Shown: positions 1 to 64,000, numbered from the stretch's first letter. The stretch: DNA of 64,000 nucleotides from an uncultured Acidobacteriota bacterium (GCA_963700145.1 OY969474.1:4192001-4256000), one strand, 5' to 3'. Numbers and translations are program-made. Notes: a model not told the origin generated them from the letters alone.

Positions 1-230
1 CGATGGGGATCAGCCAGTACCGGCTGGCGAAGAGCATCAGCGTTCCCGCTCGGCGAATCAACGAAGTCGTTCATGGGAAGCGGAGCATTACGGCGGATAC
101 CGCACTGAGGCTCTCCCGGTTCTTCGGGACGAGCGAGAGGTTCTGGATGAATCTCCAGACGCGGTACGACCTCGAGGTGGAGAAGGACCGCCTCGAAGCG
201 GAGATCGTCGAGCACGCGCGTGCCTCGTAG
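1..230 (+). CDS. higA: HigA-family XRE/HTH antitoxin, 5' end probably outside the window
   Basis: ISQYRLAKSISVPARRINEVVHGKRSITADTALRLSRFFGTSERFWMNLQTRYDLE is the characteristic HigA signature; the usual N-terminal HPGEIL segment is missing. Confidence 0.9.
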   Translation, partial: MGISQYRLAKSISVPARRINEVVHGKRSITADTALRLSRFFGTSERFWMNLQTRYDLEVEKDRLEAEIVEHARAS

Positions 231-263
231 GATCCACTAGGAACCTCCCGAAGGAGGCGGAGC

Positions 264-914
264 ATGAAAAGTCTCTTCACGGTAGCAACCCTGTGCTTCA
301 TCGCAGCTTCCAATGCTTATGCGGGTGGGAACTGGGAGCAATTCCAGGATCCACAGAGCGCGGCCCGCGGAAACTGCCCCGAGTGCCAGCCCGGCGAGGC
401 GAGGGCCGAGACCGCGGTCGCCCTTCGCGCCGGTGTCTATGTAGACATCAACGACTTGCCGTGCGGCGACGCGCGTCTCAACACTGCGGGTCTAACCGCG
501 GAAATGAAGTCTGCTCTCGCCGCTGCGTTCTACAATCAGCGCGGCCCTGGTGCAAAGTTCGCCATCGATCTCGGTGAGGCAGGGATCAACGGCGGGGCAG
601 GGATCAACGCATTGCTTCAGGCAGGCTTATACGACTCCGGGTCCGTCGGACAGCGCCTGCAAAGCTGGCCGAATCCACTGCAGGTCGCCAATTGCACAAG
701 ACTTGCACTCGTCTTGCCCAAATCCGTGACCATCACGCGTATCGAGAAGGGTAGCGACTGCCGTAGGTGCGGCTGGACATTCGAGCCGGTTACGAGCGAG
801 GTGGATTCCAATCTTTTGGCGGTAACTGGAGTGTTCAAGAACTGGCCGGAAGATACGGATCACCGCGTCTTCCTCCGTGTGTTCTACAAGCGCAACAATC
901 CCGTTATGCCGTGA
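264..914 (+). CDS. Secreted hypothetical protein, Cys-containing, atypical lower-GC codon usage
   Basis: AAGGAGG RBS upstream; signal peptide MKSLFTVATLCFIAASNAYA; CPEC and CRRC pairs; no family recognised. Confidence 0.7.
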   Translation: MKSLFTVATLCFIAASNAYAGGNWEQFQDPQSAARGNCPECQPGEARAETAVALRAGVYVDINDLPCGDARLNTAGLTAEMKSALAAAFYNQRGPGAKFAIDLGEAGINGGAGINALLQAGLYDSGSVGQRLQSWPNPLQVANCTRLALVLPKSVTITRIEKGSDCRRCGWTFEPVTSEVDSNLLAVTGVFKNWPEDTDHRVFLRVFYKRNNPVMP

Positions 915-1210
915 GCGTTACTTCGCGTCCTCGGCTCCTTCTTCACCGGTGCCGTCAAGGTCCAGGACGATCATCGCGTCATCGAATCGAGCCCCTACGG
1001 CTGGGTGCGGCACCCTTCGTACAGCGCGCTCATCGTCCTGGGGATCGCGCTCGCGCTCGGCAACTGGCTCAGTGTCCTCGTCTCCGTCGTCATCGCGTTA
1101 TTCGCCTGCTCGTACCGGGCACATGTGGAGGAGCAGGCTCTACTCTCGTCCCTCGGGGCTCCGTACGCGCAGTTCATGGTCGCCCGCAAGCGATCCCTTT
1201 CATCTGCTAG
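915..1210 (+). pseudogene. C-terminal remnant of an isoprenylcysteine carboxyl methyltransferase (ICMT/Ste14-like) gene
   Basis: The frame after the 914 stop reads ALLRVLGSFFTGAVKVQDDHRVIESSPYGWVRHPSYS...RAHVEEQALLSSLGAPYAQFMVARKR (RHPxY and EE motifs). The terminal IPFIC* is in a shifted frame ending 1210. No start codon or N-terminal half. Confidence 0.75.
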
Positions 1211-1230
1211 GTCGAGCCGGAGCAGGTCCC

Positions 1231-1249
1231 GTACCATTCCTGGTACACT
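1231..1249 (+). promoter_or_regulatory. Extended -10 (TGGTACACT) overlapped by inverted repeat GTACCA-TTCC-TGGTAC; putative TA operator and leaderless promoter
   Basis: The motif ends 6 nt before GTG 1256 with no RBS; the palindrome overlaps the -10. Confidence 0.5.
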
Positions 1250-1255
1250 CTCGCG

Positions 1256-1621
1256 GTGGCGGAGAGCGCGCCAGGCCGCAAAGATCCGGTCTTGGGCGTG
1301 GTCTTCTACCGCACCGGCGTCGGCAATGAACCGGTGCGCCAGTGGCTCAAGGGCCTGAAGTGGGAGGACCGAAAGGCGATCGGCGAAGACATCAAGACGG
1401 CGCAATACGGCTGGCCGCTGGGAATGCCGCTCATCAGGAAGCTGGAGCCAGGACTGTGGGAGGTTCGGTCGCACATCGCTCAAGGCATCGCACGCGTCAT
1501 CTTCACCGTCGGCGACGGCGTGATGGTGTTGCTGCACGGCTTCGTCAAGAAGTCGCAGAAGACCCCGCTGGCAGACCTGAGGACGGCTCGGCAACGTCTG
1601 GCGGACCTAAGCGAGGAGTAG
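1256..1621 (+). CDS. Type II TA toxin, RelE/ParE superfamily (HigB/Gp49-like)
   Basis: VFYRT..GNEPVRQWL, GWPLGMPLIRKL..GLWEVRS, ARVIF, VLLHGFVKKSQKTP. Confidence 0.88.
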   Translation: MAESAPGRKDPVLGVVFYRTGVGNEPVRQWLKGLKWEDRKAIGEDIKTAQYGWPLGMPLIRKLEPGLWEVRSHIAQGIARVIFTVGDGVMVLLHGFVKKSQKTPLADLRTARQRLADLSEE

Positions 1622-1625
1622 TGTC

Positions 1626-1907
1626 ATGAAGAAGAAGCACCTCGGCAGCGACTTCGACGATTTCCTGCGGGAGGAGCAGCTCCTGGAGGTCGCGGAAGCG
1701 ACGGCTGCCAAGCGGGTGATCGCCTTCCAGATCGCCCAGGAGATGAAGCGCTGCAGGCTCACGAAATCGGAGATGGCCAGCCGCATGAAGACCAGTCGAC
1801 CGGCGCTGGAGCGCTTGCTGGACCCTGCCAATCCGTCGGTGACGCTGTCCACCCTGGAACGGGCTGCTTCGGCGGTCGGGAAGAAGCTCAAGGTCAAGCT
1901 GGCATAG
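1626..1907 (+). CDS. XRE-family HTH antitoxin paired with the upstream toxin
   Basis: HLGSDFDDFL..., LTKSEMASRMKTSRPALERLLDPANPSVTLSTLERAA; GAGGAG RBS. Confidence 0.88.
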   Translation: MKKKHLGSDFDDFLREEQLLEVAEATAAKRVIAFQIAQEMKRCRLTKSEMASRMKTSRPALERLLDPANPSVTLSTLERAASAVGKKLKVKLA

Positions 1908-1964
1908 CCCGGCTCGGCGCCAAGACTGCCTTGGAGATCGGCTTCAAAGCAGAGATCATCGGGC

Positions 1965-3995
1965 ATGCACATGCCTCGTAGAGGTGCCGCGGCTTGCCGC
2001 CTCGCCGGCGGGCTGCTTCTCTTCCCCAGCCTCTTCCTCGCCTGCACCTCCACCCGCCCGCCCTCCGGCCCCGCCGACCTCCCCGAGCTGGCGGTCGCGG
2101 ACGCCGACGTTCGCGCGCTTCTCCTCCTCATGGTCGACCGCCAGTGGTTCGAGCCGCTGACCGTCGATCGCGCCGCTCGCGGGGACGCCGCATTGCGCGA
2201 GGAGCTGGCCGACGCCCTCGGGCGGGCCGGGGACTCGCGCGGGCGGGGGATGCTGGAGGGGCTGCTGATCGACGACGAGGCGCGGGTGCGGCGGGCGGCC
2301 GCCTTCGCGCTCGGGGAGCTAGACGACCAGGCGGCGGTACCGGCGCTGACCAAGGTGCTGCGCGATCCCGACCGCGAGACCGGCGTCCTGGCCGTCGAGG
2401 CGCTGGGCAAGCTCGGCAGCCGCGCGGTGGACGTGGCCGAGGCGCTGCTGCCGCTCGACGAGGGGGAGCGCTGGGCGCGCCTGCTGCCGCACCTCTTCCG
2501 CTTCAAGGACGAGGCGCGGGTGGCGCTCGCCGAGCGCGCGCTGATCCTCCCCGGCGCCGAGCTCCACGCCCAGGCCGCCTACGCGCTTGGGCGCGACACC
2601 CTGCCCCCCGCGGCGGACCCGCTGCGGCGCCTGCTCGCCGACCCGGACGGCTGGATCCGTTCCTGGGCGGCGCGCGGGCTCGGCGCGATCGGGGTGACGG
2701 CCGACCTGCCGCGCCTCCGCCCGCTGCTCGACGACGCCGACGCGAGCGCGATCGTCCAGGCGCTGCGCGCCGCGCAGAGCCTCATCGCTCGGCAGGAAGC
2801 GCCGGCGCCGGCCGAGTGGGAGCCGCGCCTCCTGGAGCTCGTCTCCGACCCGCGGCCCGGAGTGCGGGTGACCGCTCTCGAAGCCGCGGGCGCCTGGCCG
2901 CTCGCGGGGGCGCTCGGCGAAGCGGTGGCGGTGCGGGCGGCCTCGGGCGCCGGCCGCGAGCGGGAGGTGGCCCTCCTCTCCGTCGCCGCGGCGCGCCACT
3001 CGCGGGCCGGCGAGCTGGTCGAGGCCGCCGCCGCGGCTTCCGATCCGGTGCTGCGGACGCGGGCGGCGGAGGCGGCCGGACGGCTCGGCGCCGCCGCGCT
3101 CCTCGAGCGGCTGACCGCCGACTCCACCGCGATGGTGCGCGGCGCCGCGGTCGCGGCGCGCCTGGAGGCGGCGGGGGAGGATATGGCCGCGGCGGCGGCG
3201 GCGGTCGCTCGCCTCGCCCTGGCCGACCCCGACCACGGCGTCCGCGCCACCGCCTTCGGGTGGCTGGCCGAGCACCCGGTCGTGCCGCTGGAGGTCCTCG
3301 ACCCGGCGGCGCGCGCGGCGCTCACCGACCGCGAGGTCGAGTCGGGCGTCTCGGCGGTCCAGGCACTCGCCGCCCGCGGCAAAGCCGAGCCGCTGGAGCG
3401 CGGCGCGGTCGTCGCCCTCCTCGAGCAGATCGCCGCCGTCAACGACCTGCCGCTCCGCCGCGCCGCGGCCGCCGGCCTGGTCGAGCTCGACCGCCCCGAG
3501 CCGCCGCGCCGGCCGTTCGAGACCGGCAAGACGCTCGAGACCTACCAGGAGATCGTGCAGCGCACCCGCCGCCCGCGCGAGGTCGAGCTCGTCACCGCCC
3601 GCGGCCCGGTGCGCCTCCGCCTCGCCTGCCCGCAGGCGCCGCTCACCTGCCTCAACTTCCTCACCTTGGCCGGCCAGGGCTACTTCGACGGCCTCCGCTT
3701 CCACCGCATCGTCCCCGACTTCGTGGTCCAGGACGGCGACCCGCGCGGCGACGGCAGCGGCGGCCCCGGCTACTCGATCCGCGACGAGATCAACCGCCTG
3801 CGCTACCGCCGCGGCGTCCTCGGCATGGCCCTCTCCGGCCCCGACACCGGCGGCAGCCAGTGGTTCGTCACCCTGACCCCCCAGCCCCACCTCGACGGCG
3901 GCTACACCGTCTTCGGCGAGGTCGTCGCCGGCATGGAGGTCCTCGACCAGCTCCTCCAGGGGGACGCGATCGAGCGGGTGCGGGAGGTGCCGTGA
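1965..3995 (+). CDS. Lipoprotein: HEAT repeats plus C-terminal cyclophilin-type peptidyl-prolyl isomerase
   Basis: Lipobox FLAC; repeated VRxAAAxALG HEAT units; YFDGLRFHRIVPDFVVQDGDPRGDGSGGPGY, GMALSGPDTGGSQWF, PHLDGGYTVFG. Confidence 0.88.
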   Translation: MHMPRRGAAACRLAGGLLLFPSLFLACTSTRPPSGPADLPELAVADADVRALLLLMVDRQWFEPLTVDRAARGDAALREELADALGRAGDSRGRGMLEGLLIDDEARVRRAAAFALGELDDQAAVPALTKVLRDPDRETGVLAVEALGKLGSRAVDVAEALLPLDEGERWARLLPHLFRFKDEARVALAERALILPGAELHAQAAYALGRDTLPPAADPLRRLLADPDGWIRSWAARGLGAIGVTADLPRLRPLLDDADASAIVQALRAAQSLIARQEAPAPAEWEPRLLELVSDPRPGVRVTALEAAGAWPLAGALGEAVAVRAASGAGREREVALLSVAAARHSRAGELVEAAAAASDPVLRTRAAEAAGRLGAAALLERLTADSTAMVRGAAVAARLEAAGEDMAAAAAAVARLALADPDHGVRATAFGWLAEHPVVPLEVLDPAARAALTDREVESGVSAVQALAARGKAEPLERGAVVALLEQIAAVNDLPLRRAAAAGLVELDRPEPPRRPFETGKTLETYQEIVQRTRRPREVELVTARGPVRLRLACPQAPLTCLNFLTLAGQGYFDGLRFHRIVPDFVVQDGDPRGDGSGGPGYSIRDEINRLRYRRGVLGMALSGPDTGGSQWFVTLTPQPHLDGGYTVFGEVVAGMEVLDQLLQGDAIERVREVP

Positions 3996-4018
3996 GGTCG
4001 CTGCTAGACTCCCGCGCG

Positions 4019-4633
4019 ATGAGCGCAAGGTCCCGGCGGTACGGAGTGGTGATCGCGGTCTTTGTCACCGTGGCGGCGTACGCCTGGGCGAAGCCGCCGG
4101 ACGAGCCGCCGCCGCCCGCGACGCCCGAGGCGACGGCGACGGCCGAGAGCGCGGCCCCCGAGACCCCCGTCGCGCCCGTCCTGACCGGCGAGGTCACCCG
4201 CGAGCAGATCGAGGAGTCGGTGCCGGACTGGGTCGCGGAGGAGGTGACCGCGCAGCCCGATCCGGCGGCGGCGCGGGCGCTGGCCGCCGTGCCCCCCGGG
4301 GCCGAGGTCACGGTCTACCTCGGCACCTGGTGCGGCGACAGCAAGCGCGAGCTGCCCCGGCTCTGGCGCGCCCTGGACGAGACCGGCGGCGCCGCGCCCG
4401 TCGCCTTCCGCTACGTCGCCGTGGGGCGCGACAAGAAGGAGCCGGTCGCGCTCACCGAAGGCGCCGGCCTCCTCTACGTGCCGACCTTCGTCGTCGCGCG
4501 CGACGGCCGCGAGGTGGGGCGGATCGTCGAGGAGTCGCCGCACGGGGTCGAGCGCGACCTCCTCGCCCTCCTCGACGGCAGCGCCAAGGGCGTGGTGAGC
4601 GCCCGCGACGACCTCCAGCCGCCGCAGCCGTAG
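4019..4633 (+). CDS. Exported thioredoxin-fold protein with monothiol WCGDS motif
   Basis: Signal peptide, Pro/Ala linker, YLGTWCGDSKRELP, VPTF..REVGRIVE; TGCTAGACT extended -10 lies 8 nt upstream. It is the 3' part of listed ORF 1994..4633. Confidence 0.8.
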   Translation: MSARSRRYGVVIAVFVTVAAYAWAKPPDEPPPPATPEATATAESAAPETPVAPVLTGEVTREQIEESVPDWVAEEVTAQPDPAAARALAAVPPGAEVTVYLGTWCGDSKRELPRLWRALDETGGAAPVAFRYVAVGRDKKEPVALTEGAGLLYVPTFVVARDGREVGRIVEESPHGVERDLLALLDGSAKGVVSARDDLQPPQP

Positions 4634-4647
4634 CCGCCGCGCCGGGC

Positions 4648-4824
4648 ATGCGCGACCGCCTCGGTTGGTGGCTCCAGCTCCTCGCCCTGGTCGTCGTCGG
4701 CAGCGCCCTCCTCGTCGGGCTGGTCTACGATCAGGTCCGCCTGGAGGTGGGGCTCCTCGGGGTCGGGGGAGGCATCTTCCTCCTCGGCCGCTGGCTCCAG
4801 GCCCGGCGCGGCCAGCGCCCCTGA
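4648..4824 (+). CDS. Small two-TM membrane protein
   Basis: MRDRLGWWLQLLALVVVGSALLVGLVYDQVRLEVGLLGVGGGIFLLGRWLQ; fills the intergenic gap. Confidence 0.6.
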   Translation: MRDRLGWWLQLLALVVVGSALLVGLVYDQVRLEVGLLGVGGGIFLLGRWLQARRGQRP

Positions 4825-4834
4825 GTCACCCCTT

Positions 4835-4860
4835 CGCAACCTTGACCCCCAGCCTGCGTA
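4835..4860 (+). promoter_or_regulatory. Putative autoregulatory ECF-sigma promoter (CGCAAC-N16-CGTA)
   Basis: Matches SigW-like AAC..N16..CGTA geometry; 7 nt before ATG 4868 with no RBS. Confidence 0.5.
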
Positions 4861-4867
4861 TCCTGCG

Positions 4868-5452
4868 ATGACACGGGGCGCCGAGCAGCTGTCGGACGAC
4901 GAGCTGATCGCGGCGATCCTCGGGGGCGACCGCGAGCGCTTCGGCGACCTCGTCGAGCGCTACCAGGGCCGCCTCGTCAATTACCTGTTCCGATTGCTGC
5001 GCAACCTGGAGGAGGCGCACGAGCTGGCGCAGGAGGTCTTTCTCAAGGTGTATCAGGTCCTGGACCGCTACGACCCGCAGTACAAGTTCTCCACCTGGCT
5101 GTTCCGGGTGGCGCAGAACGCGGCCATCGACCAGATCCGCCGCCGGCGCCTGAAGCTGGTGTCGCTGGCGCAGGAGGACGCCGAGGGGGAGTCGCGGGAC
5201 TGGGACCTGCCGAGCCCCGACCGCGGACCCTACGGGCACCTGCGGAACCAGGAGCGGGGCGAGGCGCTGCAGTCGGCCATCGACGCGCTGCCCTGGGAGT
5301 ACCGGGAGCTGATCCTGCTGCGCCACTTCGGCGAGCTCCCGTACGAGGAGATCGCGCAGTTGAAGCGCATGCCTTTGGGGACGGTGAAGAACAAGCTCTT
5401 CCGCGGCCGTCAGATGTTGAAGGAGCGGTTGGCGGACTTCCTGGTGGACTGA
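4868..5452 (+). CDS. ECF RNA polymerase sigma factor (SigW/RpoE-like)
   Basis: ELAQEVFLKVY, FSTWLFRVAQNAAID, YEEIAQLKRMPLGTVKNKLFRGR. Confidence 0.93.
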   Translation: MTRGAEQLSDDELIAAILGGDRERFGDLVERYQGRLVNYLFRLLRNLEEAHELAQEVFLKVYQVLDRYDPQYKFSTWLFRVAQNAAIDQIRRRRLKLVSLAQEDAEGESRDWDLPSPDRGPYGHLRNQERGEALQSAIDALPWEYRELILLRHFGELPYEEIAQLKRMPLGTVKNKLFRGRQMLKERLADFLVD

Positions 5453-5477
5453 AGGCGGACCCTGGACGGACGGTGAC

Positions 5478-6047
5478 ATGAGCAGGCACGAAGCCTACGA
5501 AGAGTGGGTGGAGATGGAGGCCGACGGCCTCCTCACCCCCGAGCGGCGGGCGCGGCTGGACGCCCACGCCGCCGAGTGCGTGCGCTGCCGCGACGAGCGG
5601 CAGGCCCTGGCGCGGCTCGGCGCCCTGCTGCGCGAGACCGAGGTCGCGGTCGAGCCCGGCTTCCGGGCGCAGGTGCTGGAGCGCCTCCCGGCCGCCGGCT
5701 GGGAGGGACGGCACCCGCGCACCTGGCGGCTGCCGTTCGCGGTCTTTGCCCTGCTCGGCGGGCTCGCCGCCGCGCTCGTTGGCAGCAGCTCGGCGCAGCT
5801 CGGGCCGGAGGTGTCGATCGTCGCGGCGCTCGCCGCCCTGGGCGAGATGGCCCGCGCCGCGCTGCTCGCCGGCGCCGGCCTCCTGGGCGCCTCGTGGAAG
5901 GGCGTCGGGCTGGCGATGCGCGAGCTGCTCGACTCGCCGCTCGACGTCGCCGCGCTCGGCTTCCTCGTCCTCTGCCTCGACCTGCTGCTGATCTCGCTCC
6001 TGCGGCGGCGGCGCCCGGCGACGGCGTCCCCGCCGGAACGGCGATAG
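5478..6047 (+). CDS. Zinc-finger (HxxxCxxC) transmembrane anti-sigma factor
   Basis: DGLL...LDAHAAECVRC followed by hydrophobic helices; directly after the ECF sigma. Confidence 0.82.
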   Translation: MSRHEAYEEWVEMEADGLLTPERRARLDAHAAECVRCRDERQALARLGALLRETEVAVEPGFRAQVLERLPAAGWEGRHPRTWRLPFAVFALLGGLAAALVGSSSAQLGPEVSIVAALAALGEMARAALLAGAGLLGASWKGVGLAMRELLDSPLDVAALGFLVLCLDLLLISLLRRRRPATASPPERR

Positions 6048-6069
6048 ACGGTGCGATGATGCGCTCGGG

Positions 6070-6987
6070 ATGACCAGCCGGCACTCGCTCGCCTTCTTCG
6101 CCGCGTTCCTCCTGATCGCCGCCGCGCCGGCGCCCTCCTCCTCCGACCCCGCCCTCCGCCTCGAAGCCGGCAGCGTCGCCCGCCGCCAGCTCGTCGCCGT
6201 CGGCCGCGACCTCGTCGTCGAAGGGAAGGCGCTCGCCGACGTCGCCGCGCTCCAGGGGTCGGTCGAGGTCTCGGGGAGCGTGGCGGGCGACGTGGTGGTG
6301 CTCTCGGGCGACGCCCGCCTGGCGCCGACCGCGCGGATCGGCGGCGACGTCTTCGTCGTCGGCGGCACGCTGCACGCCGCGCCGGGGGCGCGGATCGAGG
6401 GGCGCGGCGTCTCCTACCCGACCGCCTCCTCGGCCTGGCTGACCCTTCTCGAAGGCCCCAGCCTCGGCCTCCCCGCCCATTCGCCGCTCGTCCTCGGCGC
6501 CAAGCTCGCCCTCCTCGCCGCCTGGGCGGCGCTCCTCATGCTCCTCTTCGCCACCGCCGGCCGGCAGCTCCTGGGCACCGCGGCGAGCGTCCGCCGCGAG
6601 CCCTTCCGCGGCTTCTTCATCGGCCTGACCGGCGTCGTGGCGCTTCTCTTGACCGCGCTCTTCTTCAGCGCCTTCGCCGGCGCCGTCCTCGCGCTGCCCC
6701 TCCTGGTGCTGGTCGTCCTCCTCGCCCTGCTGCTGAAGCTCTGGGGGATGGTGGCGGTCTTCTGCGCCCTCGGCGACTGGACGGCCCGCCGCCTCTTCCG
6801 CCGCCCGCGGCCGCGGCCGATCAACGCCGCCACGCTCGGGCTGCTCCTTCTCGGCGCCCTCAAGTTCGTGCCGCTGGTCGGGGTCTGGACGTGGACCGCC
6901 GCCAGCCTGATCGGCGTCGGCGCCACCCTGGCGACGAAGTTCGGCCGCTACGAGCCCTGGTTCGCCCTCTCCGCCGCGGAGGGGTAG
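6070..6987 (+). CDS. Membrane protein with exported bactofilin-like (polymer-forming beta-helix) domain and multiple C-terminal TM helices
   Basis: Signal peptide; repeats GRDLVVEG, GSVEVSG, GDVVVLSG, GGDVFVVGG; about 5 hydrophobic segments. Confidence 0.7.
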   Translation: MTSRHSLAFFAAFLLIAAAPAPSSSDPALRLEAGSVARRQLVAVGRDLVVEGKALADVAALQGSVEVSGSVAGDVVVLSGDARLAPTARIGGDVFVVGGTLHAAPGARIEGRGVSYPTASSAWLTLLEGPSLGLPAHSPLVLGAKLALLAAWAALLMLLFATAGRQLLGTAASVRREPFRGFFIGLTGVVALLLTALFFSAFAGAVLALPLLVLVVLLALLLKLWGMVAVFCALGDWTARRLFRRPRPRPINAATLGLLLLGALKFVPLVGVWTWTAASLIGVGATLATKFGRYEPWFALSAAEG

Positions 6988-7086
6988 CCCGCGCACGCCA
7001 CTGCTCACGCCGTGAGCAGTCGGCGCGAAGTGGGCGACAATCCTGCTTGACAGCTTGCGCCTACACTCGGCCCACTTCAGAGCCAG

Positions 7087-7563
7087 ATGCGCATGATCTG
7101 CGAGTCTTCGCCCCGCGCCGCGCTGCCCGACGTCCTGGACCTCTTCCACCACAGCCGCGCCCTGCGCGACGAAGACCCGGCGCAGTCGGTCGCGCTGGCG
7201 CGCCGCGCCGCGGACCTCGCCGAGGCGCTCGACCAGCAGCTCCTGGGATCGGATGAGGTCGCCGACCTCCAGGCGCGGGCCTGGATGGAGGTCGGGGACG
7301 CCTACCGCGCGGCCGGCGACCTCTTCGCCGCCGAGGCGACGTTCGCCCACGCCACGGTCGTCCGCCGCGAGGGGACGGGCGACCCGCTGCTGCGCGGTCT
7401 CCTGCTCGAGCACCGGGCCGCGCTCTTCAGCGAGCTCGGCCGCGCCCGCGAAGCGCAGGCCTTCCTCGAGACGGCGCGGCAGGCGTACGCCGAGGCGGGC
7501 GACCGGCGCCTGGCCGGGCGCATCCTCAAGACCGGTCTCGGCCGCCGGCCCAGCGCGGCGTAG
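7087..7563 (+). CDS. Hypothetical TPR-like helical protein
   Basis: ADLQARAWMEVGDAYRAAGDLFAAEATF and ELGRAREAQAFLETARQAY helical repeats; start uncertain. Confidence 0.6.
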   Translation: MRMICESSPRAALPDVLDLFHHSRALRDEDPAQSVALARRAADLAEALDQQLLGSDEVADLQARAWMEVGDAYRAAGDLFAAEATFAHATVVRREGTGDPLLRGLLLEHRAALFSELGRAREAQAFLETARQAYAEAGDRRLAGRILKTGLGRRPSAA

Positions 7564-7620
7564 GCGCCGCGCGGCCGCCCAGCCCGCCGCGGCGGCGGTG
7601 GTAGGGTACGCCGCGCCCCG

Positions 7621-10600
7621 ATGCGTTCCCTTCCCGCGCGCGCTTCCCTGCTGCTCTTTGGCTCGGGCTTCTGCGCCCTCGTTTACCAGACCGCCTGGCT
7701 GCGCATGCTGCGCCTGGTGTTCGGCGCCTCCACCGCCTCCTCGGCGGCGGTCCTCGCCATCTTCATGGCCGGGCTCGGCTTCGGCAGCCTCCTCCTCGGC
7801 CCGCGCGCCGACCGCAAGCCGGTGCCGCTCCTCTTCTACGCCCACCTGGAGGCCGGGATCGCCGTCGCGGCCGGGCTCTCGCCCTGGCTGATCGCCCTCG
7901 TCCGCGACTTCTACCTCGCGCTCGGCGGCAGCGCGCGGATGGGGCTCGCCGCCGGCACCGGCGTGCGGCTCGTCTTCGCGGCGCTGGTCCTCGGCGTTCC
8001 CACCTTCCTGATGGGCGGCACGCTCCCCGCCGTGGCGCGGGCGGTCGAGCGCTCAGCCGACCGCGGCCGGCGCCTGGTCGGCCTGCTCTACGCCGCCAAC
8101 ACCCTGGGCGCGGTCGCCGGCGCCGTCGTCACCACCTTCTTCGCGCTCGAGATCCTGGGGACGCGGAAGAGCATCTGGGTCGCGGCGCTCGTCAACCTGC
8201 TGGTGGCGCTCACGGCGCGGCGGATGGCGCTCGGCCCGCCGGCGCCGGAGGCCGCGGCAGCGCCGGCCGCCCCGGCGGAGCCCGCGGTCGCGCCCGCGCC
8301 GGCCCCGGTGGAGGCGGTGGCGCCGGCCGAGGTGCCGGCCGCCGAGGTGCCGTCCGAGGGCGCGGTCACCCCGGCGCGCTGGCTGGTGCCGACGGCGGCG
8401 GCGCTCGTCGGGTTCGCCTTCCTGCTCATGGAGCTGGTCTGGTACCGGATGCTGGCGCCGATCCTGGGCGGCTCCTCCTACACCTTCGGCCTCATCCTGG
8501 CGGTGGCGCTCCTGGGCATCGGCCTCGGCGGCTTCGTCTACGGCGCGCAGCCGCGCCGGCGGCGGCCGACGCTGCTCGCCTTCGCCGGCACCTGCGCGCT
8601 GGAGGCGCTCTTCCTCGTCCTGCCCTTCGCCCTGGGCGACCGGCTGGCGGTCCTCGCCGCGATCCTGCGGCCGCTCGGCAACGCCGGGTTCGCCGCCCTC
8701 GTCCTGGCCTGGGCGCTGATCACCTTCGTCGTCGTGCTGCCGGCGGCGCTGGTGGCCGGCTACCAGTTCCCGCTCCTGATCGGTCTTCTCGGCAGCGGCC
8801 GGCGGCGGGTGGGGCGCGAGGTGGGCATCACCTACGCCGCCAACACCGTCGGGGCGGTGGTGGGCTCGATCGCCGGCGGCTTCGGCCTCCTGCCGCTGCT
8901 CACCGCGCCGGGCGTCTGGCGGCTGGTCGCGGTCCTCCTCGTCGCGCTCGCCGCGCTGGCGGCGCTCGCCGACCTGCGCGCCGGCGCGCCGCACCGCGCC
9001 GCCCTCCTCCCCGCCGCCGCCGGCGCCCTCGCTCTCCTCTTCTGCGCCGCCACCGGCCCTACCGCCTTCTGGCGCCACGGCGCCATCGGCGCCGGCCGCA
9101 TGCCCACCGTCTGGGACGGCCCGAACGACCTGCGGCGCGCCATCCACGAGCGGCGCCAGGGGATGGTCTGGGAGCGCGACGGCGTCGAGAGCAGCGTCGC
9201 GCTGATGGCCGCCGACGACTACGCCTTCCTGGTCAACGGCAAGTCCGACGGCAGCGCGCGCGGCGACGCGCCGACGCAGGTGATGAGCGGCCTCGTCGGC
9301 ACCATGTTCCACCCCAACCCCCGCCGCAGCCTGGTCATCGGCCTTGGCACCGGCTCGACCGCGGGGTGGCTCGCCGAGGTGCCGACGATGGAGCGCGTGG
9401 ACGTCGTCGAGCTCGAGCCGGCGGTGCTGGACGTGGCCCGCGCCTGCGACGGCGTCAACCACCACGTCCTCTCCCACCCCAAGGTGCGGGTCGAGATCGG
9501 CGACGGGCGCGAGCTCCTGCTCACCACCGGCGAGCGCTACGACGTCATCTTCTCCGAGCCCTCGAACCCCTACCGCGCCGGCGTGGCGAGCCTCTTCACC
9601 GAGGACTTCTACCGCGCCGCCGTCGAGCGGCTGGCGCCGGGCGGCATCTTCGCGCAGTGGCTCCAGGGCTACGAGGTGGACGCGCAGCTCGTCCGCACCG
9701 TCTACGCCACCTTGGGCACGGTCTTCCCGTCGATCGAGAGCTGGCAGGTGAGCGAGGTGGATTTGCTCCTCCTCGCCAGCCGCGAGCCGCTGCGCCACGA
9801 CGTCGCGCGGGTGCGCGCCCGCGCCGCCCAGGAGCCCTACCGCAGCGCCCTCGACTGGACCTGGGGGGTCGGCGGCGCCGAGGGCTTCTACACCGGCTAC
9901 ACCGCCGCGCCCGCGCTGGCCCGCGCCCTCGGCGCCGAGGAGGGGCGCTGGCGCAACACCGACGACCGCTCGATCCTCGAGTTCGGCTTCGCCCGCAACC
10001 TCGGGCGGACCGGCCTCTTCAAGATCGCCCAGCTCCGCCAGCTGGCGCAGGCGCGCGGCGCCGGCCGCCCGCCGCTCGCCGCCGGCCGGCTGGACTGGGA
10101 CCGGCTCGACGAGCTGCGCTCCGCCCGCCTCGCCTGGTTCGGCGCCGGGCTGGCGCCGCCGGCGCCGGACGTCGAGCGGGACGCCGCGCTGCGCCAGACC
10201 GCGCGCCTGGCCTGGATCGAAGGGCGCATCGCGCGCGCCTGCGCCGCCTGGCGGCAGCAGCCGGCGGCGCCGGACTCCCACCTCGACCGCCTGCTCCTCG
10301 CCGAGTGCCTGGCGGCGGCCGGCGACGCGGCGGCGGTGCCGGCGGCCGCGGCCCTGCGCCGCCACCAGCCGCTGGAGGCCGAGCTGGTGCTCGCCGTCCT
10401 CGACCAGGCGGCCGGCCGGCCGGCGGCCGCGGGGCGGCGGCTCCTCGGCGTCGCCCGCGCCCTGCGCACCGATCCCTGGATCCACATGCAGTTCGGCGGT
10501 CGCGTGTGGCGCGTCGCCGTGCCGGTGGCGCAGGCCGACCCGGCCGTCGGGCTCGAGCTCTTCCACGCCCTCGCCAAGCCCTGGGCCGCCGGCCTCTTCG

Positions 10601-10857
10601 ACTTCCCGCGCCTGCAGCTCCGCATGGACCTGGCGCGCACCCTCCGCCGCCCCGACCTCTGCGTCGAGACCCTCGTCCCCTTCGAGCCGCATGTCCCCTG
10701 GGACCGCAGCTTCCTCACCCACCGCGCCGACTGCTACCGCAGCTTCGACCACCCCCTGGCCGCCCGCGCCGCGCGCGAGTTGGAGGAGTTCCTCGCCGCC
10801 GCCCCGCCAGAGCTGGCGGAGCGGCTGGCGATGCCTGGCGATGCGGTGCGCCGGTGA
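7621..10857 (+). CDS. Fused MFS-like membrane domain / spermidine-synthase-like SAM-fold protein with helical C-terminal extension
   Basis: SGFCALVYQTAWLR and GFAFLLMELVWYRML duplicated halves; LYAANTLG; LVIGLGTGST, VDVVELEPAV, GDGR, YDVIFSEPSNP. Confidence 0.85.
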   Translation: MRSLPARASLLLFGSGFCALVYQTAWLRMLRLVFGASTASSAAVLAIFMAGLGFGSLLLGPRADRKPVPLLFYAHLEAGIAVAAGLSPWLIALVRDFYLALGGSARMGLAAGTGVRLVFAALVLGVPTFLMGGTLPAVARAVERSADRGRRLVGLLYAANTLGAVAGAVVTTFFALEILGTRKSIWVAALVNLLVALTARRMALGPPAPEAAAAPAAPAEPAVAPAPAPVEAVAPAEVPAAEVPSEGAVTPARWLVPTAAALVGFAFLLMELVWYRMLAPILGGSSYTFGLILAVALLGIGLGGFVYGAQPRRRRPTLLAFAGTCALEALFLVLPFALGDRLAVLAAILRPLGNAGFAALVLAWALITFVVVLPAALVAGYQFPLLIGLLGSGRRRVGREVGITYAANTVGAVVGSIAGGFGLLPLLTAPGVWRLVAVLLVALAALAALADLRAGAPHRAALLPAAAGALALLFCAATGPTAFWRHGAIGAGRMPTVWDGPNDLRRAIHERRQGMVWERDGVESSVALMAADDYAFLVNGKSDGSARGDAPTQVMSGLVGTMFHPNPRRSLVIGLGTGSTAGWLAEVPTMERVDVVELEPAVLDVARACDGVNHHVLSHPKVRVEIGDGRELLLTTGERYDVIFSEPSNPYRAGVASLFTEDFYRAAVERLAPGGIFAQWLQGYEVDAQLVRTVYATLGTVFPSIESWQVSEVDLLLLASREPLRHDVARVRARAAQEPYRSALDWTWGVGGAEGFYTGYTAAPALARALGAEEGRWRNTDDRSILEFGFARNLGRTGLFKIAQLRQLAQARGAGRPPLAAGRLDWDRLDELRSARLAWFGAGLAPPAPDVERDAALRQTARLAWIEGRIARACAAWRQQPAAPDSHLDRLLLAECLAAAGDAAAVPAAAALRRHQPLEAELVLAVLDQAAGRPAAAGRRLLGVARALRTDPWIHMQFGGRVWRVAVPVAQADPAVGLELFHALAKPWAAGLFDFPRLQLRMDLARTLRRPDLCVETLVPFEPHVPWDRSFLTHRADCYRSFDHPLAARAARELEEFLAAAPPELAERLAMPGDAVRR

Positions 10858-10879
10858 GGCGGCGGGGCGGGAGGCGGGG

Positions 10880-11614
10880 TCAGTCGCGGCGGTAGTCGGC
10901 GAGGGTGGCGACGTTATCCTGCACCAGGCCGACGTCGGGGCAGTAGACCTTGACGCTCTCGTGCCCGGGCTCGAGCGGCGTCGTCTCGACGACCCGCACG
11001 CAGCTCTCGAAGGTCTCGCCGGCGGCGTCGACCTCGAGACCCATCTCGACGTGCTCGGCGCGGTCGAGGGCGACGCCCGGCGCGATCTCCTGGTAGTAGC
11101 GCGAGCCGAGGAGGAAGCGGGCGGGGATGATGATGCCGGGCTGGGCGCCGCCCACCCCCGCCTGCCACGAGCCGTCGTGGCTCACCACCTCGCCGTCCTC
11201 GTAGATGTCGACCGACTCGCCGAAGTAGAAGACGTCGTTGGTCTGGCGGCAGCGGGCGTACCAGTTGCGCGACACCTCGACGAGCTCGTTGTCGATCCAC
11301 TCGCGCTCGACGACGACGCGCGCCCGCACCGCCAGCGCCGCGCCCTCCGGGGTGACGTTGATCCACTTGGTGTTGTTCGAGACGGTGATCTCGACCTCCA
11401 CCTCCTCGCCGTCCTCCTCCCCTTCGAGCGTCAGCTGGTCGCCGGGGTTGAGGCTGAAGTAGGGGTTCGCCCGGCCGTTCGACGCGAACTCGCAGCGCTC
11501 GACGTCGAAGTCGGTGGTGAACTCCGGCTCGGGCGGCGCCGCGCCGGCGAGCGCGAAGCTCAAGAGGACGCAGAGAACGATGCCGGCACACAGGAACAGA
11601 TTGCGGGTCTTCAT
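10880..11614 (-). CDS. Secreted acidic hypothetical protein
   Basis: AAGGAG RBS, ATG 11614, signal peptide MKTRNLFLCAGIVLCVLLSFALA; NPYFSLNPG, VFYFGE, GSWQAGVGGAQPG, YYQEIAPGVALD, KVYCPDVGLV. Confidence 0.8.
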   Translation of the reverse strand: MKTRNLFLCAGIVLCVLLSFALAGAAPPEPEFTTDFDVERCEFASNGRANPYFSLNPGDQLTLEGEEDGEEVEVEITVSNNTKWINVTPEGAALAVRARVVVEREWIDNELVEVSRNWYARCRQTNDVFYFGESVDIYEDGEVVSHDGSWQAGVGGAQPGIIIPARFLLGSRYYQEIAPGVALDRAEHVEMGLEVDAAGETFESCVRVVETTPLEPGHESVKVYCPDVGLVQDNVATLADYRRD

Positions 11615-11671
11615 CGGAAGCTCCTTTCCGGGAGCGCCGTCTCCCCGGCGCCGTCCCTGCCCTTCTTGGAT

Positions 11672-11694
11672 GCGGCGCGGCGCGGAACCCTTCG
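11672..11694. repeat. 23-bp direct repeat, left copy (GCGGCGCGGCGCGGAACCCTTCG)
   Basis: Identical to 12765..12787; the two copies bracket the TA module. Confidence 0.85.
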
Positions 11695-11737
11695 ACTGCG
11701 GGCGATCCCTTTTCGGGGTGCTGTTAAACTCACCACC

Positions 11738-11977
11738 GTGGACGCACGTGACGATCTCCGCGCCGACATGCGGGCGGCTGTCGATGCCCTCGTCGAGGCG
11801 AACCGCCTTCGCTGCCTGTGGTTTCTGCGTCGCGACTACTACCCGTCCAGCGACGAGGAGCGGGAGCGGGTGCTGCTCCACATCGAGCGCCACGGCGACC
11901 GCGACGCGTACCGCCGCGCCCGCGAGCTGCGACGATGGCTCTCACCGAGCTCCAGCGCCGGATCTGCCGCCTCATAG
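11738..11977 (+). CDS. Small putative antitoxin partner of the downstream nucleotidyltransferase
   Basis: GTG 7 nt after extended -10 TGTTAAACT; RCLWFLRRDYYP...LLHIERHGDRDAYRRARELRRWL; overlaps the next gene. Confidence 0.7.
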   Translation: MDARDDLRADMRAAVDALVEANRLRCLWFLRRDYYPSSDEERERVLLHIERHGDRDAYRRARELRRWLSPSSSAGSAAS

Positions 11978-12747
11978 CCGAGAACCGGATCGCCTCCGGG
12001 GAGAGCTACGTGGCCGGCGGCACCGCCCTCGGCGTGCTCACCGGGGCAGCTCGTATCTCGCGCGACATCGACCTGTTCCACGACACCGAGGAGGCGCTGG
12101 ATTTCTCGTGGCGGGCGGACCGGCGGCTCTTGGAGCAGAGCGGCTTCTCGGTGACTCCCTTGCGCGAGCGCCCCGGGTTCGTGGAGGCGGCAGTGGGGCG
12201 CGGTGGCGATGAAGTGCTCATGGAGTGGGCGCGCGACAGCGCCTTTCGCTTCTTTCCGCTGCTGCGTCACGACGAGCTCGGCCTGACACTGCACCCCTTC
12301 GATCTCGCCACGAACAAGGTCCTTGCCCTCGTCGGCCGGCTGGAGGCGCGAGACTGGATCGACGTGATCACCAGCGACGAGAGGATCCAGCCGCTTGGAT
12401 ACCTCGCCTGGGCAGCCAGCGGCAAGGACCCTGGCTTCGGCCCGCGGGCGATCCTGGAGCAGGCGGCGCGCACGGCCCGTTATTCCGCCGCCGACGTCGA
12501 CCAGCTCGACTTCTCCGGCGAACGGCCGGATGCAGCGGTGCTCTCTCGGACCTGGCACGCGATGCTGGACGCCGCCGCCGCCGTGACCGAAGCGCTGCCG
12601 CCCGACCGCGTCGGGACGTGTGTGCTCACCGCGGAAGGAGAGCTCTGTCGTTCGCCGGCGACCGACCTCCTTCGCCGTCTCGAGCAAGGCCGCGTCGTCT
12701 TCCACGCAGGGAGCATCCGCGGCGCGTTGCCGAACATTCGCCGTTAG
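11935..12747 (+). CDS. AbiEii/AbiGii (MenT-like) nucleotidyltransferase toxin
   Basis: SYVAGGTAL, RISRDIDLF, DLATNKVLALVGRLEARDWIDV. Confidence 0.85.
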   Translation: MALTELQRRICRLIAENRIASGESYVAGGTALGVLTGAARISRDIDLFHDTEEALDFSWRADRRLLEQSGFSVTPLRERPGFVEAAVGRGGDEVLMEWARDSAFRFFPLLRHDELGLTLHPFDLATNKVLALVGRLEARDWIDVITSDERIQPLGYLAWAASGKDPGFGPRAILEQAARTARYSAADVDQLDFSGERPDAAVLSRTWHAMLDAAAAVTEALPPDRVGTCVLTAEGELCRSPATDLLRRLEQGRVVFHAGSIRGALPNIRR

Positions 12748-12764
12748 CGATGACGAATGCTGAC

Positions 12765-12787
12765 GCGGCGCGGCGCGGAACCCTTCG
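12765..12787. repeat. 23-bp direct repeat, right copy
   Basis: Identical to 11672..11694. Confidence 0.85.
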
Positions 12788-12828
12788 CGCGATACGATCC
12801 GCGCCGGAGCGGGGGTGCCGTTTTCGCC

Positions 12829-12857
12829 TTGACCACCTGCGGTCGATCCCCTAGGCT
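12829..12857 (+). promoter_or_regulatory. Putative sigma70 promoter TTGACC-N17-TAGGCT for the hbd operon
   Basis: Consensus-like hexamers with a 17-nt spacer. Confidence 0.45.
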
Positions 12858-12897
12858 CGCCAGTTCCCCGCGGCGGCGCGGGGCAGCGGGAGGTGCA

Positions 12898-13755
12898 GTG
12901 CAAGAGGTCCGCACGATCGGCGTGGTCGGCGCCGGGACGATGGGGCAGGGGATCGCGCAGGTGGCGGCGCAGAGCGGCTACGACGTCGTGCTGGTGGACG
13001 TCGCGGCGCCGGCGCTGGAGCGCGGGCGGGCGCAGATCGCCAAGGGCCTCGACCGGCTGGTCGCCAAGGGGAAGCTGGCGCAAGCGGAGCGCGACGCCGC
13101 CGGCGCGCGGATCGCCGCGCACGGCGAGCTCGGCCCCCTCGCCGCCGCCGACCTGGTCGTCGAGGCGGTCGTCGAGCGGCTGGAGGTCAAGCGGTCGGTC
13201 CTGACCGAGCTCGACCGCCTCTGCCCGCCGGCGGCGATCCTGGCCTCGAACACCAGCTCGATCTCGATCACCAAGCTGGCGGCGGCCACCGGCCGCCCCG
13301 GCAAGGTCATCGGCATGCACTTCATGAACCCCGTGCCGGTGATGCAGCTCGTGGAGGTGATCCGCGGCCTCGCCACCGACCAGGAGACCTACGACACCGT
13401 CGAGGCCGCGGCCCGGCGCATGGGCAAGACCCCGGTCGAGGTGCACGACGCTCCCGGCTTCGTGTCCAACCGGGTGCTGATGCCGATGATAAACGAGGCG
13501 GTCTTCTGCTTGCAGGAGGGCGTGGGGAAGGCGGAGGCGATCGACGAGGTGATGAAGCTGGGCATGAACCACCCGATGGGGCCGCTGGCGCTCGCCGACC
13601 TGATCGGCCTCGACGTCTGCCTCGACATCCTGCGCGTCCTCCAGCAGGGCTTCGGCGACCCCAAGTACCGCCCCTGCCCGCTGTTGGCCAAGATGGTCGA
13701 CGCCGGCCACCTCGGGCGGAAGACCGGACGCGGCTTTTATACGTACTCTGCCTGA
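12898..13755 (+). CDS. hbd: 3-hydroxybutyryl-CoA dehydrogenase
   Basis: GGAGG RBS plus GTG; [59 protein letters not shown]. Confidence 0.93.
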
Positions 13756-15605
13756 TGTATTGCCAGGTCTGCGGCACCCTGAACCCGGACGAAGAGGAGT
13801 TCTGCTCCCGCTGCCACCAGAAGCTGCTGGTGCTCTCGGGGGTGGCGCTCGAAGAGGACAGCTCCTACGAGGAGTCCTCCGAAGAGAGCTTCTCGTTCGA
13901 CGAGCACCTCCTCGAGCGGATCTCGATCCTCGAGGAGGCGGTCAAGCGCACCGCCGAGACCGTGCGCCAGCTCCTGGGGGCCCTGCACAAGCAGGAGCGG
14001 AACCTCCTCATCAACCAGACCGGCATGACCACCCTGCGCGAGCTCCTCGAGCAGAAGCAGGTCATCGGCTGGGACGAGTGGAACGAGCTCTGGGAGTCCA
14101 AGATGGACTACCAGCTCCTGGCGCTCGAAAAGCGCGAGCGCTTCCTCTCGATCAAGGAGCGCATCGCCGCCCTCTACCACGGCGACAAGCGGAAGGTCTT
14201 CCTGCAGCACCTGGAGGACGCCGAGTACGCGCTCTTCGCCTTCGACATCGAGCGCGCGGTGCGGGCGCTCGAAGCCGCCCACAAGCTCGACCGCGACAAC
14301 TACGAGCTGGCGTACTTCCTCGGCGAGACGCACTTCAACGAGGGGGAGCCCGACCAGGCGCTCGCCTACTTCGGGCGCGTGCTGGAGATCAAGCCCGACC
14401 ACTACGAGGGGCTGGTCTACAGCGGCGTCATCCTCTACGAGCGCGGCGAGCACGCCCGCGCCGAGGAGAGCCTGAAGCGCGCCGTCGCCCTCTACCCCGA
14501 GACCTTCCTCCCCAACTTCAGCCTCGGCGCGGTCTACGCCAGCCAGGGGAACCTGTCGAAGGCGGTGCTCTTCCTCGAGCGGGCGGTCAAGGTCGATTCG
14601 GTGCCGCAGGCGCGCTTCCTCCTGGGGAGCTGCCTCTACGAGATGGGGCGCCTGTCGCAGGCCATCGTCCACCTGCAGGAGGCGGTGCGGCTCGACCCGG
14701 CGTTCGAGGAGGCGCACCACCTGCTCGGCCTCACCTACCTCGACCGGCACTGGAACCGCAAGGCGCTCGACGCCTTCCGCCGCGCCCAGCGCTTGAACCC
14801 CAAGAAGCTCCAGTACCAGGACCTCGTGCGCTACCTCTCGGGGCAGGCCGGCGGGCCGCTGCCGCAGGTGCAGGGCGAGGCCTCCTCCTGGCTGCTCAAG
14901 GGGGAGGAGGCGATCAAGCGCGACAACCTCAAGCTCGCCTTGACCTGCTACCGGCGGGCGCTGTCGCTCGAGCCGGACAATCCGACGCTGCTCATGTCCT
15001 ACGCCCTCCTCTGCCTCCACCTCGACCGCAGCCAGGAGATCGAGCTGGTGACGCAGAAGGTGCTCGACCTGAAGCCCGGCGAGATGCTGGAGGCCACCGC
15101 CACCGCCACCCTCATCGAGTCGCTGCGCAGTCAGGGGAAGTACCGCGAGGGCAACCGCGTCGGCCGCCGCCTGCTCGACGAGGGGCGCTCGAGCTTCGCC
15201 AAGTCGATCGCCTACTACGAGATGGCTTACAACCTGGCGGAGATGGAGGAGGACCTCGACGAGGCCCTCGACTTCGCCCGCCGCGCCGTCGAGCACTCGC
15301 CCGAGGAGCTCAAGCAGTTCCCGCTCGCCGCCCTCGGCTGGGTGCACTACAAGCGCAAGGAGTTCGACAAGGCGATCGACTTCCTGTCGCGCTCGAGCGA
15401 GCTGGGGCCGACCTCGACGACGCTGACCCACCTCGGCATGGCGCTCCTCGCCTCCGGCGAGGAGGACCGGGCGCGCAACGTCCTCGCCCACGCCCGCACC
15501 CTCGGCGGCGGCCGCGGCGAGGGGCTCGAAGAGAAGATGATGGAGTGGATGAAGGACTCGACGCGCCTCCTCGAGCGCGTCCGCCGCGGGCAACGCAAGC
15601 CGTAA
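13755..15605 (+). CDS. Zinc-ribbon + coiled-coil + multi-TPR cytoplasmic protein
   Basis: MYCQVCG...FCSRC; many TPR units; TGATG overlap with hbd. Confidence 0.85.
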   Translation: MYCQVCGTLNPDEEEFCSRCHQKLLVLSGVALEEDSSYEESSEESFSFDEHLLERISILEEAVKRTAETVRQLLGALHKQERNLLINQTGMTTLRELLEQKQVIGWDEWNELWESKMDYQLLALEKRERFLSIKERIAALYHGDKRKVFLQHLEDAEYALFAFDIERAVRALEAAHKLDRDNYELAYFLGETHFNEGEPDQALAYFGRVLEIKPDHYEGLVYSGVILYERGEHARAEESLKRAVALYPETFLPNFSLGAVYASQGNLSKAVLFLERAVKVDSVPQARFLLGSCLYEMGRLSQAIVHLQEAVRLDPAFEEAHHLLGLTYLDRHWNRKALDAFRRAQRLNPKKLQYQDLVRYLSGQAGGPLPQVQGEASSWLLKGEEAIKRDNLKLALTCYRRALSLEPDNPTLLMSYALLCLHLDRSQEIELVTQKVLDLKPGEMLEATATATLIESLRSQGKYREGNRVGRRLLDEGRSSFAKSIAYYEMAYNLAEMEEDLDEALDFARRAVEHSPEELKQFPLAALGWVHYKRKEFDKAIDFLSRSSELGPTSTTLTHLGMALLASGEEDRARNVLAHARTLGGGRGEGLEEKMMEWMKDSTRLLERVRRGQRKP

Positions 15606-15697
15606 ATAGTTCGTAAAACCTCGCCGCCGGCCGGGCGCGAGCCGACACTCCCCGCCGTCGCTGCCGTACCATCGGCAGCACGCAGGGAGGACCCCTC

Positions 15698-16162
15698 ATG
15701 CCGCCCATCGAGCTCATCGTCAACCGCGAGCGCCGCACGGTGGACGTGGCGCCCGACACCCCGCTCCTCTGGGTGCTGCGCGACACGCTCGGGCTGACCG
15801 GCACCAAGTTCGGCTGCGGCCGGTCGCTCTGCGGCGCCTGCACCGTGCACGTCGGCGGCACCGCCATGCGGTCGTGCGTGACGCCGGTGGGCACGGTCGC
15901 CGGCCAGCCGATCACCACGATCGAGGGCCTCTCGGCGGACGGTACCCACCCGGTGCAGCGCGCCTGGATCGCCGAGGACGTCCCGCAGTGCGGCTACTGC
16001 CAGGCCGGCCAGATCATGACCGCGGCGGCGTTCCTCGCCCGCCAGCCGCGGCCGAGCGACGCCGAGATCGAGCAGGCGATGGACGGCAACCTCTGCCGCT
16101 GCGGCACCTACGAGCGCATCCGGCGTGCGGTGCGGCGGGCCGCCGCCGAGGCGGCGTCATGA
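15698..16162 (+). CDS. iorA: (2Fe-2S) subunit of an isoquinoline 1-oxidoreductase-like molybdoenzyme
   Basis: [36 protein letters not shown]. Confidence 0.9.
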
Positions 16163-18381
16163 GCGCCGCGGCGGCGCAGGCGAGCGGGCTCGACCGCCGG
16201 CAGTTCCTCCGCGTCAGCGGCACCGTCGCGGGCGGCCTGCTGATCAGCTTCGGCGGCGCGCTGGAGGCCCTGGCCGCCGCCGCCGAGGAGGCAGCGCCGC
16301 CGGCCTCCTTCGCCCCCAACGGCTATCTGCGCATCGACGCCGACGGCACGGTCACGCTCTGGGCGCGCAACCCGGAGATGGGGCAGGGCGTGCGCACCTC
16401 GCTGCCGCTGCTGATCGCCGAGGAGCTGGAGGTGGACCTGGCCGCCGTGCGCATCGAGCAGGCATCGCTCGACCCGCAGCGCTTCGGCGGCCAGGGCGCC
16501 GGCGGCAGCACCAGCGTCTGGGAGGACGGCTGGGAGCCGATGCGGCAGGCGGGCGCGACGGCGCGCGTCCTGCTGGTCGCCGCCGCCGCCCAGGCCTGGG
16601 GCGTCGAGCCCGCGAGCTGCGAGGCGCGGCAGGGCGCCGTGCATCACCCGGCCACCGGCCGGCGCCTGAGCTACGGCGAGCTGGCGGCGCGCGCCGCGGC
16701 GCTGCCGGTGCCGGCCACCGCTCCCGTCAAGGACCCGCGGACCTTCCGACAGGTGGGAACGCGGGTGCCGAGCGTGGACCTCCACGACATCGTCACCGGC
16801 CGCATCCGCTACGGCCTCGACGTACGGGTGCCGGGCATGCTCTACGCGTCGATCGCCAAGTGCCCGGTCTTCGCCGGCAAGGTGCGCTCCTTCGACGCGC
16901 GCGCGGCACTGGCCGTGCCCGGCGTGCGCCGCGTCGTCGCGATCGAGGGCCACGAGAACCCGACGATCCTCCAGCCGGGCGTGGCGGTGGTGGCCGAGAC
17001 GACGTGGGCGGCCTTCCAGGGGGCCGCGGTCCTGCGCGTCGAGTGGGACGAGGGGCCCTTCCGCGACGAGAGCTCGGCGAGCCTGGCGGCGCAGATGGAC
17101 GAGCTGCTGGCCAAGCCCGGCACCCTGGTGGCGGCGGACGGCGACGCGGCGGCGGCGCTGGCCGGGGCGGCGCGGGTCGTCGAGGCCGTCTACGACCTGC
17201 CGTTCCTCGCCCACGCGACCCTCGAGCCGCACAACTGCACGGCGCACGTGCGCGACGGCCGCTGCGACGTCTGGGGCCCGGTGCAGATGCCCGGCGGCGC
17301 GCGGCGGGCGGTGGCGGCGGCGACCGGCCTGGCGGCGGAGGCCGTGGCGGTGCATCCGTCGCGGCTCGGCGGCGGCTTCGGGCGGCGCCTGATGTCCGAC
17401 TACGCGGCCGAGGCGGCTCGGGTCTCGCAGCTCGTCGGGGCGCCGGTCATGGTGGTCGCCGACCGGCCCCAGGACATGCAGCACGACTACTACCGGACGG
17501 CGGCGCGCCACCGGCTGCGCGGCGGGCTCGACGAGAGCGGGCGGCTGGTCGCCTGGGCGCACCACCTGACGAGCGCCTCGCGCTACGCCTACCGCCGCGA
17601 GACCGGCGGCCCCGAGCGCAGCGAGGTGCTGCCCGACGACTTCCCGCGCCGGCTGGTGCCGGCCTATCGGCTGGAGTGGAGCGGGCTCTCGACCGGCGTG
17701 CCGGTGGGGGCGTGGCGCGCCCCGCGCCACAACAACGAGGCCTTCGCGGTGGAGTGCTTCGTCGACGAGCTGGCGCAAGCGGCCGGCCGCGACCCGCTCG
17801 CGTTCCGGCTGGCGATTCTGGGCGAGACGCGCGAGCTGCCGTACGAGGACCACGGCGGGCCCGGCTGGTCGCCGGCCCGGCTGCGCCGGGTGCTCGAGCT
17901 GGCGGCCGAGAAGGCGGGGTGGGGGAGCCCGCTGCCCGCGGGCCGCGGCCGCGGCATCGCCGGCCACTTCACCTTCGGCTCCTACTGCGCCGAGGTGGCG
18001 GAGGTGACCGTCGACGCCGCCGGGCGCCTGCGCGTCGACCGCGTCGTCGCCGCCGTCGACTGCGGCTTCCCGGTCAACCTCTCGGGCATCGAGGCCCAGA
18101 CCGAGGGCGGCATCCTCGACGGCCTCTCGGCGACCCTCTACGGCGAGATCACGATCGACCGCGGCCGCGCGGTCGAGAGCACCTTCCAGGACTACCCGCT
18201 CTTGCGCATCGGCGAGGCGCCGCGGATCGAGGTCCACGTCGTGCCCTCGACCGAGCCGCCGCACGGCATGGGCGAGCTGGCGCTGCCGCCGCTCGGGCCC
18301 GCGGTCGCCAACGCGCTCTTCGCCGCCACCGGGCAGCGCGTCCGGCGCCTGCCGCTGCGCCGCGCCGGCCTCGTCGCCTGA
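16159..18381 (+). CDS. iorB: Molybdopterin-binding subunit (IorB family) with Tat signal
   Basis: ATGA overlap; DRRQFLR Tat motif; [42 protein letters not shown]. Confidence 0.88.
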
Positions 18382-18449
18382 TTGGACCCGTCCTCGCGGG
18401 TTGTGGAAAGATCGCCCGCTCGCCGGGCCGGCGAGCGAAGGGACCCCCC

Positions 18450-20162
18450 ATGCGTTGGAGCCGCTACTACCTCTACACCACCCGCGAGGTGCCGAACGAC
18501 GCCGAGGTCGTGAGCCACCAGCTCATGGTCCGCACCGGCATGATCAAGAAGCTGGCGGCGGGGATCTACACCTACCAGCCGTTCGGCTGGCGCAGCATCT
18601 GGAAGCTGATGGCGATCGTGCGCCGCGAGATGGACGCCGCCGGCGCCATCGAGCTGTCGATGCCGGCCGTCCAGCCGGCCGAGCTGTGGGTGGAGTCGGG
18701 GCGCTGGCAGCGCTACGGCAAGGAGCTGCTGCGCATCAAGGACCGCCACGAGCGCGAATTCGCCTTCGGCCCGACGCACGAGGAGGTGGTGACCGACATG
18801 GTGCGCCGGGAGCTCAAGAGCTACCGCCAGCTGCCGGTCAACCTCTACCAGATCCAGACCAAGTTCCGCGACGAGATCCGCCCGCGCTTCGGCCTGATGC
18901 GCGGGCGCGAGTTCCTGATGAAGGACGCCTACTCCTTCCACGCCAGCGCCGAGAGCCTCGACGAGGCCTACCAGGCGATGCGCCAGACCTACGAGCGCAT
19001 CTTCGAGGCCTGCCAGCTCGACTACAACGTCGTCGAGGCGGACACCGGGACGATCGGCGGCTCGGCCTCGCACGAGTTCATGGTGGTGGCCGAGACCGGG
19101 GAGAGCGCCGTCGTGCGCTGCCCGAAGTGCGGCTATGCGGCGAACGTCGAGAAGGCGGAGACGCGGTGGATTCCGCTGGCGCCAGCGCAGGGCGGCAAAA
19201 CGGAGCCCGAGCTGCGCGAGGTCTCGACCCCCGGAATGAGGTCCATCGAGGAGGTCTCCACTTTCCTCTCGATCGCGCCCGCGGAGCTGGTGAAGACGCT
19301 GATCTACGAGACCGAGAAGGGGTTCGTGGCGGTGGCGATCCGCGGCGACCGCGAGGTCAACGAGGTCAAGCTCGCCAACCACCTCGACGTCCAGCACCTG
19401 GCGCTGGCGAGCGACGAGAAGGTCCGGCAGGCGACGAGCGCGCCGGTGGGCTTCGCCGGGCCGGTCGGGCTGCCGCCGGAGCTGCGGCTGGTCGTCGACC
19501 CGACGGTGCCCGACCTCGCCTGCTTCGCCTGCGGCGCCAACAAGGCCGACGCGCACCTGACTGGCGCCGCCTGGGCCCGCGACGTCGGGCGCGGCGAGAC
19601 TGCCGACGTCGTGCTGGTCGGCGGCGGCGACCCCTGCCCGCGCTGCGACGGCACCCTCGAGCTCTTCCGCGGCATCGAGGTCGGGCACATCTTCAAGCTC
19701 GGCACCAAGTACTCGGAGGCGATGGCCTGCAACTTCACCGATGAGCAGGGCGTCGACTCGCCGATGATCATGGGCTGCTACGGCCTCGGCATCGGCCGCA
19801 CCGTCGCCGCCGCCATCGAGCAGAACCACGACGCCGACGGCATCGTCTGGCCGCGCCCGCTCGCCCCCTTCGAGGTGCTGCTCATCGCCCTCAACCCCGG
19901 CGACCCCGCGGTGCGCGAGGCCGCCGAAGGGATCTACGCCCGCCTGCGCGAGCAGGGCGTGGACGTCCTCTACGACGACCGCGACGAGCGCCCGGGCGTC
20001 AAGTTCAAGGACGCCGACCTCATCGGCCTGCCGGTGCGGCTCGTCGTGGGGGCCAAGTCCCTGGCCGACGGCCGCGTCGAAGTTTCCCTCCGCCGCGACC
20101 GCGTTAAGCACCAGGTCCCCGTCGCCGACGCCGTCCCCGCCGCCCTCGAGCGGCTGCTCTAG
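18450..20162 (+). CDS. proS: Proline--tRNA ligase (bacterial type with editing insertion)
   Basis: [69 protein letters not shown]. Confidence 0.97.
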
Positions 20163-20176
20163 GGGCCGGCGGGCCG

Positions 20177-20629
20177 CTACCAGACGAACAGCAGGTCGAA
20201 CCGGTTGTCCGACAGGGCGCCGGCGTGGTTGTAGCAGCGCACCTGGGCCGAGAAGTCGGCGCCGCCGGTGCCCCAGTTCACCACTTTGCACTGGTCGGCG
20301 TCCTCGCCGCCGTAGGCGGTGACCTGCACGTGCCCACCGGGACCCCACGAAGTGGCCCCCGCGAAAAGCGCGCCGCCGCCCACGCCCTTGCAGGTCACGG
20401 AGTAGGTGCCGATCGCGGTGCGGGTGACGAGGTTGGCGCTCGCCTTGCCGACCGCGTTGTACGAGTAGGGAACGCTCGGCGAGTAGGGAGCGCCGATCGT
20501 CGAGGACGGGGTGTTCGCCCAGAGGTAGCACAGCACGTTGGCCCCCCGGCCCGGGTCCGCGAGCGAGGGGAGCGACCAACCCGCGAGGACCAGCGCGAAG
20601 ACACAGACTGCAGCCAGCTTTCTGCTCAT
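20177..20629 (-). CDS. Secreted small beta-rich protein with 4 mature Cys
   Basis: AAGGAG RBS; signal peptide [24 protein letters not shown]; [19 protein letters not shown]. Confidence 0.75.
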
Positions 20630-20806
20630 GACGATGTTCTCCTTTCGTGCCCTCTCGGGCGTCTCTCTCCAGGCGACGACGGCGTGCGAGTCGTTACAGC
20701 GGGGTCTTGCCCCAATGATAGGGCGCCGCGGCCGCATCCCGCAAATCATTGATTCCGCAAGCCCTACGGCTCACTGGCAGCCTCCGTGCTAGAGTTTCCG
20801 CCGTTG

Positions 20807-22165
20807 ATGGCAGACCCTCCGAGTAGCCTTCCCGCCCACGGCCCCGCTTTCGCGCTCGACCCGATCTGGGCGTTCGTCTTCGCGATCGTCCTGGTCCTGC
20901 TCAACGGCTTTTTCGTGGCCGCGGAGTTCGCGCTCGTCAAGGTGCGGGCGACGCAGCTCGACCCGCACGTGCAGGCCGGGGAGCGGCGCGGCAAGGTGGC
21001 GCGGCACATGGTGCGGCACCTCGACGCCTACCTCTCGGCGACGCAGCTCGGCATCACCCTGGCCAGCCTCGCCCTCGGCTGGATCGGCCACGGCGCCTTC
21101 TCCTGGATCGTCGAGCCGGTGGTGAGGCTCTTCGCCGGCGACAACCCGGCGCTGGTCGACTCGGCGGCCCTCACCCTCTCGTTCCTGGCGATCACCGTCC
21201 TGCACATCGTGCTCGGGGAGCTGGCGCCGAAGTCGCTGGCCATCCGCAAGCCGGAATCGACCTCGCTCAACGTCGCCCTGCCGCTCTACGTCTTCTACAA
21301 GGCCACCTACCCGATGATCTGGCTGCTCAACCACGCAGCCAACGGGCTGCTGCGGCTGGTGCGGATCCAGCCGGTCTCCGAAGGGGAGCTGGCGCACGAC
21401 GAGGAGGAGCTGCGGCTGCTCCTCGCCGGGGGCGGCGGCGCGCACCTCTCGGACCAGAAGCGCGAGCTGCTCGACAACGTCTTCGAGCTGTCGCACCGGG
21501 TGGCGCGGCAGATCATGGTGCCGCGCGCCGACGTCGTCTACCTCTCGACCATCCGCAGCCTCGAGGAGAACCTCCACATCGCCCGCGAGAGCGGGCACAC
21601 CCGCTTCCCGCTCTGCGAAGGGGACCTCGACCACACCGTCGGCGTCATCCACATCAAGGACATCTTCCGCGCCGACCCGCTGCCCGCCGACCTGCGGCAG
21701 ATCGCGCGCGAGATGGCCTTCGTCCCCGACACCCTGGGCCTCGACCGCCTGCTCAAGCGGATGCGCACCGAGCGCTTCCACATGGCGGCGGTGATGGACG
21801 AGTACGGCGGCGTCTCCGGCGTCGTCACCCTCGAGACGGTGATCGAGGAGATCGTCGGCCAGATCTCGGACGAGTTCGACGCCCCGGAGAAGCCGGAGCT
21901 GGTGCCCGGCGAGGAGGGGGTGTGGGAAGTCTCGGGCGGGATGCTGGTCGTCGAGCTCGAGGAGGCGCTCGGCATCGAGTTCTCCGAGCGCGACGAGGAC
22001 ACGATCGGCGGCGTCGTGCTCTCCGAGCTCGGGCGGCTGCCGGTCCCCGGCGACCGCGTCGAGGTGGGGCCGCTCGAGATCGAAGTCCTCGAGGTGCGGT
22101 TGAACCGCATCGTCTCGCTGCGCGTCCGCGTCAAGCAGCCGGCGGCCGTCGCCGGCGAAGGCTAG
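20807..22165 (+). CDS. Hemolysin-family CNNM/CBS/CorC protein
   Basis: LLNGFFVAAEFALV, TQLGITLASL, LGELAPKSLA, SGHTRFP, DEYGGVSGVVT. Confidence 0.92.
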   Translation: MADPPSSLPAHGPAFALDPIWAFVFAIVLVLLNGFFVAAEFALVKVRATQLDPHVQAGERRGKVARHMVRHLDAYLSATQLGITLASLALGWIGHGAFSWIVEPVVRLFAGDNPALVDSAALTLSFLAITVLHIVLGELAPKSLAIRKPESTSLNVALPLYVFYKATYPMIWLLNHAANGLLRLVRIQPVSEGELAHDEEELRLLLAGGGGAHLSDQKRELLDNVFELSHRVARQIMVPRADVVYLSTIRSLEENLHIARESGHTRFPLCEGDLDHTVGVIHIKDIFRADPLPADLRQIAREMAFVPDTLGLDRLLKRMRTERFHMAAVMDEYGGVSGVVTLETVIEEIVGQISDEFDAPEKPELVPGEEGVWEVSGGMLVVELEEALGIEFSERDEDTIGGVVLSELGRLPVPGDRVEVGPLEIEVLEVRLNRIVSLRVRVKQPAAVAGEG

Positions 22166-22169
22166 CCTC

Positions 22170-23810
22170 CTGCTCCGCCGCAGCGTCCCGCTCCTCCTCG
22201 CGTCCCTCCTCGCCGCCGCCGCGCCGGCCGCGGCGGCGATCCGCTTCCGCGAGGTCGCCGAGCCCTGGGGGCTCGCCTTCCGCCACCATCACGGCGGCAG
22301 CGGCCAGCGCCACATGCCGGAGACGATGGTGGGCGGGGTCGTCGTCTTCGACTACGACGGCGACGGCGACGAGGACGTGCTCTACGTCGACGCCGGGCCC
22401 CTCGCCGGCTACACGGGCGAGCCGCCGCGCTCGCGCCTCTTCCGCAACGACGGCGCCGGGCGCTTCGTGGACGCCACCGCCGCGGCGCGCCTGGCCGGCC
22501 CGGAGTACGGCGCCGGCGGCACCGCCGGCGACGTGGACGGCGACGGCGACCTCGACCTCTTCCTGGCCGGCTTCGGCCCCGACCGGCTGCTGCGCAACGA
22601 GGGGGACGGCACCTTCCGCGACGTCACCGCCGCCGCCGGCGCGGGCGACCCCTCCTGGAGCATGTCGGCGGCCTTCGCCGACCTCGACCGCGACGGCGAC
22701 CTCGACCTCTACGTCGCCAACTACGTCGAGTACCGCCTCGACGTCCACAAGGCCTGCTTCGACGAGGCCCGGCAGCTCGCCGGCTACTGCACGCCGCTGC
22801 GCTTCCTCGGCGCCCCCGACCGCCTCTTCCGCAACCGCGGCGACGGCACCTTCGCCGAGGCGACGCGGGAGATGGGCCTGCCGGAGGACGCCGGCAACGG
22901 GCTCGGCGTGGTCGTCGCCGACCTCGACGAGGACGGCTGGCCCGACCTCTACGTCGCCAACGACACGACGCCCAACTTCCTCTACCGCAACCGCGGCCGC
23001 GACGCCGGGGGCAAGCACGCCGGGTTCGAGGACGTCTCGACACTCTCCGGCGCCGCCCTCTCCGACCGCGGCCGCGCCGAGGGGAGCATGGGAGTGGACG
23101 CCGGCGACGCCGACGGCGACGGGCGGCTCGACCTGGTGGTGACGAACTTCGAGCTCGAGACCAACGTCCTCTACCGCAACCAGGGGAACCTGCTCTTCTC
23201 CGACAGCCGCTTCGCCGCCGGCATCGCCGAGCCGTCGCTGCTGTCGCTCGGCTTCGGCACCGCCTGGGCCGACTTCGACCACGACGCCGATCTCGACTTC
23301 GTGGTCGCCAACGGGCACATCCTCGACAACGCCGAGGCGATGAAGTCGCCCACCCCCTACCGCCAGCGCAACCAGGTCTACGAGAACCGGGGCGGCGGCC
23401 GCTTCGCGGAGGTGAAGGACGCGGGGCTCGACGTCGTGCGCGCCAGCCGCGGCCTGGCCACGGGCGACCTCGACGGCGACGGCGACCTCGAGGTCGTGGT
23501 CGTCAACTCGAACGACTGGAGCGAGGTCTACGAGGGGCTGGCGGCGGGGCCGTGGCTGGCCGTGGACCTCCTGGGGCGGGAGAGCAACCGCTCCGGGATC
23601 GGGGCGCGGGTCGAGCTGGAGTCGGCGGGCAAGCGCCAGGTGCGCGAGGTCAAGACCGGCTCCTCCTACCTCTCCCAGAACGCCTTGACCCTGCACTTCG
23701 GGCTCGGCGGCGCCGCTGCGGCCGACCGCCTGTCCGTCCGCTGGCCCTCCGGCAAGCGGCAGCGCTTCGAAGGTCTGCCGGCCAACCGGCGGTTGCTGAT
23801 CGTCGAATGA
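22170..23810 (+). CDS. CRTAC1-family protein (FG-GAP repeats + ASPIC/UnbV), copy 1; start uncertain (possibly CTG 22170)
   Basis: DxDGDGDxD repeats, SRGLATGD, GIGARV, SYLSQN..LHFGLG, VRWPSG; an in-frame signal peptide lies upstream of the listed ATG 22314. Confidence 0.88.
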   Translation: MLRRSVPLLLASLLAAAAPAAAAIRFREVAEPWGLAFRHHHGGSGQRHMPETMVGGVVVFDYDGDGDEDVLYVDAGPLAGYTGEPPRSRLFRNDGAGRFVDATAAARLAGPEYGAGGTAGDVDGDGDLDLFLAGFGPDRLLRNEGDGTFRDVTAAAGAGDPSWSMSAAFADLDRDGDLDLYVANYVEYRLDVHKACFDEARQLAGYCTPLRFLGAPDRLFRNRGDGTFAEATREMGLPEDAGNGLGVVVADLDEDGWPDLYVANDTTPNFLYRNRGRDAGGKHAGFEDVSTLSGAALSDRGRAEGSMGVDAGDADGDGRLDLVVTNFELETNVLYRNQGNLLFSDSRFAAGIAEPSLLSLGFGTAWADFDHDADLDFVVANGHILDNAEAMKSPTPYRQRNQVYENRGGGRFAEVKDAGLDVVRASRGLATGDLDGDGDLEVVVVNSNDWSEVYEGLAAGPWLAVDLLGRESNRSGIGARVELESAGKRQVREVKTGSSYLSQNALTLHFGLGGAAAADRLSVRWPSGKRQRFEGLPANRRLLIVE

Positions 23811-23880
23811 AAACGCCCGGCACGTAGGCCGGGCGCTACGGCGGCCTTCGTAGCGGCGGGCCTACGTGCCCGCCGTTTTC
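23809..23880. repeat. Inverted pair of 31-bp GTAG-type REP elements
   Basis: 23809-23839 is the reverse complement of GTAG-CGCCCGGC-CTACGT-GCCGGGCG-TTTTC; 23850-23880 is GTAG-CGGCGGGC-CTACGT-GCCCGCCG-TTTTC. Confidence 0.85.
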
Positions 23881-25215
23881 TCTCAGGTGGTTCGAAGCGC
23901 AGCGGTAGCCGCCGGTGAGGATCACGCTGCGCACGAGCGGGGGCAGGAAGTCGAGCCGGGTCCCGGCGCGAGCGAAGACCTCCGCGGCGAGCTTGTCGCC
24001 GGCGGGCAGCAGCGCGGCGAACCCTTCGGCCCTGACCTTCCCTTCCCGTGTCTCGACCACCACGTTGTTCCAGGTGATCCGGAAGTCGGGGTGGCCGACC
24101 CCGCGCGGGTCGGCGAGGAGCGGCACAGGGACGTTGAGGAGCGGCAGCCGCCCGACGTCCATCCCCTGCCGCGCGAGGTGCGCCGCGACCGCGTCGAGGA
24201 AGCCTTGCAGCGCTGCGGCGCGGGGGCCCTCCTGGACGGCGGCGAGCGCCGCCGCCACGTCCGCGGCGCCGGGAGCGAGACCGTAGGCGGCACGGAAGCC
24301 TTCCCACTCCGCGGGCGTCGTGCGGCGGAGGGCCTCACGGCCGAGCCCGAAGTCGGCGACCAGGGCGCGCAGGCCCCCACCGGGCGCCGGCAAGAAGGTG
24401 ACGAGCGAGTCGAGGTCGTAGCCCGCGCCGCCGCCGAGCGTGCGCAAGAGCGCCGGCCGCGCCGCCGGCGCGACGTCGGCCGGCCGTGGGTGGACGAAGC
24501 GCACGGGCCGGCCGTAGAGGCCGCCCAGCTCGGCCGCGGCGTGCTCGACGGCCGCCATGTAGCGGTCCACGCCGGCCGCCGTGGCGAACTCTTCGACCGG
24601 CACACGTGCCAGCCCGAGGATCTCGAGCGCCCGCAGCTCGACGGTGTGGAGGCTGATCCAGGCGCCGCCGCCGGCCAGGAGCACCTGGCCGTTGTGGAAG
24701 GGCACCGGCGCCCTCGTCCAGCGCACGCCCCCCCAGGCCTCGTCCAGCGCCGGCGGCAGGTTCTCCACCACCGCGCGCCCCATCCAGAGGTCCTCCTCGC
24801 GCCCGGGCTGGGCGTTCGGCCGGGTGAGGACCACCACCCTGCCGTCGCCGTCCCGGACCAGGCTCAGCGGATCGCGCGGCCAGGGGGAGTAGCGGCGGCC
24901 GGAGGTGGGGAGGACGGTGAGGCCGGGAGCCGCGGCGAGCCGCAGGTCGGTCAGCACCAGGAGCGTACGCCGCCCGTCGAGCGCCCGCACCGCGGCGAGG
25001 AGCGCCTCGGCCTCCGGCCGCGCGATCAGGTGGGAGGGGAAGGAGTAGAGCGACGCCACGAGACGGCCCGCGGTGTCGTCGGCGAAGCGGAGGCGGCCGG
25101 GGGCGTAGGGAGCATCGGGAGCGGCGACACCCCCTCCGGCCGGGGCGGGCTGCGCGGTGGAACAAGACCAGAGGAAGCCCAGCGCGACGGCGAGCCGGGC
25201 GGGGACTGCGAGCAT
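23836..25215 (-). CDS. Lipoprotein with putative pentein (amidinotransferase/agmatine deiminase-like) fold
   Basis: Lipobox LWSC; SPWPRD, ITWNNVVV, C-terminal GGYRCAS. Confidence 0.6.
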   Translation of the reverse strand: MLAVPARLAVALGFLWSCSTAQPAPAGGGVAAPDAPYAPGRLRFADDTAGRLVASLYSFPSHLIARPEAEALLAAVRALDGRRTLLVLTDLRLAAAPGLTVLPTSGRRYSPWPRDPLSLVRDGDGRVVVLTRPNAQPGREEDLWMGRAVVENLPPALDEAWGGVRWTRAPVPFHNGQVLLAGGGAWISLHTVELRALEILGLARVPVEEFATAAGVDRYMAAVEHAAAELGGLYGRPVRFVHPRPADVAPAARPALLRTLGGGAGYDLDSLVTFLPAPGGGLRALVADFGLGREALRRTTPAEWEGFRAAYGLAPGAADVAAALAAVQEGPRAAALQGFLDAVAAHLARQGMDVGRLPLLNVPVPLLADPRGVGHPDFRITWNNVVVETREGKVRAEGFAALLPAGDKLAAEVFARAGTRLDFLPPLVRSVILTGGYRCASNHLRENGGHVGPPLRRPP

Positions 25216-25264
25216 CTGGCGGAGTCTAACCCGCGAGGGCGGCCTGCTAAGCTCGCGCGTCCGT

Positions 25265-27355
25265 ATGGCCAAGAAGCGGCGCGGCGAGCGCTCCCGCCGG
25301 GCGGAAGCGCCCGCTCCCGCCTCCGCAGCGCCCGCGGCACTGGAGCCGCGCGCGACCCTCCCTCGCACCTGGCTCGCCGCCGTCGCCGCGCTCGCCTTCG
25401 CGGTGCGCGCCGCGGTCGCCCTGCAGCTCGCGCCGACCGCGCTCTTCCGCTTGCCGCAGCTCGACTCGCTGGAGTTCCTGCTCTGGGCGCAGAGCGTCGC
25501 CGCCGGCGAGGCGCGCTGGCCGGCGGTCCCCACGCACGGTCCCGTCTACCCCTACTTCCTGGGCGCCCTGCTGGCCCTCTTCGACGGCTCCTTCACCGCC
25601 GTGCGCCTGGTGCAGGCGGCGCTCGGCGCTGGGCTCTGCGCGCTCGCCGCCGTCCTCGCTGCCTGCCTCTTCGACGACCGCCGCGCCGGTCTCGCCGCCG
25701 GGCTGCTGCTGGCGCTCTACGGGCCGCTCGTCTACGTCGAGATCTCCTTCCTCGCCGAGGGGCTGCTGCTCTTCCTGGCGTTCGCGGCGCTCTGGTGCCT
25801 GCTCCGGCCGGCGCCGACTCCCGGGGCCTCCATCGCCGCCGCAGCCGCCGCGGGCCTCCTCCTCGGCCTCGCCGCAGCGACCCGCGCCACCGCCCTGGCG
25901 CTCGTCCTGGCGCTGGCGCTCGCCCTCCTCCTCGACCGCCGCCGGCCGCGGCGCGCGCTCGCCGCCGGCGCGCTCGCCGCCGCGGCCCTGGCCGTGGTCC
26001 TGCCCGTCCTCGTCGCGGTGCGGCAGGCGAGCGGGAGCTGGCTGCCGATCCAGGGCTACGGCGGCCTCAACCTCTACATGGGGAACCGCCCGGGCGCCCC
26101 AGGCGTCCCCACCGCGCGGCTCGGCGGCGACTGGGACCGGCTGAGCGGCGAGCCCGCCCGCCGTGGCATCGCCGGCGCCGCGGCGCAGGAGCGCTGGTAC
26201 ACGCGCCAGCTCCTCGCCGAAGCGCGCGAGCGGCCGGGCGCGGTGCTGGCGGCGGTCGCGCGCAAGGGCGGGTGGCTCGTCCAGGACGAGGAGATCCGCG
26301 AGAGCCACAGCTTCTACTTTTTCCGCGCACGCTCGGCGCTCCTGCGCATCCTGCCCGGCTTCGCACTCCTCTTCCCGCTCGCCCTCTGCGGGCTGGTCGC
26401 GGCGGTGCGGGGACGCCGTCTGCCGCCCGCGCTCGCGCTCTACCTCCTGGTCTTCGCCGCCTCCTGCGTCGCCATCGTCATGTCCTCGCGCTACCGGCTG
26501 CCGCTGGTGCCGGCGCTCGCCGTCCTGGCCGGCGGCGGGGTCGCCTGGCTGCTCGACGCGGCGCGGGAACGGCGCTGGAAGACCCTCGGCGGCTTGGCCG
26601 CGCTCCTGGCGGCGGGGTTCGCCGCGACCCAGCTCCGCGACCACGCCCCGAGCCGCAATCTGGCCGAGGAGTCGGCCCTGACCGCCCTGTCGCTGGAGGC
26701 GCAGGACGACGTCGCCGGGGCGCGCGCGGCCGTCAAGGAGGCGCTGCGGGAGGACCCCGAGTCGGCGTTCGCGTGGGCGATCGCCGGGCGGCTGGCGGAG
26801 CGCGAGGGGGACGCGGCGCGGGCGGAGCGCGCCTTCGCCGCCTCCGCCCGGCTGGCGCCGGACTTCCAACGCGCGCGGCTCAACCTGGGGGCCGCCCTGC
26901 GGCGGCGCGGCGACCTGGCCGGCGCCGAGCGCGAGCTGCGGCGGGCGCTCTGGCTGGTGCCGGGGCACGCCGGGGCGCGGCGCGAGCTGGCGGCGGTGCT
27001 GCTCGAGCGCGCCCGGCGCGAAGGGGCGGCGCGCAACCCGGGGCGCGGCCAAGCGCTGGCCGCCGAGGCGGCGCGCCTCGCCCCCGGGGAGGCGGAGAGC
27101 TGGCTGACGCTGGGGATGCTGGCGCTCGACGCCGGCGACCCGGCCGCCGCCCGCGCCGCATTGGAGCGCGCGGGCGGGATGATGGGCCCGGAAGCGCCGC
27201 CGGTCGCCCTCGGCTGGGCGCTGCTGGACCGCCTGGAGGGGCGGCCGGAGGCGGCCGTGGAGCGGCTGCGGCGGCTTCTGGCGCGCCACCCCGGCTACCA
27301 GCCGGCGGCGCAGCTCCTGCGCGCCCTCGCTACGAGCGCCCCTCCTTCTCCTTGA
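25265..27355 (+). CDS. GT-C (PMT/ArnT-like, GT39-like) membrane glycosyltransferase with C-terminal TPRs
   Basis: LD..F..WA..., PVYPYFLG, VRLVQA, GGLNLYMGN, SRYRLPLVP, then TPR helices. Confidence 0.8.
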   Translation: MAKKRRGERSRRAEAPAPASAAPAALEPRATLPRTWLAAVAALAFAVRAAVALQLAPTALFRLPQLDSLEFLLWAQSVAAGEARWPAVPTHGPVYPYFLGALLALFDGSFTAVRLVQAALGAGLCALAAVLAACLFDDRRAGLAAGLLLALYGPLVYVEISFLAEGLLLFLAFAALWCLLRPAPTPGASIAAAAAAGLLLGLAAATRATALALVLALALALLLDRRRPRRALAAGALAAAALAVVLPVLVAVRQASGSWLPIQGYGGLNLYMGNRPGAPGVPTARLGGDWDRLSGEPARRGIAGAAAQERWYTRQLLAEARERPGAVLAAVARKGGWLVQDEEIRESHSFYFFRARSALLRILPGFALLFPLALCGLVAAVRGRRLPPALALYLLVFAASCVAIVMSSRYRLPLVPALAVLAGGGVAWLLDAARERRWKTLGGLAALLAAGFAATQLRDHAPSRNLAEESALTALSLEAQDDVAGARAAVKEALREDPESAFAWAIAGRLAEREGDAARAERAFAASARLAPDFQRARLNLGAALRRRGDLAGAERELRRALWLVPGHAGARRELAAVLLERARREGAARNPGRGQALAAEAARLAPGEAESWLTLGMLALDAGDPAAARAALERAGGMMGPEAPPVALGWALLDRLEGRPEAAVERLRRLLARHPGYQPAAQLLRALATSAPPSP

Positions 27356-28958
27356 GCTTCTTCAAGTTGCCGGCGGCCACCTGGTCGTCCGGCTTGATCT
27401 CCAGCACCTTCTCGAGCAGCGTCCGCGCCTGGGCGAAGTCGCCGCGGACCATCAGCAGCACAGCGAGGTCGTTCATCGCCGGCACGTAGGCCGGGGCGAG
27501 CTGGAGGGCGCGCCGGAAGTCGGCCTCGGCCGCGTCGGGCTGGCCCATGGCGAGCTGGACGACGCCGCGCTGGTAGACGGCGTCGGGGTTGTCGGGAGCG
27601 AGGCGCAGCGTGTCCTGCGCCACCTGGAGCGCTTCGTCCAGGCGCTTGAGCGAGAGCAGGGCGCGGATCGAGAGGACGCGCGGCCAGAGGTCGCCGGGCG
27701 CGGCCGCCGCCGCCTTCCGCGTCAGCTCGAGCGCCTTCTCGAACTGGCCGAGCTCGAGCAGCTTCAACGCCTCGCGCAGCGCCGGGTCCGCCGGCACGTT
27801 GGGCCCCTCCTTCGCCGCGGCGGCCGCCACCTGCGCTTCGGCCGACAGCTCGGAGAAGCGGGCGAGCGCCTTCTGGGCGTCGTCGCGCCGGCCGGCGCCC
27901 GTCAGCGACTGGCCGTAGGTCTGCCAGGCCTGGGTGTCGCGCGGCAGGAGCTGCGTGGCCTTTTCCAGCACCGGCACCGCCTCGGCGTGCCTGCCCGCCG
28001 CGACCAGCATCCGGCCGTAGGCGCGGACGATGGCGCCGGCCAGAGCGCGCGCGTCGTCCCGCTGCGGCGGCGCCTTCTGGTCGCGCACCGCCTCGGCGAG
28101 GGGGCGGAGCTGGGCCAGCGCCCGGTCCACCTCGCCCCGCTGGTAGAGGGCGTCGGAGAGGAGGAGCGCGGTGGCGGGGTCCTGCAAGTCCCCCTGCTCG
28201 AGCAGCGCGATCGCCGCCGCCGAGTCGCCGGTCGCGAGGTGAGCGTCGGCCAGCATGCGGTAGAGGTCGGCCTTCATCTCGGGGGGGTGCTGCGCGCGCA
28301 GCGGCTCGAGCATCGCCAGCGCGGCGCGCGGGTCCCCCTGGGCGAGCAGGAGCTTGCCGCGCAGGAGACGCACCTTGGGCTGCTCCTCCGGCGTACCGGC
28401 GAGGAGCGCCGCGGCGTCCTCCCGCCGGCCGAGCTGCAGGGCGAGGAGGGCCGCCGCGAGGCGGTTGTCGAGGTCCTCCGGATGGGCCGTCGCCCAGGGG
28501 CGGAGGAGGGCGTAGGCGGCCACCGGGTCGCCCTCCTGCGCGAGGGCGATGCCGAGCTCGCGGCCGGCCGGCGAGACCGGCGCCAGCTTGGCCGCGCGCT
28601 CCAGGTAGCCGCGCCCCTTCTCCGGCAGCCCCGCCGCGAGCGCGGCGCGGGCGGCGTTGTAGAGGACAGCCGGATCGGCGTCCGGCTTGTCGGCGAGCGG
28701 CACGAGGAGACCGTAGGCCTCGGTGCCGCGCCCGGCCTCCAGATAGAGGGCGCCGAGCATCGAGAGGACGATCACCGGCGTGTCGGGCTGCGCGCGCAGC
28801 GGCTCGAGCGCGGCGATGGCGCCCGCCATGTCGCTGGCTGCCAGGCGCTCCTGCGCCGCGATGAGCGCCTGGGCCGCCGCGGGGGGGACGGGCGCCGGGG
28901 TCTGCTGGGCCGCAAGAGGGGCGGCGAGAAGAAGCAGCGAGAGCAAAAGACTCTTCAT
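27330..28958 (-). CDS. Secreted multi-TPR protein
   Basis: AAGGAG RBS; signal MKSLLLSLLLLAAPLAA; TPR units (AVYQRG...AEADFRRALQLAP). Confidence 0.85.
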   Translation of the reverse strand: MKSLLLSLLLLAAPLAAQQTPAPVPPAAAQALIAAQERLAASDMAGAIAALEPLRAQPDTPVIVLSMLGALYLEAGRGTEAYGLLVPLADKPDADPAVLYNAARAALAAGLPEKGRGYLERAAKLAPVSPAGRELGIALAQEGDPVAAYALLRPWATAHPEDLDNRLAAALLALQLGRREDAAALLAGTPEEQPKVRLLRGKLLLAQGDPRAALAMLEPLRAQHPPEMKADLYRMLADAHLATGDSAAAIALLEQGDLQDPATALLLSDALYQRGEVDRALAQLRPLAEAVRDQKAPPQRDDARALAGAIVRAYGRMLVAAGRHAEAVPVLEKATQLLPRDTQAWQTYGQSLTGAGRRDDAQKALARFSELSAEAQVAAAAAKEGPNVPADPALREALKLLELGQFEKALELTRKAAAAAPGDLWPRVLSIRALLSLKRLDEALQVAQDTLRLAPDNPDAVYQRGVVQLAMGQPDAAEADFRRALQLAPAYVPAMNDLAVLLMVRGDFAQARTLLEKVLEIKPDDQVAAGNLKKLKEKEGRS

Positions 28959-28997
28959 TAGGAACTCCTTGATGCCTTCTCGGGATGACATCGATTC

Positions 28998-31148
28998 CTA
29001 GCCGAGGGCGCGGAGCTGTTCGGACTGCGGGTAGGCGCGGCGCGCGTAGCGCAGCAGGTCGGCGGCGCCGCGGGCGTCGCCCAGGACGCGCAAGGTCTCG
29101 ACCGCCGCCGCGTAGGCGGAGGCCGAGCGGTTCTCTTCGACCATCTGGCGGAGGACGCGCACCCCCTCCCGCGGGTTGCCGGAGCTGACGTAGAGGACCG
29201 CCAGGCGAGTGTGGGCGTCGAGGTTCTCGGGGTAGCGGCGCAGCTCTTCGAGGAACTCGCGCTTGGCCGCCTCCGCGCGGCCCTGGCGCGCCAGGACGTC
29301 GCCGTAGACCAGGTGGAAGCCGGCCGGGTCCTCGCGCTCCTCGCGGCGCGTCAGCTCCGCCTCGGCTTGCTGCACGAGGCCGAGCGCCTCGCCGACCTTG
29401 TCGCGCCGCGCCAGCACCTGGGCCAGGCCGACGAGCGGCTGCACCTGCGAGCCGCGCTCGCCGACCGCGGCGCGGGCGTGCCGCTCGGCGCCGTCGAAGT
29501 CCTTGGCGGCCAGCGCGATGTCGGCCAGCCGCCAGTGCGCCTGCGCCGGGCTCGACGCGAGCCCCAGCTCGGCGTGCTGCCGCGCCTCCTCCAGCCGTCC
29601 CATCTCCTGGTAGAGCGCGGCGAGGTTGAGGGCGAACTGCGTCGAGCTCCCCGACAGCCGGAGCGCCTCCTCGTAAGCCGCCGCGGCCTCGCCGAAGCGC
29701 CCCAGCCGCCAGTAGGAGAGCGCGAGCTGCTCGCGCGGGTCCTGCATGCGCGGGTTGTCGGCCAGGATGCGGAGGAGGATCGGGATCGCCTGCGCGTACT
29801 CCTTGCGGAAGAAGTGCTTGCCGGCGGTGGTCAGGTCGGCGAGGACGTGGAGCTGGGTCTTGGGGTCGGGCAGCGCCCCCTCGTCGGCGCCGAGGGCGGG
29901 GCTCGCAAGGTACCCCAGCGCGGCGAGCTTCTGCGCCGTCTCCGGGTCCACCTCTTCGGGTTTGGCGAGCGGCTTGGCGAAGCGCTCGACCTCCTCGCGC
30001 AGGGCCGCGTAGGTCCGCCGCTCGCGGGTCAGGATGTTGGTCTTCTCGCCGGGGTCGGCGGCGAGGTCGTAGAGCTCCGGGGTGGGGGCCTGGATGAAGT
30101 GCCGGTCGCCGCGGATGACGGAGGTCAGCTCGCTCCACCCCATGTGCTGGCGCGCGAACCAGGTCTCGGCGTAGATCGGCCGCGGCGCGGTCTCCACCGC
30201 GAGGTCGAGGAGTGGCGTGCCCTTGGCCGCCGCCGGGACCGCGCCGCCGACCAGCCGCAGCACGGTCGGCAGCACGTCCACGAGCTGCGCCGGCGCCGCC
30301 ACCGTCTCGCCCGCCCGCTTGGCGCCGGGGAGCTTGACCAGCAGCGGCACCTGCAGCGTCTCGCGGTAGAGGAAGATGCCGTGCTCGTCCTCGCCGTGGT
30401 CGCCGAGGCCCTCGCCGTGGTCGGAGAGCAGGACGACGAGCGCCTGGTCGTAGACCCCCAGCTCCTTGAGCCGCGCGACGAGGCGGCCGACGATGGCGTC
30501 GGCGGCGGCGACGTCACCGTCGTACTTGTTGGCGTAGCGCGAGGCGAAGGGCTCGGGCGGCGCGTACGGGGTGTGGGGCTCGTAGAGATGGAAGAAGAGG
30601 AAGAACTTGCCCTTGGCGACGCCGTCCAGCCAGCCGCTCGCCAGGCGCAGGGTCTCGCTGCCCGGACGCTGCTGGCCGCCCAAGGGGGCGCCGCGCTTGG
30701 TTTCGATGGAGTCTTCGTAGTAGTCGAAGCCGGGGCCGAGGCCGGTCTGGCCGCGGAGGACGAAGCTCGAGACGGCGCCGCCGGTCGAGTAGCCGAGTTT
30801 TTTGAGCTCGCGCGGCAGGAAGGGGACTTTTTCGAGGTCTAAGGTGTAGCCGGTGTTGTCGCGGACGCCGTGGTCGGGGGGGAGGAGGCCGGTGAGGATG
30901 GAGGCGTGGGAGGGGAGGGTCAAGGGGTAGTGGCTGTAGGCCTTCTCGAAGAGGACGGCGTCACGGCGGAGGGCGTCGATGGCTGGGGTTTGGACGCCCT
31001 GGTAGCCGTAGGCGGGGAGGTGGTCGGAACGGAGGGTGTCGATCGAGATGAGGACGACGGGGGCGCCGGGGAAGGATTCGCCGCCGCCGATGCGGCCGCA
31101 GGCGGCGGTGAGGAGGACCAAGAGGAAGAAGGCTAGGCGTCGGGTCAT
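28998..31148 (-). CDS. Lipoprotein: sulfatase/alkaline-phosphatase-superfamily domain + TPRs
   Basis: Lipobox TAAC; LISIDTLRSDH, PLTLPSHASILTG, HLYEPH, SDHGE, HG; C-terminal TPRs. Confidence 0.88.
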   Translation of the reverse strand: MTRRLAFFLLVLLTAACGRIGGGESFPGAPVVLISIDTLRSDHLPAYGYQGVQTPAIDALRRDAVLFEKAYSHYPLTLPSHASILTGLLPPDHGVRDNTGYTLDLEKVPFLPRELKKLGYSTGGAVSSFVLRGQTGLGPGFDYYEDSIETKRGAPLGGQQRPGSETLRLASGWLDGVAKGKFFLFFHLYEPHTPYAPPEPFASRYANKYDGDVAAADAIVGRLVARLKELGVYDQALVVLLSDHGEGLGDHGEDEHGIFLYRETLQVPLLVKLPGAKRAGETVAAPAQLVDVLPTVLRLVGGAVPAAAKGTPLLDLAVETAPRPIYAETWFARQHMGWSELTSVIRGDRHFIQAPTPELYDLAADPGEKTNILTRERRTYAALREEVERFAKPLAKPEEVDPETAQKLAALGYLASPALGADEGALPDPKTQLHVLADLTTAGKHFFRKEYAQAIPILLRILADNPRMQDPREQLALSYWRLGRFGEAAAAYEEALRLSGSSTQFALNLAALYQEMGRLEEARQHAELGLASSPAQAHWRLADIALAAKDFDGAERHARAAVGERGSQVQPLVGLAQVLARRDKVGEALGLVQQAEAELTRREEREDPAGFHLVYGDVLARQGRAEAAKREFLEELRRYPENLDAHTRLAVLYVSSGNPREGVRVLRQMVEENRSASAYAAAVETLRVLGDARGAADLLRYARRAYPQSEQLRALG

Positions 31149-31232
31149 GGGATCGACTGCTGCTGTGGATTCGCGTTGGCGGGGGACGAAGAATACCACC
31201 AGATGCCGTCCAGATGCCGTCGTTCCGGTGTG

Positions 31233-31400
31233 GGGGCCGGGAGGCTCCCCTCCGCGCCGGGCGCTCCTTTGTGTCCGCGCTTCGCGTGCCGGCACAGAGG
31301 GGTGGTGGCGGCAAACGCGGCGGTGGCTCCGGCGCCTCGCACGGTGGACTGCCGGGGGGAGCGGACGGAGCGCCCGGTGCTCCAGGGACCTCCCGGCCCC
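31233..31400 (+). other. Roughly 170-nt long-range stem-loop element (MITE-like or structured RNA candidate)
   Basis: GGGGCCGGGAGG pairs with CCTCCCGGCCCC; GCGCCGGGCGCTCC pairs with GGAGCGCCCGGTGC; an inner hairpin CTTTGTG..TTCG..CACAGAG. Confidence 0.5.
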
Positions 31401-31441
31401 GGGACCGGTGGTGGAGCCCTTGCGGGAGTGAGCTCCCTCCT

Positions 31442-31469
31442 TGTCATCCCGAGCGCAGCCGAGGGATCT
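31442..31469. repeat. Degenerate TGTCATCCCGAG-type palindromic intergenic repeat
   Basis: TGTCATCCCGAGCGCAGCCGAGGGATCT; the reverse-complement 12-mer CTCGGGATGACA also occurs at 28979-28990. Confidence 0.5.
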
Positions 31470-31503
31470 GGGCGGGGGGAGCCTGCGGTATCCTCCGCCT
31501 CCG

Positions 31504-32463
31504 ATGTTCGGCAGGACGATTTGCGCGCTCTTTCTCACCTGTGTAATGGCCGCCGCGGCCGTTGCTCAGGACGCCGCCGCGCTGCGCGAAGCAGGGGAGC
31601 GGCGGATTGCGGCTCGGGAGTATTCGGCGGCGATCCTGGTGCTGGAGAAGGCGGTGGCGTTGGAGCCTCAGGGGGCGGCGGGGCATGCTGCGCTGGGGCG
31701 GGCGCTGGCGCTGGAGAGGCGGTTTGCGGAGGGGGCGGAGCATTTGCGGCGGGCGATCGCGCTGGGGGATCCGCGGATCGCCACGCGGCTCTATCTCGGC
31801 GCGGCGCTCTGGGAGTCGGGGCAGGTGGAGGCGGCGGAGCGGGTGTTCCGGGCTGCGACGGACGAGAGCGGTGGGGCCGTCCAGGCCTTGCACCAGCTCG
31901 CAAGGTTGCTCCTCTGGCAGGGGCGGCACGCCGACGCGCTGCCGCTTCTCGAGCGCGCCGCGCGGATGACGCCGGACGCGGTCGAGATGCAGTGGGACCT
32001 CGCCCGCGCTTATCAGGAGACCGGGCGCCACGCCGACGCGGTCGCGGTCTACCGGCGGCTGCTGGCGCAAGAGCCGGAGCTGGCGCAGGCGCGTTATGCG
32101 CTGGGGCTTCTCCTGCAGCGGACCGGCGACGCCGAGGGGGCGCGGCGGGAGCTGGCGGAGTACGCGCGGCTGCACGCCGAGGAGAAGGCGCGGACGCACC
32201 GCGAGGGGCTCGAGCGGGCGCGGCTGGACGAAGGGTGGCGGCTGCTCTCGGAGAAGAAGGCGGGGGAGGCGCTGGAGCACTTCCAGAAGATCTCGGGGTG
32301 GGAGGCGCTCTCCGGCCAGGCGGCGGCGCTCACCGCGCTCGGGCGGCACGCCGAGGCGGTGCAGGCGCTGGAGCGCGCGGTGATTCTCGCCCCGGAGCGG
32401 GAGGAGCTGCGGTTGTCGCTGGCCGAGGCGCGCCAAGCCGCCGAGAAGCGTTCAGGGAAGTGA
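31504..32463 (+). CDS. Secreted TPR protein
   Basis: Signal MFGRTICALFLTCVMAAAAVA; TPR units; TGATG coupling to the next gene. Confidence 0.82.
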   Translation: MFGRTICALFLTCVMAAAAVAQDAAALREAGERRIAAREYSAAILVLEKAVALEPQGAAGHAALGRALALERRFAEGAEHLRRAIALGDPRIATRLYLGAALWESGQVEAAERVFRAATDESGGAVQALHQLARLLLWQGRHADALPLLERAARMTPDAVEMQWDLARAYQETGRHADAVAVYRRLLAQEPELAQARYALGLLLQRTGDAEGARRELAEYARLHAEEKARTHREGLERARLDEGWRLLSEKKAGEALEHFQKISGWEALSGQAAALTALGRHAEAVQALERAVILAPEREELRLSLAEARQAAEKRSGK

Positions 32464-34157
32464 TGGTGGCTGTCCGCGCGCGTCAAGCGGCCTTCGCCGT
32501 CGCCCTCTCCGCCGTCGCCTCGCTGTCGCCCGCGGCGGCGGCCGCGCCGCCCGAATCCCCGCTCACCTGCCCCGGCGTCGCGCTGACCGAGGTCACCGCC
32601 GCGGCCGGGGTCGACTTCCGCCACCGCTCCGGCGCCTCGCCGCTCAAGCACCTGCCCGAGACGATGGGCGCCGGCCTCGCCTGGCTCGACTACGACGGCG
32701 ACGGCTGGCTCGACCTCTACCTCGTGCAGTCCGGACCCTTCCCGCCGGACGGCTCGGCCGCGGCCGCCAACCGCCTCTTCCGCGGCCGCGGCCCCGACGC
32801 CGCGGGGCGCGTGACCTTCGAGCCGGTGGCGAACGACGGCGGCGCCGGCGGCCGCGAGTACGGGCAGGGCGTGGTGGCGGCCGACGTCGAGGGGGACGGC
32901 GACGTGGACCTCCTGGTCACCAACTTCGGGCGCGATGCCTTGCTCTTGAACGGCGGGGACGGCCGCTTCGCGCCGGCGCCGGAGGCGAGCGGGCTCGGCC
33001 GCCACCCCGGCTGGAGCTCCTCGGCCGCCTTCGCCGACGGCGACGGCGACGGCGACCTCGACCTCTACGTAGCCCGCTACGTCGAGTACGACCCGGCGCG
33101 GCCGCTCTTCTGCGGCGACGCCAAGAGCGGCCGCCGCGAGTACTGCGACCCCTCGCTCTTCACCGGCTCGACCGACCTCTATTTCCGCAACGGCGGCGGC
33201 GGCGCCTTCGCCGAGGCGGCGCGCGAGGCCGGACTGGCCGACCCGCTGGGCAAGGGCCTCGGCGTCCTCTTCCTCGACCTCGACGGCGACCTGCGGCCGG
33301 AGGTCTACGTCGCCAACGACCAGACGATCAACCTGCTCTTCGCCAACCGGGGCGGCGGGCGCTTCGAGGACGTCTCGCTGCTCTCCGGCACCGCGGTCAA
33401 CCGCGACGGCATGGCCGAGGCGGGGATGGGGCTCGCCGCCGCCGACTTCGACGGCGACGGCGACGCCGACCTCGCGGTCACCAACTTCGACTTCGAGACC
33501 AACACCCTCTACCGCAACCTCGGCGGCCTGCAGTTCGAGGACGACTCGGCGGAGACCGCCTTCGGGCCGCCGTCGCTCAACCTCCTCGGCTTCGGCCTCG
33601 CGGCCCTCGACCTCGACCTCGACGGCGACCTCGACTACTACATCGCCAACGGCCACGTCTTCGAGCGCCCGCCGCGCCAGGGGGTGACCTACGAGCAGCC
33701 GAGCCTCGTGATGTTCGGCGACGGGCGCGGCCGCTTCACCGCCACGACCTGCCCGGTCTACGGCGGCGGCCGCCCGGGGCTCGGGCGCGGCCTCGCCGCC
33801 GCCGACTACGACAACGACGGCGACCCCGACCTCGGCATCCAGAACAACGACCGGCCGCTGGCCCTGCTGCGCAACGACGCCAAGCCGGCGGCCGGCTGGG
33901 TGGGCGTGGCGCTGCGCGGGCGCGGCGGCAACAGCGAAGGGATCGGGGCGGTGGTGCGCCTCGTCACCAGCGCGGGAATCCAGTCGCGCTGGGTGCTGGC
34001 GGGGGAGAGCTACCTCTCCTCGGGCGACAAGCGGGCGCTCTTCGCCCTGCCGGCCGGCGCGCGGGCGGAGGCGGTCGAGGTGACCTGGCCTTCCGGCGCC
34101 CGCCAACGGGTGGAGGCACCGCCCGCCGGGCGCTACCTGACGCTCGTCGAGCCCTAG
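32463..34157 (+). CDS. CRTAC1-family protein (FG-GAP + ASPIC/UnbV), copy 2
   Basis: Signal peptide; LPETMGAG, DYDGDGWLDLY, GRGLAAADYDNDGDPD, GIGA, SYLSS, VTWPSG. Confidence 0.9.
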   Translation: MVAVRARQAAFAVALSAVASLSPAAAAAPPESPLTCPGVALTEVTAAAGVDFRHRSGASPLKHLPETMGAGLAWLDYDGDGWLDLYLVQSGPFPPDGSAAAANRLFRGRGPDAAGRVTFEPVANDGGAGGREYGQGVVAADVEGDGDVDLLVTNFGRDALLLNGGDGRFAPAPEASGLGRHPGWSSSAAFADGDGDGDLDLYVARYVEYDPARPLFCGDAKSGRREYCDPSLFTGSTDLYFRNGGGGAFAEAAREAGLADPLGKGLGVLFLDLDGDLRPEVYVANDQTINLLFANRGGGRFEDVSLLSGTAVNRDGMAEAGMGLAAADFDGDGDADLAVTNFDFETNTLYRNLGGLQFEDDSAETAFGPPSLNLLGFGLAALDLDLDGDLDYYIANGHVFERPPRQGVTYEQPSLVMFGDGRGRFTATTCPVYGGGRPGLGRGLAAADYDNDGDPDLGIQNNDRPLALLRNDAKPAAGWVGVALRGRGGNSEGIGAVVRLVTSAGIQSRWVLAGESYLSSGDKRALFALPAGARAEAVEVTWPSGARQRVEAPPAGRYLTLVEP

Positions 34158-36133
34158 CCGCCCGTCGCGGCCGGCTCGACGACTTCCAGCGTCCCGTTCA
34201 CCTTCACCTGGCTCCCCGGCACCGTCTGCTTCTCGCCGGAAGGCCAGACGACCTCGACCTTCTCGACCGCGGCGGCGTCGCCGAGGCCGAAGTAGAGCGG
34301 CATCACGCTCTGCGACAGGTACCCCGACTTGCCGTCCTGCTGCCGCGTCTGGGTCTTGCCGCCGGCGGTCACCTTGACCAGGGCGCCGAGGCCGTCGCGG
34401 TTGGAGCGCGTGCCGCGCAGCTCGACCTCCAGCCAGCGCAGGCCGGGCTTGCGCTCGGCCAAGTCGCTGATGAAGACCTGCGGCTCGGAGTTGAAGTCGC
34501 TGGTGACGATGTCGAGGTCGCCGTCGCGGTCGAGGTCGAAGAGCGCCGAGGCGCGGCTGCCCAGCGTCGCCAGGACCTCCGTCGTGCCCGTCGCGTCCTT
34601 GCACAGGTCGAGCGCCTTGTCCGCGCCGGCGCAGTCGAAGGTCATCCACGGCGTGTGCGTGCGGCCGCCGCGGCGCGGCTCGACGCCGACGACGAACTCG
34701 GCGTCGAGGAACTTCTCGCCGCGGTCGTTGAGCAGCAGCGAGTTGATGCCGTAGCGGAAGGGGTAGTTCATGCTGGAGGTGATGAAGACGTCCTCGAAGC
34801 CGTCGGCGTTGAGGTCCCCGACGCTCAGCCCCCACGGCCAGTAGTTCTCCAGCCCCATGCCGTCCGACAGCTCGACGAACTTCCCCTCCCCCAGGTTCTT
34901 GTAGAAGGAGTTGCCCCAGACGTTCTTGCCGTCGTCGGGGATGTTCGGCGGGGTGACCTTGAGCTTCTCCTCGTCGGGGGCGAAGACGCGCGACATGTCG
35001 GAGTGCATGTCGGTGATCAGGAGGTCGAGCAGGCCGTCGTTGTCGTGGTCGAACCACTTGATCCCCATCGCCCCCCACGAGGTCTTCGGGAAGTGCGCCG
35101 CGGTGCGGTCGACGAAGCGCTTGCCGCCCTCGTTCTCCAGGTAGTGGTTGTGCCCCTGCATGTTGAGGACGTAGAGGTCGGGCCAGAGGTCGCCGTCCCA
35201 GTCGACCGGGCTGGCGTCGCCGGCCCAGCCCTCGTCCGGGATGCCGGCCGCCTCCGTCACGTCCGCGAAGCGGAGATTGCCGGAGTTGCGGTAGAGGCGG
35301 GAGAGCTCGGTGCGGTCGGGGAAGTTGTGGCTCGAGAAGGCGTCGGCGCGGCCGACGTAAAAGCCGCCGCGGCCGACCTCCTCGACCGTGTACTTGCCGA
35401 CGTTGACCAGGAAGACGTCGAGCAGGCCGTCGCGGTCGTAGTCGAAGAAGACCGACCCCGAGGAGTGGCCGACGTAGCCGAGGCCCGACTGCGCGGTGAC
35501 GTCCTTGAACTTGCCCTTGCCGTCGTTCTCGTAGAGGACGTTGCCCTTGCGCACGGTGGTGACGTAGAGGTCGGCGTCGCCGTCGTTGTCCATGTCGGCG
35601 AAGGCGCCGGCGACGCTGATGCGGTCGGGCATCGCCACGCCGGCCTCGGCGGTGACGTCCTTGAACTTGCCGCCGCCCAGGTTCTTCCACAGCTCGTTGT
35701 CGCCGAGCTGGGAGAGGAAGTAGAGGTCGAGCAGGCCGTCGCCGTCCACGTCGGCCACCAGCAGGCCGTTGCCGTGGTCGTAGTGGACCGCCTTGTAGGT
35801 CTTGCCGGCGTCGTCGACGATCTCGTGCTTGAAGGTGATGCCGCTCTCGGGCTGGCGGTCGGTGTAGCGGAAGTCGTGGAAGACCTTCCAGCCCTTGGCC
35901 GCCGCGACCTGCGCGTCGCGCCGCGCCGGCAGGCTGGCCACCCCGGCGTCGACCGGCGGATGGAGGATCTGCTTCGGCTTCGCGTCCGGCGCCGCCGGCG
36001 CCGCCGGAGCGGGCTGGGCGGGGGTGCCGTGGTCGTGCTGGCGGGCGGAGAGCGCGCCGGGCAGGGCGCAGAGCGCCAGCGCACAGGCGAGCGGGAGCGA
36101 GAGGCGACGCAGGGAAAGCTGGTCAGGATGCAT
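34154..36133 (-). CDS. CRTAC1-family protein (FG-GAP + ASPIC/UnbV), copy 3, divergent subtype
   Basis: Signal peptide; DVDGDGLLDLY, DMDNDGDADLY, SNRDGLGA, GYLSQS..LYFGLG, VVWPSG. Confidence 0.9.
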   Translation of the reverse strand: MHPDQLSLRRLSLPLACALALCALPGALSARQHDHGTPAQPAPAAPAAPDAKPKQILHPPVDAGVASLPARRDAQVAAAKGWKVFHDFRYTDRQPESGITFKHEIVDDAGKTYKAVHYDHGNGLLVADVDGDGLLDLYFLSQLGDNELWKNLGGGKFKDVTAEAGVAMPDRISVAGAFADMDNDGDADLYVTTVRKGNVLYENDGKGKFKDVTAQSGLGYVGHSSGSVFFDYDRDGLLDVFLVNVGKYTVEEVGRGGFYVGRADAFSSHNFPDRTELSRLYRNSGNLRFADVTEAAGIPDEGWAGDASPVDWDGDLWPDLYVLNMQGHNHYLENEGGKRFVDRTAAHFPKTSWGAMGIKWFDHDNDGLLDLLITDMHSDMSRVFAPDEEKLKVTPPNIPDDGKNVWGNSFYKNLGEGKFVELSDGMGLENYWPWGLSVGDLNADGFEDVFITSSMNYPFRYGINSLLLNDRGEKFLDAEFVVGVEPRRGGRTHTPWMTFDCAGADKALDLCKDATGTTEVLATLGSRASALFDLDRDGDLDIVTSDFNSEPQVFISDLAERKPGLRWLEVELRGTRSNRDGLGALVKVTAGGKTQTRQQDGKSGYLSQSVMPLYFGLGDAAAVEKVEVVWPSGEKQTVPGSQVKVNGTLEVVEPAATGG

Positions 36134-36222
36134 TGCTGGGGGTCCTCCGGAAAGCGGCGTGACAGCCTAGCACCTCGCGCCCGCGCGGCGCTAGGCGCGA
36201 AGGCCTTCGCGCCGGGCTCCGA

Positions 36223-38322
36223 TCAATGACCGCCGAGGCCGCGGAGCAGGCGCCGCGCCTCGGCGAGATCGGCGGCGAAGCGGGGCGCGGGGGCGGTGGC
36301 GAGGAACCGCTCGAGGGCGGCGCGGGCCTTCGCCCGCTCGCCGGTGCGGGCCGCGACGACGCCGAGGTTGTAGAGGGCGTCGAACTGCCGCGGATCGAGC
36401 GCCGCCGAGCGCTCCCAGGCGGCCAAGGCGGCGGGCACCTCGCCGAGCTGGTAGCGGGCGACGCCGAGCGTGTTCCAGGCGATCGGCAGCCCGGGGTTGG
36501 CGGCGAGCGCGCGTTCGAGGTGCGCCGCGGCCTGCCTCGGCCGCCCGGCGGCGAGCGCCACGGCACCCAGGCTCTCCAGGGCCTTGACGTTCCCCGGGTC
36601 GCGCGCCAGCACCCGCTCGAGCTCCGCCTGCGCCTCGGCGAGCCGCCCGCCGGTGTAGTAGGCGGCGGCGAGCGCGTTCATCGCCTCCAGGTCCTCGCCC
36701 GGCGCGGCCACCGGCGCGAGGACGCGCACCGCCTCCTCCGCCCGTCCATGCTCGGCGAGCGCGAGGCCGAGCTCGCGCACCAGGGTCGGCGTCGCCGCGC
36801 CGTGCGCCAGCGCTTCCTCGAGCACGGCGACCGCCTCGCCCACGCGCTCCTGCTGGCGCAGGATGAGCGCCAGGTGCTCGTAGCCGGCGCTCATCTCGGG
36901 GCGCGCCGCCACCACCTCGCGCGCCAGCGCGGCGGCGGCGGCGAGGTCGCCGCGCGAGTAGAGGTCCACCACTTGATGGAGCTGGCGGTCGAGCGCGACC
37001 AGGCGCTTGGGGTCGTCCTCGGCGGTGAAGCGCGTCTTGCCGCCGGCGGACCCCGCGAGGTAGCCGAGGCTGCGCAGGCGCGCCGCCTCGTCCCCCGAGA
37101 CCGCGCCCCCCTTCGGCGGCCACACCGCCTCCCGCGGCAGCGCCGCGCGCAGGGCATGGACCGTCCGCCGCTGGCGCTCGACCAAGTTGCGACTCTCGGC
37201 CGGGTCGGCGGCGAGGTCGTAGAGCTCGGGCAGCGGCAGCTCGATCAGCTTGTCCGTGCCGCCCAGGACGCCGCGCAGCGGCGCCCAGCCGCGGTTGAGG
37301 TAGGGCGACAGCGCCTCGAAGTAGAGCTGCCGGCCGGCCGGCCCCGGCGGCCCCAGGAGCGACCGTCCGGGGAGCCCCGCCGGGGCCTCGACGCCGACCG
37401 CGGCGAGGAGCGTCGGCAGCAGGTCCACGTGCCCCGCCGCCCGGCGGTCGGTTCCGGGCTCGACGCCGGCACCCCAGAGGACCAGCGGCACCTTGAGCGT
37501 CGCCTCGTAGGCGAAGAGCCCGTGGCTCACCTCGCCGTGGTCCCCCAGAGCCTCGCCGTGGTCGGCGGTGACGGCGACGAGCGCCGGCTCCTCCTCGCCG
37601 GCGAGGAAGGGCGCGAGCAGCGGCGCGAGGTACGCGTCCGTCGCCGCCACCTCGCCGAGGTAGCGGTCGGCGGCGTAGCGGGAAGCGAAGGGCTCCGGCG
37701 GCGCGTACGGCGCGTGCGGGTCGTAGAGGTGGACCCAGAGGAAGCGCTTCTTGCCGGCGTTGGCGCGCCACCAGGCGAGGGCGGGCGCCACTACCTGATC
37801 GCCGGGGCGCTCGGCGATGACGAAGGCGGTGGGGGCCGACCCCTCGGGGTAGCGGTCGTCGTAGACGTCGAAGCCGCGGCCGAGGCCGAAACGGGCGTCG
37901 AGCGGGAAGGCGGCGACGAAGGCGGCGGTGGCGTAGCCCGCGCCGCGGAGCAGCGTGGCGAGGGTGGGGAAGCGGGGGGCGAGCGTGAAGCCGCTGTTGT
38001 CGCGCACCCCGTGCTGGTGCGGGTAGAGGCCGGTGAGGATGTTGGCGTGCGAGGGGAGGGTCACCACGTTGTGGGCGTGGGCCTCCGGGTAGGTCCGCCC
38101 GGCGGCGGCGAGGGCGTCGAGGGTAGGGGTCTCGACCCCGCGGTTGCCGGCGAAGCCGAGGGCGTCGTGGCGGAGAGTGTCGAGGGTGACGAGGACGACG
38201 TCGGCGCCGCGCGCGGAGCCCGTGCCGGGGCCCGCGCGCCCCGCCAGGAGCCACCACACCCCGCCGCCGGCCAGCGCCGCGAGGAGCAGCGCGGCCGGCG
38301 CCAGGGTGCGGCGTCTCATCAC
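36223..38322 (-). CDS. Membrane-anchored sulfatase-fold + TPR protein, copy 2
   Basis: LVTLDTLRHD, VVTLPSHANILTG, HLYDPH, ADHGE; TPR tail. Confidence 0.88.
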   Translation of the reverse strand: MMRRRTLAPAALLLAALAGGGVWWLLAGRAGPGTGSARGADVVLVTLDTLRHDALGFAGNRGVETPTLDALAAAGRTYPEAHAHNVVTLPSHANILTGLYPHQHGVRDNSGFTLAPRFPTLATLLRGAGYATAAFVAAFPLDARFGLGRGFDVYDDRYPEGSAPTAFVIAERPGDQVVAPALAWWRANAGKKRFLWVHLYDPHAPYAPPEPFASRYAADRYLGEVAATDAYLAPLLAPFLAGEEEPALVAVTADHGEALGDHGEVSHGLFAYEATLKVPLVLWGAGVEPGTDRRAAGHVDLLPTLLAAVGVEAPAGLPGRSLLGPPGPAGRQLYFEALSPYLNRGWAPLRGVLGGTDKLIELPLPELYDLAADPAESRNLVERQRRTVHALRAALPREAVWPPKGGAVSGDEAARLRSLGYLAGSAGGKTRFTAEDDPKRLVALDRQLHQVVDLYSRGDLAAAAALAREVVAARPEMSAGYEHLALILRQQERVGEAVAVLEEALAHGAATPTLVRELGLALAEHGRAEEAVRVLAPVAAPGEDLEAMNALAAAYYTGGRLAEAQAELERVLARDPGNVKALESLGAVALAAGRPRQAAAHLERALAANPGLPIAWNTLGVARYQLGEVPAALAAWERSAALDPRQFDALYNLGVVAARTGERAKARAALERFLATAPAPRFAADLAEARRLLRGLGGH

Positions 38323-39386
38323 AGGTCCTTCAAGAAGTCCTTCACCTCGGCCGCCTTGTCGTGGCTCGGGGCGATCTCGAGGAGCTTCAGGAAGTCGGCC
38401 TTGGCCTCGGCGGTCTTGCCCTGCGCGAGCAGGGTCAGGCCGCGGAAGTAGTAGGCGTCGGGCAGCTCCGGGTTCTCCTTGACGACGCGGTCGAACTGCG
38501 CCTGGGCGCCCGGCATGTCGCCCTCGTTGTACTTCTTGATCCCGATGTTGAGCAGCGTGTCGGGGGCCACGGTCGTGCCCTGCGGCAGCTGCGCCAGGTA
38601 CTTCTGCGCGTCCGCCTCGCGCCCTTCGGCGACCAGGATGTCCACCAGGAGGCGAAGCGTCTTCTCGTCCCCCGGCTTGAAGACGAGGGACTCCTCGAGG
38701 GTCTTGACGGCCTCCGCCTTCTTCCCCTCGGCGGCGTAGGTCTGGGCGATGCCGAACATCACCGGCGCCTTCTTCTCGGCCTCCTCGATCTCGGCCAGCG
38801 CCTTCTGGTACTCGGCGCGGGCCTGGGCGTACTTCTCGGGAGCGCGCTGAACCTGTTCAATGTACGAGCGGCACTCGGTCTCGAAAACCTGCCCTTCCTT
38901 CAGTTCGGACCGGCACTTCGAGACGAGCTGCTGGTATCCAACCGCCTCGCTCAGGAACTGGTTGCCCTGCGTGATGGCGGTGGCGGTGGCGCTGGCCTTC
39001 ACCGCGTCCGCCGAGGGCGCCTGCGCCACGGCGGGGCGGAGCTCGATGCGCAGCGTCTCGGCCTGGCCGAAGCCGCCCTCGATCACCTTGGTGGCGCCGG
39101 CCGCGGTGTTGTAGCCCGAGGCCTCGATGGTGATCTCCCAGTTGCCGGTGGCGAGACCGGCCACGGCCCAGCGGCCCTTGTCGTCGGTCTTGGTGCCCTC
39201 GGGGCCGTCGTTCTTGCCCTCGCGGCGGACGGTGACGTTGGCCCCCGCCACGGGCTTGCCTTCCTGGTCGGTGACGATCCCCTGGACCCGGCCGCGTCCC
39301 CTCCAGTCCTGCGCGGAGAGCGGCAGTACGACGGCCGTCGCGAGGACGGCGATCAGCAAGAGGATGGTGCGAAGTCTGCTCGGCAT
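38319..39386 (-). CDS. Secreted carboxypeptidase-regulatory-like domain + TPR protein
   Basis: GGAGG RBS; signal peptide; GRVQGIVTDQEGKPVAGANVT..TKTDDKGRW..GL..G.W; TPRs. Confidence 0.85.
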   Translation of the reverse strand: MPSRLRTILLLIAVLATAVVLPLSAQDWRGRGRVQGIVTDQEGKPVAGANVTVRREGKNDGPEGTKTDDKGRWAVAGLATGNWEITIEASGYNTAAGATKVIEGGFGQAETLRIELRPAVAQAPSADAVKASATATAITQGNQFLSEAVGYQQLVSKCRSELKEGQVFETECRSYIEQVQRAPEKYAQARAEYQKALAEIEEAEKKAPVMFGIAQTYAAEGKKAEAVKTLEESLVFKPGDEKTLRLLVDILVAEGREADAQKYLAQLPQGTTVAPDTLLNIGIKKYNEGDMPGAQAQFDRVVKENPELPDAYYFRGLTLLAQGKTAEAKADFLKLLEIAPSHDKAAEVKDFLKDL

Positions 39387-39509
39387 GTCAAAGGCCCTCC
39401 TTGGCGTGGGCTCGAAGTCTATCGCCGGGCGGCCACAACCCGCGATCATACTGCCCGCTCCGGCGGGCGACCCTGCGGGTAGCGGGGCCCGTTACAGGGC
39501 CACGCAACC

Positions 39510-39540
39510 AAAAAAAACCGCCGGGGTATTCCCCCGGCGG
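39510..39540 (-). terminator. Intrinsic terminator after the TonB-dependent receptor
   Basis: Minus strand reads CCGCCGGGG-GAATA-CCCCGGCGG followed by T8. Confidence 0.85.
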
Positions 39541-39585
39541 CCTGAAGCGGCGGGGCCGAGGCCCCGCCGATCGGGTGTCTCCGAT

Positions 39586-42500
39586 TTACCGGAAGCTGAT
39601 CCGCGCGCCGATACGGAAGATGCGCGGGTTGATGATCTCGGTGACGTGATCGCCAGCGTTGGAGTTGGCGACGCGGCCGCCCGTCTCGGTGACTCCGCGG
39701 AGAGAGATCTGGCGCTGCAGCACGGTGGACTCGTTCATGAGATTGAATCCGTCGAGGCCGAGCGTCAGGCCGAACTCGCCGAAGTTGAACTCCTTCTCGA
39801 TGCGGCCGTTGACGATGATGATGTCGTCGTTGCGGAAGCTGTCGGTCTCGGGGGAGACGCGGATGGTCCGCGGGCCCACACCGTCACCGAAGGTACCGCC
39901 CGCCACGTTGACGACGTACGGGATGGCGTAGCCCTCACGACCGTTGATGTTGGCGGCGACGTTGAAGCCCCAGGGCGCCTGCGGCGCGATCTGGTAGAGG
40001 CCGCTGACATCGAACGACCAGCCCGGGCTGATCCAGATGCCGCCCTTCGAGCCCGAGCCGGTGCCCGAGCCAGACAGCACCGTCGACCCGTCCTCGAAGC
40101 TGCCGTTCGGGTTGATGTGCGGGCTGATGATGGCGCTGCTCGGAACGTCCCACTCCCACTCGGACTGCGTCACGTGGCCGCGCAGCAACCAGTTGTTCGA
40201 GAGCCTCTTGTTGAAGGTGAAGCTGAGGCCCAGGTAGTTCTGCTCGCGGTCGCCGTTGAACAGGTGACTGCCGGCGAACGTGGTGAGACCCGGCCGGAGG
40301 CGGTACAGCGGCACCCGGAAAGGCGTCCCGTCCGGCAGCGTGCCGGTGACGTGGTCGAACAGCACGAAGTCGTCGCGGTTGGACGGGCGGCCGAGGGAGC
40401 CGGTGGGCGCTCCGTCGAACACCAGCGGACGCGACGGCTGAGCCTCGGCGCCCTGAAGGATGTCCGAGTAGATCCGGTAGGTCGCGTTGAGGCCGATCAC
40501 GAACTCAGGCATGAGCGCGTGCTCGACACCCAGCACCAGCTCGTCCGTCATCGGCGGATCGAGACTGGAGTCGACCGAGCTGACCGCCTCGAAGATCTCG
40601 GGGTGGGCCGGGTCGAAGCCGGCGTAGCCGTAGAAGTCGCCGACCTCGTTCAGGGTGAGGAGGTCGTCGCCATTGTCGTTCCAGTAGAAGTAGGCGTACC
40701 GGTAGGTCCCGGCGCTGAGCTGCTCGACGATGGCGCTGTGGAGCTGGTCGGCGAAGCGGGCGTAGCTGGCCCGCAGCAGCGTCTGGCGCTCCTCGCCCAG
40801 CGCATAGGTCAGACCGATGCGCGGGGTGATCGACGACCAGTCGTACGGCATGTCGACCGCCGGGACGACACCGCCCGGGATCAGGTTCGGGAAGGTCCGG
40901 TGGTCCGGCACGACCGTGGAGTTGATCTTGCCCTCCTGGAGGTCGTAGCGGAGGCCGAAGTTGGCCGTCAGGTTCCCCAGGGTCATCGTGTCCTGGAGGT
41001 ACAGGTTGGTGTAGTCCATCTCGTTCTCGACGTTGCGGTCGGTGCGGGCGAACCCGGTGCCGCCGAACGGCTTGGTGCCGACGAGGCGGTCCCTGCCGCC
41101 CCACGCCGAGAAGGAGGTGACGACGGCGTTGCGCAGCCCGACCCCGAACTTCAGGTTGTGGTTCGAGCTGCCGGCGTTGAAGAAGTAGTCGCCGTCGATC
41201 TTGGCCTGCTCCTGCGGGCGCTCGGTGAGGTAGTCGAGGAAGCTGTGCTTCCAGACCGCGCTGTTGTCCCACACCGTGTTGTCGCCCTCGGTGCCGCCGA
41301 TCGGCGTCAGGCCGAAGCCGCCGTCGACGAACGAGGCCATGCCGGAGAGGTAGAAGCTCGAGTTGAAGATGTGGGTGTCCTCGAGCTTGTAGATCGGCGT
41401 GCCGCCGGCCTGGTTCCAGGTGGTGGCGGGCTCGCGGGTCGGACCGGCGTTACGGCCGGACTTCACCTTGTCGCCGAAGTGGTAGAAGGCGATACCGGAG
41501 TTGTTGCTGGCGATCTGGGCGTTGAGCTTGACGGCGTACGCCGGCAGCTCGGTGAAGTCGTGGAACCCGGGCTGCGTCGCCCGCGACGGGTCGCGGACGC
41601 CGGCCAGGGTCAGCAGGTCGACTTCCTGCGTCCCCCACGAGCCCCACACCCACAGCCGGTCCTTGATGATCGGGCCGCCCAGCTCGGCGCCGAAGTCCTT
41701 GACGTCGATGATCTGGTTGCCCTGCTGGAACACCGGCTGGGTGCGGTTGTTGTTCCACGGCCCGGCCCGGCCCAGGTCGGCCGTGTCGAAGTCGAGGTCG
41801 GCCTGGTCGATGGTGTCGTCGGTCAGCAGGTAACGGCCCGAGCCGCGCCACTCGTTGGTGCCGCGCTTGGTCACCATGTTCATGGTGACGCCGCCGGTGG
41901 CGAGGGTCACGTCCGTGCCGCCCGTCGAGACCTGCATCTCCTCGAACGAGTCGAAGTTGTAGTAGGTCGGCGACGAGCCGACGGCGCCCATGTCGGTGAT
42001 GATGACGCCGTCAACCGACCACGCCGAGTTGTTGTTGTTGGTGCCGGGGCTGATGAACTGCGACTGCTGGCCGCTCTCGTTGCCGCCGACGTTGACGCGG
42101 TCGACGAGCACGCCAGGAGCCTGCTGCAGGATGACCCACGGGTCGCGCGCGGTCGGGATCTTCTCGAGCTCGACCTCGCTGACCGTGGTGCCGGTGGTGA
42201 TCTTGCGCTCGTCGAGGATCGGGCTCTCGGCCGTGACGGTGATCACGTCCTCGACCGCTGAGCTCATCGTCACCTCAATGTTGGTGTTGCGGCCAACGCT
42301 GACGGTGATGTTCGGGTACTCGACGGTCCCGAACCCCTCGAGGGCGGTCGAGAGCTGATAGCTGCCGGCCGACAGACCGAGGAAGCGGAACCCGCCCTGA
42401 GCGTCGGTCACGAAGACCTGCGGGGCGCCGCCGCCCGTGAGGGTGACGGTGACTCCCGGCAGGGCCGCGCCCTGCTCGTCCTCGACGGTCCCGAACACGT

Positions 42501-42594
42501 TGCCGGTCGTCTGCTGCGCGAACGCCGGAACGGCGGCCAGCAGCAGGAACGCGGTAACGGTCAGAGCGCGCCGCCAAAAGTTGGTGGTGCTCAT
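39586..42594 (-). CDS. TonB-dependent receptor (Oar-like, N-terminal carboxypeptidase-regulatory domain)
   Basis: GGAGG RBS; signal peptide; LPGVTVTL, ITVTAESP, IPTARDPW..L..APGV, VTKRGTNEWRG; C-terminal PRIFRIGARISF. Confidence 0.92.
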   Translation of the reverse strand: MSTTNFWRRALTVTAFLLLAAVPAFAQQTTGNVFGTVEDEQGAALPGVTVTLTGGGAPQVFVTDAQGGFRFLGLSAGSYQLSTALEGFGTVEYPNITVSVGRNTNIEVTMSSAVEDVITVTAESPILDERKITTGTTVSEVELEKIPTARDPWVILQQAPGVLVDRVNVGGNESGQQSQFISPGTNNNNSAWSVDGVIITDMGAVGSSPTYYNFDSFEEMQVSTGGTDVTLATGGVTMNMVTKRGTNEWRGSGRYLLTDDTIDQADLDFDTADLGRAGPWNNNRTQPVFQQGNQIIDVKDFGAELGGPIIKDRLWVWGSWGTQEVDLLTLAGVRDPSRATQPGFHDFTELPAYAVKLNAQIASNNSGIAFYHFGDKVKSGRNAGPTREPATTWNQAGGTPIYKLEDTHIFNSSFYLSGMASFVDGGFGLTPIGGTEGDNTVWDNSAVWKHSFLDYLTERPQEQAKIDGDYFFNAGSSNHNLKFGVGLRNAVVTSFSAWGGRDRLVGTKPFGGTGFARTDRNVENEMDYTNLYLQDTMTLGNLTANFGLRYDLQEGKINSTVVPDHRTFPNLIPGGVVPAVDMPYDWSSITPRIGLTYALGEERQTLLRASYARFADQLHSAIVEQLSAGTYRYAYFYWNDNGDDLLTLNEVGDFYGYAGFDPAHPEIFEAVSSVDSSLDPPMTDELVLGVEHALMPEFVIGLNATYRIYSDILQGAEAQPSRPLVFDGAPTGSLGRPSNRDDFVLFDHVTGTLPDGTPFRVPLYRLRPGLTTFAGSHLFNGDREQNYLGLSFTFNKRLSNNWLLRGHVTQSEWEWDVPSSAIISPHINPNGSFEDGSTVLSGSGTGSGSKGGIWISPGWSFDVSGLYQIAPQAPWGFNVAANINGREGYAIPYVVNVAGGTFGDGVGPRTIRVSPETDSFRNDDIIIVNGRIEKEFNFGEFGLTLGLDGFNLMNESTVLQRQISLRGVTETGGRVANSNAGDHVTEIINPRIFRIGARISFR

Positions 42595-42754
42595 CCAGAA
42601 ACCTCCGTAGTCATTGATAGATGGGTGCAAAGCAGCCCCCGCGCGGGGGCCGAGGACGAGTGAGTGGACTGTGTCGTGCTTGCCGCGCAACACCCCCTTT
42701 CCGAATCTGCTCGTGGAACGGCGGGAATTCTACTCATCACTAGCAGGCCGGTCA

Positions 42755-42770
42755 AGCAAGTGGGGTGCCA
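42755..42770 (-). promoter_or_regulatory. sigma54 (-24/-12) promoter TGGCAC-CCCAC-TTGCT
   Basis: Exact match to TGGCAC-N5-TTGCW, about 160 nt upstream of the receptor start and in the correct orientation. Confidence 0.8.
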
Positions 42771-42951
42771 CTCCGAACGCCTGTTTCCGGTAAGGGGCAA
42801 ACACCGCGGAATGAGCGAGTTGCGAGGACCGGTGAAGCACCCGAAAAGGCCCGCTCCAGGGGCTTGGACGCGGCCGATCCAAGTCCTTGGACGGCTACCG
42901 CGGCGGCCGCGTTTCGTCGTACATTCGGCGCCTTCTCCGAGGCCCTCGCCG

Positions 42952-44079
42952 ATGACGCTCCGCACCGCCGCCCGCCCCCTCCTCGCGCCGCTCCTCGTCC
43001 TCGCCGCCTACGCCTGCTCGCAGTACAAGCCGTTCGACTCCGCCGCCCACCTGCGCGGCAAGTACGGCGAGCAGCTCGGCCGCGAGGAAGCGGCCCGGGT
43101 CATCGTCCCCTTCGAGCTCGACGCCGACCGGCTGGCGGCGATCGACGAGCGCGTCCGTCCGGCGCTCGACGAGCGGCGGCGGGTCGATCAGGTGATCGAC
43201 TACATCTTCAACCGGCTCGACCTCGAGTACTCGCTGCAGCCGACGCGCACCGCGATCGAGACCTTCGTCACCCGCGAGGGCAACTGCCTCTCGTTCGTCA
43301 ACCTCTTCGTCGGCGTGGCGCGCCACCTGCGCTTGAACCCCTTCTACGTCGAGGTCATCGACTACCAGCGCTGGAACCACCGCGAAGGGCTGCTCGTCTC
43401 CCAGGGCCACATCGTCGCCGGGATGATGGTCAAGGGCCAGATGAAGACCTTCGACTTCCTCCCCTACCGCGCCAAGGCCTACAAGGACTTCAAGCCGATC
43501 GACGACCTGACCGCGGCGGCGCACTACTACAACAACCTCGGCGCCGAGGCGCTGCTCGACGGCGACCTCGAGCGCGCCAAGGGCCTGCTCACGACCGCCA
43601 CCCGCATCGCCCCGCGCTTCGAGCGCGGCTTCAACAACCTCGGCGTCTGCCTGGCGCGGCTGCGCGACTACGACGGGGCGCTGGAGGCCTACCGCAAGGG
43701 GCTGGCGATCGACCCCGAGTACGTGCCCCTCCTCACCAACCTCGCCGGCGCCTACCAGCGGCTGGCGCGCAGCGAGGAGGCGAGCGCGATCCTGGCCAAG
43801 ATCGACACCGCCCAGAACACCAACCCCTACTTCTTCGTCTACCGCGGCGAGCTCGCCCTGGCCGCCGGCGACACCGCCAAGGCCAAGCAGTACCTGGTCG
43901 AGGCGCTACGCCGCGACACCGAGGTCCCCGAGGTGCACATCGGCCTGGTCAAGCTCTACATGGAGCTCGGCGACCTCGAGCGGGCGCGCCACCATCTCGG
44001 CCGCGCCTTGAACCTCGACGCCACCAACCCCGAGGCCCGCAAGTACGCCCGGCTGCTCGAGCAGGCGGAGGCCCGGTAG
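42952..44079 (+). CDS. Lipoprotein: transglutaminase-like (SirB1-like) domain + TPRs
   Basis: Lipobox AYAC; REGNCLSF, QGHI, TFDF (candidate Cys-His-Asp triad); YYNNLGAE TPRs. Confidence 0.8.
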   Translation: MTLRTAARPLLAPLLVLAAYACSQYKPFDSAAHLRGKYGEQLGREEAARVIVPFELDADRLAAIDERVRPALDERRRVDQVIDYIFNRLDLEYSLQPTRTAIETFVTREGNCLSFVNLFVGVARHLRLNPFYVEVIDYQRWNHREGLLVSQGHIVAGMMVKGQMKTFDFLPYRAKAYKDFKPIDDLTAAAHYYNNLGAEALLDGDLERAKGLLTTATRIAPRFERGFNNLGVCLARLRDYDGALEAYRKGLAIDPEYVPLLTNLAGAYQRLARSEEASAILAKIDTAQNTNPYFFVYRGELALAAGDTAKAKQYLVEALRRDTEVPEVHIGLVKLYMELGDLERARHHLGRALNLDATNPEARKYARLLEQAEAR

Positions 44080-44085
44080 GGAGCG

Positions 44086-45417
44086 GTGCTCCTCGCCGCC
44101 GCCGCCCTCGCCGCCCTCCCGCTCCTCGAGCAGCTCCTTTCCCCGGCCTCCGCCGAGCGGCGCGCCGCCGCCGAGGGGCTGATCGCCGCCGGCGACCGCG
44201 CCGTCCTGCCGGCCGTCGTCGACGCCCTCTTCTTCCTGCCGCGCGCCGAGCGGGCCGAGGCCTACCGCGTCCTCGAGACCCTCGCCGGCGAGCGGCGCGA
44301 GCGCAGCTACTACGCCTGGGTCGAGCACGTCGCCGAGCACCCCGAGCTGCCGCCGCTGCCCGGCTACGCCGGGTTCAAGGCCGGGCTCCTGGCCCGCATC
44401 GACAAGCGCTACCGGCAGGTCCTCTTCGACGGCGTCCCGGCCCGCATCCGGCTCGCGGAGGTGGTCTGGGGCGGGGTGCCGCCCGAGGGGATCCCGGCGC
44501 TCGACCGGCCGCCGCACGCGCCGGCGGCCGCGGCCCGCCTGCGCGACGCCGATGCGGTGCTCGGGGTGGCGGCCGGCGGCGCCTACCGCGCCTATCCGCT
44601 CGCCGTCCTCTCCTGGCACGAGATGGTCAACGACGAGGTCGGCGGCGAGCCGGTCACGCTCTCCTTCTGCACCCTCTGCGGCTCGGCGGTCCTCTACGCC
44701 GGGCGCACGGCCGCCGGGACCCTCACCTTCGGCACCTCCGGCCTCCTCTACCGCAGCAACAAGCTGATGGTCGACCGCCAGACGCTGTCGCTGTGGAGCA
44801 ACCTGACCGGCGAGGCGGTCGTCGGGCGGCTGGCGGGGGAGGGGCTGCGCCTGGCCGTCCTACCGGTCGTCCGCACCACCTGGGGAGAGTGGCGGGCCCG
44901 CCACCCGGAGACCACGGCGATGGTCCCCGACCGCGAGCTCGAGCGCCGCTTCGGCTTCGACTACCGCGCCGGCGCCGCCGACCGCGCCCGCGCCGGCGTC
45001 CGCTTCCCGGTCTGGCCGCGCAGCGACGCCCTGCCGGAGAAGGAGGAGATCTACGCCGTGCGGCTCCCGGGCAGGGCGGCCAAGGCCTACCCCTTGACGG
45101 CGCTGCTGGCGGCCGGCGTCGTCAACGACGCCGTCGACGGCGAGCCGGTGGTGCTGGTGGCGGAAGCCCCGAGCGGCGCCGTGCGCGCCTTCCGTAGAGG
45201 CGGCCACCGCTTCGCGGCCGGCCCCGAGGCCGGGACCCTGAGCGACGAGGCGGGCCGCCGATGGCAGGTCACGGAGGAAACCCTCGTCCCAGCAGCGGGG
45301 GGCGACCCCGCCGAGCTTCCTCTCCAGCGCCTCCCCGGCCACCTCTCGTTCTGGCTTGGCTGGTACGCCTTCTTCCCCGAGGGCGAGGTCTGGCAACGGT
45401 CGCCGGCCAAGCCGTGA
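44086..45417 (+). CDS. DUF3179-family protein with N-terminal helical extension
   Basis: WGGV..EGIPALD.P, RAYPL..L.WHEMVND, SFCTLCGS, FGTSGLLYRSNKLMVDRQT.SLW, FW.GWYAFFP. Confidence 0.85.
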   Translation: MLLAAAALAALPLLEQLLSPASAERRAAAEGLIAAGDRAVLPAVVDALFFLPRAERAEAYRVLETLAGERRERSYYAWVEHVAEHPELPPLPGYAGFKAGLLARIDKRYRQVLFDGVPARIRLAEVVWGGVPPEGIPALDRPPHAPAAAARLRDADAVLGVAAGGAYRAYPLAVLSWHEMVNDEVGGEPVTLSFCTLCGSAVLYAGRTAAGTLTFGTSGLLYRSNKLMVDRQTLSLWSNLTGEAVVGRLAGEGLRLAVLPVVRTTWGEWRARHPETTAMVPDRELERRFGFDYRAGAADRARAGVRFPVWPRSDALPEKEEIYAVRLPGRAAKAYPLTALLAAGVVNDAVDGEPVVLVAEAPSGAVRAFRRGGHRFAAGPEAGTLSDEAGRRWQVTEETLVPAAGGDPAELPLQRLPGHLSFWLGWYAFFPEGEVWQRSPAKP

Positions 45418-45423
45418 AGGTCG

Positions 45424-45654
45424 CCGAGATTCATCTTCCGGGGCCCGAGATTTATCCCGGAGACCCGGAGATTTATCCCGGGGACCCCGAGATCTATCTC
45501 GGAGATCCCGAGATCTATCCCGGAGCCCTGGAGATCTATCCCAGAGCTCCCGAGATCTATCTCGGAGCTCCCGAAATGAATCTTCCATAGCCCGAGATCT
45601 ATCTCCGGACCTCCGAGATCTATCCCAGGGTCCTCGGGATCTATCTCCGGAGCC
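45424..45654. repeat. Tandem array of 11 x 21-bp quasi-palindromic units (consensus CCGAGATCTATCYCGGAGCYC)
   Basis: GAGAT-like cores at 45426, 45447, 45468, 45489, 45510, 45531, 45552, 45573, 45594, 45615 and 45636: an exact 21-bp period. Confidence 0.92.
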
Positions 45655-45683
45655 CCGGAAACCCTCCGCCGAAGGAGACGATC

Positions 45684-45782
45684 ATGCCCAGGAACCCCAA
45701 CTTGCTCGCCGATAAGCTCAAGGCTTGGAACACTTTAGTCGAGGGGGCGGCAAGCCCTACTACCTTAAGGGCAGCACCCTGA
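45684..45782 (+). pseudogene. 32-aa ORF with strong RBS, probably the truncated N-terminus of a longer gene
   Basis: GAAGGAG then ATG; MPRNPNLLADKLKAWNTLVEGAASPTTLRAAP*; runs into low-GC DNA. Confidence 0.4.
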
Positions 45783-45875
45783 TCGGCGTCCTCTGGCAGC
45801 AAAACGCCGCTCCTCACTTCATCGTCGGCGAGAACCGCATCGCCCAGGGCGGTGGTCTTGGGTGCGGTGCTCTTC

Positions 45876-46687
45876 CTATTCGGCCCAATTATTGTTAGCG
45901 CAGACACGCCAGTTGTCGCGTTTAGGGTTGTGGGATGCGCAGAACCTTGTGGTCCTGCTCTTGCCGAATCCGTCTTCGTAGAACACCGTACCAATGCAAT
46001 ACAGGAAGCGCTTCTCGCCGGTAATTGCCGTGATCTCCTCCTCTGTGAGAGCGCGAATATACGAATTCATCTCTATGTAACCTCCCGGCAGCATGACGCT
46101 CCTAGACTTAAACGGCAGAGAGCGATTTACGGGGAGGTCGTCGGGTGGCAGCTCGAATCTGAGTTGACAGGCCAACTCATGGCGCACGTCAAGAGCCGGT
46201 ACAGAGCCCGAGTTTTTGATTTTGCTTCGACAGGCCGTTCGGGGTCGTCAGGCTTGAGAGGGTAATCGACAAATCCGTCCAGCCCAACGCGCGCCCGCTG
46301 TGTGAATTCAAGCGCCCGCTTCGACTCGGCTAGGCTCTCGCGCGTCAGTCTTTGCTCGGTCGCGGCGTCCGACTTGCTCTGAGCAAGGCTGCGGTCGAAT
46401 TGCCGCTCATTTTCGGCGGCTTCGCTAGCGGCATCGGCGCGCGACAAGTTGAATTGGCGCCTACTTTCGTCGAGAACGTTACTGGTAAGCGTGTTCGTCC
46501 TCTTCATTTCGCGCAGGATTGCGGCATTAGCCTCGACGGTATTCACGTTGCTCTCCCGCGTCAGTTCGTTACTCTTGCTCGTGTAGTAAGTCTGAACAGC
46601 CAGAAGCAACAGACATCGCTACGTAAGGCAATAATATATAGTTGGCTCACCAAGCTATTGCGGTGCGGGCGGTTGGGGCTCCGTCAT
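45876..46687 (-). pseudogene. Disrupted low-GC gene: N-terminal TM + coiled coil + globular domain
   Basis: ORFs 46127..46609 and 45876..46187 join (EAKIKNSGSVPA) if one base is added at the T4 run 46220-46223; in-frame stops at the 5' end; G.V.YEDGFGK..TRFC motif. Confidence 0.6.
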
Positions 46688-47100
46688 GCCAAGAGCTGGC
46701 GCTCTTCGAGCAGGCGGTAGTAGTCGCTCATGGAGAGAATCCGTAGCCCCTCGTAACCGGAGAGCGCCAGGAGGTCGGTGTCGTTGGTGACCAGGTAATC
46801 TGCGCCTGCCGCCAGAGCCGCTTGAAGAATGGGGCTGTCGTTCGGATCGGCCGGCACCTGGTGGCGGGAGGGCGCGGGCTCTACGAGAGTCGCACGGCGC
46901 CTGGCACGGCTGCGTGTGAGGAGGGCGAAGCGGTGTGAAAAACCGAGGCGCTCCACCATGACGCGCTCGATCTCGGCGAGTACATGGGGGCTGGTGAAGA
47001 TGCGCCAGGAGGCCCGTTGAGTCGCTTCGAGCATGCGTTCGGCGGCGTCACCGAGAAGAGCCTCCGCCACGTAGACGTTGGTGTCGAAGAAGACCTTCAT
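46684..47100 (-). CDS. vapC: PIN-domain (VapC-like) toxin
   Basis: MKVFFDTNVYV, LAEIERV, DPNDSPILQAALAAGADYLVTNDTDLL. Confidence 0.9.
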   Translation of the reverse strand: MKVFFDTNVYVAEALLGDAAERMLEATQRASWRIFTSPHVLAEIERVMVERLGFSHRFALLTRSRARRRATLVEPAPSRHQVPADPNDSPILQAALAAGADYLVTNDTDLLALSGYEGLRILSMSDYYRLLEERQLLA

Positions 47101-47303
47101 TCACCATGGCGTACGGTGTGGACGGCACGATCGATGGCGCCTTGGTCGATTCCCCGGCTCTGAGCCACCCTCCGCGCACTGGCGGCTTCCTCGCGCCACT
47201 CCTGGTCCTCTCGCTGGGCGAGCAGCTCGTCGAACAGGAGGCGATCTTCCTCGGGAAGTTGGCTGATCCGATCGAGGATCTCGTCGACGGTTGCGCGACT
47301 CAT
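47097..47303 (-). CDS. Putative antitoxin of the PIN toxin
   Basis: GGAGG RBS; 68 aa; ATGA overlap with the toxin start. Confidence 0.75.
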   Translation of the reverse strand: MSRATVDEILDRISQLPEEDRLLFDELLAQREDQEWREEAASARRVAQSRGIDQGAIDRAVHTVRHGE

Positions 47304-47372
47304 GAGTCCTCCAGGCAAAATTCTACCAGCAGAAGGTGGAGGAGAGGACGTGCGTGTCGGGAACCAGCGCGA

Positions 47373-47569
47373 TCAGTTGTCCTCGTAGAGGTTTTCGCGG
47401 CGGAGCGCATCGAGCGGTGGGCTCGGTGCCGCGGTAGCCGGCGGAGCGTGCCGTCGAGCCAGTTGTTCAAATCGGCCGCCGAAGTCGCGCCGCGTGGTCC
47501 CCTCTGCGGCGGCTCGGCAATCACGATGACCTCGGCCTCGCCCGCTGGAAAGTCAGAAGGCAACGTCAT
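47373..47569 (-). pseudogene. Frameshifted remnant of a second antitoxin-like gene
   Basis: TLPSDFPAGEAEVIVIAE at the N-terminus and, in a shifted frame, PLDALRRENLYEDN* at the C-terminus; span is not a multiple of 3. Confidence 0.45.
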
Positions 47570-47662
47570 AGCCCCCGCGCCCGCGGGCCATGCGCCGGCC
47601 AAGCCGGCCCACATGCTAACCTAGCCGCAGAAATCGCGCAGTCAAAGGCGGGCGAGGAGCGG

Positions 47663-48025
47663 GTGGTGCGGAGTCTGGGGCCATGCTTCTGCTTGAGCCT
47701 CCCCGGGGAATCCCTCGAGGAGGAGGCGAGGATCGCGAGCTTGCTCCTGTCCTTCGTGCGTTCTCCGGAGGGAGCTGACGGCATGGTCATGCTCGCCTCG
47801 CGGGGTCCCCTCACGCCGCGGCGGCTCTACATCTTCCCCGGGTCGCAGTCCCTCGTGCGGCAGGTCGTCGACGGCCTCCTCCGCAAGTACGGAGGCTCCC
47901 CCTGCGAGCCCCCGGCCGCCGACGAGACGATGTTCCTCGTCGGGTCGACGGCGGTCTGGAAGCAGCTCCCTCGCGCCAAAGGATCGAAGGAGAGGAACGG
48001 TCCAAGCGGAGAGACCAGGAACTAG
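47663..48025 (+). CDS. Hypothetical protein
   Basis: 120-aa ORF filling the gap with plausible composition; no family recognised. Confidence 0.45.
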   Translation: MVRSLGPCFCLSLPGESLEEEARIASLLLSFVRSPEGADGMVMLASRGPLTPRRLYIFPGSQSLVRQVVDGLLRKYGGSPCEPPAADETMFLVGSTAVWKQLPRAKGSKERNGPSGETRN

Positions 48026-48078
48026 CCCGGCGACTTGGTGTACCATCCCCTCTGGACCCGCTCCTCAGGAGTCTCCAC

Positions 48079-50241
48079 ATGAAGTCCCTTCCTCGCTGCA
48101 TCCGGCGCTCCTTCCCCCTGTTCGCCGCTCTCGCCGCGCTGGCCGCCGCCGGAGCTCTCCTCGCCCAGGAGTTCCAGGACCGTCAGGAGGTCGTGGTCGT
48201 CGAGGTGCCGGTCAACGTCACCGACCGCGACGGCGAGCCGGTGCGCGGGCTGACGGTCGACGACTTCGAGGTCTACGACGAGGGGAAGCTCCAGAAGCTC
48301 ACCGGCGCCGAGATCGTGGACCTCCAGGTGCTGACCGGGGAGAAGAGCGCGCAGGTCGTGCAGCAGCTCCCCTCGACGCAGCGCCGCCACTTCCTCCTGC
48401 TCTTCGACCTCTCCTTCTCGACCCCCTCGGCCATCCTGCGCGCCCGCCTGGCGGCGCGGGACTTCGTGCTCCAGTCGCTGCATCCGGCCGACCTCGCGGC
48501 GGTGGCCACCTTCGCGCTCGAGGACGGGCCGCGGCTGATCGTCACCTTCACGCCCGACCGCGCCCAGCTCGCGCGCGCTATCGACACCCTCGGGGTGCGC
48601 GGCAAGGACGCCCTCGCCGGCCTGCACCTCGACCCACTCCGCTTCCTGATCACCTCCCCCGAGCTCCAGACCAGCGTCGAGGGGCGCGAGTCGGAGAACC
48701 GGGTGGACGTCCGGCTCAACGCCGAAGGCGAGATGCTCGAGCACCTCCAGATCATCATGCAGCAGATGGACCGCAACCAGCGGCAGTTCGACCGCAGCCG
48801 CATCACCGCCTACGCCCGCGCGCTCGGCGACGTCGCGCGCTCGCTCGACAGCGTCCGCGGGCGCAAGCACGTGGTGCTCTTCTCCGAAGGCTTCGACAGC
48901 CGCCTGCTGATCGGCCGCCAGCCCGAGAGCCAGGACGAGGAGCAGCAGCGCGACATCATCAACGCCCAGCGCGGCGCCCTGCACCTGGTCGACTCCGACC
49001 AGATGTACGGCAACGTCGGCCTGCTCAACGACCTCGAGAAGATGGTCGAGCAGTTCCGCCGCGCCGACTGCGTCATCCAGGCGGTGGACATCGGCGGCCT
49101 GCGCGCCGGCGGCGAGCAGCGCCCGCTGGCCGCCAACTCCGGCCAGGACTCGCTCTTCCTGATGGCCGAGCCGACCGGCGGCCAGCTGTTCAAGGACGCC
49201 AACGATCTCGGCCGCCAGCTCGACCGCGTGCTGCAGCGGTCGGCCGTGACCTACGTGCTGACCTTCCAGCCGACCGAGCTCAAGCTCGACGGCGCCTACC
49301 GCAAGCTCCGGGTCAAGCTCAAGAACGAGACGCGCGGCCTGCACCTCGCGCACCGCGCCGGCTACTACCGGCCGCGGCCGTTCCAGGACCTCGACCCGCT
49401 GGAGAAGCAGCTCCTCGCCTCCGACGCGATCGCCAGCGCGTCGCCGGCCGACCAGCTGGCCATCGAAGTGCTGGCCGCCCCGTTCCGCGCCTCGAAGGGC
49501 TCCTCGTACGTGCCGGTGATCGTCGAGATCGACGGCCCGAGCCTGCTTGCCGGGCACGAGGGCGAGAAGCTGGCGGTCGAGATCTACGCCTACGTCACCG
49601 ACGCCAAGGGGGAGATGCGCGACTTCTTCACCCAGATGGTGGGGCTCGACGTCGGCAAGAACCGGCAGGCGCTGATCCGCACCGGCCTCAAGTACTACGG
49701 CCACCTCGAGCTCGCGCCCGGCGACTACCGCATCCGCGTCCTGGTGCGCAACGGCGGCAGCGGCCGCACGGCGGTGGAGTCGATCCCGCTCTCCATCCCG
49801 CCCTACGAGAGCTCCCAGGCCATCGTCCTGCCGCCGTTCTTCGTCGAGCAGCCGGGGCGCTGGATCCTGGTGCGCGAGCAGTCGCGCGAGCAGACCGTCG
49901 TCTACCCCTTCACCGTCAATGGCGAGCCCTACATCCCGGCGGTCAAGCCCGAGCTGCGCGGCGAGGACGCCAGCCGCTTCTGCCTGGTGGCCTACAACCT
50001 GCCGGCCGGCGAGCTGGAGCTCGAGGGGCGGGTGCTCACCGCCGACGGCCGCGAGGTCCCCGGCGCGCGGCTGCAGCTCGTCGAGCGCACGGTGACCGGC
50101 ATCTCGCGCCTCGACAAGCTCCTCGCCACGTTCAGGCCCGGCGGCCTCGAGGCCGGCGACTACCACCTGCAGGTGGGCGTCCGCCAGCCCGGCAACGGGC
50201 CCCTGAGCAGCAGCACGATTCCATTCAGCGTGGTCAATTGA
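48079..50241 (+). CDS. Secreted VWA-domain protein (acidobacterial VWFA-related type), paralog 1
   Basis: AGGAG RBS; signal peptide; VVVVEVPVNVTD..GEPVRGLT..DF, LLFDLSFS, GRKHVVLFSEGF, TGG, TYVL.F.P, HRAGYY. Confidence 0.9.
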   Translation: MKSLPRCIRRSFPLFAALAALAAAGALLAQEFQDRQEVVVVEVPVNVTDRDGEPVRGLTVDDFEVYDEGKLQKLTGAEIVDLQVLTGEKSAQVVQQLPSTQRRHFLLLFDLSFSTPSAILRARLAARDFVLQSLHPADLAAVATFALEDGPRLIVTFTPDRAQLARAIDTLGVRGKDALAGLHLDPLRFLITSPELQTSVEGRESENRVDVRLNAEGEMLEHLQIIMQQMDRNQRQFDRSRITAYARALGDVARSLDSVRGRKHVVLFSEGFDSRLLIGRQPESQDEEQQRDIINAQRGALHLVDSDQMYGNVGLLNDLEKMVEQFRRADCVIQAVDIGGLRAGGEQRPLAANSGQDSLFLMAEPTGGQLFKDANDLGRQLDRVLQRSAVTYVLTFQPTELKLDGAYRKLRVKLKNETRGLHLAHRAGYYRPRPFQDLDPLEKQLLASDAIASASPADQLAIEVLAAPFRASKGSSYVPVIVEIDGPSLLAGHEGEKLAVEIYAYVTDAKGEMRDFFTQMVGLDVGKNRQALIRTGLKYYGHLELAPGDYRIRVLVRNGGSGRTAVESIPLSIPPYESSQAIVLPPFFVEQPGRWILVREQSREQTVVYPFTVNGEPYIPAVKPELRGEDASRFCLVAYNLPAGELELEGRVLTADGREVPGARLQLVERTVTGISRLDKLLATFRPGGLEAGDYHLQVGVRQPGNGPLSSSTIPFSVVN

Positions 50242-50244
50242 ACA

Positions 50245-50273
50245 GAACGCCCGGCACGTAGGCCGGGCGCTAC
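50245..50273. repeat. Single GTAG-type REP copy between VWA paralogs 1 and 2
   Basis: GAACGCCCGGCACGTAGGCCGGGCGCTAC; same core as 23809-23839; abuts the AGGAG RBS. Confidence 0.85.
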
Positions 50274-50284
50274 AGGAGATTCTC

Positions 50285-52405
50285 ATGCTGCACTGTCGCA
50301 AGTCCCTCTGCCTCGCCGTCGCTCTCCTCGCGCTGCTGCCGGCGGCGCCCGCCGCGGCCCAGCAGCAGCGGCGCGGCTTCGGCGACACGACCACCGTCGT
50401 CGTCGTCGAGGTGCCGGTCTACGTCACCAAGGACGGCGAGCCGGTGCGCGGCTTGACCGCCGACAACTTCGAGATCACCGACGGCCGCAAGGTCCAGAAG
50501 ATCACCGCCTTCGACGTCATCGACCTGGCGCAGCCCCTGACGCCGCAGCAGGCGGCGCAGCTGCCGGTCGCCGGGCGGCGCCACTTCCTACTGCTCTTCG
50601 ACCTCGCCTTCGCCGACCCGGAGGGGATCTTCCGCGCCCGCGAGGCGGCCAAGAAGGTCGTCTCTGAGCAGCTCCAGCCGACCGACCTCGCCGCCGTCGC
50701 CCTCTACTCCTCCTCCCGCGGCCCGAGCGTCGTCCTCGGCTTCACCTCCGACCGGCGGCAGATCGAGACCGCCGTCGACACCCTCGGCGTGCCGCAGCTC
50801 GTCGGCCGCGGCGCCGATCCGCTGGGCCTCATGGTGAACGCGAGCCCCACTGCCGGAGCGATGCAGATGACCGAGGTCGGGGGCGGCGGCGCGGGCACGG
50901 AGGCCCGGGTCGAGGCGGTGACCGAGTTCCTCAAGGCCGTCTCCAGCGCCGAGACCAAGACCAACGCCGATGCGCTCAGGAACCAGGTGACCGCCTTCTC
51001 GCGCGCCTTCGCCGACTTCGGGAAGCTCATGGGGACGGTGCAGGGCACCAAGCACGTCGTCTATTTCTCCGAGGGCTTCGACAGCTCGGTGCTGCAGGGC
51101 GAGGGCGTGGCGGATGACACGCGGGAATCCATCGCGCACGGCGAGACGTGGGACGTCAACAGCGACGAGATGTTCGGCTCCGGCCGGCAGCAGAACGACG
51201 TCAGCGCGATGCTCGAGGAGTTCCGCCGCGCCAACTGCATCATCCAGGCGGTGGACGTGGCGCGGCTGAAGTCCGGCCACGAGGAGCGGCCGCGCCCCTC
51301 GGGGCAGGACAGCCTGCTGCAGATGGCCAAGTCGACCGGCGGCGAGCTCTACACCAACTTCACCGACCTGTCGCAGGCGATGAGCAAGGTGTTCGAGCGC
51401 ACCAGCGTCACCTACCTGCTCGCCTTCCAGCCCGAGAACCTCAAGCAGGACGGCTCGTTCCGCAAGCTCAAGGTGCGCCTCAAGGACGCGCCGGGGGGCG
51501 CCAAGCTCTCCTACCGCCCCGGCTACTACACGCCGAAGCCGGTGCCGCAGCTCACCGCCCTCGAGCGCCGCTTCCAGACCGCGGCCGAGATCCTCGGCGG
51601 CGAGCCGGGCGGGCCGCTCGGCGCCTCCGTCCTCGCCACGCCCTTCCGCACCGGCGGCCCCAACTCCTACGTGCCGGTGCTGGTCGAGGTCAACGGGCCG
51701 GCGCTGCTCGCCGGTCAGACGGAGAAGGCGCTGGTCACCGAGATCTACGCCTACGCCATCGACGGCGAGGGCTCGATCCAGGGCTACTTCACGCAGAACC
51801 TCGGGCTCGACCTCACCAAGGTCGAGGCGCAGCTCAAGCAGAGCGGCCTCAAGTTCTACGGCGACCTCGACCTGCCGCCCGGCGAGTACTCGCTGCGCGT
51901 CCTGGTGCGCAACGCCCAGACCGGCGCCCACTCGCTGCAGGTCGTGCCGGTCGTCGTCCCGGCCCACGACCAGGCGGGTCCGGTGGTGCTGCCGCCGATG
52001 TTCCCCGAGGCGCAGGGCAAGTGGCTGCTGACCCGCGAGACGCAGGCGGCCGGCGCGCCGCAGCCCGAGTACCCGTTCATCATCGGGCAGGAGCCGTTCA
52101 TCCCGGCCTCGAAGCCGGTGCTCGCCGCCAACCAGGGGGTGAAGGTCGCCGTCATGGCCTACAACCTGGGCAACGGCGACGTCCGCGCCGAGGCCGGCGT
52201 GCTGCGCGCCGACGGCCAGCCCGTCCAGGGCGGAGCGCTGGAGGTCACCGAGCGGCAGCGCGGCGGCGGCCGGGCGCCCGACCGCCTGGTGGGGACCTTC
52301 ACCCCCTCGGGGCTCCCCCCCGGCGAGTACCTGCTGCGGGTGACGGTGACCGACGGGGCGAGCGGCGCGGCGCAGTCGAGCACGATCCCGTTCGTCGTCG
52401 GGTAG
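50285..52405 (+). CDS. Secreted VWA-domain protein, paralog 2
   Basis: Same architecture; FDLAFA, KHVVYFSEGF, GLKFYG, GLPPGEYLLRVTVTD. Confidence 0.9.
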   Translation: MLHCRKSLCLAVALLALLPAAPAAAQQQRRGFGDTTTVVVVEVPVYVTKDGEPVRGLTADNFEITDGRKVQKITAFDVIDLAQPLTPQQAAQLPVAGRRHFLLLFDLAFADPEGIFRAREAAKKVVSEQLQPTDLAAVALYSSSRGPSVVLGFTSDRRQIETAVDTLGVPQLVGRGADPLGLMVNASPTAGAMQMTEVGGGGAGTEARVEAVTEFLKAVSSAETKTNADALRNQVTAFSRAFADFGKLMGTVQGTKHVVYFSEGFDSSVLQGEGVADDTRESIAHGETWDVNSDEMFGSGRQQNDVSAMLEEFRRANCIIQAVDVARLKSGHEERPRPSGQDSLLQMAKSTGGELYTNFTDLSQAMSKVFERTSVTYLLAFQPENLKQDGSFRKLKVRLKDAPGGAKLSYRPGYYTPKPVPQLTALERRFQTAAEILGGEPGGPLGASVLATPFRTGGPNSYVPVLVEVNGPALLAGQTEKALVTEIYAYAIDGEGSIQGYFTQNLGLDLTKVEAQLKQSGLKFYGDLDLPPGEYSLRVLVRNAQTGAHSLQVVPVVVPAHDQAGPVVLPPMFPEAQGKWLLTRETQAAGAPQPEYPFIIGQEPFIPASKPVLAANQGVKVAVMAYNLGNGDVRAEAGVLRADGQPVQGGALEVTERQRGGGRAPDRLVGTFTPSGLPPGEYLLRVTVTDGASGAAQSSTIPFVVG

Positions 52406-52530
52406 CGCGTCTGGAAAGTCGGCAGGTCCGTTGCAGGAGGGCCGGGGAGAAACTGCCCCGGCCCTCCGTGCTTTCCGCGGCACCGCCGCGTTGTCGACTT
52501 CCTGTTTGCCGTCCCGGAAGGAGGACGCCG

Positions 52531-54579
52531 ATGCCCTCTCGCACGGACCTGAAAACGCCCGGGACGTGGCCCGGGCGCTACCCACCGATCGGGCGTAGCG
52601 CCCGGCCTACGTGCCGGGCGTTCTTCCTGGCCTTCACCGCGCTCGTCTTCCTGACGCCCCTCGCCGGTCAGGCCCCGCCGCGCTTCGGCGGCTCGACCTC
52701 GGTCGTGGTCGTCGAGGTGCCGGTCAACGTCACCAAGGACGGCAAGCCGGTACGCGGTCTGACCGCCGAGAACTTCGAGCTCACCGACGGCAAGACTAGG
52801 CAGCCGATCACCGGCTTCGAGGTGATCGACCTGGGCGCGGTCGGGGCCGAGGGGCAGCGGCGCATCCCGATCGCCGCCCGCCGCCACTTCCTCTTCCTCT
52901 TCGACCTCACCTTCGCGCAGGCGAATTCGATCGTGCGGGCGCGCACGGCGGCGGTCGATCTGGTGCGGCAGGGCTTCCACGCCGCCGACCTCGGCGCCGT
53001 CGCCACCTACAGCGCCACCCGCGGCGCCGAGCTGGTGCTCGGCTTCAGCAGCGACCGCGCGCAGATCGAGGCGGCGATCCGGTCGCTCGGCCTGCCGCAG
53101 CTCGTCAACCGCGCGCCGGACCCGCTGCGGCTGATCGTCGCCGACATCCGGGCGGAGGCGGGCAGCGACATCATGCCGGGCGTCCGGGGCGGCGGCGGCG
53201 ACCGCGACTTCCGCGCCGAACGCCGAGAGGCGATCGACTACCAGATGGTCGAGATCGTCGGCGACATCCAGCGCGACAGCAACGAGCAGCAGATGCGGAC
53301 GGCGCAGAACCAGGTGGTGGCGCTGACGCGCTCCTTCTCCGAGCTGGCGCAGATGATGGCCTCGGTCGACGGCCGCAAGCACGTCGTCTACCTCTCCGAG
53401 GGCTTCACCGCCGGCGCCGCCCTCGGCCGCGGCCCCGACCGCGAGACCAGCGACGCGCAGGGACGCAACGACGGCCGCGACGTCCTGCTGACCATGGCGC
53501 GCGACACCGGCGGCGAGCTGTTCCAGAACACCAACGACCTCGCCGCGGCGATGGCGCGGATGCTCTCGGCGACGAGCGTCACCTACCTGCTGGCCTTCCA
53601 GCCCGAGGGCCTGGCGCAGGACGGCACCTTCCATCCGCTCAAGGTGCGCCTGAAGGGCGGCCCGCGCGGCGCGCGGGTCTACCACCGCGCCGGCTACTAC
53701 GCGCCCGATCCGTTGCGCGTGGTGCGGCCGCTCGAGCAGAGCCTGACCTCGGCGGCCGAGATCCTGAGCGGCGAGGAGGGCGGGAACCTCCCGGTCTCAG
53801 CGCTGGCGGTGGCGCTGCCGCTGCCGGGCGCGGCGGGGAAGGCGGTCGTGCCGCTGCTCGTCGAGGTGGACGGGCCGGCGTTGCTCGCCGGCCACGTCGG
53901 GCCGGCCATGTCGGTCGAGATCTACGCCTACGCGCTGGGGACGGAAGGCTCGGTCGATGGCTTCCTCACCCAGCGCCTGGAGCTCGACCTGACCAAGGTC
54001 GCCGACGAGCTGCGGGCGAGCGGCCTCAAGTTCTACGGCGAGCTGGAGCTGCCGCCGGGCTCCTACGAGGTCCGCCTCCTGGTCAAGAACGCGCAGATGG
54101 GAGGCGCCCACGCGCTGCGCTCGCTGCCGGTCGAGGTGCCGGCCGCGCCGCAGCTCTCGCCGCCGCTCTTCGTCGCGGCGGCGGGCGGGTGGCTGCTGAC
54201 GCGGCAGGCGCCGCGGCCGGGCGAAGCGGCGCGGGCGTATCCGTTCACGCTCGCCGGCCAGCCGTTCGTGCCGGACGCGCGGCCGGTGGTCGCGGCGGCC
54301 GGCGAGGCGCGGATCGCTCTGCTGGCCTCGGATCTCGGGAGCGGCGAGGTGGTGGCGCAGGCCGAGGTGCTGCGCGCCGCCGACCGCCAGCCGGCTTCAG
54401 GCGGCGGCTTCCGCCTGCTCGAGCGCCAGCGCGGCGAAGCGGGTGCGCCCGACCGGCTGGTCGGGGTCTTCACGCCGGCCGGCCTGCCGCCCGGGGAGTA
54501 CGTGTTGCGCGTCACGGTCACCGACCGGGCGAGCGGCGCCGCCCGCACGAGCGCCGCGCCCTTCGTGGTCGAGGGGTAG
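52531..54579 (+). CDS. Secreted VWA-domain protein, paralog 3 (REP pair in signal peptide; about 60-aa internal deletion)
   Basis: GGAGG RBS plus ATG 52531; 3' part of listed ORF 51148..54579. Confidence 0.85.
   Translation: MPSRTDLKTPGTWPGRYPPIGRSARPTCRAFFLAFTALVFLTPLAGQAPPRFGGSTSVVVVEVPVNVTKDGKPVRGLTAENFELTDGKTRQPITGFEVIDLGAVGAEGQRRIPIAARRHFLFLFDLTFAQANSIVRARTAAVDLVRQGFHAADLGAVATYSATRGAELVLGFSSDRAQIEAAIRSLGLPQLVNRAPDPLRLIVADIRAEAGSDIMPGVRGGGGDRDFRAERREAIDYQMVEIVGDIQRDSNEQQMRTAQNQVVALTRSFSELAQMMASVDGRKHVVYLSEGFTAGAALGRGPDRETSDAQGRNDGRDVLLTMARDTGGELFQNTNDLAAAMARMLSATSVTYLLAFQPEGLAQDGTFHPLKVRLKGGPRGARVYHRAGYYAPDPLRVVRPLEQSLTSAAEILSGEEGGNLPVSALAVALPLPGAAGKAVVPLLVEVDGPALLAGHVGPAMSVEIYAYALGTEGSVDGFLTQRLELDLTKVADELRASGLKFYGELELPPGSYEVRLLVKNAQMGGAHALRSLPVEVPAAPQLSPPLFVAAAGGWLLTRQAPRPGEAARAYPFTLAGQPFVPDARPVVAAAGEARIALLASDLGSGEVVAQAEVLRAADRQPASGGGFRLLERQRGEAGAPDRLVGVFTPAGLPPGEYVLRVTVTDRASGAARTSAAPFVVEG
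52551..52623. repeat. Inverted pair of GTAG-type REPs inside the paralog 3 reading frame
   Basis: 52551-52581 GAAAACGCCCGGGACGTGGCCCGGGCGCTAC; 52595-52623 GTAGCGCCCGGCCTACGTGCCGGGCGTTC. Confidence 0.85.
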
Positions 54580-54583
54580 GGCG

Positions 54584-56771
54584 GTGCGCGGCCGGGCGCG
54601 GCTCCTCGCTCTCCTGCCGCTCCTGCTGGCGCTGGCGCCGGCGCGCCTGCCGGCGCAGGCGGGGCGCTTCGGCGACACCGCCTCGGTCGTCGTCGTCGAG
54701 GTGCCGGTCCAGGTGGTCAAGGACGGGAAGCCGGTGCGCGGCCTGACGGCCGAGAACTTCGAGGTCTGGGACGGCAAGACGAAGCAGCGGCTCACCGGGT
54801 TCGAGGCGCTCGACCTGGCGGCCCTGGAGGCCCGCGGCGCCGCCGCCGGGGCGCCGCCGCGCGCCCTGCCGCCCGCCGCCCGCCGCCACGTCCTCTTCCT
54901 CTTCGACCTCACCTTCGCGCGCCCCAAGTCGATCCTGCAGGCGCGGGAGGCGGCGCAGGACCTGGTGCGCGACGGCCTCCACGCGAGCGACCTCGCCGCG
55001 GTCGCCACCTACAGCGCCAGCCGCGGCAGCGAGCTGGTGCTCGGCTTCACCGCCGACCGCGCGCAGCTCGAAGCGGCCATCGAGTCGCTCGGCCTGCCGC
55101 AGCTGGTGCCCCAGAGCCCCGACCCGCTGCGGCTGGTGATCGCCGGGCTCGAGGCCGACATGGGCCTCGGCGCGCCGGGCCTGGGCGGCGGCGCCGGCAC
55201 CGGCATGGGGCGCCGCTCGGACGGCCGCGAAGACTTTCTCGAGGTCCTCAAGCGGGCGCAGCGGGAGATGGAGGCCAGCCAGCGGCACACCCTGGAAGAC
55301 CAGGTCTCCGCCGCCAGTCGCTCCCTCGCGGACCTGGCGCAGGTGATGGGCGCCGTGGACGGCCGCAAGCTCGTGGTCTACCTCTCCGAAGGCTTCCAGG
55401 CGAGCGCCGCCACCGGCACGGGGAGCGACGCCGACAGCGCGAACGCGGTGGCGAGCGGCGAGAGCTGGAAGGTGGACAGCGAAAAGCTCTACGGCAGCGC
55501 GCGGGTGCAGGCGGCGCTGGCGGCGATGTTCGAGAGCTTCCGCCGCGCCGACTGCATCGTCCAGGCGGTGGACATCGGCGGCGTGCGGACGGCGGGGCCC
55601 GAGGCGGCGACCGAGCACCGCCCCGACGCCGACGTCGCCGACACCGGCCGCGACGCGCTGCTGGCGATGGCCCACTACACCGGCGGCGAGCTGTACCAGA
55701 ACTTCAACGACCTCGGCACGGCGATGGGCAAGATGCTCGAGCGGACGAGCGTCACCTATCTCCTCTCGTTCCAGCCCGAGGGCCTCGTCGCCAACGGCGC
55801 CTTCCACAATCTCGAGGTGCGTCTCAAGGGCGCGCCGCGCGGCGCCCGCGTCCACCATCGCGCCGGCTACTTCGCGCCCGACCCGTCGCGCGCCGTCCAT
55901 CCGCTGGAGCAGCGGCTCCTGGCGGCGGCCGACATCCTGGGTGGCGAGGAGGGCGGCACGCTGCCGGTCTCCGCCCTCGCCGTGCCGCTGCCGGGCGGCG
56001 GGGCGGAGGCGGGACGGTGCCGCTGCTGCTGGAGATCGACGGGCCGGCGCTCCTGGAAGGTCACGTCGGGCGCTCGCTGGCGCTCGAGATCTACGCCTAC
56101 GCCCTCGACCGCGCAGCAGGCGGTGCGCGGCTTCCTGACCCAGCGCGTCGACCTCGACCTCGAGAAGGTGGAGGCGGAGCTGCGCGCGAGCGGCCTCAAG
56201 TTCTACGGCGAGCTGGCGCTGCCGCCGGGCGCCTACACGGTGCGCCTGCTGGTGCGCAACGCGCAGAGCGGCGCCCGCAGGCTCCGCTCGCTGCCGGTCG
56301 AGGTGCCGGCGGCGGTGGTCGGGGCCGCCGGCGCGGGGCCGCTGGTGTCGCCGCCCCTCTTCCTGGCGAGCGGCGGGAGCTGGCTGGTGACGCGGCAGGC
56401 GGAGCGCGCCGGCGAGCCGGCGCGCCAGTACCCCTTCACGCTCGCCGGACAGCCCTTCGTCCCCGACATCCGGCCGGTCGTCGCCGCGGCCGGCGAGGCG
56501 CGCGTCGCGCTCCTCGCCTACAACCTGGGCAGCGGCGAGGTCGTGGCGCGCGCCGAGGTGCTGCGCGCCGCCGACCACCAGCCGGCCGCGGGCGGCGGCT
56601 TCCGCCTCCTCGACCGCCAGCGGGGGGGAAGGCGGCGGCCCTGACCGGCTGCTCGGCGTCTTCACCTCGGCCGGGCTGCCGCCCGGCGACTACCTGCTGC
56701 GCGTCACGTTGACCGACCGCGCGAGCGGCGCCACGCACTCCAGCGCCACCGCGTTCGCAGTCGGAGGCTAG
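54584..56771 (+). pseudogene. VWA-domain protein, paralog 4, three apparent frameshifts (real or assembly error)
   Basis: Homology switches frame near 56010 and back near 56110, then again at the G7 run 56622-56628; the conserved tail GLPPGDYLLRVTLTD ends at TAG 56771. Confidence 0.8.
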
Positions 56772-56774
56772 CCG

Positions 56775-58922
56775 GTGCGCGCGCCGATCGCCCGGCTCGC
56801 CCTCCTCCTCGCGCTCCTCGTCCCGCTCGCGCCGGCGGCGTCGCCCGCCCAGGAGGGGCGCTTCGGCGAGACGGCGTCCGTCGTCGTCGTCGAGGTGCCG
56901 GTCCAGGTCACCAAGGACGGGAAGCCCGTGCGCGGCCTGACGGCCGAGAGCTTCGAGGTCTTCGACGGCAAGACGAAGCAGCGGATCACCGGCTTCGAGG
57001 TGATCGACCTGGCGGCGCTGGGGGTCGCGGGCACCGCCGCCGGCACCCAACCGCCGCCGCCCGCGCCCGCCCTGCCGCTCGCCGCCCGCCGCCACTTCCT
57101 CTTCCTCTTCGACCTCACCTTCGCGCAGCCCAAGTCGATCCTGCAGGCGCGCAAGGCGGCGCTCGGGCTGCTGCGGACCGGCCTGCACCCGACCGACTTC
57201 GCGGCGGTCGCCACGTACGGCGTCAGCACCGGCTCCGACCTGGTGCTCGGCTTCACCGCCGACCACGCGCAGGTGGAGGCGGCGATCCACTCGCTCGGGC
57301 TGCCGCAGCTCCTCGAGCGCACCGGCGACCCGCTCCGGCTGCTGATCGCCGACATCAACGCTGAAAAAGGGCTCGGCACCCTCCCGCCGGACATGCCCCA
57401 GGAAGCGCTGCAGGACACCGTGGAGGGGGCGCACTTCGAGGAGATCCAGCGCCTCGCCGACGCGAACTACCGCCGCTCGCTGGAGAACCTGGTGAGCTCC
57501 GCGACGAGCTCCCTCGCCGAGCTGGCGCAGACGATGGCCGTGGTGGACGGCCGCAAGTTCGTCGTCTATCTCTCCGAGGGGTTCCAGGCGAGCGCCGCGA
57601 CCGGCAAGGGCATGGACGCCGGCACCGCGGCGCTGGCGGCCTCGGGCGCGGTGTGGACGGTGGACAACGCCAAGGTCTACGGCAGCGCCCGCGTCCAGGC
57701 CGACGTGGCGAACATGCTGGAGAGCTTCCGCCGCGCCGACTGCGTGATCCAGGCGGTGGACATCGGCGGCGTGCGCACCGCCGGCGTCGAGGCGGCGACC
57801 GAGCTGCGCTCGGACGCCGAGGTCGTCGACACCGGCCGCGACTCGCTCCTCACCATGGCCCACTACACGGGCGGCGAGCTCTACGAGCGCTTCAACGACC
57901 TCTCGGCGGCGATGGGGAAGATGCTCGAGCGGACGAGCGTCACTTACCTCCTCGCCTTCCAGCCGGAAGGGCTGGCCCACGACGGCGCCTTCCACGACCT
58001 CCAGGTGCGGTTGAAGGGCGGGCCGCGCGGCGCGAAGGTCCACCACCGCGCCGGCTACTTCGCCCCCGACCCCCGCCGCCCGGCGAACCCGCTGGAGCAG
58101 CGGCTGAGGGCCGCGGCCGACATCCTGAGCGGCGAGGAAGGCGGCGACCTGCCGGTCGCGGCGCTCGCCGTGCAGCTGCCCTCGGGCGCCCTGCCGCTGC
58201 TGCTCGAAGTGGACGGGCCGGCGCTGCTCGCCGGCGGCAGCGGGCCGCCGGCGCTGGAGATCTACGCCTACGCCCTCGACGCACAGCAGGCGGTGCGCGG
58301 CTTCCTGAGTCAGCGCGTGGACCTCGACCTGGCGCAGGTCGAGGCGGCGCTGCGCGCCGGCGGCCTCAAGTTCTACGGCGAGCTGGCGCTGCCGCCGGGC
58401 GCTTACACGGTGCGGCTCCTGGTGCGCAGCCTGCCGGGCGGCGCCCAGGTCCTCCGCTCGCTGCCGGTCGAGGTGCCCGCGGCGGGCGCCGGGCCGATGG
58501 TGTCGCCGCCTCTCTTCCCGGCGGCGGAGACGGGCTGGCTCCTCACCCGGCAGGCCGAGCGTCCCGGCGCGCCGCCGCGCGAGTACCCCTTCACCCTCGC
58601 CGGCCGGCCGTTCGTGCCCGAGGCGCGGCCGGTCGTCGCCGCGGCGGGCGAGGCGCGCGTCGCGCTCCTCGCCTACAACCTCGGGAGCGCCGCCGTGGCG
58701 CGCGCCGAGGTGCTGCGCGCCGGCGACGGCAAGCCGGCGGCAGGCGGCGGCTTCCGCCTCCTCGACCGCCAGCGCGGCGAAGGCGGCGCGCCCGACCGGC
58801 TGGTCGGGGTCCTGACCGCGCGCGGCCTGCCGCCAGGCGAGTACCTGCTGCGCGTCACCGTCACCGACCGCGCCAGCGGCGCCACGCATTCGAGCGCCGC
58901 GTCCTTCGTAGTGAAAGGATAG
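56775..58922 (+). CDS. Secreted VWA-domain protein, paralog 5
   Basis: Intact 715-aa ORF with all conserved blocks. Confidence 0.9.
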   Translation: MRAPIARLALLLALLVPLAPAASPAQEGRFGETASVVVVEVPVQVTKDGKPVRGLTAESFEVFDGKTKQRITGFEVIDLAALGVAGTAAGTQPPPPAPALPLAARRHFLFLFDLTFAQPKSILQARKAALGLLRTGLHPTDFAAVATYGVSTGSDLVLGFTADHAQVEAAIHSLGLPQLLERTGDPLRLLIADINAEKGLGTLPPDMPQEALQDTVEGAHFEEIQRLADANYRRSLENLVSSATSSLAELAQTMAVVDGRKFVVYLSEGFQASAATGKGMDAGTAALAASGAVWTVDNAKVYGSARVQADVANMLESFRRADCVIQAVDIGGVRTAGVEAATELRSDAEVVDTGRDSLLTMAHYTGGELYERFNDLSAAMGKMLERTSVTYLLAFQPEGLAHDGAFHDLQVRLKGGPRGAKVHHRAGYFAPDPRRPANPLEQRLRAAADILSGEEGGDLPVAALAVQLPSGALPLLLEVDGPALLAGGSGPPALEIYAYALDAQQAVRGFLSQRVDLDLAQVEAALRAGGLKFYGELALPPGAYTVRLLVRSLPGGAQVLRSLPVEVPAAGAGPMVSPPLFPAAETGWLLTRQAERPGAPPREYPFTLAGRPFVPEARPVVAAAGEARVALLAYNLGSAAVARAEVLRAGDGKPAAGGGFRLLDRQRGEGGAPDRLVGVLTARGLPPGEYLLRVTVTDRASGATHSSAASFVVKG

Positions 58923-58926
58923 GGCG

Positions 58927-61107
58927 ATGCAGCGCAGGCCCGTCCTGCTCGCCCTCCTCGCCGCGGTCGCCGGCGTCCTCGCCGCCGGCCTGCCCGCCCA
59001 GGAAGGACGCTTCGGCGAGACGGCGTCGGTCGTCGTCGTCGAGGTGCCGGTCAACGTCACCAAAGGCGGCCGGCCGGTGCGCGGTCTGACGGCCGAGGAC
59101 TTCGAGGTCTTCGACGGCAAGACGAAGCAGCGCCTCACCGGCTTCGAGGTCGTCGACCTCGGGCGCTCAGCAGGCCGCGGCCTCGCCGCGCGCGCTCCCG
59201 CTCGCCGCCCGCCGCCACTTCCTCTTCCTCTTCGATCTCACCTTCGCGCAGCCGAAGTCGATCGTCCGGGCGCGCGAGGCGGCGCTCGGCCTGGTGCGGA
59301 GCGGCCTCCATCCGACCGACCTCGCGGCCGTCGCCACCTACGGCGCGAACCGCGGCACCGAGCTGGTCCTCGGCTTCACCGCCGACCGCGCGCAGGTGGA
59401 GGCGGCGATCGAGACGCTTGGCCTGCCGCAGCTCCTCGCCCGCGGCCCCGACCCGCTGCGGCTGGTGGTGAAAGAGGCGCAGGCGATGGCGCTGCTGGGG
59501 TCCGGCGAGCGGGCGGGGGGAGGTGGGGAGGCGGCGGCGGGTGAGCGCTTTGAGAGGAAGCAATTCTTCCTCGACGAGGTGGAGGCGCACCTCGAGGAGC
59601 TGCAGCAGTTGAGCGCCGTGCAGGACCGGCGGGCGCTGCAAAACCAGGTGGTGGCGCTCACCCGGTCCTTCGCCGAGCTGGCGCAGATGATGGCGTCGGT
59701 GGACGGCAGGAAGCACGTCGTCTACCTCTCCGAGGGGTTTCAGGCGAGCACCGCCACCGGCCGCGGCAGCGACGCGGAGACCGCGGAGGCCGTGGAGCAC
59801 GGCGAGATTTGGAAGGCGGAGACCGAGAAGCTCTATGGCAGCTCGCGGGTGCAGGGCGACGTCGAGCGCATGCTCGAGGCCTTCCGGCGCGGCGACTGCG
59901 TGGTCCAGGCCGTGGACATCGGCGGCGCGCGGACCGCCGGGCCCGACGCCGCGACCGAGCTGGCGAGCGACGCCGCGGCGCAGGGCGACGGCCGGGACGT
60001 CCTGCTCACCATGGCGCACGACACCGGCGGCGAGCTCTACCAGAACACCAACGACCTCTCGGCCGCGATGGCCGCGATGCTCGAGCGGACCGCGGTCACC
60101 TACCTCCTCGCCTTCCAGCCCGAGGCGCTGCCGCACGACGGCACCTTCCGTCCCCTCAAGGTGCGGCTCAAGGGGGGGCCGCGCGGCGCCCAGGTCTCCC
60201 ACCGCGCCGGCTACTACGCGCCCGACCCGGCGCGCGTCGCGCTGCCGCTCGAGCGGACCCTGCTGACGGCGGCGGAGATCCTGGGCGACGAGGAGGGCGG
60301 CAGCCTGCCGATCGCGGCGCTCGCCGTGCCGCTGCCGGGGGGCGCGCTGCCGCTGCTCGTCGAGATCGAGGGCCCGGCCCTCCTCTTCGGGCACCAGGGG
60401 GAGGCCCTCGAGGTCGAGATCTACGCCTACGCGCTGGACGGCGCCGGGGCGGTGCGCGGGTTCCTCACCCAACGCGTGAACCTCGACCTGGCGAAGGTGC
60501 GCGAGACGCTCGGCGCCGGCGGGCTCAAGTTCTACGGCGGCCTGGCGCTGCCGCCGGGCTCTTACACGGTGCGCCTGCTGGTACGCAACGCCCAGAGCGG
60601 GGCCCGGGCGCTCCGCTCGCTGGCGGTCGAAGTGCCGGCGGCCGGCGCGGAGCCCGGCGCGGCCGCGGCGGCGCCGTTCCTCTGCCGCCGCTCTTCGCCG
60701 ACGCCGCCGGGCGGTGGATCGTGGCGCGCGAGCAGCGCGGCGAGGAGGAGACCTTGCCGCCCGATCCGTTCCTGAGCGGCGGCGCGCCCTTCCTTCCGGC
60801 GGTGCGGCCCGTCCTCGCCGCCGGCGCCGAGGCGCCGGTGACGGTCCTCGTCTCCAACCTGGCCGCGGAGCAGGCCCAGGTGCGCGCCAAGGTCCTCGAC
60901 GCCGCCGGCCGGGAGGTTGCCGGCGGCAAGCTCCGCATCGCCGCCTGGCGGCGCGGCGCGGCCGGCGCGCTCGGCCGCATGGAGGGGAGCTTCGCCACCG
61001 CCGGCCTGCCGCCAGGGGAGTACGTGCTGCGGGTCACCGTCACCGACCCCGCGAGCGGCGCGGCGCAGTCGAGCACGGCCGCCTTCGTGGTCGCGGCGGC
61101 CGGCTGA
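58927..61107 (+). pseudogene. VWA-domain protein, paralog 6, two apparent frameshifts (real or assembly error)
   Basis: Pieces are in ORFs 58927..59544, 59294..60775 and 59809..61107; shifts near 59160-59200 and near 60680. Confidence 0.8.
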
Positions 61108-61118
61108 TTCAACCGTTC

Positions 61119-62318
61119 ATGGCGGGCGAGCTGCTCGTCCGGGTCAAGCCCGGGCGCGACAAGGCGCTGCGGCAGGGGCACCCCTGGCTCTTCTCGGGCG
61201 CGATCGCTGGCGTCGAGGGGGACGAGAACGCGCCGCTGGCGCGGGTGGTGGACGCCGCCGGCCGGCCGCTCGGCACCGGCTTCTGGAGCCCGCGCTCGCA
61301 GATCCGGGTGCGCCTGCTGGCCGCCCCCGGCGAGACGGTGGACCGCCACCTCTTCGCCGCCCGCCTGGCCGAGGCGCTGGCGCTGCGCCAGGCGGTGCTG
61401 CCGCCCGACACCACCGGCTGGCGCGTCCTCAACGCCGAAGGGGACGGCGTCCCCGGCTGGACGGTGGACCGCTTCGGCGACACCCTGGTCTCCCAGATCA
61501 CGGTCGCCGGCCTGGAGGCGCTGCGCGACGAGGCCTACGCCGCCCTCGCCGCGGCGTTCCCCGGCGCCAACGTCCTCCAGTCCAACGCCGCGCCCGCCCG
61601 CCGCGGCGAGGGGCTGCCGGCCGAGGACGCGGTCGTCGCCGGCGACCCGCCGGCGGACGCCCTGTTCACCGAGTCCGGCCTCACATTCACCGCCGACCTC
61701 GCGGCCGGGCAGAAGACCGGCTTCTACTGCGACCAGCGCGACAACCGCCGCCTCGCCGAGCGGCTGGCCGGCGGCCGCGGCGTCCTCGACCTCTTCGCCC
61801 ACAGCGGCGCCTTCGGCCTCTACGCCCTGCGCGGCGGTGCCGAGCGGGTGGTGCACGTCGAGTCCTCGACCAAGCTCATCGAGCGCGGCCGCCGGCACTA
61901 CGCGCTCAACGGCCTGGAGACGGCGGAGGCCGAGGGCCGCGTCGAGTGGGTGCGCGCCAACGTCTTCGAGGAGCTGCGGCGGCGGAGCGACCGCTTCGGC
62001 ATGGTCGTCTGCGACCCGCCGCCGCTGGTGCGCCGGCGCGCCGACTTGGCCGCCGGCGCCCGCGCTTACAAGGACTTGAACCGTCTGGCGCTTGGGCTCC
62101 TGGCGCCCGGCGGCCTGCTCATGACCTTCACGTGCAGCGGCGCGGTGGACGCCAAGCTCTTCCGCCAGATCCTCTTCGCCGCCGCCGTCGAGGCCCGCGT
62201 CCGCCTCGCCCTGCTCGCCCCGCTCGCCGCCGCCCCCGATCATCCGGTGGCGGTCACCCACCCGGAAGGCGAGTACCTGCACGGCTGGCTGGCGATGGCG
62301 CGCGGGTCGATGGTATAG
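61119..62318 (+). CDS. rlmI: RlmI-like class I SAM-dependent rRNA m5C methyltransferase
   Basis: GHPWLFSG (PUA), NAEGDGVPG..VDRFG, GQKTGFYCDQRDNR, VLDLFAHSGAFG, VCDPP, DHPV....PEGEYL. Confidence 0.88.
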   Translation: MAGELLVRVKPGRDKALRQGHPWLFSGAIAGVEGDENAPLARVVDAAGRPLGTGFWSPRSQIRVRLLAAPGETVDRHLFAARLAEALALRQAVLPPDTTGWRVLNAEGDGVPGWTVDRFGDTLVSQITVAGLEALRDEAYAALAAAFPGANVLQSNAAPARRGEGLPAEDAVVAGDPPADALFTESGLTFTADLAAGQKTGFYCDQRDNRRLAERLAGGRGVLDLFAHSGAFGLYALRGGAERVVHVESSTKLIERGRRHYALNGLETAEAEGRVEWVRANVFEELRRRSDRFGMVVCDPPPLVRRRADLAAGARAYKDLNRLALGLLAPGGLLMTFTCSGAVDAKLFRQILFAAAVEARVRLALLAPLAAAPDHPVAVTHPEGEYLHGWLAMARGSMV

Positions 62319-62361
62319 GGCAAGCTTCAGCGTACGATTGGCCGAGTAGGAGGTGCACGCC

Positions 62362-62730
62362 ATGCACGGAGCTCGGATCGGTTGTGCGGCTTTCCTGTTG
62401 GCGGTGTTGGCGGGGTGCGCCAGCGGTGGCGCTGGAGTCGATCCCGCGTCGGTGCGCGTCGTCGAGGGCTACGACCAGGAGGCGGGGCTGGAGCACTCCT
62501 TCGCGCTGCCGACGAAGATGGACGGCTGCGAGTACCTCGGCCGCGTCCGGACGCAGACTGCGTCCGTTGCGGGAAGCGAGGCGGCGCAGGTCCTCCTCGA
62601 GAAGCTCAAGATCAACGCTGCGCGCAAGGGTGCCGATACGGTGGTCGTCCTGCCGGCCGGGCATGCCTACACCGCGGCCTCCGGGACCTCGATGCAAGGC
62701 AGCGCCTTCCGCTGCGGCAGCCCTCCGTAG
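62362..62730 (+). CDS. Small lipoprotein (DUF4156-like)
   Basis: AGGAGG RBS; lipobox LAGC; CEYLG.V...LKINAARKGADTVV...GSAFRC. Confidence 0.7.
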   Translation: MHGARIGCAAFLLAVLAGCASGGAGVDPASVRVVEGYDQEAGLEHSFALPTKMDGCEYLGRVRTQTASVAGSEAAQVLLEKLKINAARKGADTVVVLPAGHAYTAASGTSMQGSAFRCGSPP

Positions 62731-62780
62731 TAATCCGCGGCCCGGCTCCAGACGCGGGAATGGGGGCACGGCGGATCGCG

Positions 62781-62809
62781 TTGACACCCGGGCGCCCCTT
62801 TGCTACCCT
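62781..62809 (+). promoter_or_regulatory. sigma70 promoter TTGACA-N17-TACCCT (extended TG) for the tRNA-Val/thrS unit
   Basis: Perfect -35, 17-nt spacer, TGnTAnnnT, upstream of the tRNAs. Confidence 0.7.
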
Positions 62810-62849
62810 CCCTCTTTCCCTGGCGGCGAAGGTGCCGTGGGCAGGACAA

Positions 62850-62926
62850 AGGCCCGTAGCTCAGTTGGTTAGAGCGCTACGTTGACATCGTAGAGGTCAG
62901 CGGTTCAAGTCCGCTCGGGCCTACCA
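62850..62926 (+). tRNA. tRNA-Val(GAC)
   Basis: Acceptor AGGCCCG/CGGGCCT, anticodon arm CTACG-TTGACAT-CGTAG, GGTTCAAGTCC, encoded CCA. Confidence 0.97.
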
Positions 62927-62980
62927 TTTCGAGATCCAGAACGCGGCGATTCGAGGTCCACAACGCACTTCCGCATGTAC

Positions 62981-63057
62981 AGGCGCTTAGCTCAGCTGGT
63001 TAGAGCGCTACCTTCACACGGTAGAGGTCAGCGGTTCGAGTCCGCTAGCGCCTACCA
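62981..63057 (+). tRNA. tRNA-Val(CAC)
   Basis: Acceptor AGGCGCT/AGCGCCT, anticodon arm CTACC-TTCACAC-GGTAG, GGTTCGAGTCC, encoded CCA. Confidence 0.97.
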
Positions 63058-63134
63058 GACCCACCGCCCGTGAGCCGCGGCGCGGCGGGCCTCCCGCCCG
63101 CATCTCGTTTGCTCCGAACCTTGCTTTTCTCTTG

Positions 63135-64000
63135 ATGGACCCACACGAGGTGATCCACCTCACGCTGCCCGACGGCTCGGAGCGGGCCGTGCGCCGCGGC
63201 GCGACGCCGCTCGAAGTCGCCGCCGGCATCGGCCGCCGCCTCGCCGCCGACGCCGTCGGCGCCGAGCTCGACGGCGAGAAGGTGGACCTGCGCGCGCCGC
63301 TCGACCGCGGCGGCTCCTTCCGCGTCTTCACCGCCAAGAGCCCGGAGGCCGGCGAGTTCATCCGCCACAGCGCCGAGCACGTGCTGGCCGACGCCGTCAA
63401 GCGCCTCTGGCCGGAGACCGAGATCGACGTCGGGCGCAAGGACCACGCCGAGAAGTTCCAGTACGACTTCCGCTTCCCGCGCCCCTTCACGCCCGAGGAC
63501 CTCGAGCGGATCGAGGCGACGATGCGCGAGATCGTCGCCGAGGGGGCGGAGCTCCAGCGCATCGAGGTCTCGCGCGCCGACGCCGAGCGCACCTTCCGCG
63601 AGATGGGCGAGGGCTTGAAGGTCGAGCGCCTGAAGGACATCCCCGACGGCGAGCCGATCACCCTCTACCGCCACGGCGCCTTCACCGACCTCTGCCGCGG
63701 CCCGCATGCGCAGCGGACGTCGCAGATCGGCGCCGTCAAGCTCCTGGAGTCCTCGGCCGTCTACTGGAAGGGCGACGAGGCCAACGAGCGCCTGCAGCGC
63801 ATCTACGGCACCGCCTTCGCGAGCCCGGCCGAGCTCGAGCAGTGGCTCGAGCAGGCCGAGCAGGCGCGGGCGCGCGACCACCGGCGCCTGGGCCCCGAGC
63901 TCGACCTCTTCAGCTTCCACCCGGCGGCGCCGGCGAGCCCGTTCTTCCACCCCAAGGGGACGATCGTCTACAACGCCCTGGTGGGGCTGATCCGCGAGCT
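63135..64000 (+). CDS. thrS: Threonine--tRNA ligase, 3'-truncated by the window end (absent from the ORF track)
   Basis: Manual translation: IHLTLPDGS (TGS), IRHSAEHVLADAV, FTDLCRGPH, YWKGDEANERLQRIYGTAF, RDHRRLG.ELDLF, PFFHPKG. Confidence 0.95.
   Translation, partial: MDPHEVIHLTLPDGSERAVRRGATPLEVAAGIGRRLAADAVGAELDGEKVDLRAPLDRGGSFRVFTAKSPEAGEFIRHSAEHVLADAVKRLWPETEIDVGRKDHAEKFQYDFRFPRPFTPEDLERIEATMREIVAEGAELQRIEVSRADAERTFREMGEGLKVERLKDIPDGEPITLYRHGAFTDLCRGPHAQRTSQIGAVKLLESSAVYWKGDEANERLQRIYGTAFASPAELEQWLEQAEQARARDHRRLGPELDLFSFHPAAPASPFFHPKGTIVYNALVGLIRE

Follow-up and report, generated by a model that had tools for sequence, protein, structure and literature searches.

Transporter-centered grouping of sulfatase-fold, TPR and VWA proteins in an acidobacterial genome

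A classical uptake locus usually has some of the following: a permease, a cytoplasmic catabolic enzyme, a regulator and TonB-ExbBD genes. The surface protein-degradation toolkit of Porphyromonas gingivalis is made up of the RagAB peptide importer, gingipain cysteine proteases and the PPAD deiminase. Head-group transferases of the sulfatase Pfam family decorate cell-surface molecules, and transferases in the sulfatase/alkaline-phosphatase fold typically use a Thr nucleophile. TPR scaffolds occur in polysaccharide export machines. For the TIGR03436 family we know of no previously described genomic partner or function. In Myxococcus xanthus, secretion of the protease PopC depends on the TonB-dependent transporter Oar; according to the same paper, importers and exporters are not separable by sequence (PMC6434023). 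For Solibacter usitatus, paralogue expansions are reported among TonB receptors, VWA proteins and ASPIC/UnbV proteins (PMC3174227).

Gene content was evaluated in a 64,000-nucleotide stretch from an uncultured Acidobacteriota bacterium (the window). As G+C spans 62–78% across the window, plain ORF lists are unreliable; genes were called from codon-position GC and searched against Pfam (31 ORFs) and NCBIfam (26 ORFs). Around 20 secreted or membrane proteins are encoded at 22170–61107 around one outer-membrane transporter, a combination of families for which no description was found in print. An earlier note had claimed signal peptides, lipoboxes or TM domains for nearly every gene outside a TA islet; this held, every cluster protein having an export or anchor segment at its N-terminus. 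A crude hydropathy cut-off of 2.0 was passed by 17 of 19 cluster proteins, the remaining two scoring 1.99 and 1.92, and by 8 of the 21 flanking and TA genes. The islet lies outside the system:

45444..47624, no strand assigned: low-GC islet with a 21-nt tandem repeat, PIN toxin and small ORF
46684–47100, minus strand: PIN toxin
47097–47318, minus strand: small ORF upstream of the PIN toxin

All families named in the note were recovered, the pentein by structure model only. Fusion of TPR to three enzyme folds was likewise observed in Pfam (Sulfatase+TPR twice, PMT_2+TPR once and Transglut_core+TPR once, the Transglut_core match being weak), as was translational coupling, with 1–4 nt overlaps at TPR340/CRTAC1_2 and CPD_TPR/SulfTPR2. 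Short gaps of 4–6 nt separate TG_TPR from DUF3179 and VWA3 from VWA4. A broader proposal of the note was not sustained. A single 39-kb machine is contradicted by at least five units on both strands, a sigma54 site at the transporter only and a strong terminator after the transporter gene; that 22170–61107 comprises several transcription units and not one operon is well supported. Nor is this a canonical PUL, as SusD-like proteins, glycoside hydrolases and an inner-membrane permease are all absent from the cluster according to Pfam, which also returned no cytoplasmic catabolic enzyme, regulator or TonB-ExbBD genes there.

The transporter and the genes most closely associated with it are the following:

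42755..42770, minus strand: sigma54-type -24/-12 element TGGCACcccacTTGCT, a perfect TGGCAC-N5-TTGCT
42727..42755, minus strand: sigma70-like TTGACC-17-TAGAAT, overlapping the -12 element
39586..42594, minus strand: Oar/SusC-class TonB-dependent transporter with CarboxypepD_reg N-terminal extension, plug and barrel
39515..39543, minus strand: intrinsic-terminator-like hairpin, a 12-bp stem and T run directly past the transporter stop codon
38319..39386, minus strand: CPD_TPR, secreted CarboxypepD_reg + TPR protein (Pfam)
36223..38319, minus strand: SulfTPR2, sulfatase-fold + TPR protein with T-L-P-S-H and an N-terminal membrane anchor (PF00884, E 3.6e-38)
28998..31148, minus strand: SulfTPR1, sulfatase-fold + TPR lipoprotein with T-L-P-S-H (PF00884, E 3.9e-43)
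27330..28958, minus strand: TPR553, secreted TPR-only protein with a signal peptide, downstream of SulfTPR1 (TPR_19, E 2.3e-47)

The transporter matches PF13620 (E 9.6e-18) and, weakly, Plug (E 1.1e-4, 23.1 bits, just below the cut-off of 23.9). The barrel models PF25183 and PF00593 were matched by its orthologues at 39–53% identity, and no solved relative was found by sequence. The sigma54 element precedes the transporter ATG by roughly 160 nt and is the only site in the window with no mismatch. Sites with at most one mismatch were found upstream of 13 out of 30 homologous transporters compared to 24 of 3000 random windows, in agreement with the proposed sigma54-controlled TonB receptor. At 12 other starts checked, the best sites had 4–6 mismatches in 11 cases and 2 mismatches at VWA3. 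One sigma70-like promoter was found against a mean of 0.2 in shuffled sequences, and TTGACC occupies the same place in two related loci (L001 and L008). Of 30 related loci, 23 have a similar terminator feature past the transporter gene, compared to 40 of 600 random windows, and this terminator may separate the transporter from the genes downstream.

Conservation was investigated by collecting 78 loci that surround homologues of the sulfatase-TPR protein. The families are not randomly scattered, as they are again neighbors in shuffled order and their density drops with distance; Pfam analysis of 62 ORFs from 6 of the loci returned the same families in altered order. The transporter is directly upstream of the sulfatase-fold array on the same strand in 22 of the 55 loci having at least 4 kb of upstream sequence, and transporter density per 100 kb falls from 10.8 at 0–2.5 kb to 0.5 at 7.5–10.5 kb from the query gene. 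Relative to the outermost distance bin, which is also affected by loci being cut short at their ends, linkage to the core is roughly twentyfold for the transporter and only about threefold for CRTAC1 and VWA. CPD_TPR adjoins a sulfatase-fold gene on the same strand in all 12 matches and the transporter in 9 of them. VWA genes adjoin a sulfatase-fold gene on the same strand in 11/21 matches and CRTAC1 genes in only 3/25. A conserved core of sigma54-type promoter, transporter, strong hairpin terminator, CPD_TPR and one to three sulfatase-fold genes is well supported, and equally so is that the neighborhood is typical of Thermoanaerobaculia and its core also of wider Acidobacteriota. The link of the CRTAC1-like propellers to this core is looser. 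Related bacteria from soil and sediment have the grouping as well.

Both sulfatase-fold proteins carry T-L-P-S-H, as had been claimed, at the position where solved sulfatases have C/S-x-P-x-R. The solved structures nearest in sequence are a choline sulfatase (7oz8) and a carrageenan sulfatase (6pt6), at E 2.3e-21; T87 of SulfTPR2 lines up with their FGly residue and H91 with their Arg. SulfTPR1, whose lipobox and motif were seen in translation, additionally gave a partial PF01663 match (E 6.9e-18). All 18 aligned sequences keep T-L-P-S-H, D47 and D253-H254 unchanged. Among 118 sulfatase-fold genes of the related loci, T-x-P-x-H was present in 105, and for the remaining 13 no motif was located; a regular-expression search allowing any residue at the nucleophile position returned none with the C/S...R form. 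Judged by this motif, the T-x-P-x-H enzymes cannot be formylglycine sulfatases, and the putative Thr nucleophile makes phosphoryl or other ester transfer their likelier chemistry.

Such chemistry bears on whether the locus modifies the envelope or an exopolymer, as does the first of two further genes:

25265..27355, plus strand: GT-C (PMT_2) membrane glycosyltransferase with C-terminal TPR (PF13231, E 1.4e-12)
23836..25215, minus strand: pentein-fold lipoprotein of 459 aa, agmatine/peptidyl-arginine deiminase-like by structure model

The GT-C enzyme scored 48.6 bits to PF13231 (cut-off 26.1) and matched TPR families. Together with Thr-nucleophile transferases of the alkaline-phosphatase superfamily it could decorate a surface glycan, lipid or protein, the TPR proteins acting as periplasmic scaffolds and the barrel as the outer-membrane component. 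This is consistent with the weak similarity of SulfTPR1 to phosphoethanolamine transferases, LtaS and YejM (NCBIfam, E 1.5e-5 to 7.9e-5) and with the nucleophile and scaffold precedents given above. The sulfatase-fold proteins, however, have a single anchor or lipobox instead of the multi-span membrane domain of head-group transferases, and the barrel carries a transporter-type plug and N-terminal extension. As no polysaccharide synthase, flippase or Wza/Wzc-type genes were found in the cluster by Pfam, and GT-C orthologues were found in only 2 of the 78 loci (L001 and L053), we consider decoration improbable. The pentein lipoprotein had no Pfam or NCBIfam match, and among its 804 homologues all those named at source are 'hypothetical'. 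Its model (pLDDT 88.3) matched 6b10, 1zbr, PAD1-4 and 5ak7 in Foldseek (E 1.9e-9 to 1e-7), and the motifs PW.RDP, FHNGQ and GGYRC.S.H are invariant. It recurs in three loci (L001, L008 and L053), to which recurrence of GT-C, pentein and DUF3179 is limited.

Three propeller genes and a TPR gene make up a further part of the cluster:

22170..23810, plus strand: CRTAC1_1 propeller, FG-GAP_3 x6 + UnbV_ASPIC (Pfam, E 7.4e-56 and 2.4e-24)
31504..32463, plus strand: TPR340, secreted TPR protein coupled to CRTAC1_2 by overlapping stop/start (TPR families, Pfam)
32460..34157, plus strand: CRTAC1_2 propeller, FG-GAP_3 + UnbV_ASPIC (Pfam)
34154..36133, minus strand: third CRTAC1-like propeller, FG-GAP_3 + UnbV_ASPIC, closing the transporter-side unit (Pfam, E 2.5e-43 and 2.8e-18)

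The signal peptide of CRTAC1_1 requires a CTG start at 22170, with no ATG, GTG or TTG upstream of it. A profile of the propeller family matched solved Cartilage acidic protein 1 (9etn_A, E 9.6e-43) and, at about 1e-7, integrin alpha-V propellers. A CRTAC1–TPR interface, raised as a possibility in the earlier note, was returned in complex models of CRTAC1_2 with TPR340, which reached ipSAE values of 0.87, 0.88 and 0.88 compared to 0.00 for the best of three controls. The models have 85–90 contacts and a partner pLDDT of 90, and at least 96% of contacts agree between runs. Of 157 solved complexes 116 attained this level, as did 2 of 215 mismatched pairs; the counts are only approximate because the analysis's own alignments were used. 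The modelling supports binding of CRTAC1_2 to TPR340 as a prediction. The family-invariant residues W103, E104, L136 and G140 of TPR340 are located in or beside the predicted interface; as these interface motifs were not found in other TPR domains of the window, docking cannot be generalised. CRTAC1 genes each tend to adjoin a TPR gene.

On the other side of the transporter, the following genes are divergently transcribed:

42952..44079, plus strand: TG_TPR, transglutaminase-like (Cys-His-Asp) TPR lipoprotein, divergent from the transporter (PF01841, E 4.5e-5)
44086..45417, plus strand: DUF3179 protein with a C-T-L-C motif (PF11376, E 1.3e-68)
48079..50241, plus strand: VWA1 (TIGR03436, 174.6 bits), D-L-S-F-S
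50285..52405, plus strand: VWA2 (TIGR03436), degenerate metal-site motif D-L-A-F-A
52531..54579, plus strand: VWA3 (TIGR03436), about 50 residues short within the VWA domain
54584..56768, plus strand: VWA4 (TIGR03436), frameshift, C-terminal 48 residues in another frame
56775..58922, plus strand: VWA5 (TIGR03436)
58927..61107, plus strand: VWA6 (TIGR03436), two frameshifts giving three frame pieces

The Transglut_core match of TG_TPR is weak (24.1 bits, cut-off 23), and all five orthologues keep C112, H153 and D168. TG_TPR is the divergent neighbor of the transporter in 7/7 loci and is followed by a VWA gene in 6/7; TG_TPR divergent from the transporter and then usually acidobacterial VWA genes is a well supported arrangement. 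The DUF3179 gene, absent from the earlier list, is paired with TG_TPR also in L001. The six tandem genes all match TIGR03436 'acidobact_VWFA' (NCBIfam, 114.6–174.6 bits, cut-off 81.25), a family mainly confined to Acidobacteriota. This bears out the reported sixfold VWA array, to be corrected for the lesions in VWA3, VWA4 and VWA6. In the alignment D-x-S-x-S is kept by VWA1 alone, and two or three of the six copies look degenerate by sequence. VWA1 is orthologous to the VWA gene next after TG_TPR in other loci and gave a model of pLDDT 88.9. Of seven family members of 1073–1204 aa, six have a C-terminal TPR domain.

These degenerate copies suggest recent tandem duplication, which is in line with a reading in which there is no single system. 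Independent modules of massively expanded families (transporter and sulfatase-fold; TPR and propeller pairs; the VWA array; GT-C/pentein) would then be neighbors owing to local duplication and common ancestry, with functional linkage limited to the transporter–CPD_TPR–sulfatase-fold unit. The families are indeed huge (7415 sulfatase-TPR homologues at E<=1e-10 among 8000 scored; 13315 VWA cluster representatives at E<=1e-3) and comparable paralogue expansions are those of Solibacter. The use of both strands, a sigma54 site not common to the units and the merely threefold enrichment of CRTAC1 and VWA near the query also point this way. Against it, the family set is re-assembled in other orders in L001, L008, L010, L018 and L028 with orthologues only 39–68% identical, and of the 16 loci with a VWA match, 10, including Vicinamibacterales and a Bryobacterales MAG, have VWA genes interspersed within a sulfatase-fold array. 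Given also the constancy of the TG_TPR neighbors and the existence of VWA–TPR fusions, independent modules appear unlikely.

We tentatively favor, at somewhat less than even likelihood and with low confidence on direction, a transporter-centered capture-and-processing system. VWA proteins and Ca-binding CRTAC1-like propellers would hold a polymeric substrate at the outer membrane and in the periplasm, and TPR modules would dock enzymes on the propellers, as predicted for TPR340–CRTAC1_2 alone. The substrate would be processed by Thr-nucleophile esterases and the transglutaminase-like enzyme, here possibly also by the deiminase-like lipoprotein, and the products imported by the transporter. The lack of a dedicated inner-membrane permease and cytoplasmic enzymes would fit scavenging of a small inorganic compound, phosphate or ammonia for instance, whose uptake general transporters could finish. 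The same lack, with that of a regulator and TonB-ExbBD genes, nevertheless speaks against a classical uptake locus; the loose linkage of CRTAC1 and VWA, the sigma54 site at the transporter only, the terminator, the overlapping sigma70-like promoter, the limited recurrence of GT-C, pentein and DUF3179 and the degenerate VWA copies also weigh against the favored reading. Export is a live rival, if a fairly unlikely one: an Oar-like transporter would move TPR-tagged cluster proteins (enzymes, VWA proteins and propellers) across the outer membrane, where they would build a surface layer or matrix that is adhesive and bears enzymes. The Oar architecture of the transporter, the role of Oar in PopC secretion and a cluster of signal-peptide proteins alone, lacking any permease or cytoplasmic enzyme, agree with this. 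VWA, FG-GAP propeller and transglutaminase-like folds are moreover typical adhesion or cross-linking modules, and the C-terminal Ig-like domains of the VWA1 model match RbmA, pilins and transglutaminase barrels, at TM <= 0.3 only. Yet TonB-dependent transporters mostly import, a single exporting one being known to us, and the cluster proteins carry no cargo mark in their sequence. Three of them are lipoproteins or membrane-anchored, which is equally compatible with the periplasm.

Compared to known systems, the favored capture-and-processing arrangement resembles a Bacteroidota PUL (SusC/SusD) in that a TonB-dependent transporter with a CarboxypepD_reg extension is followed by secreted or lipoprotein binding and processing genes, with all-helical repeat proteins adjoining the transporter. 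It differs in having, by Pfam, no SusD/RagB, glycoside hydrolase, lyase, hybrid two-component or ECF regulator, in its sigma54-type promoter control and in its accessories, which are T-x-P-x-H enzymes, VWA proteins, CRTAC1-like propellers and a transglutaminase-like protein. With Oar the transporter shares its N-terminal domain architecture (PF13620 extension and plug), and the likeness could extend to protein handling, but there is no PopC homologue, and the window has no linked TonB-ExbBD genes. With type I (formylglycine) sulfatases the sulfatase-fold enzymes share the PF00884 fold and conserved metal-binding Asp/His residues, whereas T-L-P-S-H replaces the C/S-x-P-x-R maturation motif and a C-terminal TPR is fused.

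The propellers, with VWA domains encoded nearby, are reminiscent of animal CRTAC1 and integrin alpha/beta; the predicted propeller partner here is however a TPR protein and not a VWA domain, and D-x-S-x-S is limited to one VWA copy. An Oar/SusC-class transporter, a cysteine-protease-fold enzyme and a pentein-fold lipoprotein structurally matching PPAD (5ak7) recall the P. gingivalis toolkit, a resemblance by analogy that may serve as a lead, although pentein–transporter linkage occurs in few genomes only. With all six VWA genes above the model cut-off, the array belongs with the TIGR03436 paralogous family, here linked to TG_TPR, the transporter and sulfatase-fold genes and, in some members, fused to TPR.

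The region of about 39 kb read as an envelope system in the earlier note, 22170–61107, proved to be exactly bounded, as it is flanked by housekeeping genes on both sides. Those on the upstream side encode ProRS, a molybdenum hydroxylase and an ECF sigma factor; on the downstream side there are two tRNA-Val genes along with genes for an RlmI-like methyltransferase and ThrRS. Because the G+C content across the window is 62–78%, a plain ORF list consists of 180 overlapping frames; genes were called from the codon-position GC pattern and their starts then inspected by eye. The region holds 19 genes of the kinds previously listed, one gene that had not been named, encoding a DUF3179 protein (E 1.3e-68), and one low-GC islet. 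Scans with Pfam (31 ORFs) and NCBIfam (26 ORFs) recovered the families that the earlier note had read, apart from the pentein: three genes with FG-GAP_3 and UnbV_ASPIC (the propellers CRTAC1_1 to CRTAC1_3), two with Sulfatase and TPR, one with PMT_2 and TPR (GT-C), six of TIGR03436, one with Transglut_core and TPR (a weak match) and one CarboxypepD_reg and Plug transporter with Plug just under its cut-off. Pfam also found one CarboxypepD_reg protein with TPR and two TPR-only proteins. The genes most often referred to are the following:

28998–31148, reverse strand: SulfTPR1, sulfatase-fold TPR protein
36223–38319, reverse strand: SulfTPR2, sulfatase-fold TPR protein
38319–39386, reverse strand: CPD_TPR, CarboxypepD_reg and TPR protein
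39586–42594, reverse strand: transporter
42952–44079, forward strand: TG_TPR, transglutaminase-like TPR lipoprotein
48079–61107, forward strand: VWA1 to VWA6, TIGR03436 genes

The predicted envelope location of the products was upheld by a crude hydropathy test, in which an N-terminal hydrophobic segment was detected in 17 of the 19 cluster proteins, the remaining two falling below the cut-off by 0.01 and 0.08, while 8 of 21 flanking and toxin-antitoxin genes passed. All cluster products are exported or anchored. ThrRS lies close to the cluster both in the window (63132–63998) and in a related locus, L010 (13007–14935), which suggests that the chromosomal position is conserved. Also observed upstream of the region were a toxin-antitoxin-like Gp49/HTH_37 pair (1256–1907), an AbiEii-like gene (11818–12747), a zf-HC2 anti-sigma factor together with an ECF sigma factor (4868–6047), and a membrane protein about 1050 aa long that contains a spermine-synthase domain (7621–10857).

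Conservation of the neighbourhood was evaluated by a genome scan with an alignment of SulfTPR2 homologues, which gave 654 pattern matches, 638 of them encoding relatives. The best 80 were kept and make up 78 loci, whose sources are Thermoanaerobaculia, Vicinamibacteria, Aminicenantes, Terriglobia and a few further groups. The window families were mapped onto these loci (tblastn, TPR-free pieces, E<=1e-8). In 22 of 55 loci with at least 4 kb upstream, the transporter directly precedes the array of SulfTPR homologues (Sulf) and shares its strand; in 13 of 57 loci with at least 5 kb downstream, it comes directly after the array. Transporter density per 100 kb falls from 10.8 within 2.5 kb to 0.5 at 7.5–10.5 kb, the outer distance bin being the only background for linkage. 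CPD_TPR adjoins a Sulf gene in all 12 of its matches and the transporter in 9 of the 12. In 7/7 matches TG_TPR and the transporter are divergent neighbours; VWA follows TG_TPR in 6 of these, the exception, L001, carrying DUF3179 in that place as the window does. For VWA, 11 of 21 matches (10 of 16 loci) have a same-strand Sulf neighbour. The claim that the families form a conserved neighbourhood therefore stood for the transporter, CPD_TPR, TG_TPR and the VWA–Sulf adjacency, but less well for the remainder: densities per 100 kb fall only about threefold for CRTAC1 (3.0 to 0.9) and VWA (2.7 to 0.9), with the outer bin also lowered by locus ends, 3 of 25 CRTAC1 matches have a Sulf neighbour on their own strand, and GT-C and pentein were detected by tblastn in 2 and 3 of the 78 loci. 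That the cluster is a set of independent modules assembled through family expansion is an explanation we consider unlikely; such expansions are documented in PMC3174227.

Six of the related loci, comprising 62 ORFs, were annotated with Pfam and contained one set of families in varying orders, at an orthologue identity of only 39–68%. In L008, VWA and TG_TPR share one strand and are divergent from the transporter, behind which come CPD_TPR, two Sulf-TPR genes, pentein, a methyltransferase gene, CRTAC1 and a gene for a TPR protein; the pentein homologue there is a 492-aa ORF with no Pfam match that was identified by tblastn. The SAM methyltransferase occupies L008:16094–17029, between the pentein and CRTAC1 genes, and a TPR-Peptidase_MA protein is found in a same-strand array at L028:18650–19879. 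Promoter, transporter, terminator, CPD_TPR and the sulfatase-fold genes with a Thr motif make up the conserved core, to which TG_TPR and VWA are attached.

The following elements frame the transporter gene:

42755–42770, reverse strand: perfect sigma54 element upstream of the transporter
42727–42755, reverse strand: sigma70-like TTGACC-17-TAGAAT, overlapping the -12 box of the sigma54 element
about 42635–42652, reverse strand: GC-rich palindrome GCCCCCGCGCGGGGGC in the transporter leader, between promoter and start codon
39515–39543, reverse strand: hairpin with a 12-bp stem and a T run, right after the transporter stop codon

A relaxed sigma54 pattern gave 9 matches over the whole window against 14.5 expected and was thus not enriched, so that the evidence lies solely in the perfect site and in its being conserved. 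Of 30 near-full-length transporter homologues, 13, some of them from Aminicenantes and Vicinamibacteraceae, have a site no further than 450 nt upstream that contains the GG/GC core and shows one mismatch or none, compared to 24 of 3000 random windows from the same loci. The sigma54 promoter assigned to the transporter was borne out in this way. Before the other units of the window, sigma54 sites had at least four mismatches throughout, except for one with two before VWA3. As the -35 box TTGACC is kept at the corresponding place in L001 and L008, dual promoters are possible. The leader palindrome matched no Rfam family; a known RNA element in the leader, such as a riboswitch, was rejected, as the only Rfam matches in the window at gathering thresholds were the two tRNAs, on which ARAGORN agrees. 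In a crude test, 23 of 30 related loci had a hairpin and T run comparable to that behind the transporter, as did 40 of 600 random windows. Genes downstream of the hairpin are consequently expressed by read-through or from promoters of their own. The hairpin and its recurrence suggest that the expression ratio between these genes and the transporter is set.

The N-terminal extension of the transporter is a CarboxypepD_reg domain (PF13620, 64.8 bits where the cut-off is 32.3, E 9.6e-18), and the Plug match reaches 23.1 bits against 23.9. No Pfam barrel model matched the window transporter at E<0.01; orthologues at 39–53% identity matched PF25183 (E 1.6e-24, 1.5e-19 and 9.1e-32) as well as PF00593. 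Solved structures searched with the transporter sequence gave nothing at E<=1e-3. Since most TonB-dependent transporters are importers, import is favoured for this one, also because the absence of a dedicated permease would be explained if an inorganic product were released. Oar, a TonB-dependent transporter, acts in protein export according to PMC6434023, and owing to this precedent, export of the cluster's own proteins by an Oar-type transporter is a serious if doubtful rival.

The Sulfatase fold (PF00884) was found in SulfTPR1 at E 3.9e-43 and in SulfTPR2 at E 3.6e-38. The closest solved relatives are formylglycine sulfatases, with choline sulfatase 7oz8 at E 2.3e-21, and alignment to solved sulfatases places Thr87 where these carry formylglycine and His91 opposite the Arg of C-x-P-x-R. 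None of the 18 aligned homologues departs from the motif T-L-P-S-H or from the metal ligands; among 118 Sulf genes of the related loci T-x-P-x-H occurs in 105 and C/S...R in none, the motif being unlocated in the other 13. As T-L-P-S-H replaces the formylglycine motif, these proteins are, judged by their residues, not sulfatases of known kind. Within the alkaline-phosphatase superfamily a Thr nucleophile is associated with phosphoryl or other ester transfer, and by analogy this points to such a transfer as the probable chemistry. Thousands of annotations as 'sulfatase-like hydrolase/transferase' are probably misleading in this respect. Assignment as phosphodiesterases (PF01663) was rejected: just the N-terminal 76 or so profile positions match, and the N-terminal 113 residues retrieve sulfatases at E 3.3e-9 against 1.5e-3 for the phosphodiesterases 7n1s and 2gsn.

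Two further products of the cluster are the following:

23836–25215: pentein-fold lipoprotein of 459 aa, no family match
44086–45417: DUF3179 protein with a C-T-L-C motif, after TG_TPR in the window and in L001 (L001:3315–4628)

The gene meant by 'pentein' in the earlier note could be identified as the lipoprotein, with the fold assigned by predicted structure and Foldseek only; the DUF3179 protein was rejected for this role. The structure model (pLDDT 88.3, pTM 0.86) retrieved agmatine deiminases, PAD1-4 and the Porphyromonas deiminase at E 1.9e-9 to 1e-7, the agmatine deiminases with a Foldseek probability of 1.00 and a target-normalised TM of 0.59–0.68. All of its 804 homologues that have a source name are labelled hypothetical. 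Invariant motifs are PW.RDP, FHNGQ and GGYRC.S.H, and the candidate catalytic residues C439, H174 and D115 do not vary across 35 sequences. TG_TPR matched PF01841 weakly, at 24.1 bits against a cut-off of 23, its L001 orthologue at E 2e-7, and Cys112, His153 and Asp168 are invariant in 5/5 orthologues. GT-C matched PF13231 at 48.6 bits against 26.1 and carries TPR families at residues 508–713 of its 732-aa ORF; in the search against solved structures, its sequence was matched in the TPR part only. The DUF3179 family has selenocysteine forms with UxxC/T, as stated in PMC9312934; together with the C-T-L-C motif this makes a redox role plausible for the DUF3179 protein, which may be a redox partner of the cysteine enzyme TG_TPR.

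Between the DUF3179 gene and VWA1 the composition changes:

45300–47624: low-GC islet, G+C 0.55–0.65 against about 0.72 around it
45444–45657: 21-nt tandem repeat of about 10 copies, consensus beginning CCCGAGATCTATCC, located at the islet edge immediately behind the stop codon of DUF3179
46684–47100, reverse strand: PIN_3 toxin (Pfam/NCBIfam)
47097–47318, reverse strand: small ORF upstream of the PIN toxin and overlapping it

As TG_TPR and VWA are directly adjacent in other genomes, the islet looks like an insertion between TG_TPR and VWA1.

All six VWA genes scored 114.6–174.6 bits with TIGR03436 (cut-off 81.25), which is a family without assigned function or partner. The motif D-x-S-x-S is present in VWA1 only, as D-L-S-F-S; VWA2 has D-L-A-F-A and VWA3-5 have D-L-T-F-A. 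VWA3 has an internal deletion removing about 50 residues of the VWA domain, the last 48 residues of VWA4 (54584–56768) lie in another frame and VWA6 (58927–61107) is in three frame pieces, these interruptions marking either decaying tandem duplicates, i.e. pseudogenes, or indel errors of long-read assembly. In a MoxR/Bat-type VWA operon, a MoxR AAA+ ATPase and a DUF58 protein accompany the VWA genes; neither family was found by Pfam among the window ORFs scanned. The confident VWA1 model (pLDDT 88.9) has a sandwich at the N-terminus, a VWA domain bearing a long helical insert, and Ig-like domains at the C-terminus. A whole-chain fold search was uninformative, with matches to the Ig-like C-terminal domains alone at TM <= 0.3, and an Atlas search with the model returned unnamed acidobacterial clusters only. 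C-terminal TPR is present in 6 of 7 VWA-family members of 1073–1204 aa; these VWA1-family fusions, 1073–1105 aa long (P0283, P0292, P0313, P0323, P0335 and P0378), would provide a Rosetta-stone-like link of VWA to the TPR theme.

This theme recurs across the cluster. TPR was found on several enzyme folds, namely sulfatase-fold, GT-C and transglutaminase-like, as the earlier note had it, and is also joined to the CarboxypepD_reg protein in the window and to a Peptidase_MA domain in L028. All three CRTAC1 genes encode an FG-GAP/VCBS propeller with a UnbV_ASPIC domain (Pfam), and the propeller profile matched solved CRTAC1 (9etn_A) at E 9.6e-43 over profile positions 119–553, with integrin alpha-V next. 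The signal peptide of CRTAC1_1 (22104–22314 checked) lies 5' of the first ATG with no ATG, GTG or TTG before it; the CTG at 22170 suits as start codon, with GAAGG eight bases upstream, and only from there would CRTAC1_1 have a good signal peptide. By our own count a same-strand TPR-containing gene adjoins 9 of 10 CRTAC1 genes in the window and the six annotated loci. One such neighbour, TPR340 (31504–32463, forward strand), precedes CRTAC1_2, and residues 22–319 of TPR340 were modelled with residues 30–565 of CRTAC1_2 in three runs and with three controls. The pair scored 0.87, 0.88 and 0.88, with 85–90 contacts, a partner pLDDT of 90 and at least 96% contact agreement between runs. Of 157 solved complexes 116 attained this score mark, and so did 2 of 215 mismatched pairs; the counts hold roughly, as our own alignments were used. 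An interface was hence predicted for a propeller–TPR pairing of the kind that the earlier note had put forward for modelling (0.88 against 0.00 for the best control), and family-invariant TPR340 residues lie in or beside it. The model supports binding of TPR340 to CRTAC1_2. A general docking role for TPR is a hypothesis, as the TPR340 interface motifs LWESG and LLWQGR are absent from the window's other TPR domains.

The reading that we favour, tentatively, is that of a capture-and-processing station served by the transporter and coupled to import. VWA and propeller proteins would bind the substrate, TPR would dock the components and the cluster enzymes would carry out the processing. It is rather improbable that the cluster is instead an undescribed acidobacterial surface assembly, in which sigma54-controlled Oar-type export of TPR-tagged enzymes, VWA proteins and CRTAC1-like propellers, TPR-in-propeller contacts of the sort predicted for TPR340 with CRTAC1_2, and integrin-like VWA binding to the propellers would form a counterpart of an extracellular-matrix toolkit; adhesion modules, the transglutaminase-like enzyme, the deiminase and the TPR-bearing GT-C glycosyltransferase may be the parts of such an assembly. 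Envelope modification ranks as the least likely explanation. A published functional description of this gene combination was not found in the literature searched.

Acidobacteriota are among the most abundant bacteria of soil and sediment, and we know of no role assigned to their very large TonB receptor, VWA and ASPIC/UnbV families. The cluster offers a testable core, consisting of a transporter with sigma54 promoter and terminator, sulfatase-fold enzymes that are not sulfatases of known kind, TPR tags and a predicted TPR–propeller complex, and would be a second test case for protein export by Oar-class transporters. Should it scavenge organic phosphate or nitrogen, or export surface matrix, it would bear on nutrient turnover or surface attachment.

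The cluster can be set against known systems. Its sulfatase-fold enzymes share PF00884 with type I sulfatases but have T-L-P-S-H aligned with the defining C/S-x-P-x-R, which is absent. Unlike a SusC/SusD PUL, the cluster has no SusD/RagB lipoprotein by the transporter and no carbohydrate-active enzymes: Pfam detected neither SusD in the 31 window ORFs and the 62 ORFs of the six related loci, nor glycoside hydrolase or lyase families in the same sets, and the cluster is accordingly not a canonical PUL. In its proposed way of working, the cluster would nevertheless be like a TonB-transporter utilisation locus.
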